Source: Planctomycetota bacterium | Lineage (GTDB): Bacteria; Planctomycetota; PLA2; JAEUHO01 | Reading direction: 5' to 3' | Assembly: GCA_020851795.1 (NCBI GenBank) | Contig: JADZCA010000013.1 | Span: forward strand, 7,428-71,427 | DNA length: 64,000 nt | The notes under the pieces: generated by a model | What the model was told of the DNA's origin: nothing | The model's database searches: none | The model's input: the letters and a program-made list of their open reading frames with translations, nothing else | Made by a program: the position numbers and the translations under genes | Part shown: in pieces, positions 1 through 64,000 of the stretch | How the letters are laid out: each line of letters starts with the position of its first letter | Numbering within the stretch: position 1 is the first letter of the stretch

Positions 1-193
1 GGTCCGCGGCCGCCGTCGCCGGCGCAAGCGGGTCGGCGCCGCGGGGGGGCGGAACGGCCGTCGCCCCGGGCCCCGCGTCGTGGCGTCGACCGGTGGCGTG
101 ATCGTCGGCGCGACCGTGGGGCTACGATCGTGTCGTCGGGCTCGGGCCGCCGTACGTGCGTCGGTGCTCGGGTCCGGAGTCGGGGGGCTGGGC

Positions 194-1339
194 ATGCGGC
201 GACTGACCGGCGCGCTCGTGGCGGCGGCTCTCCTCACCGCGGCTGCGAGGGCCCGCGGAGCCGACGACGCACGCCTCCCCCCGCCGCGTCGCACGACGCG
301 GCACGCGGGCACCGTCCACGTCGTCCCGGCACCGGCGCCGCCGTCAGGGGACCTCCTCGCCGGCGCTCGATCGTTCGCGTCACCCGTCGCGCCCACGACG
401 CCTCGCGCGGCCCCGACGGCGCCCGCCCCGACGCGGCTCGTCGTCCGTCCGGACGCCGACGCTGCGACGGCCGACGTCGGTGGGGACGGCGCCGAGCCGA
501 GCGAGACCGCCGAACGGGACGTCGCGTCGGAGGAGGACGACGGCGACGACGCGGGGCCCGAGGTGACGCTCGGGCTCGACGTCGTGTCGGCGTACTACGA
601 CCGCGGCTTCCTGATCGAGGCGGCGCAGGCGGTCGTGCAGCCGTGGGCGTCGATCGACGCGCGCGTGCTCACGCTCTGCGGCGCGGTGCGCGACGTGCGG
701 GTCGTCGCGGACGTGTGGACGAGCTTCCAGGACGGCGAGTCCGGCCTGCGAGGCGCGCCGCACGCGCCCGCCGTCTGGTACGAGGGCGACGTGTGGCTCG
801 GCGCTGCGTCGCACGTCGGCGAGCACCTCGACGTGCGGCTCGACTACCAGTGGTCGTGGAGCCCGAACGGGTCGTTCGAGCGCTTCGAGGAGGCGGCCCT
901 CCAGCTCGAGCTCGACGACGCCCCCGAGGACGACGCAGCCGGGCGCTGGCGCGGGTTCGCGCCGCACGCGATCGTCGCGGCGGAGGTGCGCGGTCAGAAC
1001 GACGAGGGGACCACGCTGGGGTGGTACCTCGAGCTCGGCGTCGAGCCACGGTGGTCGTTGCTCGACGCGGGGCCCGCCGTCGAGCTGTCCCTGCCCCTGC
1101 GCGTGGGTCTGAGCCTGCACGACTACTACGAGGACGCCGAGGGCGACGACGAGACGTTCGGCTACGTCGAGGGCGGCGTGCGGCTGACCTTGGGCCTCGA
1201 GCGGCTGTCGCCGTGCCTCGCCGGCGTGAGCGCGATCGCCACCGTGGGCGGGATCGCGCTCGGCGAGCACGCGGCGGAGGCCGGCGACGGGCGCCGTTCG
1301 CGCTTCCTCGCGGCGTTCTCGCTCGAGTGGGAACCGTAG
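194..1339 (+). CDS. hypothetical secreted protein (start uncertain)
   Basis: ORF 80..1339 with ordinary (non Arg/Gly-biased) composition. Internal Met at 194 is followed by a signal-peptide-like stretch MRRLTGALVAAALLTAAARA. No recognisable catalytic motif. Confidence 0.45.
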   Translation: MRRLTGALVAAALLTAAARARGADDARLPPPRRTTRHAGTVHVVPAPAPPSGDLLAGARSFASPVAPTTPRAAPTAPAPTRLVVRPDADAATADVGGDGAEPSETAERDVASEEDDGDDAGPEVTLGLDVVSAYYDRGFLIEAAQAVVQPWASIDARVLTLCGAVRDVRVVADVWTSFQDGESGLRGAPHAPAVWYEGDVWLGAASHVGEHLDVRLDYQWSWSPNGSFERFEEAALQLELDDAPEDDAAGRWRGFAPHAIVAAEVRGQNDEGTTLGWYLELGVEPRWSLLDAGPAVELSLPLRVGLSLHDYYEDAEGDDETFGYVEGGVRLTLGLERLSPCLAGVSAIATVGGIALGEHAAEAGDGRRSRFLAAFSLEWEP

Positions 1340-1478
1340 CCCGTCGAGAGGGCGGATCGGGTCGCGTCGCGGACGAGGCCCGGCCGCTGTGCCCTCACGC
1401 TGCGCGAGGCGCACCCGACCCCGATGTCCCCACGTTGTGCGCACGTCACCGGACCCCGATGTCGCGGGACGGTGAGCG

Positions 1479-2351
1479 CTACCCGCGGGCGAAGTAGAGG
1501 TCGCACTGGGCGTCGTCGCGCCCGGCGACCCACGCGAGCACGTCGTCGAGCGTCGCGCGCTCGGTCGGGCGGTGCGAGAAGACGAGCCGGTCGAAGCGCG
1601 CGAGCACCGACGCGAGCCGGTCGCGCTCGAAGGGCGCGCGCTCCATGCGCCACAGCTCCATGCACCCCGCGACGACGCGGTCCCAGAAGGCGTCGGGCAG
1701 CGCCGTCATGATCGCCTCGTCGCTCCCCTGCGTGTCGGACTTCCACAGCACCGGCGCGTCCGCGAGCGCCGGCGGCACCGACGCGAGCAGCGACGCCGTC
1801 GTCGGCGCGATGCAGCGCACGGTGCGCGTGGTGTGGGGCCGGCCGACGAGCGCGGCGGGGTGGATCGAGCAGTTGCCGCCGTTCTCGCGGTCCTCGAGCA
1901 GGGTCCGCGGCCCCTCCGTCGCGTCGAGCGCCGCCTCGACGACGTGCCACCGGTCGAGGTGCGCGAGGTTGCGGCGCAGGTACTCGACGTGGACCGGATG
2001 AGGCTCGACGCACACCGCCCACGCGATCGAGGGCACGCGGTGGCGGAGCGCGCGCGTGACGAGGCCGACGTGCGCGCCGACGTCGACGAGCACGGTGGGC
2101 GCCGACGGCGCGTGCGCGGCGAGGAACTCGACCGTCTCGGGCTGCCACGTGCCCCGCGCGAGCACCGTGGTCGCGATGATCGGGTCCAACGGCAGCTCGA
2201 CGAGCTCGCCGCCGCCGGCGCGGTGCAGCGCGCTCGTGGTCGGCACGCGGACCGCCACCCCCTCGATCCCGAGCTGCGCGGCCGCGGCGCGCAGGGCCAC
2301 GACCGGATGGCGCACGACGCCGCGGCGGACGATCCAGCGTCGGAGACCCAT
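1479..2351 (-). CDS. FkbM-family methyltransferase (SAM-dependent)
   Basis: ORF 1479..2417 (-). Internal ATG at 2351 gives MGLRRW. 'VLVDVGAHVGLVT' glycine-rich SAM-binding-like motif, typical of FkbM-type methyltransferases. Convergent with the upstream gene. Confidence 0.55.
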   Translation of the reverse strand: MGLRRWIVRRGVVRHPVVALRAAAAQLGIEGVAVRVPTTSALHRAGGGELVELPLDPIIATTVLARGTWQPETVEFLAAHAPSAPTVLVDVGAHVGLVTRALRHRVPSIAWAVCVEPHPVHVEYLRRNLAHLDRWHVVEAALDATEGPRTLLEDRENGGNCSIHPAALVGRPHTTRTVRCIAPTTASLLASVPPALADAPVLWKSDTQGSDEAIMTALPDAFWDRVVAGCMELWRMERAPFERDRLASVLARFDRLVFSHRPTERATLDDVLAWVAGRDDAQCDLYFARG

Positions 2352-2488
2352 TGCGCACGCTCCCGGGGCCGGGGCGCGATGGTAGCCCGACCGCGTCCGT
2401 GGCCCGCATCGACGCACCGGGCGCCGGACGGACGGGCGTGGCTCGAAAGGCCTCGACGCCCGCGAAACCCGCGGGCTACGGTGGGCGC

Positions 2489-4114
2489 GTGCCCCTCGCC
2501 GGTCGTCCTCCCCGTCTCGTCGGCGCCGCGCTCGCCGCGCTGCTCGTCCTCGCGGTGTTCGCGCCGGTCGCGCGCGGCCTCGCCGACCCCGACGACTTCG
2601 AGGGCGACTGGTGCCAGCACGTCGCGTGGACCGCGCGGCTGGCGGACCCCACGCTGTTCCCCGACGACCCGCACGTCGCGTTCTTCAGCGGTCCCCCGCT
2701 CTCGACGCTCGGGGTCCGCGCGGCGTACGAGGCGCTCGTCCCCGCGCTGGGCCCGGAGCCCACGGCGCGGACGCTCGGCGCGCTCGCGCTCCTCGCCACG
2801 GCCGCGCTCGGCGCGGCCCTCGGCCGTCGCCTCGGCGGCGTGGCGGGCGCCGCCCTCGTCGTCGGCGTCCTCGCGCTCCACTCGCGAGGCCTCGTCTCGA
2901 CGCCGTGGGGCATCCCGCGCTCGTTCGCGCTGCCGCTCCACCTCGCCACCGCGTGGGCGCTCGCCGCGCGACGTCGCGGCGCGCTCGCCGCGTCGTTCCT
3001 CGCCGCGGCGCTGCTGTACCCGCCCGCGCTGCCGCCCGCCGTCGGCGGGGCCGTCCTCGTCGGCCTGCTCGCCTTGCGCCGCCCGCGTGCGCGCGCCACG
3101 GCCCTGCGCCGCGGCGTCGTCCCGGCGGTGGCGGCGGTGGTCTCGATCGCCGTGCTGCTCGTCGCCTACCGTGGCGCCGACGACCGCTACGGGCCTCGCG
3201 TGGACCGCGCCACGGCGCGGGCGATGCCCGAGTTCGGGCCCGACGGTCGCGCCGAGCTGTGGTCGCGCTCGGAGCGCCGGTTCTGGACGTCGGGGCCGTC
3301 GTCGGGCGTGGGCGCGGGCGTCGCCGAGGTCGCGCTCACGCTCGTCGCGGTCGGCGCGCTGGTCGCGCGGCGGCGCGGGCGTCGTCACCTCGTCGCGCCC
3401 GCGCTCCTCGCGGCGGGCCTCGTCTCGTTCGCCGCCGCGCACGCGACGTTGTTCGCGTTGCACCTGCCGCAGCGCTACGTGGCGACGCTGTGGCCCGTGG
3501 CGCAGGCGGCGTGGGTCGCCAGCGTGCTCCCCGCGCTCGCGCGGCGGCTGGGGCGGGCGCGCGGCCCGCGCGGGGGCGCGCTCGCCACCGGCGTCGCGCT
3601 GGCCCTCGCGCTCGTCGGTGCGGGGCGGGGCGTGGCCCGGACGGTCGCGGCCGCGCGCGCGCCGGTGGACGAGGACCGCCGGGCGCTGCACGCGTTCCTC
3701 TCGACGCTGCCCCGCGACGCGCGGGTCGCGGCCTTCCCCACGGACGCCGACGAGATCCCGCTGCGGGCGCGCCGCTCGGTGCTCGCGAGCGACGAGACGG
3801 CGCAGCCGTACTGGCTCGGCTACTACCGCGCCGAACGGGCACGGCTCGAGGCGTCGATCGAGGCGGTGTTCGCGACCTCGTGGGACGCGCTCGACGCGTT
3901 CGCGGCGCGCCACGGCGTCGCGGTGGTGGTGGCCGACGCGAGCCGCTACGGCGCGAGTCCGCGCAACGCGCTGCGCGAGCCCTTCGGCGCGGCGGTCCGG
4001 CGGTCGTTCGCGGCCGGCGAGGCGGCGGGCTTCGTGCTCCGCGACCCGCCCGCGGACCGCGTCCTGTTCCGTCGGGGACGATTCACGGTGGTCCGCGTGG
4101 GTCCCGGCCGCTGA
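2489..4114 (+). CDS. polytopic integral membrane protein (GT-C / PMT-like glycosyltransferase fold suspected)
   Basis: ORF 2351..4114, in-frame GTG at 2489. More than 10 hydrophobic helices (LVGAALAALLVLAVFAPVA, LGALALLATAALGAALG, ...). Hydrophilic C-terminal domain. Divergent from the FkbM gene. Confidence 0.5.
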   Translation: MPLAGRPPRLVGAALAALLVLAVFAPVARGLADPDDFEGDWCQHVAWTARLADPTLFPDDPHVAFFSGPPLSTLGVRAAYEALVPALGPEPTARTLGALALLATAALGAALGRRLGGVAGAALVVGVLALHSRGLVSTPWGIPRSFALPLHLATAWALAARRRGALAASFLAAALLYPPALPPAVGGAVLVGLLALRRPRARATALRRGVVPAVAAVVSIAVLLVAYRGADDRYGPRVDRATARAMPEFGPDGRAELWSRSERRFWTSGPSSGVGAGVAEVALTLVAVGALVARRRGRRHLVAPALLAAGLVSFAAAHATLFALHLPQRYVATLWPVAQAAWVASVLPALARRLGRARGPRGGALATGVALALALVGAGRGVARTVAAARAPVDEDRRALHAFLSTLPRDARVAAFPTDADEIPLRARRSVLASDETAQPYWLGYYRAERARLEASIEAVFATSWDALDAFAARHGVAVVVADASRYGASPRNALREPFGAAVRRSFAAGEAAGFVLRDPPADRVLFRRGRFTVVRVGPGR

Positions 4115-4127
4115 GCCGCGATCCGGA

Positions 4128-4290
4128 GGCCTCCGTCTTCACGAACGGCGACGTCCGTCGAGCGCAGCTTCGACGGCGGACCTCGGTCGGGGCTCGCGGT
4201 TCGACGGGCTCGGAGCCTGTCCGAGCAGGGCCCTTCGGAGGGCCCCACGCGAGCGCGCGTCGCGCCCTGCGGGGCGCGAGAGACTTCCGG
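4128..4290. repeat. MITE/REP-like intergenic repeat, rearranged copy D
   Basis: ggcctccgtcttcacgaacgg...cggtcggggctcgcggttcgacgggctcgg matches the core of the copies at 9100, 25592 and 55158. Confidence 0.35.
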
Positions 4291-4468
4291 ACGTGCGTCG
4301 TCGGCGACCGCATCGTCGTCCTTCGTGGGTCGCGGCGGCCCGCCGAGGCGGGGCTTTCCGGGCCGCCGGATCGACGTCGTCGCCCCGCGGCGGGCGACCC
4401 GGGCGGCTCGAGTCCGGTGCGCCGGACCGTCGTCGGCCGCCGCGACGCCTCGAGTGCACGATCCGGGC

Positions 4469-5119
4469 TCAGCGGCGGACGTGGGCGAGCACGAACGCGC
4501 GCACGGTCGCGTGGTTCTCCGGGGTGCAGAAGACCCACAGACGGGTGAACACGTCGCCCCGCAGGTAGATCGCCCGGTCCTGCGCGCGGTCCTCGAGGTG
4601 CTTCACCTCCGACCAGGCACAGTGGACGCACTCCGTGGCCATGCCGGCGGCCCCGGCGGAGACCGCGCCCGGACGGCCCGCGAGGAAGCCGAGGATCAGC
4701 GCCGTGCGGTGGACGCGCTTGGCGGCGCGGCTCGCGTTGATCATCTCGATGCCCTCGTCGTCCATGCGGTACGCGTAGGGCTGCTTCGTGCCGATGAGCA
4801 CGAAGAAGCCGAGCACGCCCACGACGAACAGCGCGACCGTGGCCGCCGCGACGACGGCCGCGATCGTCCCCGCGGTCCGCGGCTCGCCCGTCGCGAAGAG
4901 GATCACGAGGCCGACGAGGCTCGCCGCGAGGCCCGCGGAGAGCGCGAGGGCCCGCAGGAGGCTGCGACGCTGCACCGGGTTGCCGAGCAGCGACACGTCG
5001 ATCTGCCACGCGATCGTCGGGCCCGCCGCGGGCGCGGCGGCCTCGATCGCGGCGGCGGTGGGGGGCGCGGCGGCGTCGCGCGACGTCGCCGGGGGAACGG
5101 GCTCGTGGACGGTCGTCAT
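4469..5119 (-). CDS. hypothetical membrane protein
   Basis: 216-aa ORF with balanced composition. Two adjacent TM helices (LLRALALSAGLAASLVGLVILF, IAAVVAAATVALFVVGVLGFFVLIG) and a soluble C-terminal domain. Confidence 0.45.
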   Translation of the reverse strand: MTTVHEPVPPATSRDAAAPPTAAAIEAAAPAAGPTIAWQIDVSLLGNPVQRRSLLRALALSAGLAASLVGLVILFATGEPRTAGTIAAVVAAATVALFVVGVLGFFVLIGTKQPYAYRMDDEGIEMINASRAAKRVHRTALILGFLAGRPGAVSAGAAGMATECVHCAWSEVKHLEDRAQDRAIYLRGDVFTRLWVFCTPENHATVRAFVLAHVRR

Positions 5120-5261
5120 GACGGGCTCCCGTTGCCGTCGCCGACGCGCGGGCCGCCGGACCGCGACGGCGACCCCATGCTCGACCCGCGGCCCCCGGAG
5201 CCGCCCAGCGAAAGCCGAGGGTGCCGGGGCCGGGCCCGGCGGCGCGATCCCGCGCGGTCCG

Positions 5262-6649
<1,388 letters not shown>

Positions 6650-6653
<4 letters not shown>

Positions 6654-9064
6654 GTCGAACCCTCCACCGTCGGGAGCACCACCTCGAACGCCGCCCCGCC
6701 GCCCTCGCGAGCGAGTGCCCGCGCCGAGCCGCCGAACGCCTCGGTCCACGTGCGGACCACGTGGAGCCCGATGCCGAGGCCCTGCGTCGGCGCGCCGCCC
6801 GCCGACGGGCCGACGCGGAAGCGGTCGAAGAGCCGCGCCGCGTCCCCGGGCGGGAGCCCCGGGCCGCGGTCGAGGACCTCGATGCGCGCGCTGCGGGGCT
6901 CGGCGCGCGTCACGCGCACCTCCACGACCGACCCGGGCGGGGCGTGCTTCACCGCGTTGTCCACGAGGTTCTGCACGATCTGGAGCACGCCCTCGCGCCG
7001 TGCGAGCGCGGTCGGCGCGCCGTCCACGGCGAGCGCGAGACGCACGTCGCGGACCGCGGCGAGCGGAGCGAGCGCGGCGGCCGCGTCGCGGACCGCGGGG
7101 CCGAGCGCGACCGGCTCGAGCGGCGGCGGCGGCGCGCCCACCGCCATGCGGCTCGCGGTGAGCACGTTCTCGACGAGCGCTTGCAGCTGGCGCACGCCCG
7201 CGCGCGCGCCCTCGAGGTCGGCGGCCTGCGCGGGTGCGAGCGGGCCGGACAGACCGTCGAGCACGTTGTCGAGGCTCCACCGCACGGCGGTGAGCGGCGA
7301 GCGAAGGTCGTGCGCCACGCGCAGGAGGAAGTCGGTGCGCCGTCGGTCGAGGTCGGCGAGCGCCTCGCGCGAGGCCGCCTCGCGGGTCGCCTCGCGGACG
7401 AGCCGCAGGCGCTCGAACGCGGGGCCCGCGTGCTCGGCGAGGGCGGCGAGGCCTGCGAGCTCCTCCTCGAGCCAGTGGCGTCCGTCGCCCCGGGCCCCGA
7501 GCCACACGCTCGCGCGCAGCGCGCCGTCCACCACCACGGGCTGCACGACGGAGGCACGCAGGAGGTCGAGGGACGCGGTCGGGCGCTCGACCGAGGGGAC
7601 CGCGGTCGCGTCCGGGCGCGCGGTCGTCGCGCCGAGCCGCTGCGCGACGGCCGCGGCGTGCGCGGCCGAGGCGAGGTCGCCGTCGAAGCCGTGCACCGCG
7701 ACCGCGCGTTCGCCGGGGCGCTCCTCCACGACGACGGCGGCGGCGACGGGGCGCAGGGTCGCGCGCACGAAATCGAGCGTCTCCGCGGCCGCGGCGGACG
7801 GGTCGGCGGTGCGCGCGAGGCGCTCGCCCAGCGCGCGGAGCGCGTCACGTCGCGCTGCACCCACGCGGAAGAAGGTGCCGTCGGCGCGGCTCGCGACGGC
7901 CTTGCGCACGGGGCCGACGAGCATCCCCGCCAGCACGCCCGTCGCGAGCCACGTCACCGGGGACCGGGCCGCCGCGGGCCCGAACGCGACCGCGGTGGCG
8001 GCGAGGACGAGGCCGCCCGCCGACGCGCAGAGGGCCAGCGCGGTCGCCGTGTAGAGCGTGGCACGGCGCACCGCCACGTCGATCCCGAGCAGCCGGTGGC
8101 GCGCCGCGGCCACCGCGAACGCGGCGGGCGCGGCCAGCTCGACCGCGCGGTCGGCGACCGGCGGGATCGAGGGCTCGGTGCCGAGGAGCAGGCGCGGCAC
8201 GGCGCGCAGCAGCACGAACGGCACCGCGGCGACCCCGATGCCGCCGAGCAGCCACCGCGCCTGGGCCCGGCTCCGCGCCGAGGGGGACCGCCGCGCCCCC
8301 GTCGCGAGCACCACGCACCCGAGGCCCATCCCGAGCACCAGCAGCGCGAGCCCGACGGCCGTGGGGGCGCGCGTCGCGGCGAACGTCGCGGGCGACGGGG
8401 CGCCGAAGTAGCGGTGCCAGGCGAGCATCTGCGCTCCCGCCACCATGGCGGCCACCGCGGACGCCGCGCGCAGCGTCCACGGCCGTTGCGCCACCCAGCC
8501 CACCGGGTAGGGAAAGGAGACCGCGAGCGCGACGAAGGCGACGGGCAGCGCCGCGAGCACCGCGACGTAGGCGTGGGCCAACGCCTCTTCCACGCCGTCG
8601 CGCGCCGGGTAGACCCCGACGAGCGCGACCGCGAGGCCCCCGAGCACGAGGCAGCCGAAGACCCTCCGGGTCGCGGGGTCGCCCGCACGAGGGCCGACGA
8701 GCAGCGCCGCCAGGCCGCAGAACGCGAGCGCGCTGACGACGAGCAGCACGAGCTCGGGTCCGTCCACCTCGCGGCGCAGCACGACCTCGCGCGGGGTACC
8801 CAGGTCCACCGGGGTTCCGGGCCGCAGGCGCTGCACCTCGAAGGCGACCTGCTCCCAGCTCCCGGTCGCCACCCCGCCGACGGGCGAGGGGACCGGTCCG
8901 GAGCGCGCGAGGTCGGCGGGGAGCGCGCCGCGCGACGCCGCGCCGACGGAGCCCACGACGCTGAGGGCGAACGCGGCGGCGGCGGCGGCGAGCCACGGGA
9001 CCACGCGGGGCGTGGGCGAGCGCAGCGGACCCTCCGGCATCGTCGCCCTCATGGCGGGGGCCAT
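6650..9064 (-). CDS. sensor histidine kinase with a polytopic 7TM-type N-terminal sensor
   Basis: C-terminal HisKA (LRVAHDLRSPLTAV) and HATPase_c (QIVQNLVDNAVKHAP...GLGIGLHVV). N-terminal periplasmic segment and about 7 TM helices. ATG at 9064, after I removed an R-rich upstream extension. Confidence 0.8.
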
Positions 9065-9099
9065 GATGCCGGGACGGCCCTTGCGGGGGAACGGGGCGT

Positions 9100-9224
9100 C
9101 CTCGGTCGCGTCGTCGAGCCCGCCGAATCCGCGAAAGACGAGGCCCGTCGAGCGCCGATCGCACGTCAGGCCCCCGTCGGGGCTCGCGCATTCGGCCCGG
9201 GCGCGCGTCGGCCGCGACGACCGC
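9100..9224. repeat. MITE/REP-like intergenic repeat, copy A
   Basis: About 125 bp in the HK 5' region. Near-identical to 55158-55277, and reverse-complement match to 25592-25722. Core: gccgaat(c/t)c(g/a)cgaaagacgaggccc...cgtcggggctcgcg.attcggcccgggcgcgcgtcgg. Confidence 0.5.
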
Positions 9225-9543
9225 GTGTTCTGGTACCACGCCGAGGAGCGGACGACGCGTGGCGACGTGAGTCGAATCGCCGACGGGCCCTGGGCCACGC
9301 CCGGGCCGAAGACGCCGCCCCGACCTCGTCGGCTCGTGGATTCGGCGGGCTGGCGGATCGATCCGGTCGTCGGTGCGACCCTGTGGATCCACCCGACCGG
9401 CGGACGACGTCGGCGCACACGAGGCGCTCGCAGGCGCAGCGCCATGTTGCCCAAGGAGTTGCGTCCGTGCGGCCCTCGGGCGCGACGAGCGGCACGCGCC
9501 GTGATCTCCGCCTTCGGTACCCCCTTTCCCTGGAGGACCGACG

Positions 9544-10635
9544 ATGAGACGGCCGAAGTGGATTCCTGCGTGGCTCGGGTTCGCGCTCGCGGTCGTGGCC
9601 GCGGGGCTCCCCGGGTGCGGCGGCGGCGGCGCCTCGCGCGACCCGCGCGAGCTCCGCGTGATGACGCGCAACCTCTACCTCGGTGCCGAGCTCGGGCCCG
9701 TGATCGAGGCCGTCGCGGGGGGCGACCCCGACGGGATCGTGCTCGCGACTTCGGAGGCCTTCGCCGCGGTGGTCGCGACCGACTTCCCGACCCGGGCCGA
9801 AGCGATCGCCGACGAGATCGTCGCGGCGAGCCCCGACGTGGTCGGGCTCCAGGAGGCGGCGCTCTGGCGCGTGCAGTCGCCGTCGGACACGCTCGACCCG
9901 TCGCCGACGTCGGCGACCGACGTCGCCTACGACTTCGTCGCGCTGCTCCTCGACGCGCTGGCGCGTCGCGGCCTCGACTTCGTCGTCGTCGCGGAGGCCG
10001 TCGAGGCCGACGTCGAGCTGCCGGCGCTCGACGAGTCGATGAGCCTGATGGACGTGCGCTTCACCGACCGTGACGTCCTGCTCGCCCGCGGGGACCTCGT
10101 CGCGAACGGCGCGGTGTACGGCGGGTCCTCGGGCCTGTTCGACACCTTCCTCGACCTCGGCGGCGGGCTCGTCGTGCCGCGGGGCTGGGTCGCGGCCGAC
10201 GTCCGGGTCGCGGGGCGGACGGTGCGCGTCGTCTCGACCCACTTGGAGGACGCATCCGAGGACCTCCAGCGCGCGCAGGCGACCGAGCTGCTCGCGGGGC
10301 CGCTCGCCGGCGACGGGATGGCCGTCCTGCTCGGCGATCTCAACTCCGACGCGAACGCGCTGCCCCCGGGTGCGACCTACCTCGACGTCACGGCGGCCGG
10401 GTTCATCGACGCCTGGCTCGCTGCGGGCCACGGCGCCGGCACCGGCGCGACGTGGGGGCACGACGCAGCGCTGACCGACCCCGACGCGTCGCTCTCGCAG
10501 CGACTCGACCTCGTCCTCGTGCGCGGTGCGCTGTCGGTGCGGTCGGCGGACGTGCACGGCGACGACCCGGGTGACATGCAGGGCGGCCTGTGGCCGTCCG
10601 ACCATGCCGGTCTGTCGGTCGTGCTGCGCCGCTGA
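9544..10635 (+). CDS. endonuclease/exonuclease/phosphatase (EEP) family lipoprotein
   Basis: Signal peptide with lipobox (AAGLPGC). EEP-like motifs (VMTRNLY, GLQEA, LLGDLNSD, SDHAGL). GGAGG RBS 8 nt upstream. Confidence 0.7.
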   Translation: MRRPKWIPAWLGFALAVVAAGLPGCGGGGASRDPRELRVMTRNLYLGAELGPVIEAVAGGDPDGIVLATSEAFAAVVATDFPTRAEAIADEIVAASPDVVGLQEAALWRVQSPSDTLDPSPTSATDVAYDFVALLLDALARRGLDFVVVAEAVEADVELPALDESMSLMDVRFTDRDVLLARGDLVANGAVYGGSSGLFDTFLDLGGGLVVPRGWVAADVRVAGRTVRVVSTHLEDASEDLQRAQATELLAGPLAGDGMAVLLGDLNSDANALPPGATYLDVTAAGFIDAWLAAGHGAGTGATWGHDAALTDPDASLSQRLDLVLVRGALSVRSADVHGDDPGDMQGGLWPSDHAGLSVVLRR

Positions 10636-10655
10636 CACGTCGATTCGACGCCGCG

Positions 10656-10688
10656 ACGCGGGTCGCGCGGCATGCGCGCGACCCGCGT
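10656..10688 (+). terminator. GC-rich hairpin 21 nt after the EEP stop (candidate intrinsic terminator, no U-tract)
   Basis: acgcgggtcgcgcg / gcatg / cgcgcgacccgcgt: 14-bp perfect stem with a 5-nt loop. Confidence 0.4.
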
Positions 10689-10786
10689 ACGCGTTCGACG
10701 GGCGGCGTCGCACCGTCGATGCACGCGTGACGACCGCGAGAAGACCCTCGCATCGTGGGGGTCGTCTCGTTTACGCTAGCCCGGTC

Positions 10787-11344
10787 ATGCCTCGCGTCAC
10801 GTCGGCAGTGCGTCCGCGCGTCTCCACCACGCAAGCGGCTCCCTCCCTCTCTCCCGTCGTCGGCGTGCTCCACACCGGCGGCGAGTTCGGCGTCGTCGCG
10901 CTGCGCGACGTCGAGCCCGGCGAGGTCCTGATGACCATCGAGGGCGAGCGCGTCGGAAAGCCCTCTCGCACCTCGGTGCAGGTGAGCGAGCGGGACCACA
11001 TCGACGTGCCGGCGGCGTGGACCTTCGAGGAGGTCCTCGCGCGCGCGCCGTGGCGCTTCCTCAACCACGCGTGCGCGCCGACCGCGTGGGTGCGCGGGCG
11101 TGAGGTCGTCGCGCTACGGCGGATGGCGCGCTTCGACGCCGTCACCTTCGACTACACGACGACGGAGGCCGCGATGGCCACGCCGTTCGTGTGCCGGTGC
11201 GGCGCCTGCGGCGGTCGCGAGATCCGGGGCTTCCTGCACCTCGAGGCCGACGAGCAGCGGCGGCGCCTCCCGCACCTCGCGCCGTGGCTGCGCGCGCGCG
11301 TCGAGGGCCCGAGCCCGCGCGTCCGAGGGTCCCGCGGCGGATGA
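10787..11344 (+). CDS. SET-domain protein (putative protein-lysine methyltransferase)
   Basis: GEFGVVALRDVEPGEVLMTIEGE (N-SET), RFLNHACAPTAW (NHxCxPN), VTFDY, and a post-SET Cys cluster CRCGACGG. The stop overlaps the next start (ATGA). Confidence 0.7.
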   Translation: MPRVTSAVRPRVSTTQAAPSLSPVVGVLHTGGEFGVVALRDVEPGEVLMTIEGERVGKPSRTSVQVSERDHIDVPAAWTFEEVLARAPWRFLNHACAPTAWVRGREVVALRRMARFDAVTFDYTTTEAAMATPFVCRCGACGGREIRGFLHLEADEQRRRLPHLAPWLRARVEGPSPRVRGSRGG

Positions 11345-14300
11345 CCTCCGCGCCGGACCGCGACCGCGGGGCCGGGCCGACGGACGAGCTCTCCGAGGAC
11401 GTCCTCCCGGCGGTCTTCGCACGCACGGTGCGACGGCACGCCGACCGCGTCGCGGTGGACGTCCCGCCCGGCGACGGCCGCCCTGCTCGCACGACGTGGA
11501 CGTACGCGCGGCTCGACGCGGCCGCGGCACGCCTCGCGGCGGCGCTCGCGCCGTGGGCGGGCGCGGACCGCGTCGTCGCGATCCACCTGCCGCGCCACGA
11601 CCCCACGCTGTTCGCCGCGCAGCTCGCGGTCAGCCGTGCCGGCGCGGCGTGGACCTGCGTGGACGCGTCGTTCCCGGAGGACCACCTCGCCCACGTGCTC
11701 GCCGACGCGAAGGCGGTCGCCGTGCTCACCGACGCCGCGGGGGCCGCACGGCCGGCGGTCGCAGGCTCCGGCGTCGCGGTCCTCGACGCCGCGTCGCTGC
11801 TGTCGGACGCGGCTCCGGCCGCGGCGTCGGCGCCGCGGGGCACCGGGCCGAGGCCGTCGTCGCTGGCCTACGTGATCTACACGTCGGGCACGACCGGCCG
11901 TCCCAAGGGCGTCGCGATCGAGCAGCGTTCGATCGTCAACCTCGTCCGCGGCGACCTCGCGGCGTTCGGGCTCGGTCCCGGGGACCGCGTCGCGCAGGGG
12001 TCGTCGGCCGCCTACGACTCGTCGGTGGAGGAGTCGTGGCTCGCGTTCGCGTCGGGGGCGACGCTGGTCGTCCTCGACGACACGACGGCGCGCCTCGGGC
12101 CCGACCTCGTGCCCTTCCTGCGCGAGGAGGGCGTGACCGTCTTCTGCCCGCCGCCGACGCAGCTGCGGGCGACGGGCTGCGAGGACCCGCGCGCGGCGCT
12201 GCCGGGCCTGCGGCTGCTCTACGTCGGCGGCGAGGCCCTGACGCCCGACGTCGTCGAGCGGTGGGCGCCGGGGCGGCGCCTCGTCAACGGCTACGGCCCG
12301 ACCGAGACCACCGTCACGTCGCTGCGCGGCGACGTCGTCGCGGGCGGCCCCGTGACGATCGGGCGCCCCGTCCCGGGGCTCGAGGCCTTCGTGCTCGACG
12401 AGCGCCTCGAGCCCGTGCCCGACGGCGAGCCCGGTGAGCTGTTCCTCGGCGGTGCGGGCCTCGCGCGCGGCTACCTCGGCAACGACGACCTCACCGCCGA
12501 GCGCTTCCCGACCCACCCGCGCCTCGGCCGGCTCTACCGCACCGGCGACCTCGTGCGCCGCGACGGCGGGGGCGACCACCACTACCTCGGGCGCATCGAC
12601 GCGCAGGTGAAGCTGCGCGGCCACCGCATCGAGCTGTCGGCCGTCGAGGCCGTGATCGCCGCGTGCCCCGGCGTCCGCGCCGTCGGGTGTCGCGTGCAGG
12701 GGAGCGGCGCCGCCGAGCTGCTGGCGGCGCACGTCGTCCCGACCGACCCCGCGGCCCCGCCGCGCGTGGACGAGCTCGAGGCGGCCGTGCGTGCCCGCCT
12801 GCCGAGCGCGGCCGTGCCCGGGCGGTGGGCGTGGCGCGACGCGCTCCCCCAGAACCGCAGCGGCAAGCTCGACCGCGCGGCGCTCCCCGAGCTCGCCGCG
12901 CCCGCGCGCCACGGGGCCCGCGCGCACGTCGCCCCGCGCGACGCGCAGGAGCGCCGCGTCGCGGCCGCGGTGCGCAGCGTCCTCGCGCTCGACGCCGACG
13001 TCTCGGTCGAGGACGACTTCTTCCTCGACCTCGGCGGCACGTCGCTCTCCGCCGCCGTCGTCGTCTCGACGCTGCGGCGTGACCCGGTGTCGGCCGCGGC
13101 GGCCGTGCGCGACGTGTACGAGGGACGCACCGTCGCGGGCATCGCGCGGCGGATCGGCGCCGGGCGCCCCGTCGTGGCGTCGGCGGCGGGGGGCGCCCCG
13201 GGGCCCGCGCCGGTCCCCGCGGCCGCGTCGGTCGGGACGGCCGCGGTGCAGACGCTGTGGCTCCTCGCCGGGCTCGTGCTCTCCTCGGCCGCCGTCGCGT
13301 GGGTCTGGCTCGTGCTCGCGCCCGCCGCGCTCGCCCGCTTCGGCATCGCGGGCACGATGCTCCTCGCGCCGCTGGCGGCGCTCCTGCTCCAGCTCGTGTG
13401 GTTCCCGGGCTCGGTGCTCGTCGTCGCGGCGGCCAAGCGCGTGCTCGTCGGTCGCTACCGCCCGATGCGGGCCCCGGCCGAGGGCGGGTTCGCGCTCCGG
13501 CACTGGCTCGTGACCTCGTTGGCGCGGGCGATCCCGTGGTCGTGGGTGAGCGACACGGTCCTCGTCGGCGTGGCGCTGCGGGCGCTCGGGGCCCGCGTCG
13601 GGGCGCGCGTGCACGTCCACCAGGGCGTGGACCTCACGCGCGGCGGGTGGGACCTGCTCACGTTGGGCGACGACGCCTCGCTCGGGATGGAGTCGTCGGT
13701 GCGCCTCGTCGAGGTCGAGGCGGGCCAGCTCGTCGTCGGGCCCGTCACGCTCGGGCGCGGGGCGACGCTCGACGTCCGGGCGGGAGCGGGCGCCGACACC
13801 GAGCTCGGCGACGGGGCCTACCTCGGGCCGCTCTCCTCGCTCGCGCCCGGGGCGCGCGTCCCGGCGGGCGAGGCGTGGGCGGGCGTCCCGGCGAGCCGCG
13901 TCGGCGACGCACCGCGGCCCGTCGTGGACGGCGGCGCCCGCGCGATGTCGCCCGCGGCGCACGCCGTCCTCACGCTCGCGCTGCGCTTCCTGCGGCCGGT
14001 CGTCGGCGCGTACGGGGCCCTCGTGGCCGTCGTCGCGTGGTGGTGCGCGCGCAGCGGCTTCGACGGCGACGCGCTGATCGCGCTGCTCGCGCACCCCACG
14101 CCGTCGGCGACGGTGGGGGCGCTCGCGCTCCTCTACGCCGCGTCGGTGCCGGTGGGGCTCGTCGCGGCCGCGGTGGGCCTGCGGCTCGTCGGCCGCGTGC
14201 GGCCGGGCACGTGGTCGCGCTGGAGCGTCGCCTACCTGCGCATCCTCGCCAAGACCGAGACCGTGCGCCGCGCGGGCGACCTCCTCGCGGGCACGATGCT

Positions 14301-15351
14301 CTGGCCGCTGTGGCTGACGATGGCGGGGATGCGCGCGGGCCGCCGCTGCGAGGTGAGCACGGTCGAGGAGGTCGTCCCCGAGCTGGTCGAGGTGGGGGGC
14401 GGCTCGTTCCTCACCGACGGCATCTACCTCGGCCCGCCGCGCGTCGTCGCCGGCACGGTGACCGTCGCGGCGACGAGGCTCGGCGCACGCAGCTTCGTCG
14501 GCAACCACGTGGTCGTCCCGCCGGGGACGCAGCTGCCCGACGACGTGCTGCTGGGCGTCTCGACCTTGGCCGACGGGCGCATGCCCGCCGGCACCTCGTG
14601 GTTCGGCCACCCCGCGTTCGAGCTGCCGCGCCGCGAGGTCGTCGTCGCCGACGAACGGCTCACCCACCGTCCCGGCTTCGTCCGTTGGACGACGCGCCTG
14701 CTGTGGGAGCTCGCGCGCTTCCTCATCCCTGCGGGCAACGCGGCGGTGCTCCTCGCGTGGGCCGCGGGGCTGTCCGCGGCGGCCACCGCCTGGCACGGGC
14801 CCGCGCTCTGGTTCGTCGCCGCGCCGGCGCTCGGCTTCCTCGCCGCGGCCGTGCCCTGCGCGTGGGTGGTGGCGGCGAAGTGGCTGCTGCTCGGGCGCGT
14901 GCGGCCCGGCCAGCGCGGCTTCTGGTCGTGCTGGGCGAGCCGGTGGGACTTCCACTACGTGCTGTGGCAGGAGCACGCGCGGCGCGCGCTCTCGCACCTC
15001 GAGGGGACGCCCTGGCTCGCGTGGTACCTGCGCGCGATGGGGTGTCGCATCGGCCGTGGCGTGACGCTCGGGCCGGGCTTCGCACAGGTCGTGGACCCCG
15101 ACATGTTCGACCTCGAGGACGGCGTCACGATGAACGCCTACGTCCAGGCGCACAGCTTCGAGGACCGCGTCCTCAAGCTCGACCGCGTCCACGTCCGGCG
15201 CGGGGCGACGGTGGGGAGCCAGGCGCTGCTGCTCTACGGGGCCGACGTGGGGGAGGGCACGACCGTCGCCCCGCACAGCGTCGTCATGAAGCACGAGCGC
15301 CTGCTGGCGGGGCGTGCCTACGCGGGCGTCCCCACGCAGGCCACCGGCTGA
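11341..15351 (+). CDS. Pls-like single-module NRPS (homopoly-amino-acid synthetase architecture)
   Basis: A-domain cores: YTSGTTGRPKGV (A3), YDSS (A4), NGYGPTE (A5), YRTGD (A7), GRIDAQVKLRGHRIELSAVE (A8), NRSGKLD (A10). PCP motif FFLDLGGTSLSA. Then three TM pairs separating three hexapeptide/LbH-like soluble domains. Confidence 0.75.
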   Translation: MTSAPDRDRGAGPTDELSEDVLPAVFARTVRRHADRVAVDVPPGDGRPARTTWTYARLDAAAARLAAALAPWAGADRVVAIHLPRHDPTLFAAQLAVSRAGAAWTCVDASFPEDHLAHVLADAKAVAVLTDAAGAARPAVAGSGVAVLDAASLLSDAAPAAASAPRGTGPRPSSLAYVIYTSGTTGRPKGVAIEQRSIVNLVRGDLAAFGLGPGDRVAQGSSAAYDSSVEESWLAFASGATLVVLDDTTARLGPDLVPFLREEGVTVFCPPPTQLRATGCEDPRAALPGLRLLYVGGEALTPDVVERWAPGRRLVNGYGPTETTVTSLRGDVVAGGPVTIGRPVPGLEAFVLDERLEPVPDGEPGELFLGGAGLARGYLGNDDLTAERFPTHPRLGRLYRTGDLVRRDGGGDHHYLGRIDAQVKLRGHRIELSAVEAVIAACPGVRAVGCRVQGSGAAELLAAHVVPTDPAAPPRVDELEAAVRARLPSAAVPGRWAWRDALPQNRSGKLDRAALPELAAPARHGARAHVAPRDAQERRVAAAVRSVLALDADVSVEDDFFLDLGGTSLSAAVVVSTLRRDPVSAAAAVRDVYEGRTVAGIARRIGAGRPVVASAAGGAPGPAPVPAAASVGTAAVQTLWLLAGLVLSSAAVAWVWLVLAPAALARFGIAGTMLLAPLAALLLQLVWFPGSVLVVAAAKRVLVGRYRPMRAPAEGGFALRHWLVTSLARAIPWSWVSDTVLVGVALRALGARVGARVHVHQGVDLTRGGWDLLTLGDDASLGMESSVRLVEVEAGQLVVGPVTLGRGATLDVRAGAGADTELGDGAYLGPLSSLAPGARVPAGEAWAGVPASRVGDAPRPVVDGGARAMSPAAHAVLTLALRFLRPVVGAYGALVAVVAWWCARSGFDGDALIALLAHPTPSATVGALALLYAASVPVGLVAAAVGLRLVGRVRPGTWSRWSVAYLRILAKTETVRRAGDLLAGTMLWPLWLTMAGMRAGRRCEVSTVEEVVPELVEVGGGSFLTDGIYLGPPRVVAGTVTVAATRLGARSFVGNHVVVPPGTQLPDDVLLGVSTLADGRMPAGTSWFGHPAFELPRREVVVADERLTHRPGFVRWTTRLLWELARFLIPAGNAAVLLAWAAGLSAAATAWHGPALWFVAAPALGFLAAAVPCAWVVAAKWLLLGRVRPGQRGFWSCWASRWDFHYVLWQEHARRALSHLEGTPWLAWYLRAMGCRIGRGVTLGPGFAQVVDPDMFDLEDGVTMNAYVQAHSFEDRVLKLDRVHVRRGATVGSQALLLYGADVGEGTTVAPHSVVMKHERLLAGRAYAGVPTQATG

Positions 15352-15363
15352 CGCGCCGGCGCT

Positions 15364-15879
15364 TCAGGAGGGCACGACCGTCCGCAGCCACGCGTCGGCC
15401 TCGGCGCGGCTGCGCAGCGTGACGACGCGCCCGCCGGCCGCCTCGAAGGCCGCGAGCTTGCGCAGGACGTCGGGGCGCACCTTGCGGCGGAACCCCCAGA
15501 CCCAGCGAAGGAACGCGAGGTCGAACCGCTCCGGGCATCCCGGCGCCATGTCCGCGCGCACGCGCCCGCGGTCGCGCCACCACCGGCCGAGCACGCCGCG
15601 CAGGCACGTGCGCCGCGGCAGGTCGAGGTGCACGACGGTGTCCGCCCGCGCGGCGCGCATCGGGAGCGTGCGGGCGAAGTTGCCGTCGCAGACCCACGCG
15701 TCGCGCGCGACGAGCTCGGCGACGCGCCGCTCCCACGCGTCGTCGGGCGTCTCCACCCAGCCGGGCCGCCAGAACTCGGCGTCGAGGTGCACCACGGGCA
15801 GCCCGAGGCCGCGCGCGAGCGCGGACGCGAGGCGGCTCTTGCCCCCGCCGCTGCACCCCACGACGAGGACGCGGCGCAT
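15364..15879 (-). CDS. P-loop NTPase, adenylate-kinase-like ('topology modulation' family)
   Basis: Walker A VLVVGCSGGGKS at the N-terminus. About 171 aa. Convergent with the NRPS-like gene. Confidence 0.55.
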   Translation of the reverse strand: MRRVLVVGCSGGGKSRLASALARGLGLPVVHLDAEFWRPGWVETPDDAWERRVAELVARDAWVCDGNFARTLPMRAARADTVVHLDLPRRTCLRGVLGRWWRDRGRVRADMAPGCPERFDLAFLRWVWGFRRKVRPDVLRKLAAFEAAGGRVVTLRSRAEADAWLRTVVPS

Positions 15880-15911
15880 CGGGCCCGGCGACGGAGCGGG
15901 GCCCGGGGCGC

Positions 15912-16994
15912 CTACCACCGCTCGGCGTCGGTGCGCGGGGCCAGCGGGTTCACCTTGAAGGTCTCGCCGTCCACCGTCGTGCCGCCGTAGCCGAAGGACC
16001 CTGCGCCCTTGAGGAAGGCGGCGGGGAAGTCGAGCGTCGGCGCCGAGAGCTCGTCGAGCCGCGCGCGCGCCGCGTCGGTCAGGCGCACCGAGAGCGCCCC
16101 GAGGTTGTCCTCGAGCTGCGCGAGCGTGCGTGCGCCGACGATGAGCGAGGTGACGCCGGGCCGCCCGGCGAGCCACGCGAGCGCGACGCGGGCGGGCGAC
16201 GTGCCCAGCTCGCGCGCGACCCGGACGACCTCGTCCACGACGTCGTAGGCCTTGTCGGAGAGCGAGGCGGTGACCCAGAGCCCGCGCGGCGGCTCGTCCC
16301 TGCCGCGGTTCTCGCGCCGGTACTTGCCCGTGAGCACCCCGAAGCGGAGCGGCGACCACGGGGTCACGCCGAGGCCGAGCTCGCGCGCCATCGGCACCAG
16401 CTCGCCCTCGACCGTCCGCTCGAGCAGCGAGTACTCGACCTGGATCGCGACCAGCGGCGTCCAGCCGCGGAAGTGGGCCGTCGTCACGGCCTGCGCCGTC
16501 TTCCAGGCCGGCGTGTCGGAGAACCCGACGTAGCGCACCTTGCCCGCGCGCACGAGGTCGTCGAGCGCGCGCATCGTCTCCTCGACGGGCGTGAGGCGGT
16601 CCCAGCAGTGCAGCCAGTAGAGGTCGATGTAGTCGGTGCGCAGCCGGCGCAGCGACTGCTCGCACGCCTCGACGACGGACTTGCGCCCCGCGCCGCCGCC
16701 GTTCGGGTCGCCCGTGTGCAGGTTGCTGAAGAACTTGGTCGCCAGCACGGTGCGCCGCCGCCGCGCCGGGTCCGCCCCGATCAGGTCGCCGAGGATCTTC
16801 TCCGCGTGGCCGTGCGTGTAGAAGTTGGCCGTGTCCACGAAGTTGCCGCCGAGCTCGAGGTAGCGGTCGAGCATGCGGGCCGACTCGGCCTCGCTCGCGC
16901 CCCAGCCCCAGTCCTCGCCGAACGTCATCGTGCCGAGGCAGAGCGGGCTCACCCGGAGCCCCGAGCGGCCCAGCGTCACGTAGCGGTCGAGCAT
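15912..16994 (-). CDS. aldo/keto reductase
   Basis: LGTMTFG, GGNFVDTANFY, YIDLYWLH, RYVGFS signatures. 360 aa. Confidence 0.85.
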   Translation of the reverse strand: MLDRYVTLGRSGLRVSPLCLGTMTFGEDWGWGASEAESARMLDRYLELGGNFVDTANFYTHGHAEKILGDLIGADPARRRRTVLATKFFSNLHTGDPNGGGAGRKSVVEACEQSLRRLRTDYIDLYWLHCWDRLTPVEETMRALDDLVRAGKVRYVGFSDTPAWKTAQAVTTAHFRGWTPLVAIQVEYSLLERTVEGELVPMARELGLGVTPWSPLRFGVLTGKYRRENRGRDEPPRGLWVTASLSDKAYDVVDEVVRVARELGTSPARVALAWLAGRPGVTSLIVGARTLAQLEDNLGALSVRLTDAARARLDELSAPTLDFPAAFLKGAGSFGYGGTTVDGETFKVNPLAPRTDAERW

Positions 16995-17271
16995 CGCGGT
17001 CGTCGTCCCGGGGCGGCGCGTCGGCGCGCGACCGCGGGCCCGCCCGGACCCGCGACGCGGCCGGCGATCATGCCGTGCCCCGCACCGAGCCCGCCGAATT
17101 CGTGAGCCCCGACCGGGCCCGACGGGCGCTTCGCGAAGACGCCGCGGGACCCGCGCCCCGAAATCGGACCGGACTTGTCAAGGCTCGGTTGCGACCTCGC
17201 CTCCGCGCACGGTCCCGCCGCGCTTTCGCCGCGACGGATCCCCGGTAGAGTCGCCCCGCGGAGGTCCTCCG

Positions 17272-18720
17272 ATGAAGCGACTCTGGGAGTGGCTGCCCAA
17301 CCTCTGGGCCCACCCGCTCGCCGCCGCCGGCACGGTCGTCACGACGGTCACGGGCTGCACGCTCGTGTTCGTCCTCGCGTCCGACTTCGCAGGCTCGTCG
17401 GGCAACACGTACGCCAGCGGGTTCCTCCTGATCGCGCTGCCGGCGCTGTTCCTCGTCGGCCTGCTGCTGATCCCGGTCGGGATCTGGCTCGATCACAAGC
17501 GGCCCCAGGAGGGCCCGCGCAAGACGCTCGCGGAGAGCGTCTCGGCGCTGTTCACGACACCCAAGGGCCGCCGCAAGCTCTACTTCGTCGTGGGGCTCAC
17601 GCTCGTCAACATCATCCTGCTCGCGAGCATCGGGCACCGCGCCGTGACGTGGATGGACTCGCCGACGTTCTGCGGGACCGCGTGCCACGAGGTGATGCAG
17701 CCGGAGTACGACTCGTACCGCGAGTCGCCCCACGCGCGCGTCAAGTGCGTCGAGTGCCACATCGGGCCGGGCGCGTCCTTCGCGGTGCGCGCCAAGATCG
17801 ACGGCCTCCGCCAGGTCTGGCGCACGCTGCTCGACACGTACGAGCGACCGGTGCCGTCGCCGGTGCACACGCTGCGCCCCTCGCGCGACACCTGCGAGAA
17901 GTGCCACTGGCCCGACCACTTCCACGGCAACCGCGTCGCGTCGTTCGTCCACACGCGCAAGGACGAGGCCAACACCGCCGAGGCGACGGTGCTGCTGCTC
18001 AAGGTCGGCGGGCGCGACCAGGCCACGGGCGACTACCACGGCATCCACTGGCACGTCGCCAAGGACATGGAGGTCCGCTACGAGGCGCTCGACCGCAAGC
18101 GCGAGACGATCGGCAAGGTGACGGTGCTCAAGGAGGGCAAGGTCGTCCGCGAGTACCTCCCGCCGCCCGAGGCGAAGGGCGAGGTCGCCGAGTCCCGGTC
18201 GATGGACTGCATCGACTGCCACAACCGTCCGACCCACGTCTTCGACTTCGACCCCGGCGCCGCGCTCGACCGCGGCTTCGACGAGGGGATCCTCGACCGG
18301 TCCACGAAGTGGCTGCGCGAGGTCGGCGAGTCCGTCCTCGCCAAGACCGACTACCCGCTCGACGACGTCACGGCCTCCGTGCGCAAGCAGCTCGTCGAGT
18401 CCTACAAGGCCGCGCACGCCGACGCGATGCCCGACGCCGCCAAGCTCGACGCCGCCGCGGCGGGCCTCGCCCGGCTGTGGAAGCGCAACGTGTTCCCGCT
18501 GCGCAAGGTCACGTGGGGCACGTACCCGCGCCACCTCGGCCACCAGTCGGCGACGCCGGAGAAGCACGGCTGCTTCCGCTGCCACGACGAGAAGCACAAG
18601 ACCGCCGACGGGAAGGTGCTGCCCTCCGACTGCGAGATCTGCCACGAGACGCTCGCGCAGGAGGAGGAGCCGTCGAGGCTCGACGACACGCTCAAGGCGC
18701 TGCTCGGCACGAAGAAGTGA
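17272..18720 (+). CDS. NapC/NirT-like membrane-anchored multihaem cytochrome c
   Basis: N-terminal TM anchor. Six CxxCH haem motifs (CGTACH, CVECH, CEKCH, CIDCH, CFRCH, CEICH). GGAGG RBS upstream. Confidence 0.8.
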   Translation: MKRLWEWLPNLWAHPLAAAGTVVTTVTGCTLVFVLASDFAGSSGNTYASGFLLIALPALFLVGLLLIPVGIWLDHKRPQEGPRKTLAESVSALFTTPKGRRKLYFVVGLTLVNIILLASIGHRAVTWMDSPTFCGTACHEVMQPEYDSYRESPHARVKCVECHIGPGASFAVRAKIDGLRQVWRTLLDTYERPVPSPVHTLRPSRDTCEKCHWPDHFHGNRVASFVHTRKDEANTAEATVLLLKVGGRDQATGDYHGIHWHVAKDMEVRYEALDRKRETIGKVTVLKEGKVVREYLPPPEAKGEVAESRSMDCIDCHNRPTHVFDFDPGAALDRGFDEGILDRSTKWLREVGESVLAKTDYPLDDVTASVRKQLVESYKAAHADAMPDAAKLDAAAAGLARLWKRNVFPLRKVTWGTYPRHLGHQSATPEKHGCFRCHDEKHKTADGKVLPSDCEICHETLAQEEEPSRLDDTLKALLGTKK

Positions 18721-18742
18721 CCCCGTCGCGCCGCGCCCGAGG

Positions 18743-20239
18743 ATGGCCCCGCACCGCTTCGCGACGCTGACGGCCGACGAGGCCGCCGCCCTGATCCCCG
18801 ACGGGGCCCTCGTGGGCTTCAGCGGCTTCACGCCCGCCGGCTCGGCCAAGGCCGTGCCGCGGGCGCTGACGGCGCGCGCGCGGGCGCTGCACGCTCGCGG
18901 CGAGTCCTACCGGCTGCGGGTGCTCGCCGGCGCCTCGACCGGCAAGGCGCTCGACGAGGAGCTCGCGGGGGCCGACGCGATCGCGTGGCGCGCGCCCTAC
19001 CAGAGCAGCCCGGCGCTGCGCGCGCAGGTCAACGCCGGCCGGGCCCGCTTCGTGGACATGCACCTCTCGTCGGTGCCGCAGATGGTCGCGGCGGGCGAGT
19101 TCGGGCCCCTCGACGTCGCGGTCGTCGAGTGCACCGAGGTCACCCCGGACGGGCGCGTCTACCTCACGAGCAGCGTGGGGGCGTCGCCGACGTGGCTGCA
19201 GTGCGCGCAGCGCGTCGTGCTCGAGGTGAACCGCTGGCACGCGCCGCGCCTGCGCGAACTCACCGACGTCGTGGTGCTGCCGCCGCCGCACCACCGCAGC
19301 CCGATCGCGATCGCCCACCCGATGGACCGCATCGGCTGGCCGTACGCCGCGGTGGACCCGCGCAAGGTGGTCGGGGTGGTCGAGACCGACGAGCCCGACG
19401 GCGTCCCGGCCTTCGACGCGACCGACGGGACCAGCGAGCGCATCGCGGGCCACGTCGTGCGCTTCCTGCTCGGCGAGCTGCGCGCGGGCCGCATCCCGCG
19501 GGAGTTCCTGCCCGTGCAGGCCGGGGTGGGCAACGTCGCCAACGCCGTGCTGCGCGCGCTCGGGTCGGACCCCGACGTCCCGCCGTTCTGGATGTACTCC
19601 GAGGTCCTCCAGGACGCGGTGCTCGAGCTGATGGACGAGGGGAAGATCCTCGGCGCGAGCACGACGGCGCTCACGCTCACCGACCCCGCGATGGCGCGCC
19701 TCTCCTCCGACCTCGACCGCTACGCCTCGCGCGTGGTGCTGCGGCCTCAGGAGGTGTCCAACCACCCCGAGGTGATCCGCCGGCTGGCGCTGATCTCGCT
19801 CAACGCGGCGCTCGAGGTGGACGTCTACGGCCACGTGAACTCGACCCACGTCGCGGGCACGCAGCTGGTCAACGGCATCGGGGGCAGCGGCGACTTCGCG
19901 CGCAACGCGGCGGTGCCCATCTTCGTGGCGCCCTCGACCGCCAAGGGCGGGCGCATCTCGACGATCGTGCCGATGTGCAGCCACGTGGACCACAACGAGC
20001 ACTCGACGCGCGTCATCGTGACCGAGCAGGGGCTGGCCGACCTGCGCGGCCTCGGGCCCGACGAGCGGGCCGCCGCGATCATCGAGAGCTGCGCGCACCC
20101 GGCCTACCGCGACTACCTGCTGCGCTACCTCGAGCGCGCGCGGGTCGGCCACCTCCGCCACGACCTCCGCACCTGCTTCGAGCTGCACCTCAACCTCGTC
20201 GAGCACGGCGCGATGCTGCCCGGCCTGCGGGTGGAGTAG
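18743..20239 (+). CDS. acetyl-CoA hydrolase/transferase family protein (CoA-transferase)
   Basis: 498 aa. GFSGFTPAGSAKA N-terminal motif and GIGGSGDF C-terminal motif typical of the family. Confidence 0.8.
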   Translation: MAPHRFATLTADEAAALIPDGALVGFSGFTPAGSAKAVPRALTARARALHARGESYRLRVLAGASTGKALDEELAGADAIAWRAPYQSSPALRAQVNAGRARFVDMHLSSVPQMVAAGEFGPLDVAVVECTEVTPDGRVYLTSSVGASPTWLQCAQRVVLEVNRWHAPRLRELTDVVVLPPPHHRSPIAIAHPMDRIGWPYAAVDPRKVVGVVETDEPDGVPAFDATDGTSERIAGHVVRFLLGELRAGRIPREFLPVQAGVGNVANAVLRALGSDPDVPPFWMYSEVLQDAVLELMDEGKILGASTTALTLTDPAMARLSSDLDRYASRVVLRPQEVSNHPEVIRRLALISLNAALEVDVYGHVNSTHVAGTQLVNGIGGSGDFARNAAVPIFVAPSTAKGGRISTIVPMCSHVDHNEHSTRVIVTEQGLADLRGLGPDERAAAIIESCAHPAYRDYLLRYLERARVGHLRHDLRTCFELHLNLVEHGAMLPGLRVE

Positions 20240-20243
20240 GGCG

Positions 20244-20288
20244 CAGCTCGGTGCCAGGCACCGCGACGCGGTGCCTGGCACCGAGCTG
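20244..20288. terminator. 45-bp perfect palindrome between convergent genes (bidirectional terminator candidate)
   Basis: cagctcggtgccaggcaccgcg-a-cgcggtgcctggcaccgagctg: 22-bp perfect arms. Confidence 0.5.
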
Positions 20289-20298
20289 GGGGCGGTGT

Positions 20299-20898
20299 TC
20301 AGCGGGTGGGGCGCTCGGTGGGGGGCACCGGACCGGGGCCGGGCAGCGGCGGCCCGCCGTCGCCCCGGGCCTCGCGCTCGAGCAGCGTCTCGACGTCGGG
20401 GGCGCGGTAGAGGACGCGGCCCCCGTGGGCCGCGAGGCCGCCCGTGTCGGCCGTGGGGCCGTACGTGGACGACAGCGCGACGCCGCGCGCGCGCAGGAGC
20501 GCCGTCAGCTGGCCGCGGTGGTGCGCCGTGTGGGTGAAGCGCCGGACGAGCACCCACGCGCGCGGCCGCTCGACGTCGAAGAACCGCGTCGGCTCGAGGA
20601 ACCACGCGTCGGACTGCCGGCGCAGCGCGTCGAGGCGGCGCCCGGACGCCTCGGCGTACGTGCGCAGGAAGGCCGCCGTGGTCTCCGTCGCGGGGAGCGG
20701 CGCGAGCCCCACGTCGATCCCGAGCATCGTCCGCATCCAGCCGTCCTCGCTCGTGCACTGGTGCACCATGTGCTCGTGCGGCGAGCGCGCGCGGGGCTCC
20801 GGGCGCGCGTCGAAGGCGTCCGCAGGCACCTGCGCCCACACCGACAGCGTCTTCAGCCGCTCGGTCGCGTACGTGTCCACGAGGAAGTCGAACGTCAT
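20299..20898 (-). CDS. DinB/YfiT-like (DinB_2) metal-dependent hydrolase-fold protein
   Basis: 199 aa from ATG 20898. HxxxH-type motif (HTAHHRGQL). The remaining 3.3 kb of this ORF frame is antisense to msrA and the neighbouring genes, and I discarded it. Confidence 0.65.
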   Translation of the reverse strand: MTFDFLVDTYATERLKTLSVWAQVPADAFDARPEPRARSPHEHMVHQCTSEDGWMRTMLGIDVGLAPLPATETTAAFLRTYAEASGRRLDALRRQSDAWFLEPTRFFDVERPRAWVLVRRFTHTAHHRGQLTALLRARGVALSSTYGPTADTGGLAAHGGRVLYRAPDVETLLEREARGDGGPPLPGPGPVPPTERPTR

Positions 20899-20963
20899 GG
20901 GGCCTCCGGGCGCGCGCGATCCCCGACTACCACGGCCGGCCGGTCCGACGATGCGGCGATCGG

Positions 20964-20976
20964 TTGCAGAATGCAA
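20964..20976. promoter_or_regulatory. palindrome TTGCA-N3-TGCAA in the dinB-like / msrA divergent region
   Basis: ttgcagaatgcaa. A related site gtgcaaaatgcaa lies at 61477-61489. Confidence 0.25.
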
Positions 20977-21027
20977 ACGGGCGCCGCCCCCGCAGGCTCC
21001 CCCGCGACGTCGGGTAGCCTCGCCGCG

Positions 21028-21765
21028 ATGAGAGTCCTCGTGGCGATCGTCTCGACGGCGATGCTGTCGCTCACCGCGTGCGGCGACCGGGTGCGCCGCG
21101 ACGCGGGGCCCGTGGCGACACCCACCGCCCCCGCGGCCGCCCCGTCGACGCCCTCGCCGTCCCCCGCGAGCGACGCGAGCCCGTCGCCGACCCCGCCCGC
21201 CGCCGGAGCCCCGATGTCCACGCCCAAGCCCACCGACCCCGCCGCCGCGCCTGCCCGCCGCGAGGTGGCCACGTTCGGCGCCGGGTGCTTCTGGTGCGTC
21301 GAGGCCGTGCTCGAGCAGGTGCCGGGCGTCCTCGACGTGCAGTCGGGCTTCATGGGCGGGACCGTCAAGAACCCGACCTACGAGGACGTCTGCTCCGGCG
21401 AGACCGGCCACGCCGAGGTGGTGCAGGTCACGTTCGACCCGAGCCAGGTGACGTACGAGACGTTGCTCGACTGGTTCTGGCGCCTGCACGACCCGACCAC
21501 GCTCAACCGCCAGGGCGCGGACGTGGGGACCCAGTACCGCTCGGCGATCTTCTGGCACTCCGAGGCGCAGCGCGACGAGGCCGAGCGCTCCAAGCGCGAC
21601 GCCCAGGAGGCGTTCGCCTCGCCCATCGTGACCGAGATCACGAAGGCCGGCGCCTTCTACGGCGCCGAGGAGTACCACCAGGACTACTACCGCGCCAACC
21701 GCGCCGCGGGCTACTGCCGCGTCGTGATCGCCCCGAAGCTCGAGAAGCTGCGCCTGAAGAAGTGA
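21028..21765 (+). CDS. msrA: peptide methionine sulfoxide reductase MsrA (lipoprotein form)
   Basis: GCFWC active-site motif. N-terminal signal peptide with LTAC lipobox and a Pro/Ser-rich linker. Confidence 0.85.
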   Translation: MRVLVAIVSTAMLSLTACGDRVRRDAGPVATPTAPAAAPSTPSPSPASDASPSPTPPAAGAPMSTPKPTDPAAAPARREVATFGAGCFWCVEAVLEQVPGVLDVQSGFMGGTVKNPTYEDVCSGETGHAEVVQVTFDPSQVTYETLLDWFWRLHDPTTLNRQGADVGTQYRSAIFWHSEAQRDEAERSKRDAQEAFASPIVTEITKAGAFYGAEEYHQDYYRANRAAGYCRVVIAPKLEKLRLKK

Positions 21766-21834
21766 GACGGCGAGCGGGCCCGACGAAGCCACGAAAGCCG
21801 TCGGGCTGCGCCGCGCCGTGGCATCCTCGACGCG

Positions 21835-24237
21835 ATGCGCTTCCGTCGCCTCCCTGCGCCGCTCGTCCTCGCGGCCCTCGTCCCCGTCGCCACGGGGCTC
21901 GCGTCGTCGCACCCGGCCGCCGGCGAGGACGCGGAGCGCCCGCTGCTGCTCCGGATCGCGGACGCCGCCGACCCCGGCCGCGACGCCGCCCTCGCGGCGT
22001 GGAAGGCGCTGACCGAGATCGAGCGCACCGAGCGCCTGCTCGCCGGGCTCGCGTCCGACGACCCCGCGCTCGCGCTGGCGAGCGCCACCGTCGTCTCGCC
22101 GTGGCGCCTCGACCTCGACGGCTTCGCGCGGCGGGCGAAGGCGCTGCGACGCGACCCGCTCGCCGCCTTCGCGGTGCCCGAGCCGCTGCGCGACCTCGTC
22201 GAGTTCCCGCCGCCCGCGTTCGGCGCGGAGGAGCTCGCGCCGATCTGGGCCGCGCTCGCGACCGCACCGGAGTGGCCGACCAGCGTGGACGCGAGCGGGC
22301 TCCACCGCGCGCTGCTGCCCGCGGTCGTGCCGACGCTGGTCCCGCTGCTCGCCACCGCGTCGCGGCCGACCTTCCTCGCGCTGCTCGACGACCTGCGCAA
22401 CGAGGCCGAGACCGAGGCGGGCGACGAGCGCCACGACGACTACGTCCGCGCGTTCCGCTACGCGCTCGCGCGGCTGACCGCCGAGGCCGCGGGGAAGCCG
22501 GCGCCGGGCTTCGGCGACGTCGCGCCGCTGCGCGCCAAGCCCGGGCTCCCCGCCGAGCTCGTCGAGCTCGCCCGCGCGTGCTGGGGACCCGCGGGGCGCG
22601 GGTTCGACCTCGCCAAGGCGCCCCCGCGCGCCGAGCCGGGCCGCGGGGGCGCGGCGCCGACGCCGCCCGCGCCGGCGTCCGCGGGACCTTCGGCGTCGGG
22701 CCCGGTGCGGTGGCTGCTGCGGTGGGCGCTGAGGACGTCGCCGACCGCGGACGACGTCGCGTTCCTCCTCGAGACGGTGCAGGGCGAGCGCACGCCCTCG
22801 CCGCTGCGCTGGTGGGCGGCGCGGCGCCTGGCGGCGATCCCGGGGCGCGCCACCGGCATCCCGCTCGCCAAGGTGCTCGACGTCGGCGACGACGCGTCGC
22901 TCGTCGCCGCCGCCGAGCAGGCGTCGCACGGCGACCGCGCGGCGTGGGACCGCCTCGCGCGCGCCGACGGGGGCGCCGGCGCCAAGCGTCGCGCCGGGGT
23001 GGCGCCGTGGGCGCGCTGGCTCGCCGACCCCGCCGCCGCACGCGACGCGGCGGTGCGGGCGCTCGCCCACGGCGACGCACCCGCCGAGCTGGCCGAGGCC
23101 GAGCGGTGGTACGTCGCCTACGACGTCGGCGTGGCCGTCCGCGACGAGGACCTCGTCGCGATCGACGCCGCGGTGCGCAAGGGCACGATGCCCGTCGCCG
23201 CGGAGGCGTGGTGGTACGCGCGGGCGTGGCCCGACGGCCTGACCCCCGCCGTCGCCACGGCGCTCGCGGGCCGATGGGCGGGGCGCGCCGCGCAGGTGCA
23301 GGTCGTCAGCGACGACCTGACGCGGGCGTTCGCGCTCGTCGAGGCTGCGGCCCCCGAGGCGGCGCTCGCGCTCGCGCGGCGCTGGGCCGCCGAGACGAAG
23401 GACGACGACGTGCGCTCGGCCGTGACCGGCTGGCGGGTCCGGCTCGGCGACGTCGAAGCGGTGGACGCCGCGCTCGCCGCGTGGACCGACGCGGGCTTCC
23501 CGGAGGCCGACCTCGTGAGCCGCCTCGGCGACCCGCGGGTCGAGGCGTTCCTGCGCGAGCAGGCCGCGTCGAGCGACGTCGAGGTCGAGTCGCGTGCGGT
23601 GGCGGCGCTCGCCGCGTTCTACGGCCTCCCCGAGGGCGCGACCGGCCTCTTCGGCCCGTTCTCGCGTCGTGAGGACGACCTCGCGGCCGACGGATGGGCG
23701 GAGGCGAAGGCGCTGGTGCTCGGCAAGGACCCGGTCGCCGCCGCGCTCGTGAGGACGGCGAAGGGGCCCAACGTGGGGCAGGGGGACCTCGCGTGGACCG
23801 CCGGGCTCGCGCTCGCGAAGGACCCGCGCGTCGCCGAGCGGATGCGCGCGTGGCGCGACGACCGCGCGAGCGGGCTCTGGGCCGTCGCGACCGCGTGCCT
23901 CGCGCTCCAGGGCGACGCCGAGGCGAAGGCGACGTGGCGCGCCTTCCTCGGACAGGCGCGGACGTTCCTCCTCGACGACGTGCAGGAGCCGACGCTGTTC
24001 ACGCTCGACGGCGACCCCGACCTCGTGGCGGACTGGGTGGGCCGGCTCGACGCGAACTGCTGCCTCGGCTGGCACGCGGGCGAGGTGCTGCGTGCGACGT
24101 TCCCGACGCTCCCGGCCGAGCAGGCCGCGGGCGACGCGGGGCGCGCGCGCCGTCTCGCCGACCGGTGGTTCGCGCGCCACCGCGGGTCCTTCGTCCGCAG
24201 CCGGGTGCTCGGCGGGTGGGTCCCCGTGGCGAAGTGA
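21835..24237 (+). CDS. hypothetical secreted protein, 800 aa, Ala/Leu-rich helical repeats
   Basis: Signal peptide MRFRRLPAPLVLAALVPVATGLA. Coherent composition across the whole ORF. No catalytic motif seen. Confidence 0.5.
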   Translation: MRFRRLPAPLVLAALVPVATGLASSHPAAGEDAERPLLLRIADAADPGRDAALAAWKALTEIERTERLLAGLASDDPALALASATVVSPWRLDLDGFARRAKALRRDPLAAFAVPEPLRDLVEFPPPAFGAEELAPIWAALATAPEWPTSVDASGLHRALLPAVVPTLVPLLATASRPTFLALLDDLRNEAETEAGDERHDDYVRAFRYALARLTAEAAGKPAPGFGDVAPLRAKPGLPAELVELARACWGPAGRGFDLAKAPPRAEPGRGGAAPTPPAPASAGPSASGPVRWLLRWALRTSPTADDVAFLLETVQGERTPSPLRWWAARRLAAIPGRATGIPLAKVLDVGDDASLVAAAEQASHGDRAAWDRLARADGGAGAKRRAGVAPWARWLADPAAARDAAVRALAHGDAPAELAEAERWYVAYDVGVAVRDEDLVAIDAAVRKGTMPVAAEAWWYARAWPDGLTPAVATALAGRWAGRAAQVQVVSDDLTRAFALVEAAAPEAALALARRWAAETKDDDVRSAVTGWRVRLGDVEAVDAALAAWTDAGFPEADLVSRLGDPRVEAFLREQAASSDVEVESRAVAALAAFYGLPEGATGLFGPFSRREDDLAADGWAEAKALVLGKDPVAAALVRTAKGPNVGQGDLAWTAGLALAKDPRVAERMRAWRDDRASGLWAVATACLALQGDAEAKATWRAFLGQARTFLLDDVQEPTLFTLDGDPDLVADWVGRLDANCCLGWHAGEVLRATFPTLPAEQAAGDAGRARRLADRWFARHRGSFVRSRVLGGWVPVAK

Positions 24238-24278
24238 CAAAGCGCGCGTCGTCGGCGCGGCGGGACTACGCTGCTCGG

Positions 24279-25586
24279 ATGCGCCGCGTGCTCGCGCTCG
24301 CCGTCTCGCTGTCGGTGGCCGCAGGCGTCGTCGTTCCGCGTCCGGCCGCCGCGGGCCCCGAGTCGAAGTACGTCGAGGAGGACGACGACGCCAAGGCCGA
24401 GCCGATGCTGGCCGCGCTCCTGAGCAAGGCCACGACGCCCAAGGCCGCGCTCGACCTCGCCAAGGCCCTGCGCGGGCGCAAGGCCCGTGGCGACCGCAAG
24501 AAGGACCGCGAGACGCTCGACGTCGTCGGCCCCGACGGCAAGACGCGGCCGCTCACGTGGATCCTCCCGACGAAGTACGCCGCCGGCAAGCCCGCCGGGG
24601 TGATGGTGTGGCTGCACGGCGCGGTGCGCCAGCCGGCGCCGGGCGGCGGCGCCGGCGAGGCCGCGATGTTCCGCCCGGTCGTGGACGATCTCGGGATGAT
24701 CGTCGTGGGCCCGTCCACCTACGACGGCGTCGAGTGGGGGCACCCCGCGTGCCGCGCGCTGGTGCAGCACGCGCTGCGGCTGGTCAAGACGTCGTTCTCG
24801 GTGGACGAGGACCGCGTCTACGTGTGCGGCGACAGCGACGGCGGCCGGGGCACCTACGCGACGCTCGAGACGGCGGCGACCTTCGTCGCGGCGGCGGTCC
24901 CGGTGATCGGCGCGCCCGGCCCGGTCACCCGTTACGTCAACCTGCGCAACGTGCCTTGGTTCGCGATCAACGGCGACCAGGACTCCATCTTCGAGATCGG
25001 GCGGGTGCGCGAGCAGGTCGAGGCGATGAAGGCGGCGGGCTTCGACCTGCAGTGGAAGGTCGTCGAGGGCGGCGGGCACGACCCGCGCTTCTTCCTCCGC
25101 TTCGCCGACGAGGTGAGGACCTTCCTCAAGGCCCACGTTCGCGACCCCCTGCCCAAGCGCGTCGAGGTCTGCGTGGACCCGTCGGCGGGGGAGGGCGCGA
25201 CGGCGTTCCCGGCGAACACGATGCGCTGGCTGCGGCTCGAGGAGGCGGGGGCGTCGGAGCGCAACGCGACCTTCGACGACGCGGGGGCGGTGCGGTCGGG
25301 CCTCCCTCGCGCCGAGGCGACGCGCGACGGAAACCGGATCGTCGTGCGCACGAACGGCGTGCAGCGCGTGACGGTGCTGCTCTCCGAGGCGATGGTGGAC
25401 CTCGGCAAGGAGGTCACGGTCGTCGTCAACGACGTGGTGCTCCACCGGGGCAAGGTCGAGCCCGACGCGCGGGTGGTGCTCGAGGAGGGGCGGCGGTTCC
25501 TCGACCGCCGCCTCGTCTTCGTCGCGCGCCTCACGCTCGACGTGGACGCGCCCCCCGTCGGCGACGCGCCGCCCGCGGGGAAGTGA
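24279..25586 (+). CDS. alpha/beta-hydrolase fold esterase/peptidase, secreted
   Basis: Signal peptide. GDSDGG nucleophile-elbow-like motif, HGAV, and a C-terminal His region. ATG at 24279 in the ORF 23694 frame. Confidence 0.6.
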   Translation: MRRVLALAVSLSVAAGVVVPRPAAAGPESKYVEEDDDAKAEPMLAALLSKATTPKAALDLAKALRGRKARGDRKKDRETLDVVGPDGKTRPLTWILPTKYAAGKPAGVMVWLHGAVRQPAPGGGAGEAAMFRPVVDDLGMIVVGPSTYDGVEWGHPACRALVQHALRLVKTSFSVDEDRVYVCGDSDGGRGTYATLETAATFVAAAVPVIGAPGPVTRYVNLRNVPWFAINGDQDSIFEIGRVREQVEAMKAAGFDLQWKVVEGGGHDPRFFLRFADEVRTFLKAHVRDPLPKRVEVCVDPSAGEGATAFPANTMRWLRLEEAGASERNATFDDAGAVRSGLPRAEATRDGNRIVVRTNGVQRVTVLLSEAMVDLGKEVTVVVNDVVLHRGKVEPDARVVLEEGRRFLDRRLVFVARLTLDVDAPPVGDAPPAGK

Positions 25587-25591
25587 CTCGC

Positions 25592-25722
25592 CCGCCCGGC
25601 GAATTCACGAGTCCACGAGGTCGGGGCGGCGGCTTGCGCCCGGGCCGAATCGGCGAGCCCCGACGAGGGCGTCACGTGCATTCGGCGCTCGACAGGCCTC
25701 GTCTTCCGTGAGCTCGGCACGC
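25592..25722. repeat. MITE/REP-like intergenic repeat, copy C (inverted orientation, both terminal inverted repeats present)
   Basis: cggcgaattcacgag ... ctcgtcttccgtgagctcggcacg. The internal core is the reverse complement of copies A and B. Confidence 0.5.
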
Positions 25723-25776
25723 GAGGACTCCCTCGCGGGAACGGGCCCCTCGGCGGCTCGCCACCGAGACGGGCTC

Positions 25777-27216
25777 CTACGTCCCCTCGGCCTTCGTCCA
25801 GCCGGGCTGGTTGTCGAAGCCGGGGTCGCTCGACCACTCGCCCCGCTCGGCGTTGAAGAACACGGGCGAGCCTGACGGTGCGTACGCCTCCTCTCCGTTG
25901 GGGCCCTTGACCGTGCGGTAGGGCATCAGCAGCGGGGCGAAGTCGGCGTGGATCTGCGCGGCCGTCTTCGCGCGCGAGAGCGCGATGTCGGCGTCGATCT
26001 TCGCGACGAGGTCGTCCACGATCGCGATCCCGCGGGCGTTCTCGTGCACGAGCCGGAGGTAGAGCAGCGACCACAGGCCCTGGAATCGGATCGAGAAGAC
26101 GCACCCCAGCAGCGGCGGGAGGTAGGCGTCGTAGCGGTCCGCCGGGGCCGCGATGCTCCAAGCGGCCCGTGGCCACCACATCGTCGTCCCGGGCATGTCG
26201 AAGTAGGTCAGCGCGACGAAGAACGTCTCGCGGTACGCCACGCCGTTCCAGCGGTACTCGACCGTCGTCGCGCCCGCGCGCACGGTGGACGTGACGCCGG
26301 TGACGCCGACGAACGCGTTGAGGCGCGCCGCCTCGTCCTGGTAGAGGCGCGCGAGGTCGGGGGAGGCCTTCGCGGCCACCACTCGCGCGCCCTCGACGTG
26401 CGGCGCGCGCAGGGTCGGGAAGAGGCGCTGCTCGACGTACTGCCGCGGGTCGAGCGGCGGCCACGCGGTGGTCCCGGCGTAGGTGCTGCCGGGCGGGAAC
26501 ATGGGGGCGGCGGGCATCCGGCTCGTGTCGGTGTAGCGCTCCTCCGGGAACACCTCGATCCACGCCGAGCGGTCGGGCGCGACGACGCGGAACGCCACCA
26601 CGGCGGGCGAGGCGAGGTCGCTGCGGTCGATCGTCCGCGGGTCCTTCCCCGCGATCTTCCACCGGATGCCTCCCTCGACCGGCCAGCCGCTCGGGACCGC
26701 CATGCGCAGCACGTCGAGCACCGCGCCGTTGCGCGGGTCGCGCAGCCCCTGCGGGTCCTGCAGCCGCCACGTCCGGAACACGGTCGGCACGCCGGGCGCC
26801 CGCGCGGCAGGCGCCCCGCCCGGGGCGAGCTTCCCGCCCGGCGAGGTCGTCGAGGGTGGGGGCGCCGGACGGTCGGCGTCCGCGTCGCGTGCGAGCCACA
26901 GCCCCTTGCCGTCCTCGTCGGTCAGCTCGAGGCGGTCGTCGGCGGGCATCGCCCACCGCACGCGCTCGACGGCCTCGCCGCGGGGCTCCGCGACGATCAC
27001 GCTGCCCTCGACGCGGTAGGTGCCCTCGGTCGTCGTCGTGCCTCGGGGCGTCCGCACGGTCCACGCGTAGGTGCCGTCGCCGCGCAGCACGAGCCGCACC
27101 TCGCCGGTCGCGTCCCTGGCGAGCCACGTCCCCGGGAGGCGGTCGGGCCCGGCGCGCGCGACTCCCGCGAAGGCGACGACGAGGAGCGCCACGGCCACGA
27201 TCGCGCGGGTACGCAT
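25777..27216 (-). CDS. hypothetical secreted protein
   Basis: Signal peptide MRTRAIVAVALLVVAFAGVARA. 479 aa. Last gene of the long minus-strand cluster. Confidence 0.5.
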   Translation of the reverse strand: MRTRAIVAVALLVVAFAGVARAGPDRLPGTWLARDATGEVRLVLRGDGTYAWTVRTPRGTTTTEGTYRVEGSVIVAEPRGEAVERVRWAMPADDRLELTDEDGKGLWLARDADADRPAPPPSTTSPGGKLAPGGAPAARAPGVPTVFRTWRLQDPQGLRDPRNGAVLDVLRMAVPSGWPVEGGIRWKIAGKDPRTIDRSDLASPAVVAFRVVAPDRSAWIEVFPEERYTDTSRMPAAPMFPPGSTYAGTTAWPPLDPRQYVEQRLFPTLRAPHVEGARVVAAKASPDLARLYQDEAARLNAFVGVTGVTSTVRAGATTVEYRWNGVAYRETFFVALTYFDMPGTTMWWPRAAWSIAAPADRYDAYLPPLLGCVFSIRFQGLWSLLYLRLVHENARGIAIVDDLVAKIDADIALSRAKTAAQIHADFAPLLMPYRTVKGPNGEEAYAPSGSPVFFNAERGEWSSDPGFDNQPGWTKAEGT

Positions 27217-27299
27217 CGCAGATCCTCCCCGGGGCCCTCATTCTCCCGCGCGCGGGCCGCCCGATCCCACGACGCACGACTGCGCCGGAGGGGGCCCCG

Positions 27300-27326
27300 G
27301 ACGGCGGCGTGCCCTGCGCCGCCGTC
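27300..27326 (-). terminator. hairpin overlapping the stop of the upstream gene
   Basis: gacggcggcg / tgccctg / cgccgccgtc: 10-bp perfect stem. Confidence 0.3.
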
Positions 27327-28506
27327 ACTTCACGTCGCTGCGCTCGGTCGCCTTCGCCTGCGAGTACTCGTCGTCGGAGATCGGGACCACCGAGACGTCG
27401 TCGAACGCGTAGCGGCCCCGCGGCCAGTAGCCGTACAGCATCACGCGCATCCGCGCGACGGCCGGCGTGTTCTTGGTCGGGTGGAACACCATCGTGTGCG
27501 TCTTCCAGCCGGGCGAGCCCATGCGCAGCGTGACCAGCGCGTCGTAGAGCCGGCGCTCCTCGGGGCCCGCCGTGTTCTCGAGCGCCCCGTAGCCGCGCAC
27601 CCACACCTTCGCCGTCCCCTGCGGCAGGTCCGTGCGGAACGCGAGCCGAAGCCGGTAGGGCCTCCCGGGCTCGACCGCCATCGCCTCGGAGTACACCGAC
27701 ACGCCGTGGTTGCCGCCGACGGTGGCGTACTGGTCCTTCTCGGGCACGGGGGTCTTGGGCCACGGCGGGAGGTCCGGGTCCTTCGCCATCTCCTCCTGCC
27801 GTCGCTTCCACTCGTGCTCGTACACGTCGGTGTCGAGAGCGACGACGTGCCCGTGGCGCGCGGGGTCCACCGCGTCGAGGACCCAGAAGGACGTGAGCCC
27901 GTCCATGCGGTCCCAGCCGATCGGGGTCGCCTTGCCGGTGAGCGCCTCCTCGAAGGAGCCGTTGCGGACGAGCTCGCCGGCCGTCGCGGGCGCGCTCGCT
28001 CCGAGCGCCGCGGTGGCCGCCTGGAACGCCGCGACCCGCGGGGCGACGTCGGCGGGGGACGCGCCTGCGGCGAGACGCCGGTCGGGCGCGGTCAGTCGGT
28101 CGAGCGCCCAGCGCAGGAGCGCGGGCGAGCGGAACGTGTACGCGCGGCCCCCTCGTTCCGGGGCGCGGAACCCGTGCTCGGTGACGACGACGACGAGGTT
28201 CGCGTCGTTCCCCCGCACGACCGTGAGGCGTCCGAGCTCGGGTGCCGGCGACGGCAGGAGGAGGACGAGCGCCGCGGGCGCGGCCGCGAGGTGGTCGAGC
28301 GCGATCGAGATCTCGGCGTCGCGCTCCACGCGGACGCACGGCACGGGCTCGCCGTCGGGCCGGTCGGGGAGCGCGAGGACGATGCCGTCCGGCGCTGCCC
28401 GTCGCGCGGAGGCCACGCGCTCGGGCCACGTGGGCCACTCCTCGCCGCGGGCCGACGCCGCGGCGAGCAGGAGCAGCGTGAGGACGAGGGGTGCCACGGG
28501 CTTCAT
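27325..28506 (-). CDS. hypothetical secreted protein
   Basis: Signal peptide MKPVAPLVLTLLLLAAASARG. The start lies 1 nt from the upstream gene's stop. Confidence 0.5.
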   Translation of the reverse strand: MKPVAPLVLTLLLLAAASARGEEWPTWPERVASARRAAPDGIVLALPDRPDGEPVPCVRVERDAEISIALDHLAAAPAALVLLLPSPAPELGRLTVVRGNDANLVVVVTEHGFRAPERGGRAYTFRSPALLRWALDRLTAPDRRLAAGASPADVAPRVAAFQAATAALGASAPATAGELVRNGSFEEALTGKATPIGWDRMDGLTSFWVLDAVDPARHGHVVALDTDVYEHEWKRRQEEMAKDPDLPPWPKTPVPEKDQYATVGGNHGVSVYSEAMAVEPGRPYRLRLAFRTDLPQGTAKVWVRGYGALENTAGPEERRLYDALVTLRMGSPGWKTHTMVFHPTKNTPAVARMRVMLYGYWPRGRYAFDDVSVVPISDDEYSQAKATERSDVK

Positions 28507-28507
28507 G

Positions 28508-31500
28508 TCACTTCCCCGGGGCGGGCCCCGCGCCGCGCGAGAGCGCCTCGTAGAACGCCTTGACCACCGCCTCGAGGCCCGGCGGCACGGGTTCGCGCAG
28601 CCCGGAGAACAGCTCGCGACGCACCTCGGGCGACAACGCTGCCCCCTGCGCGCGCAGCGTGTCGGCCTCGGCCACGAGGGCGCGGCGGGCGAGCTCGAGC
28701 GCGGACTTCACGTCGGCGTGCGCCTGGCGGAGGTCGAAGCCGCGGCCGGCGGCGATGTTCTCCTCGATGCGCTTCATGCGCGCGATCGCGTCGTCCACGT
28801 CGCCCGCGGGCAGGTGCAGCGCGCGCAGCCAGCGCTGCAGGCGCTCGGCCTGCTGGCGCAGCTCGCCCTGGTTGCCGCGGAGCCGCTCGAGCTTGGCCTG
28901 CACCGGCGGCGGGGGCGTCCCGCGCAGGCCCGTGTCGCCCTGGCCCGCGACCTTGCCGCCGCCGGTGGCGCCGCCCCGCGGGTCCTTCGACGAGTCCTTG
29001 ACCGACCCCGCCTCGAACGGCGACTCGGTCTTGCGCGTCGGGGTCTCGCGGCCGCCCTTGCCCTCGGCGGTCTCCTCGACCATCTGCCCGTGGCTCTTGC
29101 CGCTGCGGCCCTCGCCCGAGCGGCCGCCGATCTCGTTCTGGTTGGGCAGCCGGTTGCCCGTGATGCCGCGCGCGCTCATGTTCGAGATCGGCCCGTCCGT
29201 CGCGTCCCACCCCGCGCCCTTGTCGAGCGAGTCCATCCAGGACGACGAGACGTCCTCGACGTCCTCGTCCATCTGCGCCTCGTCGTCGAGCAGGTCGCCC
29301 ACGATGTCCTCGAGCTCGTCGGGGAGGTCGGCGAGCGGGACGTCGTACTCCTGCGGCGGCTCCTCCATGACCCACTTCTCGCGGTCGGGGGTGTCGGGGA
29401 TCCAACGCTCGAGGTTGGTCTCGAGCCGCTCGGCCAGCTCGAGGCCCGACTGCTCGGCGGGCACCGCGAGCTCGACCTTGCGGTCCGAGAGCGCCTCGGC
29501 GGCGCGCTGCACCTCCATGTAGACCTGATTGAGCTCCTTCAGCAACGACCCGTCCGCGAAGTCCTGCGACGGCACCTTCGAGAGGTCGGTGAAGGCCTCC
29601 TCGAACAGCTTGGCCCACGCGGCTTCCTGCGCGGCGAGGCTCCCGAGCAGCGCCTCGTCGCCCTGCGTCAGGTCCTCGCTCGCGCGCTTCTCGACGTCCT
29701 TGGTGGCGTCGAGGACCTTGCGCTGCTCCGAGACGAACCGCGCGAGGTCCTGCGCGAGCTGCGAGAGGCGGTCGGCGGGGGAGCGCGGCGCCTCGGCGAC
29801 CGGCTTGGGCGCGCCCTCGGGCGGGGCCTTCGCCGCGAGCTCGCCGAGGAGCGCGAGCAGCCGCGCGACGAGCCGGTCGTCGGCGTCGCGCGCACGCGCG
29901 AGCGCACCCCGCGCGTCGCCGGGGCGCCTCGTCTCGGCCATCGCGGCGCGCGCGGTCGCGAGCTCCTCCTCCCGCGCGGCCGCGAGCGTCGCCGCGGCCT
30001 TCGCGCCGGTGGGCTCGGCGCGGAACAGCGCCTCGACCTCGGCGAAGCGCGCCGGGAGCGCCTCGTGGCCCGCCCGGGCCTCCTCGGCGCGGCGGGCGAG
30101 CCGACCCTCGCGCTCGTGCTCGGCGTAGAGGTCGAGCAGCGTCCCGACCCGCGCGCGCTCGGCCCGCACGGCCTCCACGAGGGCGCGCAGGCGTTCGAAG
30201 GCCCGCGCGAGCGGGGACCCTTCCGGCGCGCGCAGGTCCTGGGGGCCGCGCACGCGCACGAGCACCGGGGCCGACCGCGCCCGGCTCGTGCGCGCGGGCG
30301 CGCGGTCGTCGGCCTCGGCCACGAAGCGGTACGTGCGGCCCGGCTCGAACCCGCCGGGGTCGAGCACCACCGACGGGCGCTCGCGCGCCGCGGCGGGGCC
30401 CGGCGCGGGGAAGGGGACCTGCCATAGCGTCACCTCCTTCGCCTCGCCCTCGACCGACCCGACGAGGCGCAGCGCCGCGAGCCCGACGTCGTCCTCGGCG
30501 CGCACGGCGAAGTCCACGCGCTCGCCCGGGTCCACGACGAGGCTTTGCGCCGACGCCTCGAGGCGGACCGCGGGCAGCGCGTCCTCGACGGCAGCCCAGG
30601 TCGTCACCGGCACGTCGGCCGCCTCCACGCCGTCCTCGCCGAGCAGGCGCGCCGTCACCGGACCGCCGCGCTCGACGCGGACCGAGGTCGCGAAGCGCCC
30701 GTCGGCGAGGCGCTCCGCCGCCTGCGGGCTCGCGCCCGGGAACGTCACCTTCCCCTCGCGGCACGGGCGCGTGGTCGAGAGGACGAGCGTCGCCTCCGTG
30801 CCGACGAGCGCGGCCACGCCCGCGGGGCCCACGGGGAGCTCCTCGGGCGCGCGTCCGGTGTAGGCGGGCGGGACGAGCCGGACCGCGACGGCCGCGATCG
30901 CCGGCCGGTGCATCACCTCGATGCGGTACCACGGGCTCGCGGCCGCGCCGGCGAGGACACGGTAGCGCAGGGCCACCGCCTCCACGTCCACGCGCGCCTC
31001 GAAGCGGCGCTCCGTGGACAGCGTGCCGCGCGCCGACATCGGGGTGCGCTGCGCCGTGCGGCCGTCCACCTCGACCTCGACGTCGGCGTCGCTGGGGAGC
31101 CTCGCGGCGAGCTCGGCCCGCACGCGCGCCCGCACGTCGACCGACGAGCCCGTCGGCACGCGCGTCGCGCCGGGGCTCACCTCGACGACCAGCCCGCCCG
31201 GCGCGGGCGCGGCCTCGAACGGCCGCAGGAACCGCACGACCGCCGCGCCCGACGCGCCGGGCCACAGCAGCGCGCCCAGCGCCGCGACCGCACCCGCCGC
31301 GGCCAGCACCGTCGCGGCGCGCGCGATGCGCGGCCCCTCGCCGGCCGACCGCGCGTCCACCCGCACCGCCACGTGGCCGGCCTCGGCGACGACCCGCTCG
31401 GCGAGCGAGGGCGCGACGCCGGCGCGGCCCTCGCGCGCGTCGGCGTCGAGCAGCACCGCGTCGATGAGCGGGTTGCCCGGCAGCGCGCAGCGCGTCTCGA

Positions 31501-31771
31501 GCAGGCGCGCCGCCTCCGCGCGGCTCGGGCGCACGCGCGCCGCCACCGAGAGCCGCCACGCGAGCGCGAGCACCGCCGCGGGCCCGAGCAGGACGAGGAG
31601 CGCGAGCCGCAGCGCCGCGGGGAGGTCGAAGGCGACGTCGAGCAGGAGCGCGAGGACCCAGGCCGTCAGCAGCGCCGCGGCCCCGCGGGTCGCCTCGACG
31701 GCGAAGGCCGCGCGGCGGCGCGTGGCGGCCGCGCGGTCGAGGAGGGCGTCGAACGAGGCGGGGCGGCTCAT
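28508..31771 (-). CDS. large membrane-anchored coiled-coil protein (BatD/DUF4175-like component of MoxR-VWA operons)
   Basis: ATG (MSRPASFDALL) overlaps the upstream stop (ATGA). Two N-terminal TM helices, Ig-like middle part, long acidic coiled-coil region, and a Gly/Ser-rich segment. Confidence 0.5.
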   Translation of the reverse strand: MSRPASFDALLDRAAATRRRAAFAVEATRGAAALLTAWVLALLLDVAFDLPAALRLALLVLLGPAAVLALAWRLSVAARVRPSRAEAARLLETRCALPGNPLIDAVLLDADAREGRAGVAPSLAERVVAEAGHVAVRVDARSAGEGPRIARAATVLAAAGAVAALGALLWPGASGAAVVRFLRPFEAAPAPGGLVVEVSPGATRVPTGSSVDVRARVRAELAARLPSDADVEVEVDGRTAQRTPMSARGTLSTERRFEARVDVEAVALRYRVLAGAAASPWYRIEVMHRPAIAAVAVRLVPPAYTGRAPEELPVGPAGVAALVGTEATLVLSTTRPCREGKVTFPGASPQAAERLADGRFATSVRVERGGPVTARLLGEDGVEAADVPVTTWAAVEDALPAVRLEASAQSLVVDPGERVDFAVRAEDDVGLAALRLVGSVEGEAKEVTLWQVPFPAPGPAAARERPSVVLDPGGFEPGRTYRFVAEADDRAPARTSRARSAPVLVRVRGPQDLRAPEGSPLARAFERLRALVEAVRAERARVGTLLDLYAEHEREGRLARRAEEARAGHEALPARFAEVEALFRAEPTGAKAAATLAAAREEELATARAAMAETRRPGDARGALARARDADDRLVARLLALLGELAAKAPPEGAPKPVAEAPRSPADRLSQLAQDLARFVSEQRKVLDATKDVEKRASEDLTQGDEALLGSLAAQEAAWAKLFEEAFTDLSKVPSQDFADGSLLKELNQVYMEVQRAAEALSDRKVELAVPAEQSGLELAERLETNLERWIPDTPDREKWVMEEPPQEYDVPLADLPDELEDIVGDLLDDEAQMDEDVEDVSSSWMDSLDKGAGWDATDGPISNMSARGITGNRLPNQNEIGGRSGEGRSGKSHGQMVEETAEGKGGRETPTRKTESPFEAGSVKDSSKDPRGGATGGGKVAGQGDTGLRGTPPPPVQAKLERLRGNQGELRQQAERLQRWLRALHLPAGDVDDAIARMKRIEENIAAGRGFDLRQAHADVKSALELARRALVAEADTLRAQGAALSPEVRRELFSGLREPVPPGLEAVVKAFYEALSRGAGPAPGK

Positions 31772-32916
31772 CGGGGGCCCTCCGGGCGGCGGACGGCGTG
31801 CACTTCGCGCTCGACGGTGGCGCCCGCTTCGACCGCGATCGCGGCGAGGCGCGGCTCGACCGCCGCGTCGGGCGGCTCCTCGCCGTCGGCGAGCACCGTC
31901 CGTAGCAGGTTCGCGCGGCCGTCGAGCCGCCACTCGTGCTCGAGGCGGTGCGCGGTCCACACGTCCACCGCGACGAGCGCCTGCGCGCGGCCGCGCTCGC
32001 CGTCGAACGTCGTCGGGCGCAGCACCCGCTTCCAGACCGCGACGCGCGCGGCGTCGCGGTCGCCGCCCACGCCCACGAGCCGGCGCGCGTCGTAGAGGTC
32101 GTCGCCCTTCGCGACGAGCTCGGAGAGCGGCGCGGCGTCGTCCTCGGGGACGATCGGACGCGCGGCCGCCGGCGACGGCGCGACGCCGACGAGGGCGTGT
32201 GCGCCGGCGAGGACGGCCAGGTCGTAGGTGTCGGCGGGGAGCCCGTCGAAGCGGACCCGGCCGGCGGTCGCGTCCTCGACGGTCCCGGCGTAGGCGAGGC
32301 GTGCCCGGTGCCCGTACGCGCCCGCCGCCCGCACGGCGCCGCCGTCGCGCAGCGTCACGCGCAGGGTCGCGAGGCGAGCGGGGACCGCCTCGGGCACGTC
32401 GAGGAAGCGCACCTCGCGCGCGTAGACGAGGTCGTCGAGCGTCTGGCCCACCTCGCCCTTCCACTGCCGACGCAGCAGCACCTTGCGCTCGTCGGGGTCC
32501 TCGGCGCCGCCACGCTCGGGCCCGAGGACGCGGACGACCGTCGTGCGCAGGTGACCCTCCGCGCGCTCGCCGCTGCGCAGCACGAGGGTGACGAGGAGGT
32601 TGCGCAGCGGGTAGCGCCCCTCGCCGAAGGACTTCTCGTCCTTGCCGGGCGTCTTGAAGGTGTAGGGCCGCTCGAGCGCCTCGTCCTCGACCCGCGAGAG
32701 GACCGCCGCGAGCTCGGCGGGGTCCACGTCGCGGCCCTTGCCGGTCGCCGGGTCGACGAGGTGCAGCGAGCGTCCCACCGTGAACACGAGCCGCCCCTGT
32801 GCGCTCGTCCCGTCCGAGAAGACGACGCGCCCCGGCCGTCCCGCCTCCTCGGCGGCGACGCGACCCGCGAGCGCCGCGACGACGAGGACCACCGGCACGA
32901 GTCGGGCGAGGCTCAC
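31768..32916 (-). CDS. hypothetical secreted protein
   Basis: GTG start at 32916 overlaps the BatB-like stop (GTGA). Signal peptide SLARLVPVVLVVAALAG. Confidence 0.45.
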   Translation of the reverse strand: MSLARLVPVVLVVAALAGRVAAEEAGRPGRVVFSDGTSAQGRLVFTVGRSLHLVDPATGKGRDVDPAELAAVLSRVEDEALERPYTFKTPGKDEKSFGEGRYPLRNLLVTLVLRSGERAEGHLRTTVVRVLGPERGGAEDPDERKVLLRRQWKGEVGQTLDDLVYAREVRFLDVPEAVPARLATLRVTLRDGGAVRAAGAYGHRARLAYAGTVEDATAGRVRFDGLPADTYDLAVLAGAHALVGVAPSPAAARPIVPEDDAAPLSELVAKGDDLYDARRLVGVGGDRDAARVAVWKRVLRPTTFDGERGRAQALVAVDVWTAHRLEHEWRLDGRANLLRTVLADGEEPPDAAVEPRLAAIAVEAGATVEREVHAVRRPEGPR

Positions 32917-35093
32917 GGGAGGTTGCTCCGGCGCCGCAGCACCCACTCGGCGAGCAGGCACGCGACCATCGCGAGGAGCCACCACGGCCCCTCGTAGACG
33001 AGCGACCGCTCGCGGGTGCGCGGCGCCTGCGGGGCCGACGCGGCCAGCCGTGCGGACAGCTCGGCCAGCGCCGTCGGCGGGACCACCGCGCCGCCGCTGG
33101 CCGCGGCGATCGCGGCGAGGCGCGCCGGGTCGGCGACCGGCTCCTCGCCCTCGCGTGCCTCGCCCGTCGTGCGCAGGAGCACCTCGCGCACCGCGGCGGG
33201 TGCGCCCGGCAGCGACGCGGTGACGCGCACGCGCACCGGTTCGTCGCCGTCCACCGCGACGTCGGCGGTGAAGGTGCCCGGCGCGTCGGCGACCGCGCGC
33301 AGCGCCACGGGCCCCGCGTCCTTGCCGTCGAGCGCGAGCCGACGCGCCTCGACCGAGGCGTCGGCCCGCGGGGTCCGGTCGGGGCCCCGCACCGTCGCGG
33401 TGACGCGGGCGACGTCGCCCTTCGCGTAGCGGGCGCGGTCGGTGGCGAGGGAGAGCCCCTCGCGCTCGGCCGCGCGGGAGGCGAGCCAGCGCAGCCCTTG
33501 GCGGAGCAGCGCGCCGTACGCGGCGGGGGCCGTGGCCTGCATCCGGTGCAGCGTGTTCGTCAGCCACAAGAGCGTCCGGCCACGGGCCGCGGAGCCGGCG
33601 ACGAGCAGCGGCCGGGGCGGGCCGTCGCCCGCCCGCGTCGCAAGCAGCGTCGTCGCGCCCGGGCGCAGCGCGCCCACGCGGTGCAGGCTCGCCACGGAGA
33701 CGCCGTCGGCGGCGAGCGCGTCGTCGAGCCCTTCGAGCACGGGGTGGGCCCGCCCCTCCGCGGTGCGCTCGGCGCGCAAGGCCCCGGTGGTCATCCCCTC
33801 GTCGGCCGCGCGCGCCACGACGGGCAGGACGCGCGCGAGCGGCCGGCCCTCCCAGCCGCCGCTGCCGAGCGCGTCGTCGTCGCCGATCACGAGGAGCCCG
33901 CCGCCCTCCTCGACGAACGCGAGCAGCGCCGCCTCCTCGGCCGACGCCACGTCGGCCGCGCGCGTCCCCACCAGCACGACGACGTCGAAACGCGAGAGCG
34001 CCGCCGCGTCGGCGGGGAAGCCGGTCGCGAGCGGGTCGCCGGCCGCGATGCCGTCGGTGAGCACCTTGCCCGGCGCGAGCCGCAGCACGGACGCGAAGGT
34101 GAGCCCCGGCGTGCGCGCGACCTCCGCGCGCAGCGGGCGGTACTCGCGCGTCACCCGGGCCGCGAGCAGGAGCACGCGCAGCGACGGGTCCTCGGCCAGC
34201 ACGAACGCGCGCCGACGGTCGTCGGCCGCGACCCGGTCGCGCGCGACGGGGCCCACCCGGGCCTCGAGCACGTGCGCGCCCGCGGCGTCGAGGCGCACGT
34301 CGAAGCGCGCCACGCCGCGGCCGCGGCCGTCGAGGGCCACGGTCTTCGCGCCGAGGGCCTCGCCGCCGCGCGAGAGCGACACGGACGGCGCGCGGTGGCG
34401 CTCGCGGAACGCGACGCTGCCCGTCACGGCGACCTCGACCTCGACCGCGACGGTCGTGTGCAGGTCGGCTCGCTCGGGCGCGCGGAGCGCGACGACGCGC
34501 GCGTCGTCGACGAGGTCGAGGTCGGTCCCCAGCGGCACCGCGAGCACCGGGCAGGGGAGGCGCGGGGTCGTCGGGGCCACGGTGTCGATCCCGTCGCTGG
34601 CGAGCACGATCGCGACGGGTGGTTCGGCCGCGTCGGCGCCCGCGCGCGCGAGCGCCGCGCCGAGGTCGGTGCCCTCGCCGGCGGCGGTCAGCGTGTCGGC
34701 CGTGCCCGCCGTCGCCGCGGCCGAGGCGAAGGTGGTCGCCTCGACCGCGAAGACGCCGTCGAGCCGCTCGCGCACCTCGCGGACGACGGCCTTCGCGTCG
34801 TCCGAGCGGGTCCCGCGGCGCCCGTCGGGCACGGCCATCGACGCCGAGTCGTCCACGAGGAGCCGCACGCGCGGGCGCCGCTCGGCCGGCACGGCGGACA
34901 CGACGGTCGGGTTGGCGAACGCGAGCAGCAGCAGCGTCACCGCGGCCACGCGCAGCGCGATCATCGGGCGCGCGGCGCGGCCCACGCCGAGCGCGAGGAG
35001 GCGGCGCACGCCCACGACGACGGCCGCGGCCGCCACGGCGAGCGCGAGGAGGCCGACGGTCGGCGCGACGGGCGGGGCGAAGTGCAGGCTCAT
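32913..35093 (-). CDS. VWA-domain membrane protein (BatB-like)
   Basis: N-terminal double TM. MIDAS motif LLVDDSASM. C-terminal TM. ATGA overlap with the upstream gene. Confidence 0.7.
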   Translation of the reverse strand: MSLHFAPPVAPTVGLLALAVAAAAVVVGVRRLLALGVGRAARPMIALRVAAVTLLLLAFANPTVVSAVPAERRPRVRLLVDDSASMAVPDGRRGTRSDDAKAVVREVRERLDGVFAVEATTFASAAATAGTADTLTAAGEGTDLGAALARAGADAAEPPVAIVLASDGIDTVAPTTPRLPCPVLAVPLGTDLDLVDDARVVALRAPERADLHTTVAVEVEVAVTGSVAFRERHRAPSVSLSRGGEALGAKTVALDGRGRGVARFDVRLDAAGAHVLEARVGPVARDRVAADDRRRAFVLAEDPSLRVLLLAARVTREYRPLRAEVARTPGLTFASVLRLAPGKVLTDGIAAGDPLATGFPADAAALSRFDVVVLVGTRAADVASAEEAALLAFVEEGGGLLVIGDDDALGSGGWEGRPLARVLPVVARAADEGMTTGALRAERTAEGRAHPVLEGLDDALAADGVSVASLHRVGALRPGATTLLATRAGDGPPRPLLVAGSAARGRTLLWLTNTLHRMQATAPAAYGALLRQGLRWLASRAAEREGLSLATDRARYAKGDVARVTATVRGPDRTPRADASVEARRLALDGKDAGPVALRAVADAPGTFTADVAVDGDEPVRVRVTASLPGAPAAVREVLLRTTGEAREGEEPVADPARLAAIAAASGGAVVPPTALAELSARLAASAPQAPRTRERSLVYEGPWWLLAMVACLLAEWVLRRRSNLP

Positions 35094-37108
35094 GCGGCGT
35101 GCGCTCCGCGGCCGGAGAGCTCGGCCTGCGTGGCCGTCGAGAGGCGCCGTCGCGCGAGGTTGCCGAGCGCCGTCTCGGAAAGGAGCGCGACGCAGGCGAG
35201 CACGAGGAGCCAGCCCGTCAGGTCGCGCGGCGCGCCGCGCGACAGCGTCGCCTCGACGTCCTGCGGCGCCACGACCGTCGCGCCGGGCAGCCGCGCCTCC
35301 CACGCCGCGGGCGTGGCCCGGCGGCCCGTCGCCTCGGCGAGGTCGGCGTCCACCGAGAACGCCGCGTCGGCCCGCTCGAGGTCGTACAGCCCCGCGCGCA
35401 GCACCGGACGCGGTGCCGTGCCGTCGCCGGCCACGCACGCCGGGCGCTCGACCCCGCCGCGGGCGAGCAGCGGGAGGGTGCCGTGGAGCCACGCGAGGAA
35501 GGTGGGCCGCAGGGCGAAGGCGGTGGACGTCGGCTCGAGCGGGGTCGCGAGCAGGAGCGCGTGCGCCGGGCGCCCGCTCCCGCGCAGGAGCACCGGCCGG
35601 CCGCCCGCCTCCATCAACACGACCGCGTCCGCGCGCGTCGCCACCTCGACGGCGTCCTTGACGACGACGCCCTCGAGCCGCGCGCGTCCCTCCGAGGCGA
35701 GGCCGACGAGCGTCGGGTCGGCGGGCGCGACGACGGCGAGCGCGGCGGCCGGCGGCGGCTCGACCGCCCGCGGCGGCACCACGCGCGCCGGCAGCGCGTC
35801 GTCGAGCGGAGCCGGGACGGCGCGCGCGGCCCTGGCGGCACGCGGGCCCGCGACGACGAGCAGGCCGGCGCCCTCGGCGTGGCGGGCGAGCACGGCCGCC
35901 GCGACCGCGTCGGGGAGGTCGGGGGCGTCGTGGACGAGCACGAGGTCGGCGGTGCGCACGAGCGCGGCGTCCGCGTCGGAGGCGCGCACGCGCGTCACGT
36001 GGACGCCCGACACCGTGCCGTCGCCCGTCGGGTCGGCCGCGAGCGCGAGCAGCGCGCCACCCGACAAGGGCGAGGCCCCGCCCGCCTCCTCGAGCGCGCC
36101 GTCGAGGAGCAGGGCCTCGAGGCGCGGTCGCACGACGACGACGAGGTGGCGACGGTCGTCGGGGGCGAAGTCGTCGGCGGGGACCGAGGCGGTCAGGCCC
36201 GTCGGCCCGGCCACGGTCGGCGGGACGGAGAAGGTCGTCTCGCCGGTCCCCGCCGCGGACAGCGCGACGTCGGCGCGTCGCGGCGCGTCCGTGCCGAAGA
36301 CGAGCTCGACGGGGACGGAGGACGCCGCCCCGGCCCGGCGCTCGACGGCGACGGTGACCGCGACCGGGCGCCCGACGGTGACCGGCCCGCTGCCGACCGC
36401 GAGCCGGACGACCGCGACGTCGTTCCCGGCCGGTGGCGCCGTCGCCGCGACGACGACGACGCGCGTGCCCGGCGGCAGCGCACGGGCCGCCGCCTCGAGG
36501 TCGGGGTCGTCGAGCGCGGCGGCGTCGAGGTCGGTGGTGACGACGAGGCGACGGTCGGGCGAGGTGCCGCGCGCGAGCGCGGCCCCGGCCCGGCGCAGCG
36601 CGGCGGCGAGCGAACCGCGCGCGTCGGTGCGCTCGGCGGCCTCGAGGGCGCGCAGGAGCGCGCGCGCGTCCTGCGAGAGCCCCTCGGCCGGCGCCGCGGG
36701 CCCCGCGACGACCCGGTGCAGCGCCCCGCGGTCGCCCGGGCCCATGCGCTCGAGGACCGCGCGCGCCGCCGCGACGCCGCGCGACCACGCCCCGTCGGCC
36801 CCGCCGACGGCCGTCGAGGCGGAGTCGTCCACCACGACGACCGTGTCCGACGACGCGGGGCCCGCGGCGCCGCCGACGCTCGGGCGCGCGAGCGCCAGCA
36901 CCGCGAGCGCCACCGCGGCCGTGCGCAGCGCGAGCAGGACGAGCTCGTGCAGGCGGCGGCGGCGGGCGAGGTGGGGGTCCACCTTGCGCAGGAGCCGCAG
37001 CGACGGGAAGACGACGACCTTCGTGCGTCGCCGGAAGAGGAGGTGCACGAGCACCGGGAGCGCCGCGAGCGCGAGGAAGGGCAGCAGGGCGGGGTTGGCC
37101 ACGCCCAC
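35090..37108 (-). CDS. VWA-domain membrane protein (BatA-like, BatA N-terminal double-TM domain)
   Basis: ANPALLPFLALAALPVLVHLLFRRR N-terminus. MIDAS VVVVDDSAST. C-terminal TM. GTG candidates at 37102, 37108 and 37114 (37114 overlaps the DUF58 stop). Confidence 0.7.
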   Translation of the reverse strand: MGVANPALLPFLALAALPVLVHLLFRRRTKVVVFPSLRLLRKVDPHLARRRRLHELVLLALRTAAVALAVLALARPSVGGAAGPASSDTVVVVDDSASTAVGGADGAWSRGVAAARAVLERMGPGDRGALHRVVAGPAAPAEGLSQDARALLRALEAAERTDARGSLAAALRRAGAALARGTSPDRRLVVTTDLDAAALDDPDLEAAARALPPGTRVVVVAATAPPAGNDVAVVRLAVGSGPVTVGRPVAVTVAVERRAGAASSVPVELVFGTDAPRRADVALSAAGTGETTFSVPPTVAGPTGLTASVPADDFAPDDRRHLVVVVRPRLEALLLDGALEEAGGASPLSGGALLALAADPTGDGTVSGVHVTRVRASDADAALVRTADLVLVHDAPDLPDAVAAAVLARHAEGAGLLVVAGPRAARAARAVPAPLDDALPARVVPPRAVEPPPAAALAVVAPADPTLVGLASEGRARLEGVVVKDAVEVATRADAVVLMEAGGRPVLLRGSGRPAHALLLATPLEPTSTAFALRPTFLAWLHGTLPLLARGGVERPACVAGDGTAPRPVLRAGLYDLERADAAFSVDADLAEATGRRATPAAWEARLPGATVVAPQDVEATLSRGAPRDLTGWLLVLACVALLSETALGNLARRRLSTATQAELSGRGAHAA

Positions 37109-37110
37109 CG

Positions 37111-38012
37111 TCACCGTCCGATCCGCGTGCGCGCGTGGACGAAGCGGGCGAGCTCGGTCGCGAACGGCCGCGAGGTCGAGAGGACGCGGTGCTCGACGCA
37201 CGCCTCGGCCGTGACGCGCCCGAGGCCCCGCAGCCAGGCGGCGACGGCGTCACGGTAGGCGTCGCGGACGGTGCCGGCCTCGACGGGGAGGCGCTCGCCC
37301 GTCTCGGCGTCCTCGAGCTCGACGAGGCCGTGCCAGGGGAGGTCGGTCTCGGCGTCGTCGAGCACCTGCAGGACGGTGACGTCGTGGCGGTCGTGGCGCA
37401 GCCGGCGCAGCCCGTGCGCGACGTCGTCGGGGTCGTCGTGCAGGTCGGAGACCAGCACGACGACGCTGCGCCGGCGCAGCCGTGTCGCGACGGCGCGCAG
37501 CGCGTTGCCCACGCCCGTCGTCCCGTCGGGCTCGAAGGCCTCCAGCGTCTCGAGCGCCTCGCGCACCGCCGTCGGCGAGCCGCGGGCGGGGAGCACGCGG
37601 TCCACCCGGTCGCCGAAGACGACGAGGCCCGCCGCGTCGCGCTGGCGGTGGAGCAGGTAGACGAGCCCGCCGGCCAGCGAGCAGGCGTACGCCCACTTGG
37701 TGGGGCGGTCGTCGGCCCCGCGGAACGCCATCGACGCGCTGCGGTCCACGAGCACGAAGGCCTGGAGGTTGGTCTCGTCCTCGTACTGGCGCACGACGCG
37801 GCGGTCCGCGCGCGCGAGCACGCGGAAGTCGAGGAAGCGCACCGGGTCGCCGGGCACGTACTCGCGGTACTCGGCGAACTCCACGGACGCGCCCTTGTGG
37901 CGCGAGCGGTGCAGCCCGGCGATCCGCCCCTCGACGGGCCCGCGCGGCGACAGCACGAGGCCGTCGAGGGCCTCCTGCGTCGCGGGCGTCAGGTAGCGGA
38001 ACGCGCGGCCGC

Positions 38013-38016
<4 letters not shown>
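37111..38016 (-). CDS. DUF58-family protein (MoxR partner)
   Basis: VLVDRSASM-like motif and DUF58 topology. ATGA overlap with the MoxR stop. Confidence 0.7.
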
Positions 38017-39470
<1,454 letters not shown>

Positions 39471-39473
39471 GGG

Positions 39474-41018
39474 TCACCGGGTCATCGCGTAGAGAACGAC
39501 GTTCTCGCCGACGCGGATCGCGTCGGCGGGGGCGTAGCCGCGGGCGAGCGGGTGCTCGTCGCCCTGCCAGCCGCCGCCGAGGTCGAACGGGGAGAGGAGG
39601 ACGGCGACGCGACCGTCCACCTCGACGCCCTCGAGGTAGGGGGCCTCGAGGTCGGGGCGCTCGCGGCGGAGCGCGGGGGTGTAGGCGACGCGGTCGATGC
39701 GATGCAGCGACGACCACAGCGGGTGGCCCGGCGGCAGCGGCCGGGGCGTCGCCTGCGGCACGAGGCGGCGGATCTCGCGCCGCGCGTGCCCGGTGAACCA
39801 CGGCAGGCCGAGCGACGCGTCGAACAGCATCGTGCCGCCGCGCGCGAGGAAGGCCTGGATCGCGGCGACCGCGGCGTCGGAGAACGAGAAGGCGTCCACG
39901 CCGGCGACGTAGAGGAACGACAGCCCCGAGAGGTCGTCCTTGCCCGGGTCCACCGTGCGGCGGCGCAGCGTGACCTTGGCGTTGGTGCGCGCGGCGAGCG
40001 CCTTCAAGAGGTTGCCGGGGCCGCCGGGGTCGGTGTTCCACACGCCCTCGTGGCGCACCTGCGCGAGGACGAACTCGTCGGTCGCCGGCTTGCCGTCGTC
40101 CTCGCCGTAGAGTTCGGGCCGCGCGTGGCTGCGCCCGAGCGCGGCGTAGCCGAGCGCGTACGCGACGAGGTTGACGCCCAGCTCCTTGGCCGAGCGCGGG
40201 TCGTAGTAGGTCGCGCCTGCGATCAGCGACGGTTCGGCGTTGTCCCAGCCGCCGCCCATCCCGAACTTCGAGAGCACGGCGGCCACGCGGCAGCCGACGT
40301 AGAGCCCTTCGAGCACGGGACGGTCGGTGCCGGCGGCGGGGGGCAGCGTGGCCTTGACCGCGTCGGCGGCCATGTGGAACAGCGGGTGGTCGGGCGGGAG
40401 CACGCGCAGCGGCTCCTCGGGGAACAGCCGCCCGAGCAGCGCGCGCACCGATTCCACGAAGAACGGGCTGCCGGCGATCGCGTCGAACCACACCATCCCG
40501 CCCGCGAGCACGAAGCGGCGCAGCACCGCCTCCTGGTCGCCCGACAGCACGAGGCGCCGGCCGCCGGAGACGTAGAGCACCGGCGTGCGCAGCGGGTCGG
40601 GGTCGAAGGAGGAGAGGCGGACGGTGTCGGCGCGGTACTCCACGCCGAGGACGCGCCCCGACAGCTTGAGCAGCTGCTGCGCGTCGGCCGGGCACATGTT
40701 CCAGTCCTCGACGCGCACCGAGGTCCCGTCCTCGAACGCGAAGTCCGCCCCGGCGCCCCAGACGACCTTGCCGACGAGCAGCGGCGGCGCGGGCGGGCGC
40801 TTGCGCTCGGTGCGGCGCAGCGGGGTCGCGGGCAACGGGAGCGGCGGGAACGACTCGCCACCCTGGATGCGCTGCGGCGTCGCGACCTTGCCGCCGCCGA
40901 CGGGGCGCAGCCAGTCGTCCTCGCCGCCGGCCCGTGCCACGGTCGAGAGCAGCGCGAGCGCCGTCGCGGCGACCGCGGCGCGCAGGAACGGACGGCGCTC
41001 GGGCATGGGGCACCTCAT
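39474..41018 (-). CDS. secreted protein with two DUF4159-like (class-I glutamine-amidotransferase-like) domains
   Basis: Signal peptide. Two internally repeated halves (…VLAGGMVWFDAIAG…PPDHPLF / …LARGGTMLFDASLG…PPGHPLW). ATGA overlap with the upstream TPR gene. Confidence 0.5.
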   Translation of the reverse strand: MRCPMPERRPFLRAAVAATALALLSTVARAGGEDDWLRPVGGGKVATPQRIQGGESFPPLPLPATPLRRTERKRPPAPPLLVGKVVWGAGADFAFEDGTSVRVEDWNMCPADAQQLLKLSGRVLGVEYRADTVRLSSFDPDPLRTPVLYVSGGRRLVLSGDQEAVLRRFVLAGGMVWFDAIAGSPFFVESVRALLGRLFPEEPLRVLPPDHPLFHMAADAVKATLPPAAGTDRPVLEGLYVGCRVAAVLSKFGMGGGWDNAEPSLIAGATYYDPRSAKELGVNLVAYALGYAALGRSHARPELYGEDDGKPATDEFVLAQVRHEGVWNTDPGGPGNLLKALAARTNAKVTLRRRTVDPGKDDLSGLSFLYVAGVDAFSFSDAAVAAIQAFLARGGTMLFDASLGLPWFTGHARREIRRLVPQATPRPLPPGHPLWSSLHRIDRVAYTPALRRERPDLEAPYLEGVEVDGRVAVLLSPFDLGGGWQGDEHPLARGYAPADAIRVGENVVLYAMTR

Positions 41019-43138
41019 CGGGGCGGGGCGGGGGGGCGGGCGACCTCGGCGGCCTCCGGCGACCACGGGAACTCGGTGCGCAGCCGCGCGCGGGCGGCCT
41101 CCGCCCCCGCGGCGTCGCCCTCCGCGGCGCGGCTGCGCGCGAGCAGGAGCAGGGCCCGGGGCGTCGCCGCGCCGTCGGGCTCGACGGCGACCGCACGCTC
41201 GAGGAGCACCGTCGCGCGCCTCGCCTCCCCGACGCGCAGCGACGCGTCGGCGAGCAGCACGGCGCCCTCCGCGCGCAGCCGCTCGCGGGGGAAGTCGGCG
41301 AGGACGGCGCGCGCGGCCTCGATCGCGGCGCCCGCGTCGCCCGCCGCGAGCCACGCCTCGACGGCGTGCAGGCGGGCCCGACGCGACGCCTCGCGGGCGC
41401 GCGCGTCGCCGTCGCCGCGGTCGAGCACGCGCTCGAGCACGCGCGCCGCCTCCTCGGGGCGCCCGGTCGAGAGCAGGGCGTCGGCGCGCGCGAGCGCCGC
41501 GCGGCGGACCCCGTCCTCGTCGAGGTCGGCGGGGCGCAGGCGGTCGAGCGTGGCGAGCCCCGCCGTCGCGTCGCCGCGCTCGACCGCGTCCTGCGCGGCG
41601 GCGAGCGCCGCGCGCGCGGCCGCCGCGGGCGGCGCGTCGGGGGTCGTCGCCGCGAGCGCGAGCGCGCGCAGGCGGGCGTCGGGGTCGCGCGTCGCCGGGG
41701 CGTCGAAGAACGCGGCGAGCGTCAGGAAGACGTCCACCCTCGTCGCGCCGTGCAGGCCGTCGGCGCGCGCGAACGCGTCCTTCGCGACGGCGCGCACGAG
41801 CGCGTCGGACCCGAGCGTGTCGGCGGCCCGCAGCGCCGCGTCCACTTCGCCCGGCGCGAGCCCCGCGGCCGCGGCCTCCTCGAGCGCGGCGCTCCACGCG
41901 CGCTCGCTGCCCTGGGCGAACGGGACGAGCTGCGTCCACACGGGCTCCGAGGCGACGCGCTGCACGCCGTCGGAGGCGGGGCGCCGGCTCGACGTCACGC
42001 GCAGGCGCACCGGCCGCACGGCGCGGCCGACGTAGACGTGCTCGCCCGCCGCGCCCGTGCCGCCGCGCCCGTCCCCGAAGTCCCAGGTGCACGTCGCGTC
42101 GCGGGGGACGCCCACCGCCTCGAGGCGGACGCGCACGAGGTAGGCGCCGCCGACGTCGGCGTGCTCGACCGAGCGCCAGCGGAAGTCGGCCGGTGCGGGG
42201 CCCGTGGCGACCTCGACCGGCCCGGCCTCGGCGGGGACCGGCTGCACCCAGTCGGCGTCCCACAGCACGCGCCAGCGCGGCTCGTCGGTCTTGCGGATCG
42301 CGACGACGGCGGCCTGCGGCTGCCCGCCCGCGACGAAGTGGACGTACTCGAGCGGCGTCGCGCCCGCCTCGAGGGCCACGCGGGTGCGGAAGCGCCCGCG
42401 CTGCGCGGCGTGGGGGCCGCGCATGCGCGACCACAGCGGCACCTCCGCCTCCCGGACGCGGAGGATGGACGCGTCGCTCGACACGGTGCACAGCTCGTAC
42501 TCGCCCGCGGTCGGCACCCGGAAGAAGCCGCGGTAGGTCGCGACGTAGGTGCGGCTCGGGCCCGCGGGGTTCTGGCCGTCGAACACCTTCGGCCGCAGGA
42601 CGCGGCCCTCGACGTCGGTCGCCGTCTTCTCCGCGAGCGCGACCCCCTCGGGCGTGTCCACCGGGAACGGGTGCGGCCAGCGGCGCACCTCGCAGACGAG
42701 CCCGCCGTCGCGCGTCCACGCGGGCGGGCGGTCCTTGGGGTCCGCGCAGCCCCAGTAGGCGGCGTAGCGGGCCCCGAGGTCGCGCGCCTCGAAGAGGAGC
42801 GTGGCGACGTCGCCGGGGCCGACCGACAGCACCTCGACGCCCACCGGTCGGCCGTCGGGGCCCACGACGCGGAGGTCCGCCCCGTCCTTGCGCAGCGCGC
42901 CGTGCGTCGAGACCGTCGCCGACGCGGTGTGGGGCGCGAGCGGGCCCGCGGGCGAGAGCGTCAACGCGCAGCGGTGCGTCCACGCGCGGTCCCACCACGC
43001 GGGCCCCGCGGGGGCCGGCGCGTCTTGGGCCACCGCCGCCGCGCGCGGCGCGAGCAGCAGGGCGAGCGCGACGAGCGCCCCGGCGCACGCTCGGCCTCGA
43101 GGCCGCGGCGCACGGGGCAGGGCACTCGGCGGTCGCAC
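41015..43138 (-). CDS. secreted protein with C-terminal TPR-like repeats (BatC/BatE-like)
   Basis: GTG at 43138 followed by a signal peptide (RGRACAGALVALALLLAPRAAAVAQ). N-terminal beta-rich domain. C-terminal Ala-rich TPR-like helices. First gene of the operon. Confidence 0.5.
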   Translation of the reverse strand: MRPPSALPRAPRPRGRACAGALVALALLLAPRAAAVAQDAPAPAGPAWWDRAWTHRCALTLSPAGPLAPHTASATVSTHGALRKDGADLRVVGPDGRPVGVEVLSVGPGDVATLLFEARDLGARYAAYWGCADPKDRPPAWTRDGGLVCEVRRWPHPFPVDTPEGVALAEKTATDVEGRVLRPKVFDGQNPAGPSRTYVATYRGFFRVPTAGEYELCTVSSDASILRVREAEVPLWSRMRGPHAAQRGRFRTRVALEAGATPLEYVHFVAGGQPQAAVVAIRKTDEPRWRVLWDADWVQPVPAEAGPVEVATGPAPADFRWRSVEHADVGGAYLVRVRLEAVGVPRDATCTWDFGDGRGGTGAAGEHVYVGRAVRPVRLRVTSSRRPASDGVQRVASEPVWTQLVPFAQGSERAWSAALEEAAAAGLAPGEVDAALRAADTLGSDALVRAVAKDAFARADGLHGATRVDVFLTLAAFFDAPATRDPDARLRALALAATTPDAPPAAAARAALAAAQDAVERGDATAGLATLDRLRPADLDEDGVRRAALARADALLSTGRPEEAARVLERVLDRGDGDARAREASRRARLHAVEAWLAAGDAGAAIEAARAVLADFPRERLRAEGAVLLADASLRVGEARRATVLLERAVAVEPDGAATPRALLLLARSRAAEGDAAGAEAARARLRTEFPWSPEAAEVARPPAPPR

Positions 43139-43222
43139 GACGACGCATCCTCCGACAACGCAACGTCCTTCGATACCCCGGACGTCCCCTCCGGGTTTCT
43201 CCCGAATCGGCGCGACGTCGCG

Positions 43223-43240
43223 TGCAACGGATCCGTTGCA
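43223..43240. promoter_or_regulatory. perfect 18-bp palindrome TGCAACGGATCCGTTGCA in a divergent promoter region
   Basis: Lies between the operon start (43138, -) and the octahaem cytochrome start (43343, +). Flanked by imperfect GC inverted repeats. Confidence 0.4.
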
Positions 43241-43342
43241 GCGACGCGACGCCGACGGAAGCCCGACGGCGTCGCTCGCGTTGCGCGCTCGGGGGCGCGC
43301 GCGCGTCGGCAGGCGACGATCGCGGCGTCCTCGGAGGGCGCT

Positions 43343-45256
43343 GTGCGCGCGGACCGTCGCCTCCTCGCCGCGGGCGCCGTCGTCGCCGTCGCGGTCGCGA
43401 TCGCTTCCGCACCGCGTCGGGCCGACGCGGGCGACGCCGCGCCGCCCGTCGCCGCGGCGCGCTGCGCTCCGTGCCACGCGGCCGCGCACGCGGCGTGGGC
43501 GCCGTCGAACCATGCCCGCTCGACCCGCGGGCTGACGCCCGCCGACCTCGGGGTCGCCGACGGCGCCACGCTGCGGGTCGAGCACGACGGGCACGTCTCG
43601 ACGTTCTCGGCCGCACGCGGCGCGGTGACGCTCGAGACCGCCGGCCCCGACGGCAAGCCCGCGCGCTACGAGGTCCCGTGGGTCGTCGGGCCTCGACGCG
43701 TCGAGATGTTCGTGGGGCCGGTGCCCTCCGGCGCCGTGCAGGTGATGCCGGTGATGCGCGAGGTGCCCACGGGGCGTTGGTTCGACTGGACGCACCTCGT
43801 GTTCGGCGGGCCGCTGGTCGGCGGGCGCGCGGGCCCCGCCCCCGTCGTCGCGCCGGGCGACGAGACGTGGTGGACGGGGCCCGTGCGGTCCTTCGACGCT
43901 CGTTGCGCCCGCTGCCACGTCAGCGGGCGCGAGCCCGTCGCGCCGTCGCCCGACGGCACGGGCCCACGGTCGCGCTGGCGGGCGCTGGGCGTGGACTGCG
44001 AGGCGTGCCACGGCGACGGCGACGCCCACGTCGCGTTCTGGCGGCGGAGCCGGCCCGACCCGGCCGCGAAGGACCCGATCGTGCGCTGGCGCGACCTCGA
44101 CCGCGACGCGTCGCTGTCGGCGTGCCTCGCGTGCCACCTCGAGGGCGAGGTCGTCGCGCGCGGGATGGCGCCGGGCCGGGACGTGCTCGAGCACGTGGAC
44201 CCGACGCTGATCGACGACCCCGAGCGGCTCGACGCGCACGCGCGCCCGATGGAGCTGGTCTACGAGGGGCTCTCGCTCCTCTCGAGCCGCTGCGCGGAGC
44301 GCGGCGGCCTCACCTGCCTCGACTGCCACGCGTCGCACGGCAGCCCGCACGGCGCGCTGCTCGTCCGTCCCGTCGCCGGCGACGGCCTGTGCGCGCGGTG
44401 CCACCGCGCGGAGGCCGGCGCGCCCGCGGCCCACAGCCACCACGCGGCCGGCGGGACGGGGGCCCGCTGCGTCGCCTGCCACCTCCCGCCCGTCCCCGTC
44501 GAGCGCGGCCACGGCGTCGTCACCGACCACACGATCGGCGTGCCGCGCGTCCCGGCGCCGGGCGAGGTCGCGGCGCGCGACGCGTGCACCGGCTGCCACG
44601 AGGGGGGACGAGGGTTCCCCGCGGGCGCGCCGCCCGTCGTCCCGGACCGGCTGCGCGCGGCGTACGCCGCCTGGTGGCCGTCGGCCGCGACGCGGCGCGG
44701 GTGGCCCGACGCGTTCCTCGCGCAGCGACAGGGCGCGCCGCATGCGGCGGCCGCGCTGACCGACGTGCTCTACGACACCTCGGTCCCGCACGTCGTGCGC
44801 GCGTCGGCGGCCGCCGCACTCGGGCGGCTCGAAGCGACGCCGGAGGCCCCGCTCCTCGACGCCGTCGCCGACGAGGACCCGCTGGTGCGCGCGGCGGCCG
44901 CGAGCGCCCTCGCGCGGGTGCGCTCGCCGGCGGCCGACGCGGCGCTCACGGCCGCGCTCGCCGACGCGTCGCCGCTCGTGCGCGCTCGCGCCGCGAAGGC
45001 CGCGCTCGAGGGGTGGTCGCGCGTGTCCGGCGACGCCGCGCTGCGACGCGCGACGCTGCCGGTGCTGCGCGCGCAGGCCGACGCCGTGCCCGACGACGAC
45101 CTGCGGTGGTTTCGCCTCGGTGCGGCGTGCGAGCTCGACGGGGATTCCGCGGGGGCCGTCGACGCGTACGCGCGGCAGGTCGCGCTCGACCCCTTCGCCG
45201 GCGCGGTGCGGGAGCGCCTCGCGCGCCTGCGCGCGACGGCGTCGCCGCGTCGCTGA
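43343..45256 (+). CDS. octahaem c-type cytochrome fused to C-terminal HEAT/PBS-lyase repeats
   Basis: Signal peptide. Eight CxxCH motifs (CAPCH, CARCH, CEACH, CLACH, CLDCH, CARCH, CVACH, CTGCH). C-terminal DEDPLVRAAAASALARV-type HEAT repeats. GTG start at 43343. Confidence 0.7.
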   Translation: MRADRRLLAAGAVVAVAVAIASAPRRADAGDAAPPVAAARCAPCHAAAHAAWAPSNHARSTRGLTPADLGVADGATLRVEHDGHVSTFSAARGAVTLETAGPDGKPARYEVPWVVGPRRVEMFVGPVPSGAVQVMPVMREVPTGRWFDWTHLVFGGPLVGGRAGPAPVVAPGDETWWTGPVRSFDARCARCHVSGREPVAPSPDGTGPRSRWRALGVDCEACHGDGDAHVAFWRRSRPDPAAKDPIVRWRDLDRDASLSACLACHLEGEVVARGMAPGRDVLEHVDPTLIDDPERLDAHARPMELVYEGLSLLSSRCAERGGLTCLDCHASHGSPHGALLVRPVAGDGLCARCHRAEAGAPAAHSHHAAGGTGARCVACHLPPVPVERGHGVVTDHTIGVPRVPAPGEVAARDACTGCHEGGRGFPAGAPPVVPDRLRAAYAAWWPSAATRRGWPDAFLAQRQGAPHAAAALTDVLYDTSVPHVVRASAAAALGRLEATPEAPLLDAVADEDPLVRAAAASALARVRSPAADAALTAALADASPLVRARAAKAALEGWSRVSGDAALRRATLPVLRAQADAVPDDDLRWFRLGAACELDGDSAGAVDAYARQVALDPFAGAVRERLARLRATASPRR

Positions 45257-45387
45257 CCCCCGCGCGGGACGGCGCGGCGCGGTCCGCCGCGCTCCGGCGG
45301 TCGCGCGGGGCCCGCGCCGGGCGACCGGGTGGGGCACGACCCGGCGGGAAACGTGACATCGGCGCGGCGGCGCGGCATGACGGCGGC

Positions 45388-46017
45388 GTGCCCCGCGACC
45401 TCGCCGACGAGCTCCCGCTGCGCTCGCGCACCTCCCGCCGGTGGGCCGAGGCGGCGCTGGCGGACCCGCTCGCGCTGCTCGACGACCACGCGCACCTTGA
45501 GCGCAAGGCGGCCGCGAACGCGCTGGCGCTGTGGACGCGCGCGCCGGTGGAGCTCGACGACGACGCGCACGCGACATGGACGCGGGTGCTCGCGTCGGTG
45601 GCGCGCGACGAGGCCGAGCACCTCGCGCTCGTCCTGCGCGTGCTGGCGCGTCGCGGCGGGGTGCCGTCGCGGCGCCACCGCAACGCGTACGCCGCGGCCC
45701 TGCACCGCCACGTCCGCACCGGCGCGGGGCGGGACGAGGTCGTGGACCACCTCCTCGTCTGCGCGCTGATCGAGGCGCGTTCGTGCGAGCGCTTCGAGGC
45801 GCTCGCGGCCGCGGCGACCGACGAGGAGCTGCGCGCCCTGTTCCACGGCCTCTGCGCGTCCGAGCGGGGGCACCACCGCGTCTTCCTCGAGCTCGCCGCG
45901 GCCGTGGCGGGGCCGGAGGCCGTGCGGGCCCGGTTCGACGCGCTGCTCGGGCTCGAGGCGCTCGACCTCGCCGCCCAGCCGCCCGGGCCGAGGGTGCACG
46001 CCGGCGAACCCCGCTGA
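45388..46017 (+). CDS. miaE: MiaE-like diiron tRNA (ms2io6A37) hydroxylase
   Basis: DDHAHLERKAAANALAL and LLVCALIEARSCERFE ferritin-like motifs. GTG start in the frame of ORF 40585..46017. Confidence 0.6.
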   Translation: MPRDLADELPLRSRTSRRWAEAALADPLALLDDHAHLERKAAANALALWTRAPVELDDDAHATWTRVLASVARDEAEHLALVLRVLARRGGVPSRRHRNAYAAALHRHVRTGAGRDEVVDHLLVCALIEARSCERFEALAAAATDEELRALFHGLCASERGHHRVFLELAAAVAGPEAVRARFDALLGLEALDLAAQPPGPRVHAGEPR

Positions 46018-46089
46018 CCGGCCCGTCGGGCCTCGAGGTTCGAGGACGCTCGGCTCCCGGTAGGCTCTCGCGGTCCTCGGAGCCCGCCC

Positions 46090-47064
46090 GTGCGCCCGAC
46101 CCTCGCCCTCGTCGCGACCCTCGCCCTCGTCACGCTCGCGCTCCCCGCCCGGGGCGCGGACGCGCCGAAGGCCCCGCCCGCCCCCTCGAAGCCGCTGCTC
46201 TGGGTGGTCGAGGGCCCGCCGCGGGTCTACCTCTTCGGCACCATCCACCTCCCCGACGACCGCGTGGTCACGCTGCCCGACGTGGTCCGCAAGGCGCACG
46301 CGGCGAGCGACGTCGTGTGGGGCGAGCTCTCGCTCGAGGACCTCGACTCGCCGTCGATGGCGAAGGCGATCTTCCTCGAGCCCGGCCGCTCCCTCGGCGA
46401 CGTCGTCGGCGCCGAGGTCATGGGGCGCGTGACGGCCTACCTCGACGGGCGACGCACGCCGGTCGCGATCTTCCAGCGCATGCGGCCCGTGTGGGCGGCG
46501 GTGACCATCGGCATGCTCGACGCGCTCCCGCTGCTCGCGACGCGCACGCCCATGGACAAGCAGCTCCTGCGCGACGCCAAGGACGCCGGCAAGGCGACGG
46601 GCGGCCTCGAGACCGTCGAGGAGCAGCTCGCGGTGTTCGACCAGATGCCGCTCGAGGCGCAGGTGCGCTACCTCGACGCCACCGTGGCCGAGCTCGTCAA
46701 GCTCGACAAGGAGGGCAAGAGCCCGACCGACGCCGTCGTCGAGGCCTACGTCTCCGGCGACGAGGCGCGGATCACGAAGGAGATGGACGCGATGAGCGCC
46801 TCGGAGGACCCCGAGGCGAGGGCGCTCGCCCAGCGGCTGCTGGGCGACCGCAACCGGCTCATGGCCGAGCGCCTCGTCGCGCGCGTCAAGGCGCGCCCCG
46901 ACCGCACGTACTTCGTCGCGGTCGGCGCCGCGCACCTGCCGGGCGAGGGCGGCGTGCTCGACCTGCTCGGAAAGGCCGGGTGGAAGGCGCGTCGCGTCGC
47001 GCCCGGCGAGGAGATCCCCGCGGGCGCGGCGGCGCCCAAGGAGCCGGTCCCGGCGGGCAAGTGA
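46090..47064 (+). CDS. TraB/GumN family protein (secreted)
   Basis: Signal peptide. GTIHLPDDRV and VGAAHLPGEGG motifs. Confidence 0.65.
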   Translation: MRPTLALVATLALVTLALPARGADAPKAPPAPSKPLLWVVEGPPRVYLFGTIHLPDDRVVTLPDVVRKAHAASDVVWGELSLEDLDSPSMAKAIFLEPGRSLGDVVGAEVMGRVTAYLDGRRTPVAIFQRMRPVWAAVTIGMLDALPLLATRTPMDKQLLRDAKDAGKATGGLETVEEQLAVFDQMPLEAQVRYLDATVAELVKLDKEGKSPTDAVVEAYVSGDEARITKEMDAMSASEDPEARALAQRLLGDRNRLMAERLVARVKARPDRTYFVAVGAAHLPGEGGVLDLLGKAGWKARRVAPGEEIPAGAAAPKEPVPAGK

Positions 47065-48659
47065 GCCCGGTCCCGACGCCGCCCGTCGCGCCGCCCGACG
47101 CGCCCGGGGCGCGGGAGGGGGCGGGGCGTCGCGTCCGCGTTGCGCTCCTGCTTGCGCTCGTCGTCGCGGTCGTCGCCCACGTCCGCGGCGCCGGCGAGCA
47201 CCCCAACAACCAGGACCGCGAGCTCGACCTCCTGCTCGCGCGGCGGATCGTCGCCGAGGGCGTGTGGACCGACGGGTGCCGCAGCCCGCTGTTCCCGCTC
47301 TGCCTCGCGCCGGTCGCGGGCGCGGACGCGGGCTTCGCGCAGCGGGCGCGATGGGTGGGCCTCGCCACCGGCGCGCTCGCCTTCGCGGTCGTCTTCCTCG
47401 CGCTCGCGCGCCTCGCCTCGGAGCGGACGGCGCTCGTCGCGGCGCTCGCGCTCGGCCCCGAGTGGACCTTCCAGGTCTCGCGCCTGCGGGGCGAGCCGCT
47501 CGCGGCCGCGCTCGTCGTCCTGTGCGCGGCCTGCCTCGCGACGAGGCGGGCGGCGGCCCGCCCGTGGCGCGCGGCGTTCCTGGCCGGCGCGTTCGCCGGC
47601 GCGTCGCACCTCGCCAAGGGGAGCGGGCCGCTGACGCTGCTCGCCGCGTCGGCGGTGGTCGTCGTGCAGGACCGCCGGCGCGCCCTGGCGCCGGTCGCGT
47701 TGCTCGTCGCGGGGTTCGTGGTCGTCGCCGCGCCGCTGCTCGTGGACACGGCCCGGCGCTTCGGGTCGCCGTTCTTCAACGCGAACACCGCCCACGTGAT
47801 GTGGGAGGCGGCCGGCGAGGACCAGCAGTGGCGCTGGAGCACCGCGACCCCCGCGTCGTGGTGGGCCGCGCACGGGCTGGCGGGCACGCTCGAGCGCCTC
47901 GGGCGCGGGCTCCTCGTCGTCACGCACGGGCCGCTGCTGTGGGCGACGCTCGCGGCCGCCGCGGCGCTCTGGTGGGCGCGCCGTCGGGGCGGGGCGACGA
48001 CCGTGCCCGACGGCGCGGCCGCGTTCGTGGGCGTGACGGCCGCGTTCGTGCTGGCCTGGCTGCCACCGTTCGCGTGGTACGTGCCGATCGCGAACGGGCG
48101 TCGCTACCTGTTCCCCGTCGTCGCGGCCGCCGTGCCCGCGCTCGTCCTCGTCGTCGAGGCCGCGCTCCGCGCCCGCGCGGCGCGCGCCGCCGCGGCCGTG
48201 GACGCGGTCGGTGCGCGCCTGCTCGCCGTGCTCGCGTCGCCGGTGGCCCTCGTCGCCGCCGTCGTCGCGCTCGCCGCCGCCGACGTCGTCGAGTCGAGGT
48301 CGCCGCCGCGACCGGGGCCGCGGGTGCCGTTCGACGAGGCGACGCTCGCGGTCGCGTCGCGCCTGCGCGCGCTGCCCGAGGGCACGCGCGTGCTCGCCGG
48401 GCCGTCCGCGACGGTCCCGTCGCCCTGGCTCGTCTACCCCGCGGCGACGTACGTCCACCTGCCGAGCGGCCTCCCGCCCGCGCAGGCGGAGGCGTGGGTG
48501 CGCGGGCACGCCGACGTCGTGCTGTGGTCGCGCGGGCTCGCCACACGCCGGCCGCAGCCCTTCTCGGCGTGGGCCGACGGGACGACGCCGCCGTGGGCGG
48601 ACCCCGTCAGCCCGGCCGACGCGACGGGCCCGCTCCGCCTCTACCGGGTCGTGCCGTAG
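47061..48659 (+). CDS. polytopic membrane protein (ArnT/PMT-like GT-C fold suspected)
   Basis: GTG at 47061 overlaps the TraB stop (GTGA). About 11 TM helices plus a C-terminal periplasmic domain. Confidence 0.5.
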   Translation: MSPVPTPPVAPPDAPGAREGAGRRVRVALLLALVVAVVAHVRGAGEHPNNQDRELDLLLARRIVAEGVWTDGCRSPLFPLCLAPVAGADAGFAQRARWVGLATGALAFAVVFLALARLASERTALVAALALGPEWTFQVSRLRGEPLAAALVVLCAACLATRRAAARPWRAAFLAGAFAGASHLAKGSGPLTLLAASAVVVVQDRRRALAPVALLVAGFVVVAAPLLVDTARRFGSPFFNANTAHVMWEAAGEDQQWRWSTATPASWWAAHGLAGTLERLGRGLLVVTHGPLLWATLAAAAALWWARRRGGATTVPDGAAAFVGVTAAFVLAWLPPFAWYVPIANGRRYLFPVVAAAVPALVLVVEAALRARAARAAAAVDAVGARLLAVLASPVALVAAVVALAAADVVESRSPPRPGPRVPFDEATLAVASRLRALPEGTRVLAGPSATVPSPWLVYPAATYVHLPSGLPPAQAEAWVRGHADVVLWSRGLATRRPQPFSAWADGTTPPWADPVSPADATGPLRLYRVVP

Positions 48660-48702
48660 CGTAGGATCGCGCGCGGGCCGCCGGCCCGTCGGAGGGCGCA
48701 CC

Positions 48703-51177
48703 GTGCAGGACTTCGAGCTGCTGGGCCAGTTCTACCTCGGCAAGGCCTACGACCCCGTCGCCGGCGCGGTCTCCGACGACATCGTGCTCTACGACGCCAA
48801 GGACCTGACCACGCACGGCGTCATCGTGGGCATGACGGGCAGCGGCAAGACGGGGCTCGCGGTGTCGATCATCGAGGAGGCCGCCATCGACGGCGTGCCG
48901 GTGCTGGCGATCGACCCCAAGGGCGACCTCGGCAACCTCCTGCTCGCGTTCCCCGACCTCTCGCCCGCCGACTTCCGCCCGTGGGTGGACGAGCAGGAGG
49001 CCGCGCGCAAAGGGATGACGGCCGACGCCTACGCCGCCGAGACGGCGGCGACGTGGCGCAAGGGCCTCGCCGCGTGGGGGCAGGACCCCGCCCGCGTCGC
49101 GCGCTACCGCGACGCCGCGCGCGCGACGATCTACACGCCGGGCAGCACCGCCGGCGTGCCGCTGACCGTGCTCAAGTCCTTCGCCGCGCCGCCGCCCGCC
49201 GTGCGCGACGACGCGGAGGCGCTGCGCGAGCGCGTCGTCGCGACGACGTCGGGGCTGCTCGCGCTGCTCGGGCTCGACGCCGACCCCGTCCGCAGCCGCG
49301 AGCACATCCTCGTCGCGACGCTGCTCGAGGGCGCGTGGCGCGAGGGCCGCGACCTCGACGTCGCCGGGCTGCTGCGCGCGATCCAGCAGCCTCCCTTCGA
49401 CCGGCTCGGCGTGCTCGACCTCGAGTCGTTCTTCCCGGCGAAGGACCGCACCGCGCTCGCGATGGCGCTCAACGGCCTCGTCGCCTCGCCGGGCTTCTCG
49501 GCGTGGACGCAGGGCGAGCCGCTCGACGTCGGGAGGCTGCTCTGGACGCCCGAGGGCGCGCCGCGCGTCAGCGTCGTGTCGATCGCGCACCTCTCCGACG
49601 CGGAGCGGATGTTCTTCGTCACGGCGCTGCTCTCCGAGGTCGTGGCGTGGATGCGGGCGCAGTCGGGCACGTCGAGCCTGCGGGCGCTCCTCTACATGGA
49701 CGAGGTGTTCGGCTACTTCCCGCCGACCGCGAACCCGCCGTCGAAGGGCCCGATGCTGACCCTGCTCAAGCAGGCGCGCGCCTACGGGCTCGGCGTCCTG
49801 CTCGCGACGCAGAACCCGGTGGACCTCGACTACAAGGGGCTGGGCAACGCGGGGACCTGGTTCCTCGGGCGCCTGCAGACCGAGCGCGACAAGGCGCGCA
49901 TCGTGGACGGCCTCGAGGGCGCCTCGGCCGCGGCCGGCGCCTTCGACCGCGCCCGCCTCGAGGCGACGATCTCGGGCCTGAAGAACCGCGTGTTCCTCAT
50001 GGTGAACGCGCACGACGACGCGCCGACGCTGTTCCAGACGCGGTGGGCGCTCTCCTACCTGCGCGGGCCGCTGACGAAACCGCAGATCCAGGCGCTGACG
50101 GCGGCGCGACGCGACGCGGGGCCCGCCGCGGCGGCGCCGTCGGCCGTGCCCTACGGCGCGCGGCCGGCTCCGGCGGCGCCGACGGCCGCGGCGGGCGGCG
50201 GGGCGCCCGGCGCGGGGCCCGGGGCGACGGCGGTGCGGCCGGTGGTCCCGCCCGACGTCGTCGAGGTGTTCCTCCCGGCCGCGCCCGGCGGGGGCGGGCA
50301 CCGGCTCGAGTACCGCCCGGGCGTGCTCGCGAACGCGAAGCTGCACTACGTGGACGCCAAGGCGGGCGTGGACGTGTGGGAGGCGGTGGCGGTGCGGGCC
50401 CCGCTCCCCGACGAGACGGCGCTCGACCCGTGGGACGCCGCGGAGGTGCTGCGTGCGGCGCCGACGACGGCGCGCGCGCCGGACGCGGGCGCGACGTTCT
50501 CGGCGCTGCCGGGCTCGGCGACGCGCGCGAAGACCTACGCCGCGTGGCAGAAGGCGCTCGAGGAGTGGCTCTTCCGCACGCGGCCGCTGTCCGTGTACCG
50601 CTGCGCGGAGCTCAAGGAGGCCAGCCGGCCCGGCGAGACGGAAGGCGACTTCCGCGTGCGCCTCGGGCAGCTGCTGCGCGAGCGGCGGGACCGCGAGGTC
50701 GAAGCGCTCAAGCGCAAGTGGGAGCCGAAGGTGACCGCGCTGGCCGACCGCGTCCGCGCGGCCGAGGAGCGCGTGGCGCGCGAGCAGTCGCAGGCGTCGC
50801 AGCAGAAGCTGCAGACCACGCTCTCGTGGGGCGCGACGATCCTCGGCGCGATCTTCGGGCGCGGCAAGATCGCGAGCGCGGGCACGATCGGGCGCGCGAC
50901 GACGGCGGCGCGCGGGATCGGGCGGGCGTCGAAGGAGGCGGCCGACGTCACCCGGGCCGAGGAGGGCGCCGACGTGCTGCGCGCGCGGCTCGCCGAGCTG
51001 CAGAAGCAGGTCGAGGACGAGATCGCCGCGCTGCGCACGGCGACCGACCCCGGCTCGCTCGCGCTCGACGAGGTGCGCGTCGCGCCGCGCAAGGGCGACC
51101 TCTCCGTCGGCACCGTGGCGCTGCTCTGGACGCCGTGGCGCGTCCTCCCCGACGGCACCTCCGAGCCCGCCCGGTAA
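48703..51177 (+). CDS. HerA/DUF87-like P-loop ATPase with a long coiled-coil C-terminal extension
   Basis: GVIVGMTGSGKTGLAVSIIEEAAIDGVPVLAIDPKGDL (Walker A). YMDEVFGYFPP (Walker B-like). LLATQNPVDLD. 824 aa from GTG 48703. Confidence 0.6.
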   Translation: MQDFELLGQFYLGKAYDPVAGAVSDDIVLYDAKDLTTHGVIVGMTGSGKTGLAVSIIEEAAIDGVPVLAIDPKGDLGNLLLAFPDLSPADFRPWVDEQEAARKGMTADAYAAETAATWRKGLAAWGQDPARVARYRDAARATIYTPGSTAGVPLTVLKSFAAPPPAVRDDAEALRERVVATTSGLLALLGLDADPVRSREHILVATLLEGAWREGRDLDVAGLLRAIQQPPFDRLGVLDLESFFPAKDRTALAMALNGLVASPGFSAWTQGEPLDVGRLLWTPEGAPRVSVVSIAHLSDAERMFFVTALLSEVVAWMRAQSGTSSLRALLYMDEVFGYFPPTANPPSKGPMLTLLKQARAYGLGVLLATQNPVDLDYKGLGNAGTWFLGRLQTERDKARIVDGLEGASAAAGAFDRARLEATISGLKNRVFLMVNAHDDAPTLFQTRWALSYLRGPLTKPQIQALTAARRDAGPAAAAPSAVPYGARPAPAAPTAAAGGGAPGAGPGATAVRPVVPPDVVEVFLPAAPGGGGHRLEYRPGVLANAKLHYVDAKAGVDVWEAVAVRAPLPDETALDPWDAAEVLRAAPTTARAPDAGATFSALPGSATRAKTYAAWQKALEEWLFRTRPLSVYRCAELKEASRPGETEGDFRVRLGQLLRERRDREVEALKRKWEPKVTALADRVRAAEERVAREQSQASQQKLQTTLSWGATILGAIFGRGKIASAGTIGRATTAARGIGRASKEAADVTRAEEGADVLRARLAELQKQVEDEIAALRTATDPGSLALDEVRVAPRKGDLSVGTVALLWTPWRVLPDGTSEPAR

Positions 51178-51343
51178 CGGCGGGCGGGGGCGGTCTGCGG
51201 GGGGCGCCTGCGCGCGCCCGCCGGGAGGACGTCGGCGCCCGGTGGCGGCCCGCGTCGTGGGGGCGTCCGTGCCGGCCCTCGCCGTCCACGCGGGACGGGA
51301 CGCGGCGCGGGCGCTGCGCCGGAAACGGCGAGCGTCGGCCGGG

Positions 51344-51697
51344 TCAGCGGCGTGCGAGGACGGTGCGGACGGCGTCGAGGAAGGCGCGCGCGGTGCGGCC
51401 GTCGGCGGACGGGAGGTAGCCGCAGCGCAGCGCGCCGAGGACCCTGTCGAGCGACGCCTCGTCGGTCGCCTCGGCGAGCAGCCGCTCCACCTCGGCGTGC
51501 GCCGCCGCCACCTCGACCGGGCGCGCCTCGCGGGCGAAGGCGCGCACCGCGTCCTCGGGCGTCCCGCCGAAGGCGTCGAAGTCCTCGTTGACGTACGCCC
51601 CGAACAGCCGCGCGAGCTGCGGGAAGCGGCGGCGCAGCGCGGCCGGCGTGGGCGGGCGTCCGTCGCGGCCGGGCGGGCGAGGGCGGGTGGGGGTCAC
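51344..51697 (-). CDS. small cytoplasmic protein, immunity-protein-like (hypothesis)
   Basis: 117 aa. GTG at 51697 overlaps the upstream stop (GTGA). Acidic and helical, with no TM. Confidence 0.35.
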   Translation of the reverse strand: MTPTRPRPPGRDGRPPTPAALRRRFPQLARLFGAYVNEDFDAFGGTPEDAVRAFAREARPVEVAAAHAEVERLLAEATDEASLDRVLGALRCGYLPSADGRTARAFLDAVRTVLARR

Positions 51698-52284
51698 GGC
51701 AGGCTCACGTAGGCGGTGTGGACGCGGAACCCCTCGGGGAAGCGGTCGCTCGGCGCGAGGACCACGACCACGGTGCGCCCCGGCGACGTGCGGCCGGTCG
51801 CCACGCGGTAGACGGTGCCCGCCGGCTCGGGCGTCCGTCCCTCGAACGACTCGAGCGCCGTCGGCGACGACGCGAGCCACGCGGCCACGCGGTCGCGGCG
51901 GTCGTAGAGCACGCGGGCCACCGCGCGGTCCGCCCCCGCACGGTCGGGGAACGTCGAGACCTCGCGCTTGGCCTCCGTCGCCGCGCGCCGCGCGAGCTCC
52001 TCGGGGGTGCGCCCCACGTGGCGCTCGAGCGTGTGCGCGCCGCCGAGCCCCTCGTGCGCCGTCAACGAGCCGCCCGGGATCGCGTCCGCCGGCGCGGCGC
52101 TGCGGGGCGCGTACCTCGCGGCGGACGGTGTGCGCCCGGCGGGGCGCGACGGCGCGCCGGGCTCGCGTTCCCCCGACGGCGCGCCGGCGCCGCGCCCGGC
52201 CGACGTGGAGGTGTCGTCGAGCGGGAGCCGGTCCCGCAGCAGCCACATCGCCAGCCCGACGAGGGCGAGCGCGACGATCGGCAC
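51694..52284 (-). CDS. TM-anchored small protein with a toxin-like C-terminal domain (bacterial RNase A-like toxin fold suspected)
   Basis: N-terminal TM VPIVALALVGLAMWLL, a Pro/Ala/Ser-rich linker, then GGAHTLERHVGRTPEELARR…RVHTAYVSLP. His/Arg 11 residues apart and a C-terminal T-x-Y recall the His-Arg-Thr-Tyr catalytic set of RNase A-like CDI toxins. Start codon uncertain (GTG 52284 or ATG at MWLL). Confidence 0.35.
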   Translation of the reverse strand: MPIVALALVGLAMWLLRDRLPLDDTSTSAGRGAGAPSGEREPGAPSRPAGRTPSAARYAPRSAAPADAIPGGSLTAHEGLGGAHTLERHVGRTPEELARRAATEAKREVSTFPDRAGADRAVARVLYDRRDRVAAWLASSPTALESFEGRTPEPAGTVYRVATGRTSPGRTVVVVLAPSDRFPEGFRVHTAYVSLP

Positions 52285-52334
52285 CCATCGCGTGGCCGGG
52301 CGCGGTGACGCGCCGCCGGGGCCCGCGACCAGCG

Positions 52335-52745
52335 TCAGAGCAGCTTCCCGAGGTCGCCCAGCTTGCCCATGATCGACGTGAGCAGCTCCGGCGACAGCTT
52401 GGACCGCACGAAGCTGAACAGCATCGCCGCGAAGCCCTGCGCCTTGTCGGTGCCGATGCCGGCCTTCTGCAGCATCGCGCCCACGGTCGCGGCCTGGCCC
52501 GCGGACCCGCCGAGCACCTTGCCCGCCGCCGCCATCAGGCCGCCGAGCGCGCCGCCGCCGCCGGTGGGGGCCTTGCGCATCGCGTCCTCGACGCCGGGGA
52601 TCGCCGCCGCGACCTTGCCGAAGTCGGCGGCGCCGACCTTGTCCTTGAGCATCGCGAAGAGGCCGCCCGCGCCCGACTCGGCCGCGCCGGCCGAGATGCC
52701 GAGCTGTTTCGACGCCATCCCGATGAAGTCCGACAGTCCGGCCAT
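52335..52745 (-). CDS. DUF2780-family protein
   Basis: 136 aa. Gly/Ala-rich repeats (GAAESGAGGLFAMLKDKVGAADFGKVAAAIPG…) and C-terminal SPELLTSIMGKLGDLGKLL, characteristic of DUF2780. Confidence 0.55.
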   Translation of the reverse strand: MAGLSDFIGMASKQLGISAGAAESGAGGLFAMLKDKVGAADFGKVAAAIPGVEDAMRKAPTGGGGALGGLMAAAGKVLGGSAGQAATVGAMLQKAGIGTDKAQGFAAMLFSFVRSKLSPELLTSIMGKLGDLGKLL

Positions 52746-53092
52746 GGCGCTGCAACCCTCCCGCGGGAGCCAATCCCCGACCTTGGATGCTACACCCGAA
52801 CCGGTCGCGCCGAGCCCGGGAGCCGCCGAGAATCGTCGGCGGCGCCCACGCCCGGCGCGCCGCGGGGGCGCCCTCGTCCGCGGATTCCGGATCGCGGCGC
52901 CGACGCGCGCCCACGGCGGCGGGACGCGCCGCGCGAGGCCGCCGGTGGGTCCGCCAGCGCGCCCACCGGGGCGCGAGGTCCCGTGCGCCGCACCCGGAGC
53001 GAGACCGCGCCGTCCGCTCGGACGCGGCGTGGAGCGCGCGGGCGGACCCGGCGCGGGCGGCGGGACCGAGCGCCCGCGCCCTCGTGGTGGCG

Positions 53093-53422
53093 CTACTTGG
53101 CGGCGATCACCGCGTCGAGCTGCTTCTGGTAGTCGCCCTTGCCGCGCAGGCCGATGATGCGGCCCTTCTCGGCGCCGCCCTTGACGAGGACCACGGTGGG
53201 CAGGCTCGTGATGCCGAACTTCACGGCCGTCTGCTTGGCCTTGTCGGCGTCCACGTAGAGGAACTTCGCCTTGCCGGCGTAGCTCGGCGCGAGCGCCTCG
53301 AGGATCGGCTTGAGCGCCTTGCAGGGCCCGCACCACGTCGCACCGAAGTCGAGGAGCACCGGGACGTCGCTCTTGGCGACCTGGGCGTCGAAGCTCGTGT
53401 CGTCGATCTCGGGCAGGGCCAT
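53093..53422 (-). CDS. trxA: thioredoxin
   Basis: WCGPC active site. 109 aa. Confidence 0.9.
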   Translation of the reverse strand: MALPEIDDTSFDAQVAKSDVPVLLDFGATWCGPCKALKPILEALAPSYAGKAKFLYVDADKAKQTAVKFGITSLPTVVLVKGGAEKGRIIGLRGKGDYQKQLDAVIAAK

Positions 53423-53595
53423 GCGCGCGCTCCGAAGGAAGGGAGCGGCCCACTCTACCGTCGCCGGGGGCCAACCCCGCGCCGGGGTCCCCCCGGGTCG
53501 GTGGCCCCCGATCGGTGCCCGCCCGGGGGGCGCGCGTAGCCTCATCCGCCTTGCCCACGGACCTCGTCGGTGCGCGGGCTCCCTCGGAGACCTCC

Positions 53596-54522
53596 ATGCG
53601 TCGCGTGATCGCTCTTGCCGCCGCCACCGCTGCCCTTGCGTTCGCCGCCGTCCCCGTCCGCGCCGAAGGCGAGAAGACGTACTCGTTCCCCGAGCGCGAG
53701 ACGTGGAAGGTCGGCGACGTCGCGACGCACACCGAGACGTCGCACAAGGTCCAGCGTCAGCTCGTCAAGTCGCCCGACGGCACCGTGATGCAGGACCAGT
53801 CGGCCGAGGAGAACGTCGCCTACGAGGCCGTGCTCGCGTGTCGCGAGGTCAACCAGGCCGGCGACTACACGAAGGCCGTCGTGTTCTTCAAGTCGTGGTC
53901 GCGCACCGTCGGCGGCCAGAAGGACGAGTCGCTCGCGGGCATGCACGTCGAGCTCTCGGGCCCGCCGACCGGCCGCACGGTGCGGGTCCTCGCGGCCGAC
54001 GCGAAGGTCTCCCCCGAGGCCGCGTCGTGGCTCGACGAGGAGCTCGGCAAGGGCGCCCGTCGCGAGTCCGAGTCGGGCAAGGTGTTCCTGCCCGAGAACC
54101 CGGTCGCGGTCGGCGCGTCGTGGTCGCCCCCGTTCGCCGTGCTCGCGAAGGCCTTCGACGGCGGCGGCCTCCAGTTCGACGAGGCGAAGTCGAGCGCCAA
54201 GCTCACGCTGAAGGCGGTCGAGGACGGCGTCGCGACCCTCGACATCGACTTCCAGATGCAGACGAAGGGCCTCCCGGCCGGCCCCGAGCCGGTCGCGTGG
54301 TCCGAGGGCGGCGTGCTCTCGATCAAGGGCGTCGGGCGCAAGGCGATCGAGGCGGGCGACCACCGCAACGACCACACCCTCACGGTGACGTTCCAGGGCT
54401 CGGCCCCGGTGCAGGGCGGCCCGATCGTCACGATCTCCGTGACGCAGGAGGGCGGCTCGAAGACGGTCGCCGGCGGCGAGATGCCGGCCGTCCCGGGCGA
54501 GGACGACGCCGACCCGAAGTGA
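53596..54522 (+). CDS. hypothetical secreted protein
   Basis: Signal peptide MRRVIALAAATAALAFAAVPVRA. 308 aa, Lys/Glu-containing composition unlike the R/G-rich artefact frames. Confidence 0.55.
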   Translation: MRRVIALAAATAALAFAAVPVRAEGEKTYSFPERETWKVGDVATHTETSHKVQRQLVKSPDGTVMQDQSAEENVAYEAVLACREVNQAGDYTKAVVFFKSWSRTVGGQKDESLAGMHVELSGPPTGRTVRVLAADAKVSPEAASWLDEELGKGARRESESGKVFLPENPVAVGASWSPPFAVLAKAFDGGGLQFDEAKSSAKLTLKAVEDGVATLDIDFQMQTKGLPAGPEPVAWSEGGVLSIKGVGRKAIEAGDHRNDHTLTVTFQGSAPVQGGPIVTISVTQEGGSKTVAGGEMPAVPGEDDADPK

Positions 54523-54639
54523 CCCCCGCGCGCGGGTCCCCCCGCGCCGTCGGTCTCTCCCGCGCCCGGCCGCCGTGCGGTGGCCGGGCGCGTTCGTCTC
54601 CGCTGCGTCGCGGCCCCGTGGCCGCCCGACGCGTCCCGC

Positions 54640-55119
54640 TCACCCGCGGTGGCCGTCCACCGCGAGCGCGCGCGCCAGCTCGGTCGCGGCCGCCTCGGCC
54701 TCGCGCTCGGGCAGCGCGTCGCCCGGTTCGGCGAGGAACACGCGCGGCCCCCGCAGGCGCTCGGGCGTGTCGTCGTAGCGCGGGATCACGTGGACGTGGG
54801 CGTGGCGCAGCACCTCGCCGATCGCGACCTGGTACGCGTGCGCCGCGCCGAGCACCTCGCGCTGCAGCCGCATCAGGCGGCGGGCGAGTGTCGCGAGCCG
54901 CGCGGTCTCGGCGTCGTCGAGGTCGTAGACGGCCCGCACGTGGCGCTCGGGCGCGATGACGAGCCAGCCGCGCACCGGCGTGGGCGCGGCGACCGCGTGG
55001 ACGACGAGCCCGTCGCGTCGCCACAGCACGCCGCCGGGCGGGCGCACGCGCCCGGCCACGATCTCGCACTCGAGGCAGGACGGGGGCGGGGGCGCGGGGG
55101 GAGGGGGTGCGGGCGGCAT
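54640..55119 (-). CDS. HIT-family hydrolase with an N-terminal polyproline leader
   Basis: CLECEIVAG … HAHVHVIPR histidine triad. N-terminus MPPAPPPPAPPPP. Confidence 0.75.
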   Translation of the reverse strand: MPPAPPPPAPPPPSCLECEIVAGRVRPPGGVLWRRDGLVVHAVAAPTPVRGWLVIAPERHVRAVYDLDDAETARLATLARRLMRLQREVLGAAHAYQVAIGEVLRHAHVHVIPRYDDTPERLRGPRVFLAEPGDALPEREAEAAATELARALAVDGHRG

Positions 55120-55157
55120 GACGGCGCTCCACGGGCCCCCGACGCCCCCGGGGCCGA

Positions 55158-55277
55158 CCTCGGAGTCTAGCCCGCCGAATTCACGAAAGACGAGGCCCGC
55201 CGGGCGCCGATCGCACGTCGGGCCCCCGTCGGGGCTCGCGGATTCGGCCCGGGCGCGCGTCGGGCGCGACGACCGCC
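55158..55277. repeat. MITE/REP-like intergenic repeat, copy B
   Basis: Near-identical to copy A (9100-9224). Lies in the HIT / RNase HII-like divergent region. Confidence 0.5.
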
Positions 55278-55323
55278 GAGCGAGCCCGGCGGCAGCGTCG
55301 GTGGGGGGCCGTGGAATGCGCGC

Positions 55324-56274
55324 ATGATCCGCCTCGGCCTCGACGAAGCCGGCTACGGCCCCCTGCTCGGCCCGCTCGTCGTCGGGATGGCCGCGCTGCG
55401 CGTCCCCGACGGCGGCGACGACGAGGACGTGCGCCGCCGCCTCGACGGGCTCGTGGCGCGCGCACGTGGCCGTCGGCGCAAGGGCGCGCTCCCGGTCGCG
55501 ATCGACGACAGCAAGGAGGTGCACGGGCGCTACGGCGTCGAGGGCCTCGCGCACGGCGTGGCGGCGGCCGCCGTCGCGGCGGGGCGCGCGGTCCCCACCG
55601 ACCTCGCCGACTGGCTCGAACGTTTCGGCGACCGCGGCCCCGACGCCTTCGGCGCCGACCCGTGGTTCGCCGAGCCCGAGCGCGCGCGGGTCCCGCCGTG
55701 GTCGCCGCCCGCGGGGCTGCGGGCCCAGTGGCTCCTGCGCGGCGTCGAGCCGCTCGGCGTCGTGGTGTCGCCGGTCACCCCCGCCGAGCTCAACGAGGCC
55801 TTCGACGCGCTCGACAACAAGGCGCGCGTGCTGTTCCTCGCGACGGCGGCACTGCTCGTGCGCGGCCTCGACGCCCATCCCGGCGAGGACGTCGAGGCGG
55901 TGCTCGACCGCGAGGGCGGGCGGCTCGACTACCTCGAGCCGTTGCGCGGCGTGTTCCCCTTCCACGACATCGAGCGCGAGGCCGCCCCCGCCGGCGAGGC
56001 GCGCTACCGCCTGACCGAGGGCGGGCGGCGCGTGCGGCTGCGCTTCGTGACCAAGGGCGACGGCGCCGACCTCGCCACGGGCCTCGCGAGCATGGCGGCC
56101 AAGCTCACCCGCGAGCTGTTCATGGACCGCCTCAACGCGTGGTTCCTCGCGCGCGCGCCCGGCGTGCGCCCGACGGCCGGCTACGTCGAGGACGGCCGCC
56201 GCTTCCTGCGCGACGTCGCCCCGGTGCTCGAGCGCGAGCGCGTGGACCTGCGTCGCCTCGTGCGCACGCGCTGA
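55324..56274 (+). CDS. ribonuclease HII-family protein (with C-terminal extension)
   Basis: GLDEAGYGPLLGPLVVG and DDSK motifs resemble the RNase HII DEAGRGPLxGPVV / DSK motifs. Confidence 0.5.
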   Translation: MIRLGLDEAGYGPLLGPLVVGMAALRVPDGGDDEDVRRRLDGLVARARGRRRKGALPVAIDDSKEVHGRYGVEGLAHGVAAAAVAAGRAVPTDLADWLERFGDRGPDAFGADPWFAEPERARVPPWSPPAGLRAQWLLRGVEPLGVVVSPVTPAELNEAFDALDNKARVLFLATAALLVRGLDAHPGEDVEAVLDREGGRLDYLEPLRGVFPFHDIEREAAPAGEARYRLTEGGRRVRLRFVTKGDGADLATGLASMAAKLTRELFMDRLNAWFLARAPGVRPTAGYVEDGRRFLRDVAPVLERERVDLRRLVRTR

Positions 56275-56318
56275 CGGGCGCCGCGGGGGCGGCGCCGCAC
56301 GTCTGCGCGGGACGCGTC

Positions 56319-57050
56319 CTACGGCGCGCCGTCCTCGACGCCGAGCGCGAGGAGGCGGGCGCGCGTCGCGTCGGCGAGCGCCTTGCGACCGGCCGACCCC
56401 TCGTAGCCCTCGGGGCCGAGCGCCTCGCCGAAGCGCACGGTGACCGTGCCGCTCCTCCGCGGGACCCACGCCCCCTTGGGCAGCACGTCGTGCGTGCCGA
56501 GCACCGCGATGGGCTGCACCGGCGCGCGCACCTGCACCGGGAGCGCGAGCGCCCCGGCCTTGAGCGCGGCGAGCCGGCCGTCGCGGCTGCGCGTCCCCTC
56601 CGGGAAGACGAGCGGGGAGAGCCCGCGGCGCTTCATCCGCTCGGCCATGCGCCCCACCAGCGCGAGCGCCTGGCGAGGGTCCTTGCGGTCCACGGAGAAG
56701 TGGCCCGCGAGCCGCAGGTACCACCCGATGAAGGGGAGCCAGATCAGGCTCGAGCGCGCGAGGAACCGCAGCTGCCCCGGGAACGCGGCGAGCAGCGCGG
56801 GGATGTCGAGGTAGGACGCGTGGTTGGCGACGAGCACCCTCGCCTGCGCCGCGTCGAGGTGCCGCTCGCCCTCGACGATGAGGCGCGCGCCGGCGGCGAA
56901 GAGCATCGCGCGGCCCCAGGCGCGCGCGACCGCGTGCGCGCCCCGCCCGCGCCCGCCGTCGAGGACGAGCCCGAGCGCGGCGAGGGTGAAGCCGAGCGCC
57001 GTGAGCACGGGCGCGAGCAGCAGCCAAGCCGTCGCGCGCACGACGCGCAT
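56319..57050 (-). CDS. plsC: 1-acyl-sn-glycerol-3-phosphate acyltransferase
   Basis: NHASYLD (HX4D) and FPEGTRS motifs. N-terminal TM. Confidence 0.8.
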   Translation of the reverse strand: MRVVRATAWLLLAPVLTALGFTLAALGLVLDGGRGRGAHAVARAWGRAMLFAAGARLIVEGERHLDAAQARVLVANHASYLDIPALLAAFPGQLRFLARSSLIWLPFIGWYLRLAGHFSVDRKDPRQALALVGRMAERMKRRGLSPLVFPEGTRSRDGRLAALKAGALALPVQVRAPVQPIAVLGTHDVLPKGAWVPRRSGTVTVRFGEALGPEGYEGSAGRKALADATRARLLALGVEDGAP

Positions 57051-57106
57051 CACGCCCTCCCGCCGCCGACGGCCCGCCGTGCGCGCACGGCGGGCCCTCC
57101 TCGCGC

Positions 57107-58804
57107 CTAGAACAGCCCGACGATCTCGCCGCGCTCGTCGAGGTCCACGTTCTCGAGGCCCGGGCGGCTGCCGAGCCCCGGCATCGTCTTCATCTCGCCG
57201 CACAGCGGGTAGAGGAAGCCCGCGCCGGCGGAGAGGCGCACCTCGCGCACCGGCAGGCGGAAGCCGGTCGGGCGGCCCTTGCGCTCCGGGTCGGCGGTGA
57301 GCGAGAGGTGGGTCTTCGCCATGCAGATCGGCAGGCCGCCGTAGCCGAGCTTCTCGTAGCGCGCGACGTCGGCGCTCGCCTGCTCGGACCAGTCCACGCC
57401 GTCGGCGCCGTACATGCGGCGGGCGATCGTCTCGACCTTCTCCTTCACCGGCGCCTCGAGCGGGTAGAGGAAGCGGAACTTGCCGCCGCCCTTCTCGCAC
57501 GCCGCGTCCACCGCGGAGGCGAGCGCGCGGCCGCCCTCGCCGCCCTTGCCGAAGACCTCGGAGACCTCGGCGGCGAACGCGCCGGCGCCGAGCGCGCGCT
57601 TGCGGACGAAGTCGTGCTCGCGGTCGGTGTCGCTCGGGAACCGGTTCACCGCGACGACGGCGGGCAGCCCGTGGATGCGGACGTTCTCGATCTGCTTCTC
57701 GAGGTTGCCGATGCCCGCCTCGATCGCGTCGAGGTCCTCGCGCTCGAGCGCGGGGTCGAGCGGCTTGCCGGGGACGATCTTGAAGCGGCCGCTGTGCATC
57801 TTGAGCGCGCGGACCGTCGTGACGACGACCGCGGCGGACGGGACGAGGCCCGACGCGCGGCACTTGATGTTGAAGAACTTCTCGCAGCCGATGTCGGCGC
57901 CGAAGCCGGCCTCGGTCACGACGTAGTCGGCGAGCTTGAGCGCGATCCGGTCGGCGACGATCGACGAGTTGCCGTGCGCGATGTTGGCGAACGGGCCGGC
58001 GTGCACGAAGCACGGCGTCCCCTCCGTCGTCTGCATCAGCGTCGGCTTGATCGCCTCGCGCAGGATGACGGCGGCGGCGCCCGCGCACTTCGTCGCGTCG
58101 GCGGTGACCGCCGTGCCGTCGGGGCGGTAGCCGAGGATCACGCGGCCGATGCGCTTGCGCATGTCCACGACGCCGTCGGCCAGCGCGAGGATCGCCATCA
58201 GCTCGCTCGCCACCGCGATGTCGAAGCCGGTGCGGCGCGGGACCCCGTTCTCGTCGCCGCCGAGCCCGACGAGGATGTCGCGGAGCACGCGGTCGTTGAT
58301 GTCCACGACCCGCCGCCACGAGACGCGCGCGGGGTCGAAGCCGAAGCGGTTCTTGAGCAGGATCGACGCGTCCACGTGCGCGGCGATCAGGTTGTGCGCC
58401 GCCGAGACCGCGTGGATGTCGCCCGTGAGGTGGAGGTTGAACTCCTCCATCGGGACGACCTGGCTCCACCCGCCGCCCGCCGCACCGCCCTTGATCCCGA
58501 ACAGCGGGCCCATCGAGGGCTGGCGCAGGCAGGTGAACACCTTCTTGCCGAGGCGCCCGAGGCCGAGCGACGTGCCGATCGTGTGGACCGTCTTGCCCTC
58601 GCCGAGCGGGGTCGGCGTGACGGCGGTCACGACGATGTAGCGCCCCTGCGGGCGGTCCTTGAGGCGGTCGATCGCCGACAGCGACACCTTCGCCTTGTGG
58701 TGCCCGTACGGCTCGACCTCGGCCGGCAGCAGCCCGGCCTTGGCGGCGATCGCGCCGATGGGCTTGAGGGGGACGGAGCGCGCGATCTCGAGGTCGTTCT
58801 TCAT
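57107..58804 (-). CDS. fhs: formate--tetrahydrofolate ligase
   Basis: Full-length 565 aa. PTPLGEGKTV P-loop and typical Fhs N- and C-termini. Confidence 0.95.
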   Translation of the reverse strand: MKNDLEIARSVPLKPIGAIAAKAGLLPAEVEPYGHHKAKVSLSAIDRLKDRPQGRYIVVTAVTPTPLGEGKTVHTIGTSLGLGRLGKKVFTCLRQPSMGPLFGIKGGAAGGGWSQVVPMEEFNLHLTGDIHAVSAAHNLIAAHVDASILLKNRFGFDPARVSWRRVVDINDRVLRDILVGLGGDENGVPRRTGFDIAVASELMAILALADGVVDMRKRIGRVILGYRPDGTAVTADATKCAGAAAVILREAIKPTLMQTTEGTPCFVHAGPFANIAHGNSSIVADRIALKLADYVVTEAGFGADIGCEKFFNIKCRASGLVPSAAVVVTTVRALKMHSGRFKIVPGKPLDPALEREDLDAIEAGIGNLEKQIENVRIHGLPAVVAVNRFPSDTDREHDFVRKRALGAGAFAAEVSEVFGKGGEGGRALASAVDAACEKGGGKFRFLYPLEAPVKEKVETIARRMYGADGVDWSEQASADVARYEKLGYGGLPICMAKTHLSLTADPERKGRPTGFRLPVREVRLSAGAGFLYPLCGEMKTMPGLGSRPGLENVDLDERGEIVGLF

Positions 58805-58820
58805 GGGGGGGGATGGACCG

Positions 58821-58851
58821 CCGCCCGCCCGGAACGAGCCCGGGCGGGCGG
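58821..58851 (-). terminator. 12-bp GC hairpin about 50 nt after the DUF11 lipoprotein stop
   Basis: ccgcccgcccgg / aacgagc / ccgggcgggcgg. Confidence 0.4.
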
Positions 58852-58899
58852 GAGGACGCGGGACGGGGATCGGCGCGCGGGGCCCGCGGCCCCGGCGCG

Positions 58900-61227
58900 T
58901 CAGCGGGCTTCCTTGATCGTCGTGCTCTCGCTCTCGTTGGCGAGCTCGGCGCCGTCGGAGGCGCGCTGGATCGAGGCCACGATCTTGACCCAGTTGCCGG
59001 GCGGCACGGCGGTCGCCTTCACGCGGAACACGAACTCGACCGCCTCATTGAGGTCGAGGCGGAACTCGTCGGAGACGGCGGTCTGGCCGCTGCCGTTCGT
59101 CGCGACGCCGCGCGAGGACGTGGCGCCGAGGAACTGGATCTCGGCCGGGAGCGTCAGGACCACCTTGAGGGGCGGGGTCGCCTGGGTGCCGACGTCGTTC
59201 TGGACCTTGAGGACGTAGAGGTACTCCTCGCCGACGACGAAGACGCCCTTCTCCTGGCGGTTGATGTCCTGGTCGATCATCTCGCTCTGCAGGGCGGGGA
59301 GGCCGGTCACCTCGACCTCGACCTCCTTGCGGACGGTGCAGCCCTGGCAGACGACCTCGGCGGTCACCGTGCACTTCGCGTTCGCCGTGCCGGTCGCCAC
59401 CCAGTCGTGGGCGACGGTCTGGCCGGGCGCGACCGTGCCGAGCGGGAAGTCCTTGACCCCGCCGTCGAGGCAGGGGCCGTGCGTCACGCGCACGACGCAG
59501 CCCTGCGCCGTGCCGTCGCCCTTGTTGGTCACCTTGACGGTGAAGTTGCCGGGCTCGGCGTAGCCGATGCGGCCGGGGGCGATGAGCTCCATCTCGAGCG
59601 CGCACTGCGTCGCGACGCACTCGCACGTGCTCGTCACCTCGGCGAACCCGTCGCCGGTGGCGCGCAGGGTCGAGGGGAGGCGGCCCGGCACGGTCGGCGT
59701 GCCGGTGAACTCGAACTCCTCGACGCGACCCGGGGCCAGCTCGGGCACCGCCGCCGCGTTCTGGCTGCCCGGCGTCATGCCCTGCGGCCAGTCGAGCTGG
59801 AGGCGGACGTTGCGGATGACGCCCTGGCCCGCGTTCTTCAGGACGCCGACGATGCGCATCGGCGTGCCGACGTCGGCGGAGCCGGGCTCGCAGCGGCAGG
59901 AGACCTCGAGGCGGCCGCGGACGGTCTGCACCGAGCAGGCGCACTGGGTCGTCGCGCCGCCCTTGGCGGTGGAGGCCGACCACTGCAGGGTCTGCTCGCC
60001 CTCGGCCACCGCGTTGAAGCGGACGGCCTTCTGGACGGTCTGGCCGGGGCCGACCTCGCCGAGCGAGAGCGGGAACGTCGTGCCGTCGGCGACCTGCAGG
60101 CCCGGGGGCGGCGTGCACTGCACGACCACCTCGCCGGCCGACGCGTCGCCCGAGTTCGTGACGGTGAACACGGCGTCCACCGGGTCGCCTTGGACGACCT
60201 GCGCCGTCGAGAGCGCGCAGCGGCAGTCCACCGCGACCTTCTGCCACGTCTTGCGCACGATCGAGGTGCGCGGGCACTCGAGGTCCTGGAAGCGGCCCTT
60301 CGCCGTGAAGCGGACGCGGTTCGTGCCGGCGCCGCCCGTGTTGCGCAGCGAGAAGGTCGCGTTGCCGTCGGGACCGGTCACGAGCGTGGCGAGGCGCCCG
60401 CCGCCGTCGAAGGTGGCGTCGGGGCCGTCGAGCACCTCGGCCTCGACCGGCGTGCCGGCGATGCCGGCGCCGTCGGAGGCGCGGCGGACGTTGACCGTGA
60501 ACGCGTGGGCGGCGTCGGGGAGCAGGTTCGTCGCGTCGTCGGGGAAGCGGACGGAGTAGTCGGCCCACACCTTCTTCGCGAAGATCTTGTGGCGGCTGCC
60601 GTCCTTGATGCCCGGGACGTACGCGATGATGTCGGTGACGCCCTCGTAGACGGACGTGACGGTGATCCAGCTCTGGCCCTTGCCGACGTGGATGTCGGGC
60701 ATGCGGGTGCCGTTCTGGTCGACGAACGGGTAGTTGTTCGCCGCGTCGATCGTCTCGTCCTCCCAGTTCGTCACGGAGACGCCGTACTGGTTGTCGATCT
60801 TGTTGCCGCCGTTGCCCGGGCGGGCCGAGCGCAGCGGGGCGATCGCGTCGTCGGTGTACTGGTCGTCCACCGCGACGATGTCGCCGACCGCCTTCTCCTG
60901 GCGGGCGAGGATCCACTCGACGCGCTGGCCCGGCATCGGGCAGCCGCAGTTGTCGAGCACGGTGACGACGAGCGTGTGCTGCGTGCGCACCGGGTTGCAG
61001 TCCACCGCCGGCGAGACGCGCTCGTCCCACACGACGGCCATCGGGCGGCGCGTCGAGGCGGGACGCGGCGCCGCCGCGACGGTGCCCGGGGCCGCCGGGC
61101 GCGCGACGACGACCGGCGCACGCGGCGTGGGGTCTTCCGTCCGCGGCTCGGCAGGCTGGAGCCGAGTGCCGCGACACGACGTCGCGACCGCCGCCACCGC
61201 GAGCAGACCGAGGCTGCGCCACTTCAT
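58900..61227 (-). CDS. Cys-rich surface lipoprotein with tandem DUF11-type repeat domains
   Basis: Lipoprotein signal MKWRSLGLLAVAAVATSC. Repeated about 100-aa units with TV(K)VTN.GD… motifs and many paired Cys residues. Confidence 0.65.
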   Translation of the reverse strand: MKWRSLGLLAVAAVATSCRGTRLQPAEPRTEDPTPRAPVVVARPAAPGTVAAAPRPASTRRPMAVVWDERVSPAVDCNPVRTQHTLVVTVLDNCGCPMPGQRVEWILARQEKAVGDIVAVDDQYTDDAIAPLRSARPGNGGNKIDNQYGVSVTNWEDETIDAANNYPFVDQNGTRMPDIHVGKGQSWITVTSVYEGVTDIIAYVPGIKDGSRHKIFAKKVWADYSVRFPDDATNLLPDAAHAFTVNVRRASDGAGIAGTPVEAEVLDGPDATFDGGGRLATLVTGPDGNATFSLRNTGGAGTNRVRFTAKGRFQDLECPRTSIVRKTWQKVAVDCRCALSTAQVVQGDPVDAVFTVTNSGDASAGEVVVQCTPPPGLQVADGTTFPLSLGEVGPGQTVQKAVRFNAVAEGEQTLQWSASTAKGGATTQCACSVQTVRGRLEVSCRCEPGSADVGTPMRIVGVLKNAGQGVIRNVRLQLDWPQGMTPGSQNAAAVPELAPGRVEEFEFTGTPTVPGRLPSTLRATGDGFAEVTSTCECVATQCALEMELIAPGRIGYAEPGNFTVKVTNKGDGTAQGCVVRVTHGPCLDGGVKDFPLGTVAPGQTVAHDWVATGTANAKCTVTAEVVCQGCTVRKEVEVEVTGLPALQSEMIDQDINRQEKGVFVVGEEYLYVLKVQNDVGTQATPPLKVVLTLPAEIQFLGATSSRGVATNGSGQTAVSDEFRLDLNEAVEFVFRVKATAVPPGNWVKIVASIQRASDGAELANESESTTIKEAR

Positions 61228-61447
61228 GGCACGTCTCCGTGGCCACCGTCCGCCCGGGCGGACGGAGCTCCCTCCGTCCGGGTGGCCGACCCGGACGGCG
61301 CCGAACCGGGGCACGACCCGGCGAGGCCGGGGCGCACGCCCTCCCATGCGAGCGATCGGACGGAATCTAGCAGGACTTCGGTGCGATCACCCACCCGGTC
61401 CGCCCCCGACCGTTCCGCCCCGGGCCCCCCGGGGGGCGTCGATACAC

Positions 61448-61516
61448 CCGTGCCCGGCACGACTGTACCCATTGCGTGCAAAATGCAAATGAAGAGGCCA
61501 TTCGTGCCGGGCACGG
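61448..61516. promoter_or_regulatory. 14-bp inverted repeat pair flanking a TGCAAAATGCAA palindrome, upstream of the DUF11 gene
   Basis: ccgtgcccggcacg …(gtgcaaaatgcaa at 61477-61489)… cgtgccgggcacgg. A locally AT-richer island in a ~300-bp intergenic region. Confidence 0.3.
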
Positions 61517-61535
61517 ATGGACCTGCGCGGGGGTC

Positions 61536-61856
61536 TCAGAAGGGGCCGACCGGGGTCGCCTTCAGCGGGCAGCCGCAGGGCCGCCGGTGGCACGACGGGC
61601 ACCCGTCGCGGTAGGGCGCCGCCGCCTGCGCGAGGTCCACCCCGGCGAGCGAGGCGAGCGAGGAGAGCCACGCCAGCACGTCGCCGAACTCCTCGCGCAG
61701 GTTCTCCGGCTCGCCCTTCTTGAGCGCCCGGGCGAGCTCGCCCACCTCCTCGACGAACCAGACGAACGTGCCCGCCAGCCCCCGGCGACGGTCGCGCTCG
61801 AGGAAGGTCGCCTCGATGGACCGCTGGAAGGACGCGACCGAGGGCTCGTCGCTCAC
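61536..61856 (-). CDS. MazG-like nucleotide pyrophosphohydrolase (small)
   Basis: FVWFVEEVGELARAL … EEFGDVLAWLSSLASLAGVDL. GTG at 61856 overlaps the PP2C stop (GTGA). Confidence 0.55.
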   Translation of the reverse strand: MSDEPSVASFQRSIEATFLERDRRRGLAGTFVWFVEEVGELARALKKGEPENLREEFGDVLAWLSSLASLAGVDLAQAAAPYRDGCPSCHRRPCGCPLKATPVGPF

Positions 61857-64000
61857 TTGAGGCGCTTGACCGTCGAGATCGTGATGTCGTCGTTCTGCGG
61901 CGTCGTCGCGTGGAACGCGTCGATGGCCGAGCCGACGAAGTTGACGAAGGCCTGCGAGTTCATCGGCGCCTTCTGCTTGATGGCGTCGTAGAGCCGCGCC
62001 TCGCCGTACTCGTCGCCCGCGTCGTCCTGGACCTTGAGCGCGCCGTCGGTGTGGAGGACGAGCCGGTCGCCCACGCCGATCTCGACGTCCACGTCGCCGA
62101 TCGCGCGGTCGAACACCGGCCCGACGTCGAGCCCGAGCGCGATGCCCTCGGGGTTGACGATCGCGGTCTTGCCGATCGCGTGCCGGTAGACGACGAGCGG
62201 GAGGTGCCCCGCGCTCGCCACCTTCGCCGTGCCGGTCGAGGTGTCGATGACGACGTAGAGCGCCGTGACGTACTGCCCCTGCGAGAGGTCGGCCGCGAGC
62301 AGACGGTTGACCTTCATCAGCAACTCGGCGGGCGAGAGCACGCCCGGCGCCTGCGCGCGGACGTAGGCACGCGCCATCGACATCACGATCGCGGCGGGGA
62401 TGCCGCGCACCGACGTGTCCATCAGGATCACGCCGAGGTGCGAGTCGTCGATGCGGAAGTAGTCGAAGTGGTCGCCGCCGATCTCGAAGCCGGGCTTGAA
62501 CAGCGTCTCGACCTCGTAGCCCGCGAGCCGCGGCGGGTTGCGCGGCATCAGCCCGTGGTGGATCTCCGCCGCGACGCCCTGCTCCTTCGACATCACGTCC
62601 TGGAGGTCCGCCATCTCGTGCTGCGAGCGGAACTTCAGGTTCGACACCATGCGCTCGACGCTGCGGGCGATCGCGTTCGCCTCCGGGCCGTGGGCGGGGA
62701 TGCGCCGCGTGGGGTCGCCCGACGACCCGAGGCGGTCGAGCTCGCGGGCGAGGTCCTTGATCGGCTTGCCGTGGCCCGACGCCACGAGCCAGCCCGCCAG
62801 CCCCACCACGATCGGGCCGAGGATCAGCGCGAGGAGCCCGAGCTTGCTCCCTCCGCCGCCGCCGGTGGCCGGCGGGTCCTCGAAGGCGAGGTACACCATC
62901 CCGAGGGCCTTCGCGCCGCCCGCGGGCGCGCCGTACACCGTCGCCGTGCGGCCGAGGACCTGCGCGGGGAACCAGCCGGTGTTGGTCTGGACCTGCGTCC
63001 ACTGGCTCGACTGCGGCAACGGCGTGCCCTTGTCGCTCTGCGCGACGACCTTCTTGGCCGGGTCGAGCCACCACACCGCGAGCAGCGTGTAGGGGGAGAC
63101 GCTCGGGGGCCGCGCGAGCGAGGCCCCGCCCGCGGCGGGCGCCGGCGTCGAGGCGTCGCCCGCGTCGAGCAGCTCGAGGATCTTGGTGAGCCGGTCGCGC
63201 TGCTCGCGCAGCGGCTTCTTCTTCTCCTCGTCGTCGGCGCGCTTGAGCGCCTCCGAGACCTGGATGAGCTGCGACTCGACGGCCTTCTTGGGCGAGCGCC
63301 CGGCGGCCGCGTCCTTGAGCACCGCGATCTCGCCGACGATGCGGCTGCGCACGTCGCCGCCGAGCGCGAGGTCCTTCACCTGCGCCTCGACGCCCGCCGC
63401 GAGCATCTCGACGGCCTTGAGCATCGGGTTGGCGCCGGCGCTCGGGCTCGGCGCGGGCGTGGCGGCGCCGCCGAGCCCGCTGCCGAACGCGATCGCCGCG
63501 TTGAGGCCCGCCGCGTGGTACGCCTCGGTGCCGTCGTCGCCGTCGCCGGCGCGCATCGACGGGACCGCGGCGAGTGCGAGGAAGGCCGCCGCGGCGACCG
63601 CGGTGAGCAGGCCGACCTTGGCGCCGACGCCCATGCCGCCCGACGGCACACCGCCGCCGCCACGGGCCCCGCCCCGGGGCGCGCGATCGTCCCGCTCGGC
63701 GCGCTCGGCGCGCGCGGCAGGCTTGCTGCTCGCGGGCGCCTTCGCCGCCGGGGCGGCCGGCGCGACGGTCGGCGGCGCGCTCGGCGCGACGACGGGGCGC
63801 GCGACCGGCGGGGCGGCGGGGGCCACCGTCGGCGGGGCCACCGGCCGCGCGACCGGCGGGGCGACCGGCGGCATCGTGGGCGGCACCACCGGCTTCGCCA
63901 CCGGCGCGACCGTGGGCGGCACGGCGGGCGCGACGGTCGGCGGGACCGCGGGCGCGACCGTCGGGGGGACGGTGGGCGGCACGACCGGGCGCGCCACCGG
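61853..64000 (-). CDS. PP2C-family (SpoIIE-like) serine phosphatase with TM/HAMP-like region and a Pro-rich repeat N-terminus; 5' end beyond the window
   Basis: GDHFDYF, ILMDTSVRGIPAAIVMS, HTDGA motifs. An upstream TM segment. The N-terminal PTVAPAVP-type repeats continue to position 64000. Confidence 0.65.
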   Translation of the reverse strand, partial: PVARPVVPPTVPPTVAPAVPPTVAPAVPPTVAPVAKPVVPPTMPPVAPPVARPVAPPTVAPAAPPVARPVVAPSAPPTVAPAAPAAKAPASSKPAARAERAERDDRAPRGGARGGGGVPSGGMGVGAKVGLLTAVAAAAFLALAAVPSMRAGDGDDGTEAYHAAGLNAAIAFGSGLGGAATPAPSPSAGANPMLKAVEMLAAGVEAQVKDLALGGDVRSRIVGEIAVLKDAAAGRSPKKAVESQLIQVSEALKRADDEEKKKPLREQRDRLTKILELLDAGDASTPAPAAGGASLARPPSVSPYTLLAVWWLDPAKKVVAQSDKGTPLPQSSQWTQVQTNTGWFPAQVLGRTATVYGAPAGGAKALGMVYLAFEDPPATGGGGGSKLGLLALILGPIVVGLAGWLVASGHGKPIKDLARELDRLGSSGDPTRRIPAHGPEANAIARSVERMVSNLKFRSQHEMADLQDVMSKEQGVAAEIHHGLMPRNPPRLAGYEVETLFKPGFEIGGDHFDYFRIDDSHLGVILMDTSVRGIPAAIVMSMARAYVRAQAPGVLSPAELLMKVNRLLAADLSQGQYVTALYVVIDTSTGTAKVASAGHLPLVVYRHAIGKTAIVNPEGIALGLDVGPVFDRAIGDVDVEIGVGDRLVLHTDGALKVQDDAGDEYGEARLYDAIKQKAPMNSQAFVNFVGSAIDAFHATTPQNDDITISTVKRLK
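63760..64000 (-). repeat. coding tandem repeat (about 24-nt period, Pro/Thr/Val/Ala octapeptide units)
   Basis: ggcgggaccgcgggcgcgaccgtcgg-type units repeated at least 8 times. Confidence 0.4.

What the first reader, a model, noticed from the sequence alone, without database searches (positions are those of the whole stretch)
10787..15351. SET-domain methyltransferase translationally coupled to a Pls-like poly-amino-acid synthetase
The SET-domain ORF has NHxCxPN, FDY and post-SET Cys cluster motifs. It ends in ATGA, sharing that sequence with the start of a 1336-aa enzyme. That enzyme has one adenylation domain and one carrier domain, followed by three (TM pair + hexapeptide/LbH domain) units. 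This is the architecture described for epsilon-poly-L-lysine synthetase and related cationic homopoly-amino-acid synthetases. SET domains are lysine N-methyltransferases. A SET gene fused in an operon to a poly-lysine-type synthetase suggests methylation of the polymer, its monomer, or the synthetase itself. I know of no characterised system pairing these two, so I cannot anchor the idea in a precedent.
Basis: partly seen in the sequence, partly recalled or inferred. Interest (0 to 1): 0.85.

Follow-up and report, generated by a model that had tools for sequence, protein, structure and literature searches.

The report
SET methyltransferase paired with polyamino-acid synthetase
A small methyl-transferring enzyme gene overlaps the start of a membrane enzyme of the kind that strings one positively charged amino acid into chains; this two-gene unit recurs in at least six bacterial phyla and is undescribed in the searchable literature, and it probably makes a methylated polycation rather than ordinary poly-lysine.

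Summary
A 185-aa SET-domain gene (10787-11344) shares ATGA with a 1336-aa gene (11341-15351) for one adenylation domain, one carrier domain and three TM-pair plus beta-helix units. This is the Pls/PosA architecture.

The pairing is not chance. Of 80 genome loci found with the SET protein, 69 carry the synthetase directly downstream, across Planctomycetota, Verrucomicrobiota, Actinomycetota, Acidobacteriota, Pseudomonadota and Armatimonadota. Other neighbours vary.

Three results change the interpretation.
- The adenylation pocket code is DSECYGGVTK, nearly invariant in the clade. It matches no Lys, Orn, Dab or Dap code. The one same-code domain assayed (Patel 2023) ignored those four and modestly activated L-arginine.
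- The nearest solved relative of the SET protein is BurB. BurB methylates free methionine on the pathway to DMSP, which a thiotemplate adenylation domain loads, so a precedent exists.
- SET is accessory. Only about a third of same-code synthetases in metagenomes have it, decayed SET remnants occur, and no synthetase residue tracks its presence.

Best reading (0.4): an optional tailoring methyltransferase acting after monomer selection. Main rival (0.28): BurB-like supply of a methylated monomer. New variant of a known kind, testable in cultured Lentzea and Amycolatopsis.

The parts
10787..11344 (+). SET-domain methyltransferase gene (185 aa), stand-alone, no TM segment or signal peptide evident by eye
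   Evidence: Pfam SET 25.9 bits against cut-off 22.4. GC3 0.93 in this frame. AF2 model pLDDT 88.7. Foldseek probability 1.0 to SET structures with BurB on top. 318 representatives at E<=1e-30.
11063..11083 (+). SAM-binding NHxCxP motif (N93 H94 A C96 A P98 T99)
   Evidence: N93, H94, C96 and P98 are invariant in 105 family members. BurB H93 at the equivalent position binds the SAM adenine (PMC12542666).
11051..11053 (+). W89, a family-specific Trp at the position of BurB S88, which lies between substrate and SAM
   Evidence: Trp in 99% of 105 family members, Ser in BurB (PMC12542666).
11147..11167 (+). F121-D-Y123-T-T-T-E127: active-site Tyr and the conserved TTE loop
   Evidence: Y123 and E127 are invariant, and BurB has Y124 and E128.
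11192..11209 (+). post-SET Cys cluster C136-x-C138-x2-C141 (presumed Zn site together with C96)
   Evidence: C136 and C138 invariant, C141 in 99%. BurB has the same CxCGxxxC. Metal binding is inferred.
11341..11344 (+). ATGA: synthetase start codon overlapping the SET stop codon
   Evidence: Read directly. The same 4-nt overlap occurs in 36 of 94 pairs.
11341..15351 (+). Pls/PosA-type single-module synthetase gene (1336 aa)
   Evidence: GC3 0.98. The top 120 homologs are about 50-62% identical, plus one 99% copy, and are of similar length (1280-1385 aa apart from two fusion proteins of 1669 and 1706 aa).
11416..12885 (+). Adenylation domain; pocket residues 226, 227, 230, 269, 294, 296, 317, 325, 326, 509 = D S E C Y G G V T K
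   Evidence: AMP-binding 244.5 bits and AMP-binding_C. Code derived and identical to the string printed for two homologs in PMC10522769 Supplementary Table 2.
12955..13155 (+). Carrier (thiolation) domain with phosphopantetheine Ser568 in LGGTSL
   Evidence: PP-binding 32.7 bits. G566 and S568 invariant in alignment A3.
13261..13428 (+). TM pair 1 (residues 641-659 and 678-696)
   Evidence: Hydropathy peaks 2.26 and 2.14.
13453..13950 (+). Soluble domain C1 (about residues 705-870)
   Evidence: Inside the TIGR02353 match. Homologous to C2 (E 6e-5) and C3 (E 2e-8).
13978..14175 (+). TM pair 2 (residues 880-898 and 927-945)
   Evidence: Hydropathy peaks 1.56 and 2.13.
14188..14700 (+). Soluble domain C2 (about residues 950-1120)
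14719..14871 (+). TM pair 3 (residues 1127-1145 and 1159-1177)
   Evidence: Hydropathy peaks 1.57 and 1.99.
14893..15348 (+). Soluble domain C3 (residues 1185-1336) with a hexapeptide-repeat hit
   Evidence: Hexapep 35.9 bits at residues 1283-1315.

Best explanation
The two genes form a self-contained, translationally coupled module from an uncultured, very GC-rich Planctomycetota genome. The large protein is a membrane-embedded, single-module synthetase of the Pls/PosA kind. Its A domain adenylates one cationic amino acid and loads it on the carrier domain. The three TM-anchored beta-helix domains then join units into a polycationic chain. It belongs to a large uncharacterised clade whose pocket (DSECYGGVTK) is built for a side chain of lysine length or longer, with a bulkier cationic head than lysine. 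The best current hint is arginine-like; it is not Lys, Orn, Dab or Dap. The SET protein is a SAM-dependent methyltransferase dedicated to this pathway but optional for it. I propose that it acts after the A domain has chosen the monomer, on the carrier-bound unit or on the released chain (its free amines or its growing end). SET-bearing strains would then make a methylated version of the polymer that SET-less relatives make unmethylated. Shown: architecture, coupling, conservation, pocket code, SET fold and catalytic motifs, and the accessory distribution. Inferred: the identity of the monomer, the atom methylated, and the timing of methylation.
For: Conserved pair: 69 of 80 SET loci have the synthetase next door, in at least six phyla and with unrelated other neighbours. 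Junctions are tight. SET and synthetase distances co-vary (r = 0.86, Mantel p = 0.001). SET keeps every catalytic hallmark in 105 members, so it is an enzyme and not a relic. Accessory status: only 24 of 64 evaluable same-code synthetase loci have SET upstream. L098 and L148 retain only a 70-aa C-terminal SET stub and L097 has a frameshifted copy, each beside an intact synthetase. At least 11 gains or losses are needed on a 111-tip tree. The closest homolog P0021 and a Blastocatellia homolog have no SET within 8-10 kb. The code is DSECYGGVTK with or without SET. No synthetase alignment column tracks SET presence; the best is G220 at 89% against 29%. A domain that reads the same substrate in both situations fits methylation after selection. 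Fusions of this SET family to an ATP-grasp ligase and to a domain carrying a PP-loop-like SGGVDS motif tie it to amide-bond-forming small-molecule chemistry.
Against: No SET enzyme is known to methylate an isopeptide polymer or a carrier-bound amino acid. The nearest characterised relative, BurB, acts on a free amino acid in a pocket that closes over it (PMC12542666). The SET family is near neutral (median pI 6.5, net charge -1), not the acidic surface expected for gripping a polycation. If the monomer really is arginine, the methyl acceptor is unclear. Absence of SET was tested only within about 3-10 kb of the synthetase, so some 'SET-less' genomes may encode it elsewhere; 8 of 77 evaluable SET loci are orphans and L107 has SET on the far side.
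Confidence: 0.4

Rival explanations
1. BurB-like precursor supply. SET methylates a free amino acid, most attractively L-lysine to N-epsilon-di- or trimethyl-lysine. The A domain then selects that methylated, permanently or strongly cationic monomer, and the product is a polymer of it. SET-less relatives would use a look-alike such as L-arginine in the same pocket.
For: BurB is the top hit by sequence profile (64 bits, E 8.7e-17, against 46.7 bits for MLL1) and by fold. BurB methylates free Met, and a derivative is loaded by an A domain (PMC12542666, PMC7496086). The strand and loop that bind the free amino acid in BurB are conserved here (Q65, T126, E127, F134). Unlike BurB, this family keeps the canonical N93-H94 and F-D-Y of lysine methyltransferases and has an invariant Trp at the methyl-transfer site. 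In the pocket, Ser at the chain-length position (Ala in Lys enzymes, Met in PosA) and Gly in place of the amine-bonding Thr304 of PosA imply 'lysine length plus extra bulk' (PMC10522769; inference). The same-code A domain rejects Lys and accepts Arg, which I note is nearly isosteric with N-epsilon-dimethyl-lysine (own reasoning). SET is upstream and translationally coupled.
Against: About two thirds of same-code synthetases have no SET nearby and remain intact. Their code is identical and no residue discriminates them. This requires one pocket to serve two monomers. A di- or trimethylated side-chain amine cannot be the nucleophile, so linkage would have to switch to the alpha-amine, which is unknown in this enzyme family. 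No SET enzyme is known to N-methylate a free amino acid.
Confidence: 0.28
2. SET methylates a protein: a lysine of the synthetase itself, as a regulatory or maturation step, or another cellular protein, for example as self-protection against the polycation.
For: Most characterised SET enzymes are protein lysine methyltransferases, and histone methyltransferases are the next-best structural matches. Translational coupling would give matched amounts of the two proteins. Orphan SET genes exist.
Against: No lysine of the synthetase is conserved specifically in SET-linked members. The seven lysines conserved above 95% are conserved regardless of SET. The closest relative acts on a small molecule. 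Fusions are to small-molecule ligases. Nothing else in the neighbourhood is conserved that could be a target.
Confidence: 0.1
3. One reading: an epsilon-poly-L-lysine (or Orn, Dab or Dap) synthetase whose lysine monomer or polymer is N-methylated by a lysine-specific SET enzyme.
For: Pls/PosA architecture and the conserved D226/E230 cation-binding pair. Canonical lysine-methyltransferase motifs in SET.
Against: The pocket code differs from every characterised code of the family at positions 2, 4, 5 and 7. The assayed same-code domain did not prefer any of the four diamino acids (PMC10522769). TIGR02353 scores below its curated cut-off, consistent with a divergent clade.
Confidence: 0.07
4. No functional link: SET sits next to the synthetase by chance or genomic hitch-hiking.
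For: SET is dispensable in many lineages, and a few SET genes are orphans.
Against: 69 of 80 adjacency across at least six phyla with otherwise unrelated neighbours, 4-nt overlaps and co-varying distances.
Confidence: 0.03

Closest known systems
Pls, epsilon-poly-L-lysine synthetase of Streptomyces albulus (A-domain structure 7WEW)
   Same: One A domain, one carrier domain, no canonical condensation or thioesterase domain, and six TM helices interleaved with three tandem soluble domains (TIGR02353). Asp and Glu at pocket positions 1 and 3 for a cationic substrate.
   Different: Pocket DSECYGGVTK differs from the Lys-type code at the chain-length, supporting-polar and deep-pocket positions. TIGR02353 score is just below the cut-off. 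The gene is preceded by an overlapping SET gene.
PosA, delta-poly-L-ornithine synthetase of Acinetobacter baumannii (PMC10522769; 8G95-8G98)
   Same: Same architecture and family. Shows that the family extends outside actinomycetes and that the pocket code predicts the monomer.
   Different: PosA code is DMEHNGTVSK. [quoted passage not shown] Thr304, which contacts the substrate amine in PosA, is replaced here by Gly; Ser313 is a conservative Thr.
Same-code homologs in Patel et al. 2023: Bdellovibrionales bacterium OFZ39577.1 ('Bdello_A') and Novosphingobium sp. WP_072382105.1
   Same: Identical 10-residue code DSECYGGVTK, so they belong to the clade of the window's synthetase.
   Different: Only the isolated A domain was assayed (modest L-Arg activity, none of note with Lys, Orn, Dab or Dap). 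No product is known, and the paper's main text contains no word beginning 'methyltransferase'. I could not check whether those two genes have a SET neighbour.
BurB-BurA of Burkholderia thailandensis (PMC7496086, PMC12542666; 9L4T, 9L4V)
   Same: A small stand-alone bacterial SET enzyme of about 170-185 aa with the same CxCGxxxC tail, and the closest solved relative of the window's SET. It methylates an amino acid to a cationic species that is processed and then loaded by an A domain of a thiotemplate enzyme.
   Different: About 25% identity. BurB has Ser88 and Leu92 where this family has invariant Trp89 and Asn93. BurB makes a sulfonium from Met and works with a decarboxylase, transaminase and dehydrogenase that are absent here. 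Its partner is an NRPS-PKS, not a Pls-type polymerase.
Eukaryotic SET lysine methyltransferases (MLL1/KMT2A, NSD, ASH1L)
   Same: Fold, NHxC motif, F/Y-D-Y catalytic Tyr and post-SET zinc cluster.
   Different: Those act on lysines in histone tails within multi-domain proteins. This one is a minimal single domain in a two-gene biosynthetic module.

Membership tests
SET-domain methyltransferase superfamily (Pfam PF00856) | Match to the SET profile above the curated threshold | tested here: met
   25.9 bits against 22.4. The family profile hits PDB SET domains at E 1e-11 to 1e-17.
SET-domain methyltransferase superfamily (Pfam PF00856) | SET fold | tested here: met
   AF2 pLDDT 88.7. Foldseek probability 1.00 to BurB, MLL1, NSD1/2 and ASH1L.
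SET-domain methyltransferase superfamily (Pfam PF00856) | NHxCxPN cofactor motif, (F/Y)DY tyrosine, post-SET Cys cluster | tested here: met
   N93, H94, C96, P98, Y123, C136 and C138 are invariant and C141 is in 99% of 105 members. The window has Thr instead of the last Asn.
SET-domain methyltransferase superfamily (Pfam PF00856) | SAM-dependent methyl transfer | not testable with these tools
   Needs an enzyme assay.
BurB-type methionine S-methyltransferase | Closest relative among characterised proteins | tested here: met
   Top hit by profile (64.3 bits) and by fold (E 3.6e-9, TM 0.56-0.65).
BurB-type methionine S-methyltransferase | Same residues at the methyl-transfer site (BurB S88, L92, Y124) | tested here: not met
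   This family has W89 and N93 where BurB has S88 and L92. Only the Tyr is shared (PMC12542666).
BurB-type methionine S-methyltransferase | Context with SMM decarboxylase, transaminase and dehydrogenase (burI, burD, burE) | tested here: not met
   No such genes were found beside the pair in the window or in the related loci examined.
BurB-type methionine S-methyltransferase | Activity on free L-methionine | not testable with these tools
   Needs an assay.
Pls/PosA family synthetases (TIGR02353; cationic homo-poly-amino-acid synthetases) | A domain plus carrier domain with no canonical condensation or thioesterase domain | tested here: met
   Only AMP-binding, AMP-binding_C, PP-binding and Hexapep were found.
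Pls/PosA family synthetases (TIGR02353; cationic homo-poly-amino-acid synthetases) | C-terminal ~700-aa domain matching TIGR02353 at the curated score | tested here: inconclusive
   389.6 bits against cut-off 423.1, but aligned over model positions 2-694 of 695.
Pls/PosA family synthetases (TIGR02353; cationic homo-poly-amino-acid synthetases) | Six TM helices in three pairs, each followed by one of three homologous soluble domains | tested here: met
   Hydropathy. C1 against C2 E 6e-5 and C1 against C3 E 2e-8.
Pls/PosA family synthetases (TIGR02353; cationic homo-poly-amino-acid synthetases) | Asp (position 1) and Glu (position 3) of the pocket code for a cationic amino acid | tested here: met
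   D226 and E230. Stated as conserved in all family members in PMC10522769.
Pls/PosA family synthetases (TIGR02353; cationic homo-poly-amino-acid synthetases) | Product is an isopeptide-linked homopolymer | not testable with these tools
   Needs expression and MS or NMR.
epsilon-poly-L-lysine synthetase in the strict sense | Lys-type pocket code (Ala at the chain-length position, polar Ser/Thr supporting the epsilon-amine) | tested here: not met
   The code is DSECYGGVTK. The same-code domain is inactive on Lys in PMC10522769.

The most novel reading that the evidence does not exclude
The module makes a natural polymer not yet described: a homopoly(amino acid) of a methylated, permanently cationic unit such as N-epsilon-di- or trimethyl-lysine, or a methylated arginine-like residue. 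The SET protein would be the first SET-class N-methyltransferase shown to work on a free or carrier-bound amino acid. The DSECYGGVTK pocket would be the first A-domain code for a quaternary or tertiary ammonium side chain. SET-less clade members would make the arginine-based counterpart.
Probability: 0.25. Interest if true: 0.85.

Novelty: new variant of a known kind. Interest (0 to 1): 0.68.

Why it matters
Polycationic poly(amino acid)s such as epsilon-poly-lysine are commercial food preservatives and useful cell-penetrating materials, and only about seven natural types are known. The clade studied here is large and spread through soil and freshwater phyla. Its product is unknown, and the one published assay left its monomer open. 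A dedicated, conserved methyltransferase partner gives a concrete chemical hypothesis for that open question. It extends the very short list of bacterial SET enzymes with a biosynthetic role; BurB was the only one found in the searchable literature. It also points to cultured strains where the idea can be tested directly: Lentzea terrae, L. nigeriaca DSM 45680, L. aerocolonigenes NBRC 13195, Amycolatopsis pigmentata, Planosporangium spp. and Gandjariella thermophila. Natural SET-plus and SET-minus relatives provide a ready-made comparison.

Tried and rejected
- Other conserved partner genes. All-against-all clustering of ORFs within 3 kb of 163 loci found only SET and its antisense shadow. No peptidase, transporter or alternative methyltransferase is shared. 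Lentzea has a genus-specific PucR regulator, a Glu/Leu-dehydrogenase-like gene and an amino-acid permease.
- Context of orphan SET genes (L013, L018, L048). Neighbours are an ABC transporter, a T2SS ATPase and housekeeping genes, which tells us nothing.
- Synthetase residues that track SET presence. None is clean; the best is G220.
- A SET-specific conserved lysine in the synthetase. None was found.
- Co-variation of a variant code (DSECHGD[VI][TV]K, Gemmataceae) with a variant SET. It is inconsistent: L120 has a divergent SET, while P0133 and P0050 have none.
- Riboswitch or other Rfam element upstream of SET. None was found, only a chance miRNA-model hit on a GC hairpin. No sigma-70-like promoter was found.
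- Acidic surface as a sign of polycation binding. The family pI is about 6.5, which is uninformative to mildly negative.
- Literature linking SET to Pls, NAPAA or cationic homopolymers. Nothing was found in five searches. Subscription-only papers are not covered.
- The initial guess that the window was actinobacterial or myxobacterial from its 77% GC was wrong. Its FTHFS is 100% identical to a protein that NCBI labels 'MAG: Planctomycetes bacterium'.
- Inspection of the SET substrate channel in 3D was not possible, because model coordinates are not exposed.
Full report
**1. What is in the window**

The window is about 77% G+C. Third-position GC analysis gives clean gene calls.
- A 185-aa ORF at 10787-11344 (+) has GC3 0.93.
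- A 1336-aa ORF at 11341-15351 (+) has GC3 0.98.
- The second ORF's ATG lies inside the sequence GGATGA, which also holds the first ORF's TGA.
- An endonuclease/exonuclease/phosphatase-family gene ends at 10635, 151 nt upstream.
- A convergent gene ends at 15364, 12 nt downstream.
- Further neighbours are a sigma-54 response regulator, a histidine kinase, an aldo-keto reductase and a multihaem cytochrome.
- The window's formate-tetrahydrofolate ligase is 100% identical to an NCBI protein labelled 'MAG: Planctomycetes bacterium'. Its next relatives (88-73% identity) are also labelled Planctomycetota. The source is therefore an uncultured planctomycete.

**2. The two proteins**

The small protein passes the Pfam SET threshold (25.9 against 22.4 bits). 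It has N93-H94-x-C96-x-P98, F121-D-Y123 and C136-x-C138-x2-C141. An AlphaFold model built on 17 homologs has mean pLDDT 88.7. It matches SET structures with Foldseek probability 1.0.

The large protein has the following features.
- AMP-binding (244.5 bits), AMP-binding_C, PP-binding and a hexapeptide-repeat hit.
- An end-to-end alignment to TIGR02353 'Pls/PosA family non-ribosomal peptide synthetase' at 389.6 bits, a little below the curated 423.1.
- Hydropathy peaks in three pairs: 641-659/678-696, 880-898/927-945 and 1127-1145/1159-1177.
- Soluble stretches after each pair that are homologous to each other (E 6e-5 and 2e-8).

**3. The pair is conserved**

The word-indexed search found only 19 SET homologs. 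The first three contexts examined all showed a 1310-1319-aa A-PCP-hexapeptide gene overlapping the SET stop by 4 nt, amid unrelated neighbours.

A profile scan of one genome per GTDB species found 301 genomes with a relative.
- Of the best 80 loci, 69 have the synthetase directly downstream on the same strand.
- Three of the remaining 11 end too close to the contig edge to judge.
- Record titles with an adjacent synthetase span six phyla:
  - Planctomycetota: Phycisphaerales, Planctomycetia, Isosphaeraceae and Tepidisphaera.
  - Verrucomicrobiota.
  - Actinomycetota: Lentzea, Actinocrispum, Amycolatopsis, Pseudonocardia, Planosporangium and Gandjariella.
  - Acidobacteriota.
  - Pseudomonadota: Steroidobacteraceae and Sphingomonas.
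  - Armatimonadota: Chthonomonas.

Among 94 pairs, 36 have a 4-nt overlap (27 ATGA, 8 GTGA), 2 a 1-nt overlap, 19 other overlaps, 26 a gap of at most 30 nt and 10 a gap of 31-150 nt. Start codons were chosen as those nearest the SET stop.

Pairwise distances of SET and synthetase correlate (r = 0.86, Mantel p = 0.001). Clustering of all flanking ORFs found no third conserved gene. This is a two-gene module.

**4. The synthetase is not a lysine enzyme**

I mapped the ten Stachelhaus positions by motif onto residues 226, 227, 230, 269, 294, 296, 317, 325, 326 and 509. This gives D S E C Y G G V T K.
- The string is identical in 63 of 70 SET-linked synthetases that are only 45-54% identical overall.
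- It is identical in 110 of the 120 best database homologs, and the rest differ at one or two positions.
- Patel et al. 2023 (PMC10522769) print exactly this code for a Bdellovibrionales (OFZ39577.1) and a Novosphingobium (WP_072382105.1) homolog.
[quoted passage not shown] - Their PosA structures assign position 2 to chain-length selection (Met for Orn, Ala for Lys, Phe for Dap). Thr304 and Ser313 contact the side-chain amine.
- Here position 2 is Ser, position 7 is Gly and position 5 is Tyr. From this I infer a pocket for a side chain at least as long as lysine, with a bulkier and less hydrogen-bonded cationic head.
- Their main text contains no word beginning 'methyltransferase'.

**5. What kind of SET enzyme**

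A profile of the family against all PDB sequences puts BurB (9L4T) first at 64.3 bits and E 8.7e-17. MLL1 follows at 46.7 bits. Foldseek also ranks the three BurB chains first.

BurB is a 172-aa SET enzyme of Burkholderia thailandensis that S-methylates free L-methionine to S-methylmethionine. It binds the amino acid through main-chain atoms (PMC12542666). The product is converted to DMSP, which the A domain of the NRPS-PKS BurA loads (PMC7496086). A SET enzyme working on the route to a thiotemplate A domain's substrate is therefore precedented.

Across 105 members of the present family:
- Q65, H71, N93, H94, C96, P98, Y123, E127, F134, C136 and C138 are invariant, and most are shared with BurB.
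- BurB's Ser88, which its authors place between substrate and SAM, is Trp (99%) here.
- BurB's Leu92 is the canonical Asn.

Identity to BurB is about 25%. There is no burI/D/E-like context. This is a sister family, not a BurB ortholog, and its substrate may differ.

In 1.84 billion representatives the family has 318 members at E<=1e-30. These include fusions of an ATP-grasp (D-Ala-D-Ala-ligase-like) domain to two SET domains. One fusion joins a domain carrying an SGGVDS motif, which I read as PP-loop-like, to SET. These fusions again link the family to enzymes that activate carboxylates of small molecules.

**6. SET is accessory**

The reverse test used a synthetase profile against metagenome contigs.
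- All 80 loci returned belong to the same-code clade.
- Of 64 with at least 500 nt upstream, only 24 have SET there.
- One more locus (L107) has SET just downstream on the other strand.
- Three of the 24 are damaged. L098 and L148 keep only the last ~70 codons after a stop, with the NHxC half gone, and L097 has a frameshift. Each synthetase next to them is intact.
- The closest non-identical homolog of the window's synthetase (P0021, 62% identity) has no SET within 8 kb. A Blastocatellia homolog has none within 10 kb, and two Gemmataceae homologs have none within the flanks fetched.

On a neighbour-joining tree of 111 synthetases, SET status is clustered. The nearest neighbour agrees in 65 of 74 SET-plus and 28 of 31 SET-minus tips. 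At least 11 changes are still needed.

No alignment column separates the two groups; the best is G220 at 89% against 29%. No lysine is conserved only in SET-linked enzymes.

From the two scans I estimate that orphan SET genes could serve at most a few percent of SET-less synthetases. This estimate mixes two different collections and is rough.

**7. Interpretation**

The functional link is secure. What SET methylates is not.

Two lines of evidence pull in different directions.
- The BurB relationship, the shape of the A-domain pocket, the rejection of lysine and the acceptance of arginine (close in shape to N-epsilon-dimethyl-lysine, by my own reasoning) favour a methylated monomer made before loading.
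Intact synthetases with the same code and no discriminating residue thrive without SET. The A domain must therefore read a generally available, unmethylated substrate in those lineages. The simplest assumption is that it reads the same one when SET is present.

I therefore rank the explanations as follows:
- Tailoring after selection, on the carrier-bound unit, the free amines of the chain or its growing end: 0.40.
- Precursor supply: 0.28.
- A protein target: 0.10.
- The plain poly-lysine version: 0.07.
- Coincidence: 0.03.

The near-neutral pI of the SET family is a mild point against polymer binding. The lack of any precedent for SET action on an isopeptide chain is another.

**8. Comparison with known systems and novelty**

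The synthetase works like Pls and PosA and meets the architectural criteria of that family. It fails the test for a lysine (or Orn, Dab or Dap) enzyme and sits just below the TIGR02353 cut-off.

The SET protein is a member of the SET superfamily and a relative, not a member, of the BurB type.

I found no paper that connects a SET gene with a Pls-type synthetase. BurB was the only SET enzyme in a thiotemplate pathway that the searches returned. The library lacks most subscription journals, so this absence is not proof.

I classify the finding as a new variant of a known kind: a Pls/PosA-type polycation synthetase clade of unknown product with a dedicated but optional SET methyltransferase.

**9. 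Limits**

- No biochemistry was done.
- The monomer hint rests on one published assay of one isolated domain.
- Absence of SET was assessed only locally.
- Start codons in other loci were chosen heuristically.
- The tree is distance-based, and its sample is enriched for SET-bearing loci because half the loci were found through SET.

Noticed in passing
proteins P0260, P0261, P0262, P0263 (representative library): Proteins of 960-1479 aa built from 5-9 tandem copies of this same small SET domain, each with its own NHxC, DY..TE and CxCG..C motifs (sequence of P0261). P0018 (313 aa) is a two-copy version. The function and source organisms are unknown.
   Followed up: partly
proteins P0377, P0389, P0363: Single 631-674-aa proteins that fuse an ATP-grasp ligase domain (D-Ala-D-Ala-ligase-like, PF07478) to two SET domains. 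The C-terminal one belongs to the FFYPSTEW sub-branch of this family. This is a second kind of amide-bond-forming enzyme physically joined to this SET family.
   Followed up: partly
protein P0386: A 563-aa protein with a ~400-aa N-terminal domain carrying an SGGVDS motif, which I read as PP-loop ATP-pyrophosphatase-like. It has no Pfam or NCBIfam hit. The domain is fused to a C-terminal SET domain of this family.
   Followed up: no
proteins P0072 (Tepidisphaera sp., 1706 aa; genome locus L023) and P0134 (1669 aa): Same-code synthetases that also carry PF04235 and PF07786 hits (DUF418 and a family I recall as an HGSNAT-like membrane acyltransferase). This hints at acylation or export of the product in some lineages.
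   Followed up: no
window 10651-10690 and 10743-10763: A long GC-rich palindrome follows the stop of the upstream EEP-family gene. A second 9-bp-stem hairpin followed by GTCTCGTTTA ends 24 nt before the SET start codon. It could be a terminator insulating the module or a 5'-leader structure. No Rfam family matches.
   Followed up: partly
loci L098 (1396-1596), L148 (2745-2945) and L097 (2334-2944): Decaying SET genes next to intact synthetases: a C-terminal 70-codon stub after a stop codon (the same sequence from two samples) and a frameshifted copy.
   Followed up: yes
locus L107 (6934-7449, minus strand): The SET gene lies immediately downstream of the synthetase on the opposite strand instead of upstream. 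This alternative arrangement preserves the linkage.
   Followed up: partly
loci L164 and L165 (Blastocatellia), 57 nt downstream of the synthetase: SET-less Blastocatellia synthetases are followed by a BrkB/YihY-family membrane protein gene (PF03631) and preceded by a glyoxalase-like gene.
   Followed up: no
window 25777-41018 (minus strand): A Bat/MoxR-type operon (BatA N-terminal domain, DUF58/VWA, MoxR AAA+ with an FHA domain, DUF4159) runs on into five large ORFs (393-1087 aa) with no Pfam hit at E<=1e-5. A 1520-aa ORF at 41015-45577 (-) was missed by my GC3 filter.
   Followed up: no
loci L007, L024, L037, L057, L048: Several MAG records with this module carry implausible organism labels for their context or G+C (for example 'Akkermansia muciniphila' from lake samples, 'Klebsiella', 'Bifidobacteriaceae'). 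Taxon names in the locus table should be read with caution.
   Followed up: no

Follow-up and report, generated by a model that had tools for sequence, protein, structure and literature searches.

A Pls/PosA-like membrane synthetase gene from a Planctomycetota bacterium shares its pocket code with an arginine-preferring adenylation domain and overlaps a SET-domain methyltransferase gene

δ-Poly-ornithine joined six previously known bacterial cationic homo-poly-amino-acids, and several of these polymers, ε-poly-lysine above all, serve as preservatives, antimicrobials or cell-delivery agents. Described relatives of the enzyme reported here include Pls from Streptomyces albulus (BAG68864.1; A domain 7WEW) and PosA from Acinetobacter baumannii (ATY43264.1). 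In the adenylation (A) domains of this family, D235 and E239 (GrsA numbering throughout for code positions) form a conserved pair that binds the cationic side chain, the Glu being E221 in PosA and E217 in Pls (PMC10522769; PMC11253843). The residue at position 236 has been found to follow a rule, in which Phe goes with Dap or Dab, Met with Orn and Ala with Lys (PMC10522769). In 2023, a different ten-residue code, DSECYGGVTK, was reported as an 'uncharacterised pocket' in Bdellovibrionales OFZ39577.1 and Novosphingobium WP_072382105.1 (Patel et al., Commun Biol; PMC10522769). Beyond that report, we found neither a poly-arginine nor an Arg-activating Pls-like enzyme in the literature searched, and no cryo-EM structure of Pls either.

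We analysed a stretch of 64,000 nucleotides from a Planctomycetota bacterium, hereafter the window, and count positions from its first letter. An earlier note had pointed to the range 11980-12300 as the part of an adenylation domain whose specificity residues hint at a basic amino acid substrate. This range is indeed the A4-A5 pocket region of the adenylation domain in a membrane-bound Pls/PosA-like synthetase, except that code positions 330 and 331 fall just past 12300. No tRNA or Rfam RNA was detected within the window.

Architecture of the synthetase

The synthetase gene occupies 11341..15351 (+) within a reading frame that extends over 11191-15351 and has a GC3 of 0.96. The ATG at 11341 is the likely start, giving a protein of 1336 residues plus the stop codon, and the translation is identical to NCBI MCC7137355.1. 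The only Pfam domains identified were AMP-binding, AMP-binding_C, PP-binding and Hexapep, and the Pfam scan revealed no canonical condensation or thioesterase domain. The adenylation domain (aa 26-509; 11416..12867, +) was delineated by Pfam AMP-binding (E=2.2e-72), AMP-binding_C and TIGR01733 (362.4 bits against a cut-off of 317.4) and ends at the A10 lysine; its sequence matches in the PDB include LgrA, Pls_A (7WEW), GrsA (1AMU) and ApnA_A1. The carrier (T) domain lies at 12955..13155 (+; Pfam PP-binding, 32.6 bits against 20.8), with the phosphopantetheine serine, Ser568 (nt 13042-13044), in the motif DLGGTS. Both Gly566 and Ser568 are invariant in an alignment of 16 sequences.

The C-terminal membrane polymerisation-type domain of ~700 residues (13246..15333, +) was recognised by TIGR02353, hydropathy, an AlphaFold model and Foldseek. 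Positions 2-694 of the 695 positions of TIGR02353 (NRPS_term_dom) could be aligned with E=2.9e-116, at a score of 389.5 bits, which is below the curated cut-off of 423.1 and is a point of difference from PosA. Hydropathy indicates six TM helices in three pairs (~aa 638-660/676-698, 880-900/925-947 and 1125-1147/1157-1179); three left-handed β-helix segments are located between the TM helices. The AlphaFold model of the synthetase (pLDDT 86.8, pTM 0.88) shows a helical hairpin and a β-helix, three times over; this threefold repeat is visible only in the hydropathy and the model, as self-BLAST detected no internal repeat in the C-terminal part. The third segment carries a QAH(T/S)FEDR motif, the counterpart of which in PosA is QTHLFEDR. 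This architecture, which we observed directly, is the one found in Pls, namely A-T followed by a six-TM, three-segment C-terminal domain with no C or TE domain. PosA is collinear with the window protein over residues 1-1331 (29% identity, E=6e-138, obtained with an OCR-derived PosA sequence) and has the same Q-x-H-x-FEDR motif in the third segment. In NCBI and source records the homologs are named only 'amino acid adenylation domain-containing protein', and the Pls/PosA-type identity of these proteins has been missed by both the NCBI family model and the source annotations.

Foldseek matched the C-terminal model to hexapeptide acyltransferases, including O- and N-acyltransferases that use pantetheine thioesters as acyl donors for a variety of acceptors. 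The enzyme might thus make no homopolymer and instead have a housekeeping role, modifying an envelope component, a small amine or another acceptor by one-time transfer of the activated cationic amino acid. The score under the Pls/PosA curated cut-off would be in keeping with such a role, as would the extra C-terminal DUF1624/DUF418 membrane acyltransferase-like region present in some homologs (P0053, P0115). Nevertheless, we consider single transfer improbable because the protein can be aligned collinearly with PosA from one end to the other, shares the six-TM, three-segment plan with enzymes shown to polymerise, and carries in its third segment a motif of a type that PosA also has.

Specificity code and candidate substrates

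The code was read by motif-anchored extraction together with MAFFT, using as reference a GrsA fragment checked to be identical to 1AMU residues 231-452, with PosA aligned too. Plain MAFFT with the GrsA fragment introduced a gap after YGPTE, misplacing positions 330 and 331. The nine pocket residues (12016..12318, +) are D235 (Asp226, 12016-12018), S236 (Ser227, 12019-12021), E239 (Glu230, 12028-12030), C278 (Cys269, 12145-12147), Y299 (Tyr294, 12220-12222), G301 (Gly296, 12226-12228), G322 (Gly317, 12289-12291), V330 (Val325, 12313-12315) and T331 (Thr326, 12316-12318). The tenth, K517, is Lys509 (12865-12867, +) in the A10 motif SGKLDR, as located by translation and alignment, and Gly508-Lys509 is invariant in the alignment of 16 sequences. 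The resulting ten-residue code is DSECYGGVTK. Its spacings are equal to those of GrsA (43 residues from 235 to 278, 23 from 299 to 322 and 8 from 322 to 330), and the sole indel relative to GrsA is an insertion of four residues between 278 and 299. The earlier note had placed Y-D235-S236-S-V-E239 and the Cys at 278 correctly, as our alignment with GrsA confirmed. Its assignment of 'TTV299-T-S301 after NGYGPTE', however, was misnumbered: these residues are T328-T329-V330-T331-S332, and the real positions 299 and 301 are the Tyr and Gly of LLYVGGE, upstream of NGYGPTE. The acidic residue that it had read at 239 is present as Glu230, completing with D235 the family's conserved pair for a cationic side chain; the corrected code shows neither another residue at 239 nor a hydrophobic character.

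The window A domain is related to that of Pls at E=2.9e-67 and shares D235, E239 and K517 with it. The code nevertheless differs from the known Pls codes, as the same note had remarked: it agrees with DAESIGTVVK of Pls at 5 of 10 positions, with DMEHNGTVSK of PosA likewise at 5 of 10, and with the Dab and Dap codes at 6 of 10; the agreement with every characterised code is 4 to 6 of 10. Whereas S256 and T301 of Pls (S278 and T322) hydrogen-bond the lysine amine, Cys and Gly are found here. In PosA, T322 and S331 hydrogen-bond the ornithine amine; the former is again replaced by Gly here, and the latter corresponds to Thr with the hydroxyl kept. Position 299 is Tyr here. Ser236, together with Gly at both 301 and 322, suggests a roomier pocket.

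The code is identical at all ten positions to that published in PMC10522769. The Bdellovibrionales and Novosphingobium homologs share with the window protein the architecture and the motifs YDSS(V/I/L)EE, TV(F/I)CPPPT, L(L/V)YVGGE and NGYGPTE(C/T)TVT. For the isolated same-code domain Bdello_A, rates of ~3.1 with L-Arg, 0.66 with L-Lys, 0.29 with L-Orn and <=0.12 with Dab or Dap were reported, against 0.06 for the blank (PMC10522769). Bdello_A thus favours Arg ~5-fold over Lys and >10-fold over Orn, Dab and Dap, and it refuses citrulline, a neutral isostere; the assay panel was composed without methylated lysines, S-methylmethionine, homoarginine and methyl-arginines (PMC10522769). Because its sequence was stitched from OCR-damaged codon-optimised DNA in the supplement of PMC10522769, the identity of ~52% between Bdello_A and the A domain in the window, counted across those columns that could be aligned, is approximate; it corresponds to the same distance as for other clade members.

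The activation of L-Arg, then L-Lys, by Bdello_A supports the basic amino acid that the earlier note had proposed as substrate, but the full identity with the code of an Arg-preferring domain makes a poly-Lys, poly-Orn or poly-Dab product no longer the best reading. A domain that activates L-lysine, L-ornithine or Dab for the production of ε-poly-lysine, δ-poly-ornithine or poly-Dab would be consistent with D235 and E239, which are common to all known cationic homo-poly-amino-acid synthetases, with the six code positions in common with the Dab and Dap codes, and with the weak activity of Bdello_A towards L-Lys (~0.66 against the blank of 0.06). We regard such a specificity as improbable, given the low agreement with every characterised code, a Ser at 236 rather than Ala, Met or Phe, the replacement of the ε-amine-bonding S278 and T322 of Pls, and the reported preference for Arg over all of these amino acids. 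Lysine in particular was ranked low as a substrate, with Ser236, Cys278/Gly322 and the Arg preference of Bdello_A against it.

That Glu239 can accommodate arginine, and not just lysine or ornithine, is seen from ApnA_A1 (PDB 4D4G-4D57), an Arg/Tyr-activating domain of anabaenopeptin synthetase in which E204 orients L-Arg with S243. In both domains the Glu stands four residues past the α-amine-binding Asp and the partner residue follows 39 positions later, a mapping that was deduced from this 39-residue spacing rather than from a computed alignment. Unlike the window domain with its Cys at 278, ApnA_A1 has Ser at this position, and it is an ordinary multimodular NRPS domain.

We therefore favour, with roughly even confidence, a Pls/PosA-type cationic-polymer synthetase that is coupled to a SET-domain protein and whose likeliest substrate is a long cationic L-amino acid, with L-arginine as the best-supported candidate. 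The code itself is a direct reading, the preference of a same-code domain for arginine comes from the literature, and arginine as the physiological substrate, the formation of a polymer and the part played by SET are our inferences. In the proposed mechanism, the adenylation domain would turn the long cationic L-amino acid, L-arginine being favoured, into the acyl-adenylate, and the amino acid would then be loaded onto the phosphopantetheine arm at Ser568. The C-terminal domain would move it from the thioester to the amine of a free acceptor, either a monomer or the growing chain, so that a cationic chain, oligomeric or polymeric, would presumably build up at the membrane over repeated cycles. 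Several points speak against this explanation. The evidence for arginine is a single assay, done in vitro on a homolog that is ~50% identical. The guanidino group is a poor nucleophile, so that an isopeptide polymer of arginine would be chemically awkward. In addition, the C-terminal domain falls under the NCBI curated TIGR02353 cut-off, no product of any clade member was reported in the literature searched, and the conserved SET partner hints at a methylated substrate or product.

The SET-domain methyltransferase partner

The gene directly upstream (10787..11344, +) encodes a SET-domain methyltransferase of 185 aa (Pfam SET, PF00856, 25.9 bits against a GA of 22.4), identical to NCBI MCC7137354.1. 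The two genes overlap by ATGA, in which the TGA at 11342-11344 ends the SET gene and the ATG at 11341 opens the synthetase gene. The invariant residues of the SET protein are N93-H94-x-C96, Y123 (the catalytic-site Tyr), T125-T126-E127 and C136-x-C138 of the post-SET Cys cluster, and its structure was predicted with a pLDDT of 88.7. A consensus scan placed a terminator-like hairpin (10743..10763, +) in the gap that separates the SET gene from the Exo_endo_phos gene upstream of it; this is a pattern match only, from a scan that gave 2 sites against 0.4 expected in shuffles. The hairpin weakly hints that the SET gene and the synthetase gene may form their own transcription unit.

The operon, a direct observation in the window, recurs elsewhere. 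The SET gene was found directly upstream of the synthetase in 40 of 82 loci, across phyla, and in 39 of these 40 the synthetase start codon lies between -17 and +50 nt from the SET stop. Reverse look-ups of two SET homologs both led to an adjoining Pls-like gene with a 4-nt overlap. Among the loci compared, SET was the only conserved neighbour, and no dedicated precursor-biosynthesis gene was conserved nearby, which fits a primary metabolite as the substrate. The Exo_endo_phos gene, a P-loop protein, an aldo-keto reductase and a sigma-54 two-component pair were not conserved across loci and were excluded from the system. We know of no SET gene beside pls. PosA, by contrast with the present locus, is described as a single-gene operon, and a SET partner is absent from the account of the Bdellovibrionales homolog in the same paper (PMC10522769). 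The literature searched contained nothing on 'SET domain' with poly-lysine synthetase; the SET partner is new here, as yet undescribed in this family of enzymes.

The best PDB relative of the SET protein is BurB (9L4T/9L4V), the L-methionine S-methyltransferase of Burkholderia thailandensis, both by fold (E=3e-9) and by profile (E=8.7e-17, with histone methyltransferases close behind at 2e-11). BurB is also a small stand-alone bacterial SET protein and has the same C-terminal motif, DY-x-(S/T)TE-x5-F-x-C-x-CG-x2-C-x5-G, despite an identity of ~23-25% and TM-scores of 0.56-0.65. BurB methylates free L-methionine to SMM, a sulfonium amino acid, and so begins the route to DMSP, the acid with which a thiotemplate assembly line is then loaded (PMC12542666; PMC7496086). 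It differs in belonging to the DMSP/malleicyprol pathway with BurI, BurD and BurE, enzymes that are absent here. The synthetase gene is translationally coupled to this SAM-dependent SET methyltransferase of the BurB type, whose probable role is methylation of the amino acid, of the intermediate on the carrier domain or of the final product.

The first of these roles leads to a different substrate assignment: the co-transcribed SET protein would itself supply what the synthetase truly uses, namely an amino acid that methylation has left permanently or strongly cationic, such as S-methylmethionine, N-ε-methylated lysine or methyl-arginine, and arginine would have acted only as a surrogate in vitro. 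The overlap with the synthetase start, the recurrence and close spacing of the gene pair, the outcome of both reverse look-ups and the methylation of a free amino acid by BurB all argue for it, and the loss of S278 and T322 of Pls together with the gain of Tyr299 might suit an onium head group. However, about half of the loci show no SET gene next to the synthetase (within +/-8 kb) although their code is the same and their 31-position pocket differs hardly at all, which counts against an obligatory precursor supplier, since such a supplier would be expected to co-occur. Moreover, S-methylmethionine and trimethyl-lysine are without a side-chain nucleophile for isopeptide polymerisation. We consider a SET-made substrate unlikely and retain a long cationic amino acid such as L-arginine as the preferred candidate.

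Breadth of the clade and significance of the cassette

The conservation of the code was observed directly in two sets of sequences, its first nine positions being unchanged in 110 of 120 homologs, the closest ones in the database, and in 67 of 77 GTDB loci. In the genome loci it was read by an alignment anchored on the A3 motif; a loose A4 regular expression gave spurious sites. The extended pocket of 31 positions is almost invariant across the clade. Relatives occur in the genomes of at least 565 species, in phyla that include Planctomycetota, Acidobacteriota, Verrucomicrobiota, Actinomycetota and Proteobacteria. Such breadth with an invariant pocket looks like a conserved physiological function rather than a niche antibiotic, which is a further point in favour of the single transfer considered above. 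The cassette of SET and synthetase is present in the cultured Kutzneria buriramensis DSM 45791, Lentzea terrae and Actinocrispum wychmicini DSM 45934, and Gemmata sp. IIL30 has a homolog with a variant pocket code and no SET.

The gene is thus a member of a large, phylogenetically wide clade of the Pls/PosA enzyme type with a different, almost invariant pocket. The corrected code, which points to arginine or a long cation like it, the lack of precursor genes among the conserved neighbours and the BurB-like partner make the nature of its product directly testable. We suggest, tentatively and as a doubtful prospect, that the two-gene cassette of SET and a Pls-like synthetase with the DSECYGGVTK pocket, seen in 40 of 82 loci, makes a cationic biopolymer not yet described. 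In the boldest version, the SET protein would turn a common amino acid into one with an onium or methyl-ammonium group, for example S-methylmethionine or a methylated lysine, and the synthetase would activate and oligomerise it. If true, this would be a polymer chemistry beyond the known Lys/Orn/Dab/Dap/β-Lys series.

A synthetase with Pls/PosA-type architecture

The open reading frame at 11191-15351 (+), which encloses the segment 11980-12300 singled out in the earlier note, has a third-position G+C of 0.96, in DNA of 76-80% G+C; over the whole window the G+C is 73-80%. The ATG at 11341 is the likely start codon, giving a protein of 1336 residues that is identical, residue for residue, to NCBI MCC7137355.1 from a metagenome-assembled genome (MAG). 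NCBI labels it 'amino acid adenylation domain-containing protein [Planctomycetota bacterium]', and the source annotations of its homologs are also generic. The Pfam matches on the protein were AMP-binding (E=2.2e-72), AMP-binding_C, PP-binding and Hexapep, with no others, and the NCBIfam amino-acid adenylation model TIGR01733 exceeded its cut-off. The segment 11980-12300 is therefore no chance resemblance: it covers A4-A5 of a genuine adenylation domain. The carrier domain contains the DLGGTS motif with an invariant Ser568. TIGR02353, the terminal-domain model of the ε-poly-L-lysine (Pls) and δ-poly-L-ornithine (PosA) synthetases, matched residues 636-1331 end to end (model positions 2-694 of 695, E=2.9e-116) with a score of 389.5 bits, below the curated cut-off of 423.1. 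PosA is collinear with the window synthetase across residues 1-1331 at 29% identity, and the QAH(T/S)FEDR motif in the third C-terminal segment of window-type synthetases has the PosA counterpart QTHLFEDR. The architecture is of the Pls/PosA type.

Hydropathy places six transmembrane helices in the C-terminal domain as three pairs, and the AlphaFold model of residues 621-1336 (pLDDT 86.8, pTM 0.88) repeats one unit, a helical hairpin leading into a β-helix, three times. In a Foldseek search, no solved structure covered the whole C-terminal domain; the β-helix parts matched hexapeptide-repeat acyltransferases (galactoside and maltose O-acetyltransferases, serine acetyltransferase). Such enzymes are normally trimers, with a pantetheine thioester as acyl donor and a hydroxyl or an amine as acceptor. 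On the predicted structure, the three tandem segments could plausibly form a pseudo-trimer performing such an acyl transfer with the carrier-bound aminoacyl thioester, an idea also proposed by the PosA authors from their own model.

The substrate pocket and its code

We aligned the window protein with a GrsA fragment, PosA and 120 homologs. Because the GrsA fragment was verified to be identical to residues 231-452 of PDB 1AMU, the GrsA numbering is safe. The ten-residue code, whose codons can be read directly in the DNA, is DSECYGGVTK: Asp226, Ser227, Glu230, Cys269, Tyr294, Gly296, Gly317, Val325, Thr326 and Lys509 at positions 235, 236, 239, 278, 299, 301, 322, 330, 331 and 517, respectively. 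The code positions are spaced as in GrsA, apart from four extra residues in the 278-299 interval. The Y-D-S-S-V-E assignment and the Cys at 278 in the earlier note were correct, but positions 299 and 301 had been misplaced in the TTVTS following NGYGPTE. This stretch occupies 328-332, so that its V and T are 330 and 331; the true 299 and 301 are the Tyr and Gly of LLYVGGE. At position 328, which adjoins the pocket, the window protein has Thr319 (12304-12306), where most homologs have Cys (NGYGPTE-C-TVT), namely 39 of 40 with and 32 of 36 without the SET gene described below.

In the Pls/PosA family, Asp235 binds the α-amine and Glu239 the side-chain cation, and mutation of either abolishes PosA activity (PMC10522769). 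Position 236, which is Ser in the window, tracks chain length, with Phe for Dap/Dab, Met for Orn and Ala for Lys (PMC10522769). Ser256 and Thr301 of Pls (positions 278 and 322) also hold the ε-amine (PMC11253843), whereas the window protein has Cys and Gly there. In ApnA_A1, which activates Arg/Tyr, a Glu and a Ser 39 residues apart orient arginine (PMC11253843); the window pocket has the same spacing, from which we infer the mapping of positions. Since a Glu can orient arginine in this way, the acidic residue at 239, previously taken as typical of Lys-activating domains, does mark a cationic substrate but does not discriminate lysine from arginine. Judged by sequence, the remaining pocket residues argue for a substrate larger than lysine.

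The codes compiled in the PosA paper are DAESIGTVVK (Pls, Lys), DMEHNGTVSK (PosA, Orn), DFECLSAVTK (L-Dab), DFECLSCVSK (D-Dab), DFEYVGTVTK (Dap) and DGESVSVVNK (β-Lys) (PMC10522769). The window code agrees with characterised codes at only 4-6 of ten positions, versus all ten with D S E C Y G G V T K, listed among the 'uncharacterised pockets' for one Bdellovibrionales and one Novosphingobium protein (PMC10522769). The authors expressed the Bdellovibrionales A domain (Bdello_A), and their supplement gives rates of about 3.1 for L-Arg, 0.66 for L-Lys, 0.29 for L-Orn, 0.12 or less for Dab, Dap and β-Lys, and 0.09 for citrulline, with a blank of 0.06 (PMC10522769). They concluded that L-arginine is activated by Bdello_A, and that 'a larger analog' suited to polymerisation may be its true substrate (PMC10522769). 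Where the OCR-damaged DNA of the assayed protein is readable, the sequence around each code residue agrees with the window, and the recoverable segments are approximately 52% identical to the window A domain, a typical within-clade distance. By its code, the window synthetase belongs to this published, unsolved DSECYGGVTK group, and to neither the lysine nor the ornithine enzymes. The general idea of a basic substrate holds; the suggested poly-Lys/Orn/Dab product is not supported.

Spread and variants of the clade

Among the 120 closest database homologs, whose overall identity is only ~50-55%, 110 have the identical nine-residue code, as do 67 of the 77 genome loci; an extended pocket signature of 31 positions is near-invariant. 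Scanning one genome for each species turned up relatives in at least 565 genomes. Among them are cultured Kutzneria, Lentzea, Amycolatopsis, Actinoplanes, Actinocrispum, Streptomyces and Gemmata, as well as many MAGs from Planctomycetota, Blastocatellia, Verrucomicrobiota and Sphingomonadaceae. A subclade made up mostly of Gemmataceae and Isosphaeraceae-like members, and taking in Singulisphaera, Opitutales and some Planctomycetota, carries the variant code DSE(C/A/S)HGDV(T/V), in which 299 is His and 322 is an additional acidic residue, Asp (synthetase genes of loci L008, L025, L032, L037, L044, L048, L054 and L063). None of these listed loci has an adjacent SET gene, and L032 has Ala instead of Glu at 239. 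This subclade may act on a different substrate.

Some Planctomycetota synthetases carry an extra C-terminal region of ~350 residues (database homologs P0053, from Tepidisphaera, 1706 aa, and P0115, 1669 aa), and long synthetase ORFs also occur in loci L015, L020, L023, L066 and L078. The precomputed Pfam matches on this region are PF07786 and PF04235, which we take to be DUF1624 (transmembrane acetyltransferase type) and DUF418; they suggest a fused second membrane acyltransferase.

The upstream SET gene and a proposed pathway

A gene for a 185-residue SET-domain methyltransferase (10787-11344, +) directly precedes the synthetase and is translationally coupled to it, its TGA overlapping the synthetase ATG as ATGA. 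The product scores above the Pfam SET threshold and is identical to MCC7137354.1, 'SET domain-containing protein', the accession preceding MCC7137355.1 on the same 75.6-kb contig of the Planctomycetota MAG. An HMM built from tblastn matches detected SET homologs at 40 of the 82 loci, in different phyla; each one immediately precedes the synthetase and shares its orientation. Such SET genes stand directly before the synthetase among loci L009-L080, and they lie at 7001-7483 in L083 and at 3460-3981 in L084. A synthetase start codon lies -17 to +50 nt from the SET stop in 39 of the 40, and 11 share the 4-nt overlap of the window. Two SET homologs looked up in reverse both adjoin a Pls-like gene with a 4-nt overlap. 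SET was the sole conserved neighbour in all-against-all clustering of flanking ORFs. The SET-positive loci are scattered over the whole clade in a neighbour-joining tree, every actinomycete included, and this spread suggests an old association with several losses. Our literature search found no paper tying SET proteins to Pls/PosA-type enzymes; as far as it shows, the operon and its breadth are unreported.

Also upstream lie a sigma-54-dependent response regulator and an 882-residue histidine kinase on the opposite strand (5262-9298, -) and, just before the SET gene, an Exo_endo_phos family gene (9544-10635, +), none of which is kept beside the synthetase in other genomes. At 35090-39473 (-) are a BatA (aerotolerance-type) protein and a MoxR-like AAA_3 ATPase that bears FHA and YscD-like domains at its N-terminus; it is unusual for FHA to be fused to MoxR. 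The genes for a HerA/DUF87-like large ATPase (48037-51177, +), formate-tetrahydrofolate ligase (57107-59044, -; 810 bits), a DUF11/CARDB surface-repeat protein (58900-61386, -) and a SpoIIE-type phosphatase (61853-64000, -) appear to be ordinary chromosomal context unlinked to the synthetase. Scans of the 64-kb window for tRNA genes and for Rfam families at gathering score were both negative.

The structure predicted for the SET protein has high confidence (pLDDT 88.7). Its best match in the PDB is Burkholderia thailandensis BurB, whether compared by fold (E=3e-9) or by sequence profile (E=8.7e-17; histone methyltransferases, 2e-11), and the two proteins have DY-x-(S/T)TE-x5-F-x-C-x-CG-x2-C as a common motif. 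Free L-methionine is methylated by BurB, itself a SET-domain enzyme, to S-methylmethionine, the first step to DMSP (PMC12542666); Burkholderia loads DMSP onto a thiotemplate assembly line (PMC12542666; PMC7496086). The relationship to BurB, together with the loss of hydrogen-bonding pocket residues, would be consistent with a true substrate that is a methylated or onium amino acid. However, the pocket is unchanged in the half of the loci lacking an adjacent SET gene, which is consistent with a primary metabolite as substrate; SET would then be a partner with a tailoring, on-line or regulatory role.

In the most likely mechanism, the A domain would adenylate a long cationic amino acid, for which L-arginine is the only candidate with experimental support, by analogy with the Bdello_A assay. 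The amino acid would be loaded onto Ser568 and passed by the membrane domain to an amine acceptor, repeatedly, although a single transfer yielding no polymer is possible. SET would methylate something along this path.

Follow-up and report, generated by a model that had tools for sequence, protein, structure and literature searches.

Nine genes of a planctomycetotal contig (g1-g9, 27325-43138) form a tightly packed operon that runs in one direction. In our reading, to which we assign a probability of roughly 60%, it encodes a variant of the MoxR(AAA_3)-DUF58-BatA_N/VWA-VWA-DUF4175 envelope system and works as proposed below. The envelope system itself is widespread and the variant belongs to the PVC lineage, by which we mean Planctomycetota, Verrucomicrobiota and Lentisphaerae. 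New here is that the core system is joined by a phospho-threonine reader and four exported proteins. Gene content, homology, conservation of the nine genes, intact FHA residues and predicted topologies were observed; from these we infer interactions, direction of action, the kinase and a phenotype.

Gene organization and conservation of the locus

Within the window, the whole analyzed stretch of 64,000 nucleotides with a GC content of 77%, the ten ORFs g1-g10 all lie on the minus strand (Table 1), with coordinates exactly as given in an earlier note on this DNA. A GC3 frame plot changes frame at every junction with a minus-strand pattern, and an independent gene caller applied to the identical ENA contig returned the same genes, so that order, strand, coordinates and junctions can be taken as right. 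The only exception is g2, for which the caller places the start at Met5 (510 aa); the ATGA overlap of g1 and g2 at 41015/41018, which holds if g2 is read as 514 aa, would then become an 8-nt gap. ATGA or GTGA overlaps also link g3/g4 (38013-38016), g4/g5 (37111-37114), g5/g6 (35090-35093), g6/g7 (32913-32916) and g7/g8 (31768-31771). Overlaps had been described as near-universal, which applies to most junctions but not to g2/g3 and g8/g9, with spacers of 3 nt and 1 nt, or to g9/g10, separated by 108 nt, the sole long gap in the cluster. The idea that the overlaps imply a stoichiometric complex was overstated: 4-nt overlaps are common in this genome (two others within the window lie at 47061/47064 and 61853/61856) and gene spacing becomes looser in distant relatives, with intergenic gaps of 1-157 nt in locus L085. 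This pattern points to co-transcription or coupling and not specifically to such a complex. A consensus scan for promoters and terminators in both directions gave no signal above chance, and a 9-bp GC hairpin 3' of the g9 stop codon was not significant against shuffled sequences.

Table 1. Features of the locus and its flanks, in window positions
Feature	Position	Strand	Description
Upstream flank	~43418-45256		divergent multihaem-cytochrome/HEAT gene
g1	41015..43138	-	exported, 707 aa; signal peptide, N-terminal region with no assigned domain, PKD-like Ig domain, C-terminal TPR repeats (YbgF-like)
g2	39474..41018	-	exported protein with tandem DUF4159, 514 aa (510 aa if started at Met5)
g3	38013..39470	-	cytoplasmic FHA-linker-MoxR AAA+ ATPase, 485 aa
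g3, FHA domain (aa 9-98)	39177..39446	-	phospho-threonine-binding residues intact
g3, linker (aa 99-159)	38994..39176	-	Pro/Ala/Thr-rich, poorly conserved
g3, MoxR AAA_3 and lid (aa 160-468)	38067..38993	-	assigned by Pfam, PDB match and translation
g4	37111..38016	-	cytoplasmic DUF58 protein, VWA-fold adaptor; MIDAS-type metal-site motif DRSAS
g5	35090..37114	-	inner-membrane protein; BatA_N (two-TM anchor), VWA (MIDAS DDSAS), large periplasmic region (predicted), C-terminal TM
g6	32913..35093	-	g5 paralogue; two N-terminal TMs, VWA-like MIDAS DDSAS, GATase1-like module, C-terminal TM
g7	31768..32916	-	exported, 382 aa; family specific to the FHA-type system
g8	28508..31771	-	divergent DUF4175-type membrane protein, 1087 aa
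g8, acidic/Gly-rich block (aa 790-950)	28922..29404	-	strongly conserved
g9	27325..28506	-	exported, 393 aa; last conserved gene
g10	25777..27216	-	exported, 479 aa; co-directional neighbor
Downstream flank	end near 25586-25711		convergent gene

The conserved unit comprises nine genes rather than the ten proposed before. 3' of g9, a g10 homologue is absent from L090 and L091, where a methyltransferase and a multihaem cytochrome gene, respectively, take its place, and none adjoins the cluster in L085. Since g10 is missing after g9 in three relatives and follows the only long gap, it probably lies outside the system; it has its own GGGGAGGA site and its sole family match, to TIGR03066 (1.6e-4), is weak and far under the cutoff. 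All nine other genes recur in the same order in L089 and L091, where most junctions show the same 4-nt overlaps, and in L087. Locus L092 has the nine-gene set with g9 inverted and a MoxR identity of 58%, and L085 carries it in circular permutation, g6-g7-g8-g9 preceding g1-g2-g3-g4-g5. The FHA-type locus is no one-off but a variant that recurs among Planctomycetota-like bacteria.

The FHA-MoxR fusion

The earlier note had read g3 as an FHA domain fused to a MoxR ATPase, and the Pfam matches within this one ORF bear this out (FHA 4.7e-15, Yop-YscD_cpl 4.7e-17, AAA_3 7.8e-63, AAA_lid_2 3e-16); the fusion is real. Walker A (GVPGLAKT) and Walker B (LLADEINR) motifs can be read from the translation, the uncharacterized protein PDB 2r44 matches at 2.9e-77, and topology prediction yielded neither a TM segment nor a signal peptide. 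At least 77 of the best 120 database homologues of g3 share the fusion, and those with names all come from Planctomycetota, Verrucomicrobiota or Lentisphaerae. Our literature search found no paper that describes an FHA-MoxR fusion.

Canonical phospho-threonine-binding residues are kept in g3 (G30-R31, S45-x-x-H48, N67-G68). Among the 77 FHA-MoxR homologues, G30 and H48 are invariant (77/77 each), S45 is retained in 60 and R31 and N67 in 56 each, and degeneration (R to S, S to L) is seen in about 16. Since g3 retains all of these residues, a link to Ser/Thr-kinase signaling can reasonably be proposed. A precedent in trans exists in the Bifidobacterium PFNA operon (pkb2-fn3-aaa_atp-duf58-tgm-prpC-...-fha), where the Ser/Thr kinase Pkb2 phosphorylates a MoxR-proper-subfamily ATPase encoded together with DUF58, PrpC and FHA proteins, including a PP2C phosphatase (PMC8430577). 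PFNA thus ties the same ATPase-DUF58 pair to Ser/Thr phospho-signaling, but in a Gram-positive organism, with kinase, phosphatase and FHA as separate genes in cis and with FN3 and transglutaminase partners, whereas our locus has FHA fused to MoxR, no linked kinase and other partners. FHA domains also couple envelope machines to Ser/Thr-kinase marks in T6SS (Fha1/TagH-PpkA), mycobacteria (FhaA/FipA and Rv1747) and Myxococcus (GltG). In these, however, FHA is never fused to a MoxR AAA+ motor, and the likeness is confined to the FHA fold; g3 shows weak NCBIfam similarity, far under family cutoffs, to FhaB/FipA, TagH and GltG in their FHA parts.

Several observations count against the kinase control that had been suggested for the system. 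A regex search of the window found no kinase or phosphatase gene, and there is none at the relatives' loci examined. No conserved Thr was found across homologues in the g3 linker, which is 23-117 aa long in the family (median 58), or in those loops and tails of g5, g6 and g8 that lie in the cytoplasm. Moreover, a very close relative (84% identity in MoxR and 86% in g2) combines this operon with a MoxR that lacks FHA, which makes the FHA domain a dispensable regulatory add-on. Together with the degenerate homologues and with Yop-YscD_cpl as the top Pfam score, the lack of a linked kinase or phosphatase gene and the FHA-less relative would also suit an FHA domain that serves as a phospho-independent interaction or oligomerization module, like the cytoplasmic domain of T3SS YscD, under no kinase control. 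We regard this as somewhat unlikely given the full R/S/H/N set in g3 and in 56-60 of the 77 homologues, the similarity (~1e-6) to the FHA domains of GarA, OdhI and Rv1747, which are bona fide phospho-threonine readers, and the kinase-MoxR coupling in PFNA.

The envelope core and its relation to known systems

Of the domains named in the earlier note, Pfam recovered the tandem DUF4159, FHA, AAA_3 (MoxR), DUF58 and BatA_N, left g6 (BatA/VWA) and g8 (DUF4175) unmatched, and placed VWA_2 in g5 and TPR in g1 under its cutoffs. The DUF58 call for g4 is firm (7.8e-52, with VWA_2 at 1.8e-13), and no TM segment is predicted in this protein. That g5 is BatA-like holds for its N-terminus (BatA_N 2.2e-15; TIGR02226 two_anch 7.7e-16, over the cutoff and in agreement with the predicted topology), while VWA_2 is weak (2.2e-5). 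Its large region is probably periplasmic, as suggested by positive-inside residues and by analogy to BB0173, whose VWA domain was placed in the periplasm by experiment (PMC5700661). The description of g6 as a BatB-like VWA protein finds no Pfam BatA or VWA match and no BatA_N signature; its VWA nature follows from the DDSAS MIDAS motif and profile homology to g5. By hhalign the two families align over 649 columns with a probability of 99.8% (E 1.3e-29) and with DxSxS motifs in register, and on this profile evidence g6 is a full-length paralogue of g5. Both proteins have 670-730 aa, three TMs and a glutamine-amidotransferase-like (GATase1-like) module, for which g6 gives a sub-cutoff Pfam match (GATase1_like 1.4e-4) and a match to PDB 3rht, a '(GATase1)-like protein' (9e-4).

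Although g8 itself has no Pfam match, four of seven homologues match DUF4175 (best 5.6e-13) and P0128 carries PF13779; through homologues only it can be classed as a divergent DUF4175-type protein. In N- to C-terminal order it has a hairpin of TMs (aa 30-72), a small helical domain on the cytoplasmic side, a third TM (aa 149-169) and three Ig-like domains (aa 195-507), after which come a long stalk of helices and, at the C-terminus, a helical bundle. The AlphaFold2 models of this study rest on shallow alignments of 11-13 sequences; for g8, pLDDT is ~85 over residues 1-510, and structure searches returned only generic multi-Ig and macroglobulin domains. The acidic/Gly-rich block (...LPDELEDIVGDL...SSSWMDSLDKGAGWDA.DGPISNMSA.G.TGN...GGRSGEGRSGKS...GGATGGGK...), with pLDDT of 30-50 over most of its length, is kept in the window, L092, L085, P0126 and P0127 and more loosely in L004 and P0128; the DUF4175 proteins encoded at the FHA-less loci L044, L011, L003, L080 and L026 lack it.

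Without FHA, the MoxR-DUF58-BatA_N/VWA-VWA-DUF4175 core recurs in many phyla and was reconstructed in Verrucomicrobiales, Isosphaeraceae, Acidobacteriota and other loci. L044 (Verrucomicrobiales), for example, encodes MoxR, DUF58, a BatA_N+VWA+CARDB+PA14 protein, a VWA+MG2 protein and DUF4175. By tblastn, DUF58 follows MoxR in 47 of 80 MoxR-anchored GTDB loci, which further contain g5-like (28), g6-like (21), g8-like (9) and DUF4159 (10) proteins. The recurrence of the FHA-less core in many phyla marks our locus as Bat/Cmd-like. With cmdA-D of Rhizobium leguminosarum (RL3499-RL3502), whose gene-by-gene make-up we take to be as follows, it shares a MoxR-proper-type AAA_3 ATPase, DUF58, a TIGR02226/BatA_N protein with a double TM anchor and a large DUF4175-type membrane protein. 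Vanderlinde et al. 2011 (cited in PMC5700661) reportedly called cmdA-D a 'broadly conserved operon'; equivalents occur in many phyla, and the shared role would be expected in envelope integrity and morphology. Beyond the genes of cmdA-D, our locus has an FHA domain fused to its MoxR, another g5-like paralogue, the PKD-TPR protein, the tandem exported DUF4159 protein, g7, g9 and the acidic/Gly-rich block.

The label 'Bat-like' fits insofar as a MoxR/DUF58/BatA_N-VWA membrane system is present. As in the bat loci of Bacteroides fragilis (BatI, BatA-E), Leptospira and Borrelia, MoxR and DUF58 stand ahead of a BatA-N-terminal VWA protein, a TPR partner occurs and VWA would face the periplasm as in BB0173 (PMC5700661). 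Bacteroides Bat, Borrelia BB0170-176 and Rhizobium cmdA-D are the relatives of the envelope system that have been studied. A classical Bacteroides-type Bat (aerotolerance) operon with a role in oxidative-stress tolerance is nevertheless improbable. Pfam and NCBIfam/TIGR-type profiles detect no BatD or SH3 (BatE) domain in the ten proteins, FHA sits on MoxR, and DUF4159, the DUF4175-type protein, g7 and g9 are present. Classical BatA and BatB have ~330 aa, about half the size of g5 and g6, which have a C-terminal TM as well as additional modules of the Ig-like and GATase1-like kinds, and the aerotolerance mechanism is unproven even for Bat operons. There is little likelihood, too, that the locus is a membrane-proximal quality-control or degradation machine in which MoxR unfolds DUF58-recruited substrates, as proposed for MoxR-vWA-YebA(TGL) operons that contain the same MoxR-DUF58 pair (PMC3495828), as the ten proteins lack peptidase and transglutaminase-like domains and the modules found next to MoxR and DUF58 (VWA, Ig-like, TPR, DUF4159) are of structural or adhesive type. 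A MoxR-vWA conflict or defense system for the sensing of invaders, be it of the ternary type (Kaur et al. 2020) or of the Esr type, could be argued from a secondary bpMoxR match of g3 (9.1e-12) and from known MoxR-vWA systems that include FHA and kinase components (PMC7159879; PMC13622651). It is very improbable, because AAA_3 scores far stronger, the ten proteins contain no beta-propeller, effector or toxin domain, PADLOC matched none, the core is conserved and keeps its synteny over many phyla, as a housekeeping envelope system would, and conflict-system FHA domains sit on vWA or effector proteins, never on MoxR (PMC7159879).

Proposed mode of action

In the envelope-system reading that we prefer, the cytoplasmic MoxR ring (g3) and its DUF58 adaptor (g4) would draw on ATP to drive the assembly or remodeling of an inner-membrane complex of g5, g6 and g8, in line with the model of VWA proteins as adaptors for MoxR-clade ATPases (PMC3495828). 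The MIDAS/VWA domains of g5 and g6 would face the periplasm, as would the three Ig-like domains and the stalk of g8, so that only the conserved BatA_N loop, some short tails and the small domain of g8 would offer cytoplasmic handles. MoxR and DUF58 are cytoplasmic whereas the machinery is mostly periplasmic, and any transfer of energy through the membrane is conjectural. On the periplasmic side, the complex may recruit the lineage-specific exported proteins g1, g2, g7 and g9, possibly by way of linear motifs conserved in g2 and g8. The FHA domain could tether or gate the ATPase on a phospho-threonine mark set by a Ser/Thr kinase encoded elsewhere; if so, envelope remodeling would respond to kinase signaling. 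By analogy with cmd and Bat mutants, the output would be envelope integrity or stress tolerance.

Exported proteins

In g1, which starts with GTG 9 nt downstream of GGAGGA, the TPR assignment made earlier is weak (TPR_16 6.9e-6; tol_pal_ybgF 1.7e-8 over residues 588-699), and PKD_4 (6.4e-5) is likewise under its cutoff. Homologues lie directly upstream of g2 in L083, L084, L085, L087, L091 and L092, and the only one of the 80 GTDB loci with g1 is FHA-type. DUF4159 matches g2 in two stretches (6.6e-58), and PDB 4i66 (Hoch_4089, uncharacterized) does so at 2.5e-8. Its homologues have ordinary Sec-type signal peptides; it precedes FHA-MoxR directly in eight relatives, and its conserved N-terminal motif EDDWLRP...PLPLPATPLRRTERKR is kept out to the Verrucomicrobiota locus L086.

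The final secreted proteins had been seen as add-ons, but relatives' loci identify g7 and g9 as conserved members of the FHA-type system. No Pfam family covers g7, whose own family comprises 379 clusters (50% identity, E<=1e-3) among 1.84 billion representatives; it has a homologue in L085 (1.2e-25), and FHA-less core loci have no g7 between g6 and g8. Its AlphaFold2 model (mean pLDDT 58) reaches ~80 over residues 180-376, a beta-sandwich and a helix with a curved sheet, with no significant PDB match. A C-terminal jelly-roll domain resembling a carbohydrate-binding module is possible in g9, which weakly matches a chain of 4d0q (hyaluronate lyase, E 0.018). The g9 gene follows g8 in L089, L090 and L091 and has a homologue in L085 (5.1e-35).

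Gene calls and extent of the operon

Because the GC content of the window is about 77%, raw ORF lists are over-extended. In a GC3 frame plot, however, a single coding frame with a minus-strand signature is seen at any point between 25.7 and 43.1 kb, and the frame switches coincide exactly with the junctions that an earlier note had read from the sequence. Each of the ten proposed genes, numbered g1 to g10 in transcription order, starts with ATG or GTG and reads open, free of internal stops. An independent gene caller reproduced the coordinates of g3 to g9 on the identical ENA metagenome contig (PRJEB19935), and the sole difference in its calls concerns the start of g2, which it placed at Met5. 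Strand, frames and junction positions as first read are thus borne out except for this one start. The cluster is flanked by a convergent gene on one side and a divergent multihaem-cytochrome/HEAT gene on the other. The overlapping junctions (Table) had been taken to imply a stoichiometric complex, but 4-nt overlaps are present also in further co-directional gene pairs of the window and are no special evidence for stoichiometry.

The count of ten genes has to be reduced by one. A homologue of g10 was never found beside the cluster in relatives: g9 is followed by a methyltransferase gene in L090 and by a multihaem cytochrome gene in L091, and the cluster in L085 is followed by a flavodoxin-like gene. 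The conserved unit is therefore g1 to g9. The last three secreted proteins had also been regarded as add-ons, which could apply at most to g10, as g7 and g9 recur in relatives whose MoxR carries an N-terminal FHA domain (FHA-type loci). Consensus scans for promoters and terminators in the window were uninformative at 77% GC, and neither Rfam nor a tRNA scan gave any match in it. A 9-bp GC hairpin was rejected as an intrinsic terminator 3' of g9, its folding energy not being significant against shuffles (z -1.1). The inverted repeats upstream of g1 may act as an operator or form a structure in the 5'-UTR. The family that the N-terminus of g10 weakly resembles, TIGR03066, is a paralogous family of Gemmata obscuriglobus, which hints taxonomically at Planctomycetota. 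The cluster of the window has multihaem c-type cytochrome genes in its neighbourhood, and in L091 one follows the operon.

Table. Positions of genes, junctions and sequence features in the window and in related loci
Feature	Position	Strand	Observation
Multihaem c-type cytochrome gene	17281-18720	plus	NapC/NirT-like
g10	25777-27216	minus	aa 5-108 weakly like TIGR03066 (1.6e-4, far below cutoff)
Perfect 9-bp GC hairpin	27296-27324		ACGGCGGCG...CGCCGCCGU; directly 3' of g9 stop; no U-tract
g8 acidic/Gly-rich block	28922-29404	minus	aa 790-950
g7	31768-32916	minus	
g2 mature N-terminus motif	~40800-40920	minus	EDDWLRPIG...PQRI.GGE..PPLPLPATPLRRTERKR; aa 33-75; in L083-L092
g1	41015-43138	minus	
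Nested imperfect inverted repeats	43207-43275		between g1 and divergent multihaem-cytochrome/HEAT gene
Core palindrome	43223-43240		TGCAACGGATCCGTTGCA; inside the inverted repeats
Multihaem c-type cytochrome gene	43418-45256	plus	HEAT repeats
g1/g2 junction		minus	possible 4-nt overlap, hinges on g2 start
g2/g3 junction		minus	3-nt spacer
g3/g4, g4/g5, g5/g6, g6/g7, g7/g8 junctions		minus	4-nt ATGA/GTGA overlaps
g8/g9 junction		minus	1-nt spacer
g9/g10 junction		minus	108-nt gap
Gene of P0037/P0293	L092 9722-11050		FHA in frame upstream of the 349-aa call
g2 stop to MoxR start	L088 1427-1434		6 nt apart; MoxR without FHA
g9 homologue	L085 5056-6138		extra C-terminal T2SSG domain (2.4e-14)

A MoxR ATPase with an FHA domain

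The ATPase part of g3 matches AAA_3 at 7.8e-63 and AAA_lid_2 at 3e-16 in Pfam, and it matches PDB 2r44 (2.9e-77). Walker A (GVPGLAKT) and Walker B (LLADEINR) motifs can be read from the translation, and the gene adjoins, with a 4-nt overlap, that of a VWA-fold partner, the DUF58 protein g4 (7.8e-52; metal-site motif DRSAS). The N-terminal FHA domain of g3 matches at 4.7e-15 (Pfam), and its phospho-threonine-binding residues are all present (G30-R31, S45-R-H-H48, N67-G68). At least 77 of the best 120 database homologues of g3 carry an N-terminal FHA domain; the binding residues are retained in 56-60 of these 77 and degenerate in about 16, and the linker between FHA and MoxR varies from 23 to 117 aa. 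Named carriers belong to Planctomycetota and Verrucomicrobiota, and the locus L010 lies in a Lentisphaerae genome. Owing to mis-called starts, this architecture is under-counted in public annotations: the homologue P0037 is called with 349 aa by NCBI, and the JGI call of the same gene (P0293) has 442 aa.

In an NJ tree, MoxRs with and without FHA are intermingled, but the repeated gain and loss of the domain read from it is largely an artefact: some homologues that seem to lack the FHA are truncated gene calls, P0037 being one. A true FHA-less MoxR occurs in the very close relative L088, whose operon is otherwise the same (MoxR 84% and g2 86% identical to the window), and this form recurs in assemblies from two sources (P0017, P0018). 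It is the only true FHA loss that stands.

The earlier note had suggested control by a Ser/Thr kinase. The intact binding residues make this a reasonable inference, but no kinase was seen in the window or in the loci of relatives: a regex scan of the window for kinase and PP2C motifs was negative, Pfam searches of 10 neighbouring genes in the window returned unrelated functions only, and the gene tables of the relatives' loci list neither a kinase nor a PP2C. No conserved threonine was present in the FHA-MoxR linker among the homologues, nor was one that could serve as FHA ligand found where g5, g6 and g8 have loops or tails in the cytoplasm. Full-text literature searches with MoxR and FHA returned no description of such a fusion. 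Among the nearest literature are the actinobacterial Esr pathway (PMC13622651) and the PFNA operon of Bifidobacterium, in which a Ser/Thr kinase phosphorylates an ATPase of the MoxR-proper subfamily while PrpC and FHA are encoded by separate genes (PMC8430577). In conflict systems, FHA domains sit on the vWA or effector components (PMC7159879).

Conservation of the cluster in relatives

We compared 80 GTDB species genomes anchored on MoxR by tblastn with the ten window proteins. A widespread FHA-less core (MoxR without N-terminal FHA) is found in Planctomycetota, Verrucomicrobiota, Acidobacteriota, Myxococcota, Elusimicrobiota and others, with DUF58 following MoxR in 47 of the 80 loci, g5-like genes in 28, g6-like genes in 21, g8-like genes in 9 and a nearby DUF4159 in 10. 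In these FHA-less loci g8 directly adjoins g6, g7 being absent from this place, and tblastn detected none of g1, g7, g9 and g10. L044 is a clean example, encoding MoxR, DUF58, a protein with BatA_N, VWA, CARDB and PA14, a protein with VWA and MG2, and DUF4175. Two alphaproteobacterial comparison loci (L051, L068) showed no clean cmd-like operon.

Genes g1 to g9 are found in window order in L087, L089 and L091, with g8 about 72% and MoxR about 75-86% identical, and L089 and L091 have 4-nt overlaps at most of the same junctions. The planctomycetotal locus L092 (58% identity) has the same gene set with g9 inverted. In L085 (55% identity) all pairs are recognisable by phmmer (g7 1e-25, g8 7e-138, g9 5e-35) and the order is g6-g7-g8-g9 followed by g1-g2-g3-g4-g5, so that the system consists of two sub-modules that are kept together yet can be permuted. 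Only g2-g3-g4-g5 are present at the corresponding site of L086 (Verrucomicrobiota), and in L004 and L010 the FHA-MoxR lies beside g1-, g6- and g8-like genes with DUF58 not adjacent.

Membrane and exported proteins

Direct reading identifies MIDAS-type DxSxS motifs in g4 (DRSAS), g5 and g6 (both DDSAS). For g5, BatA_N (2.2e-15, Pfam) and the double-TM anchor TIGR02226 (7.7e-16) were matched, and a weak VWA_2 match (2.2e-5) lies below the cutoff. In g6, no Pfam VWA or BatA match was obtained, only a sub-threshold GATase1_like (glutamine-amidotransferase-like) signal. In profile-profile comparison, g6 and g5 are full-length paralogues (probability 99.8%, E 1.3e-29, 649 columns) with aligned MIDAS motifs, so that the idea of a BatA/BatB-like pair holds in spirit even though g6 lacks BatA_N. 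In both, two N-terminal TMs precede a large middle region, and Arg-rich tails follow a C-terminal TM, a layout that places their VWA and GATase1-like parts in the periplasm. A periplasmic VWA has been shown by experiment for Borrelia BB0173 (PMC5700661). Proteins g3 and g4 are predicted to be cytoplasmic, since neither has a signal peptide or TM segment.

The large protein g8 has no Pfam match itself, but DUF4175 is matched by 4 of 7 aligned homologues (best 5.6e-13), the database homologue P0128 (E 3.9e-26 to g8) carries PF13779, and g8-like genes share the synteny of DUF4175 genes downstream of those for VWA membrane proteins. In its AlphaFold2 model (pLDDT about 85 for residues 1-510), a TM hairpin is followed by a small helical domain in the cytoplasm and by a third TM. 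Next come three Ig-like domains and a long stalk of helices, and a segment of low confidence leads to a helical bundle at the C-terminus. In the PDB, g8 matched multi-Ig and macroglobulin domains of a generic kind. The acidic/Gly-rich block of g8, mostly of low model confidence, is among the best-conserved parts of the protein, strikingly so among FHA-type orthologues, even distant ones; in FHA-less loci the DUF4175 proteins lack this block. The Walker-A-like string GEGRSGKS that g8 contains is not kept in homologues and was discarded as chance.

Among the exported proteins, g1 has weak PKD and TPR matches (Pfam/NCBIfam) and is the sole TPR protein of the ten; a PA14 domain suspected by eye had no Pfam support. 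In g2, DUF4159 (PF13709) is matched at 6.6e-58 in two stretches, and the internal repeat is also detected by tblastn. Its orthologues have in common an N-terminal motif, EDDWLRP...PLPLPATPLRRTERKR, that is kept from the window to a Verrucomicrobiota locus of 57% GC. Tat export of g2 was considered because of ERRPFLRAA in the window protein, but it was rejected, as homologues have ordinary Sec-type signal peptides. No Pfam/NCBIfam assignment was obtained for g7 to g10. The g7 family, for which no Pfam model exists, counts 379 representative clusters at 50% identity among 1.84 billion proteins; G41, K95, P103 and G154 are among its nearly invariant residues, and the model is confident in the C-terminal half only, for which no PDB neighbour reached significance. 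In g9, a weak signal of jelly-roll (carbohydrate-binding-module-like) type was seen. The additional domain of the g9 homologue in L085 resembles a type II secretion pseudopilin and is absent from the window protein.

Discussion

The locus is best described as a recurrent PVC-lineage variant of the known MoxR/DUF58/VWA system, the variant being new. It is marked by the FHA fusion, g1, g7, g9, the tandem DUF4159 protein and the motif block of g8. The domain searches that the earlier note had called for matched FHA, AAA_3, DUF58, two copies of DUF4159 and BatA_N in the genes concerned. Of its VWA calls, that of g5 has a weak match below the cutoff together with DDSAS, and that of g6 follows from DDSAS and the paralogy with g5. 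Among known systems, a 'Cmd-like' core with a DUF4175-type protein fits better than the Bat operon from which the locus had been named. With Bat operons it has in common the MoxR-DUF58-BatA_N/VWA core: g5 corresponds to BatA in its double-TM BatA domain and VWA-type DDSAS, and g6, with its aligned DxSxS, may be a counterpart of BatB although it has no Pfam VWA or BatA match. However, BatD and SH3 (BatE) families were absent from the Pfam/NCBIfam matches of the ten proteins at E<=0.01. Membership in the MoxR-vWA-beta-propeller ternary conflict systems is very unlikely, as propeller and effector domains are absent from the locus (Pfam/NCBIfam), PADLOC returned no defence-system matches in it, and the bpMoxR match of g3 is secondary (9.1e-12 vs 7.8e-63 for AAA_3).

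Few conserved gene clusters are as widespread in bacteria as the MoxR-DUF58-VWA operons, yet they have no established substrate or mechanism, and their function is still called unclear (PMC5700661). Metal-dependent adaptors of the ATPase are the role of VWA proteins in the MoxR/midasin/chelatase clade (PMC3495828), and on this basis we propose that DUF58 links the MoxR ring to the membrane proteins by handles that these expose to the cytoplasm, candidates being the conserved loop of BatA_N, the g5 and g6 tails and the small domain of g8 on the cytoplasmic side. Hydrolysis of ATP would then power the assembly, or a change in conformation, of the g8 stalk and a periplasmic complex of VWA, Ig and GATase1-like parts. 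Once exported, g1, g2, g7 and g9 might dock on this scaffold, with the g1 TPRs and the linear motifs conserved in g2 and g8 as candidate contacts, and the acidic segment of g8 may be a ligand of the MIDAS sites in the periplasm. The FHA domain would recruit or gate the motor at a phospho-threonine mark set by a kinase from another locus. Envelope integrity or stress tolerance is the probable output, by analogy with cmd mutants of Rhizobium and MoxR mutants of Bat, Francisella and Riemerella systems; an envelope/morphology phenotype of Cmd-like mutants is known only for R. leguminosarum (cited in PMC5700661).

A more specific reading, to which we give roughly one chance in seven, is that the nine-gene FHA-MoxR module is a remodelling machine that spans the envelope, is gated by a kinase and is peculiar to Planctomycetota, Verrucomicrobiota and Lentisphaerae; it would adapt the ancient MoxR/DUF58/VWA/DUF4175 system to their unusual envelope, shape control or division. 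The PKD-TPR protein g1, the tandem DUF4159 protein g2, g7, g9 and the g8 block could be its lineage-specific periplasmic parts, and the phospho-ligand of the FHA domain would be the first direct handle on targets of the MoxR-proper subfamily. Fusion of a phospho-threonine reader to a motor is a natural 'Rosetta stone' that predicts recruitment of the ATPase to a phosphorylated partner; once identified, this partner would reveal the client of the MoxR-DUF58-VWA system. Genetic work in tractable Planctomycetota or Verrucomicrobiota has concrete targets in the nine conserved genes, which include two families without Pfam model, and in the conserved motif block. For annotators, P0037 illustrates that mis-called starts hide the FHA domain in some public annotations.

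The top-scoring non-self matches to g3 (P0002-P0013) are tandem MoxR-MoxR fusions of 700-800 aa with two complete AAA_3 modules, and one of them, P0010 of Planctomycetales bacterium ZRK34, ends in a zinc-ribbon-like CPNCG...CWDC motif.
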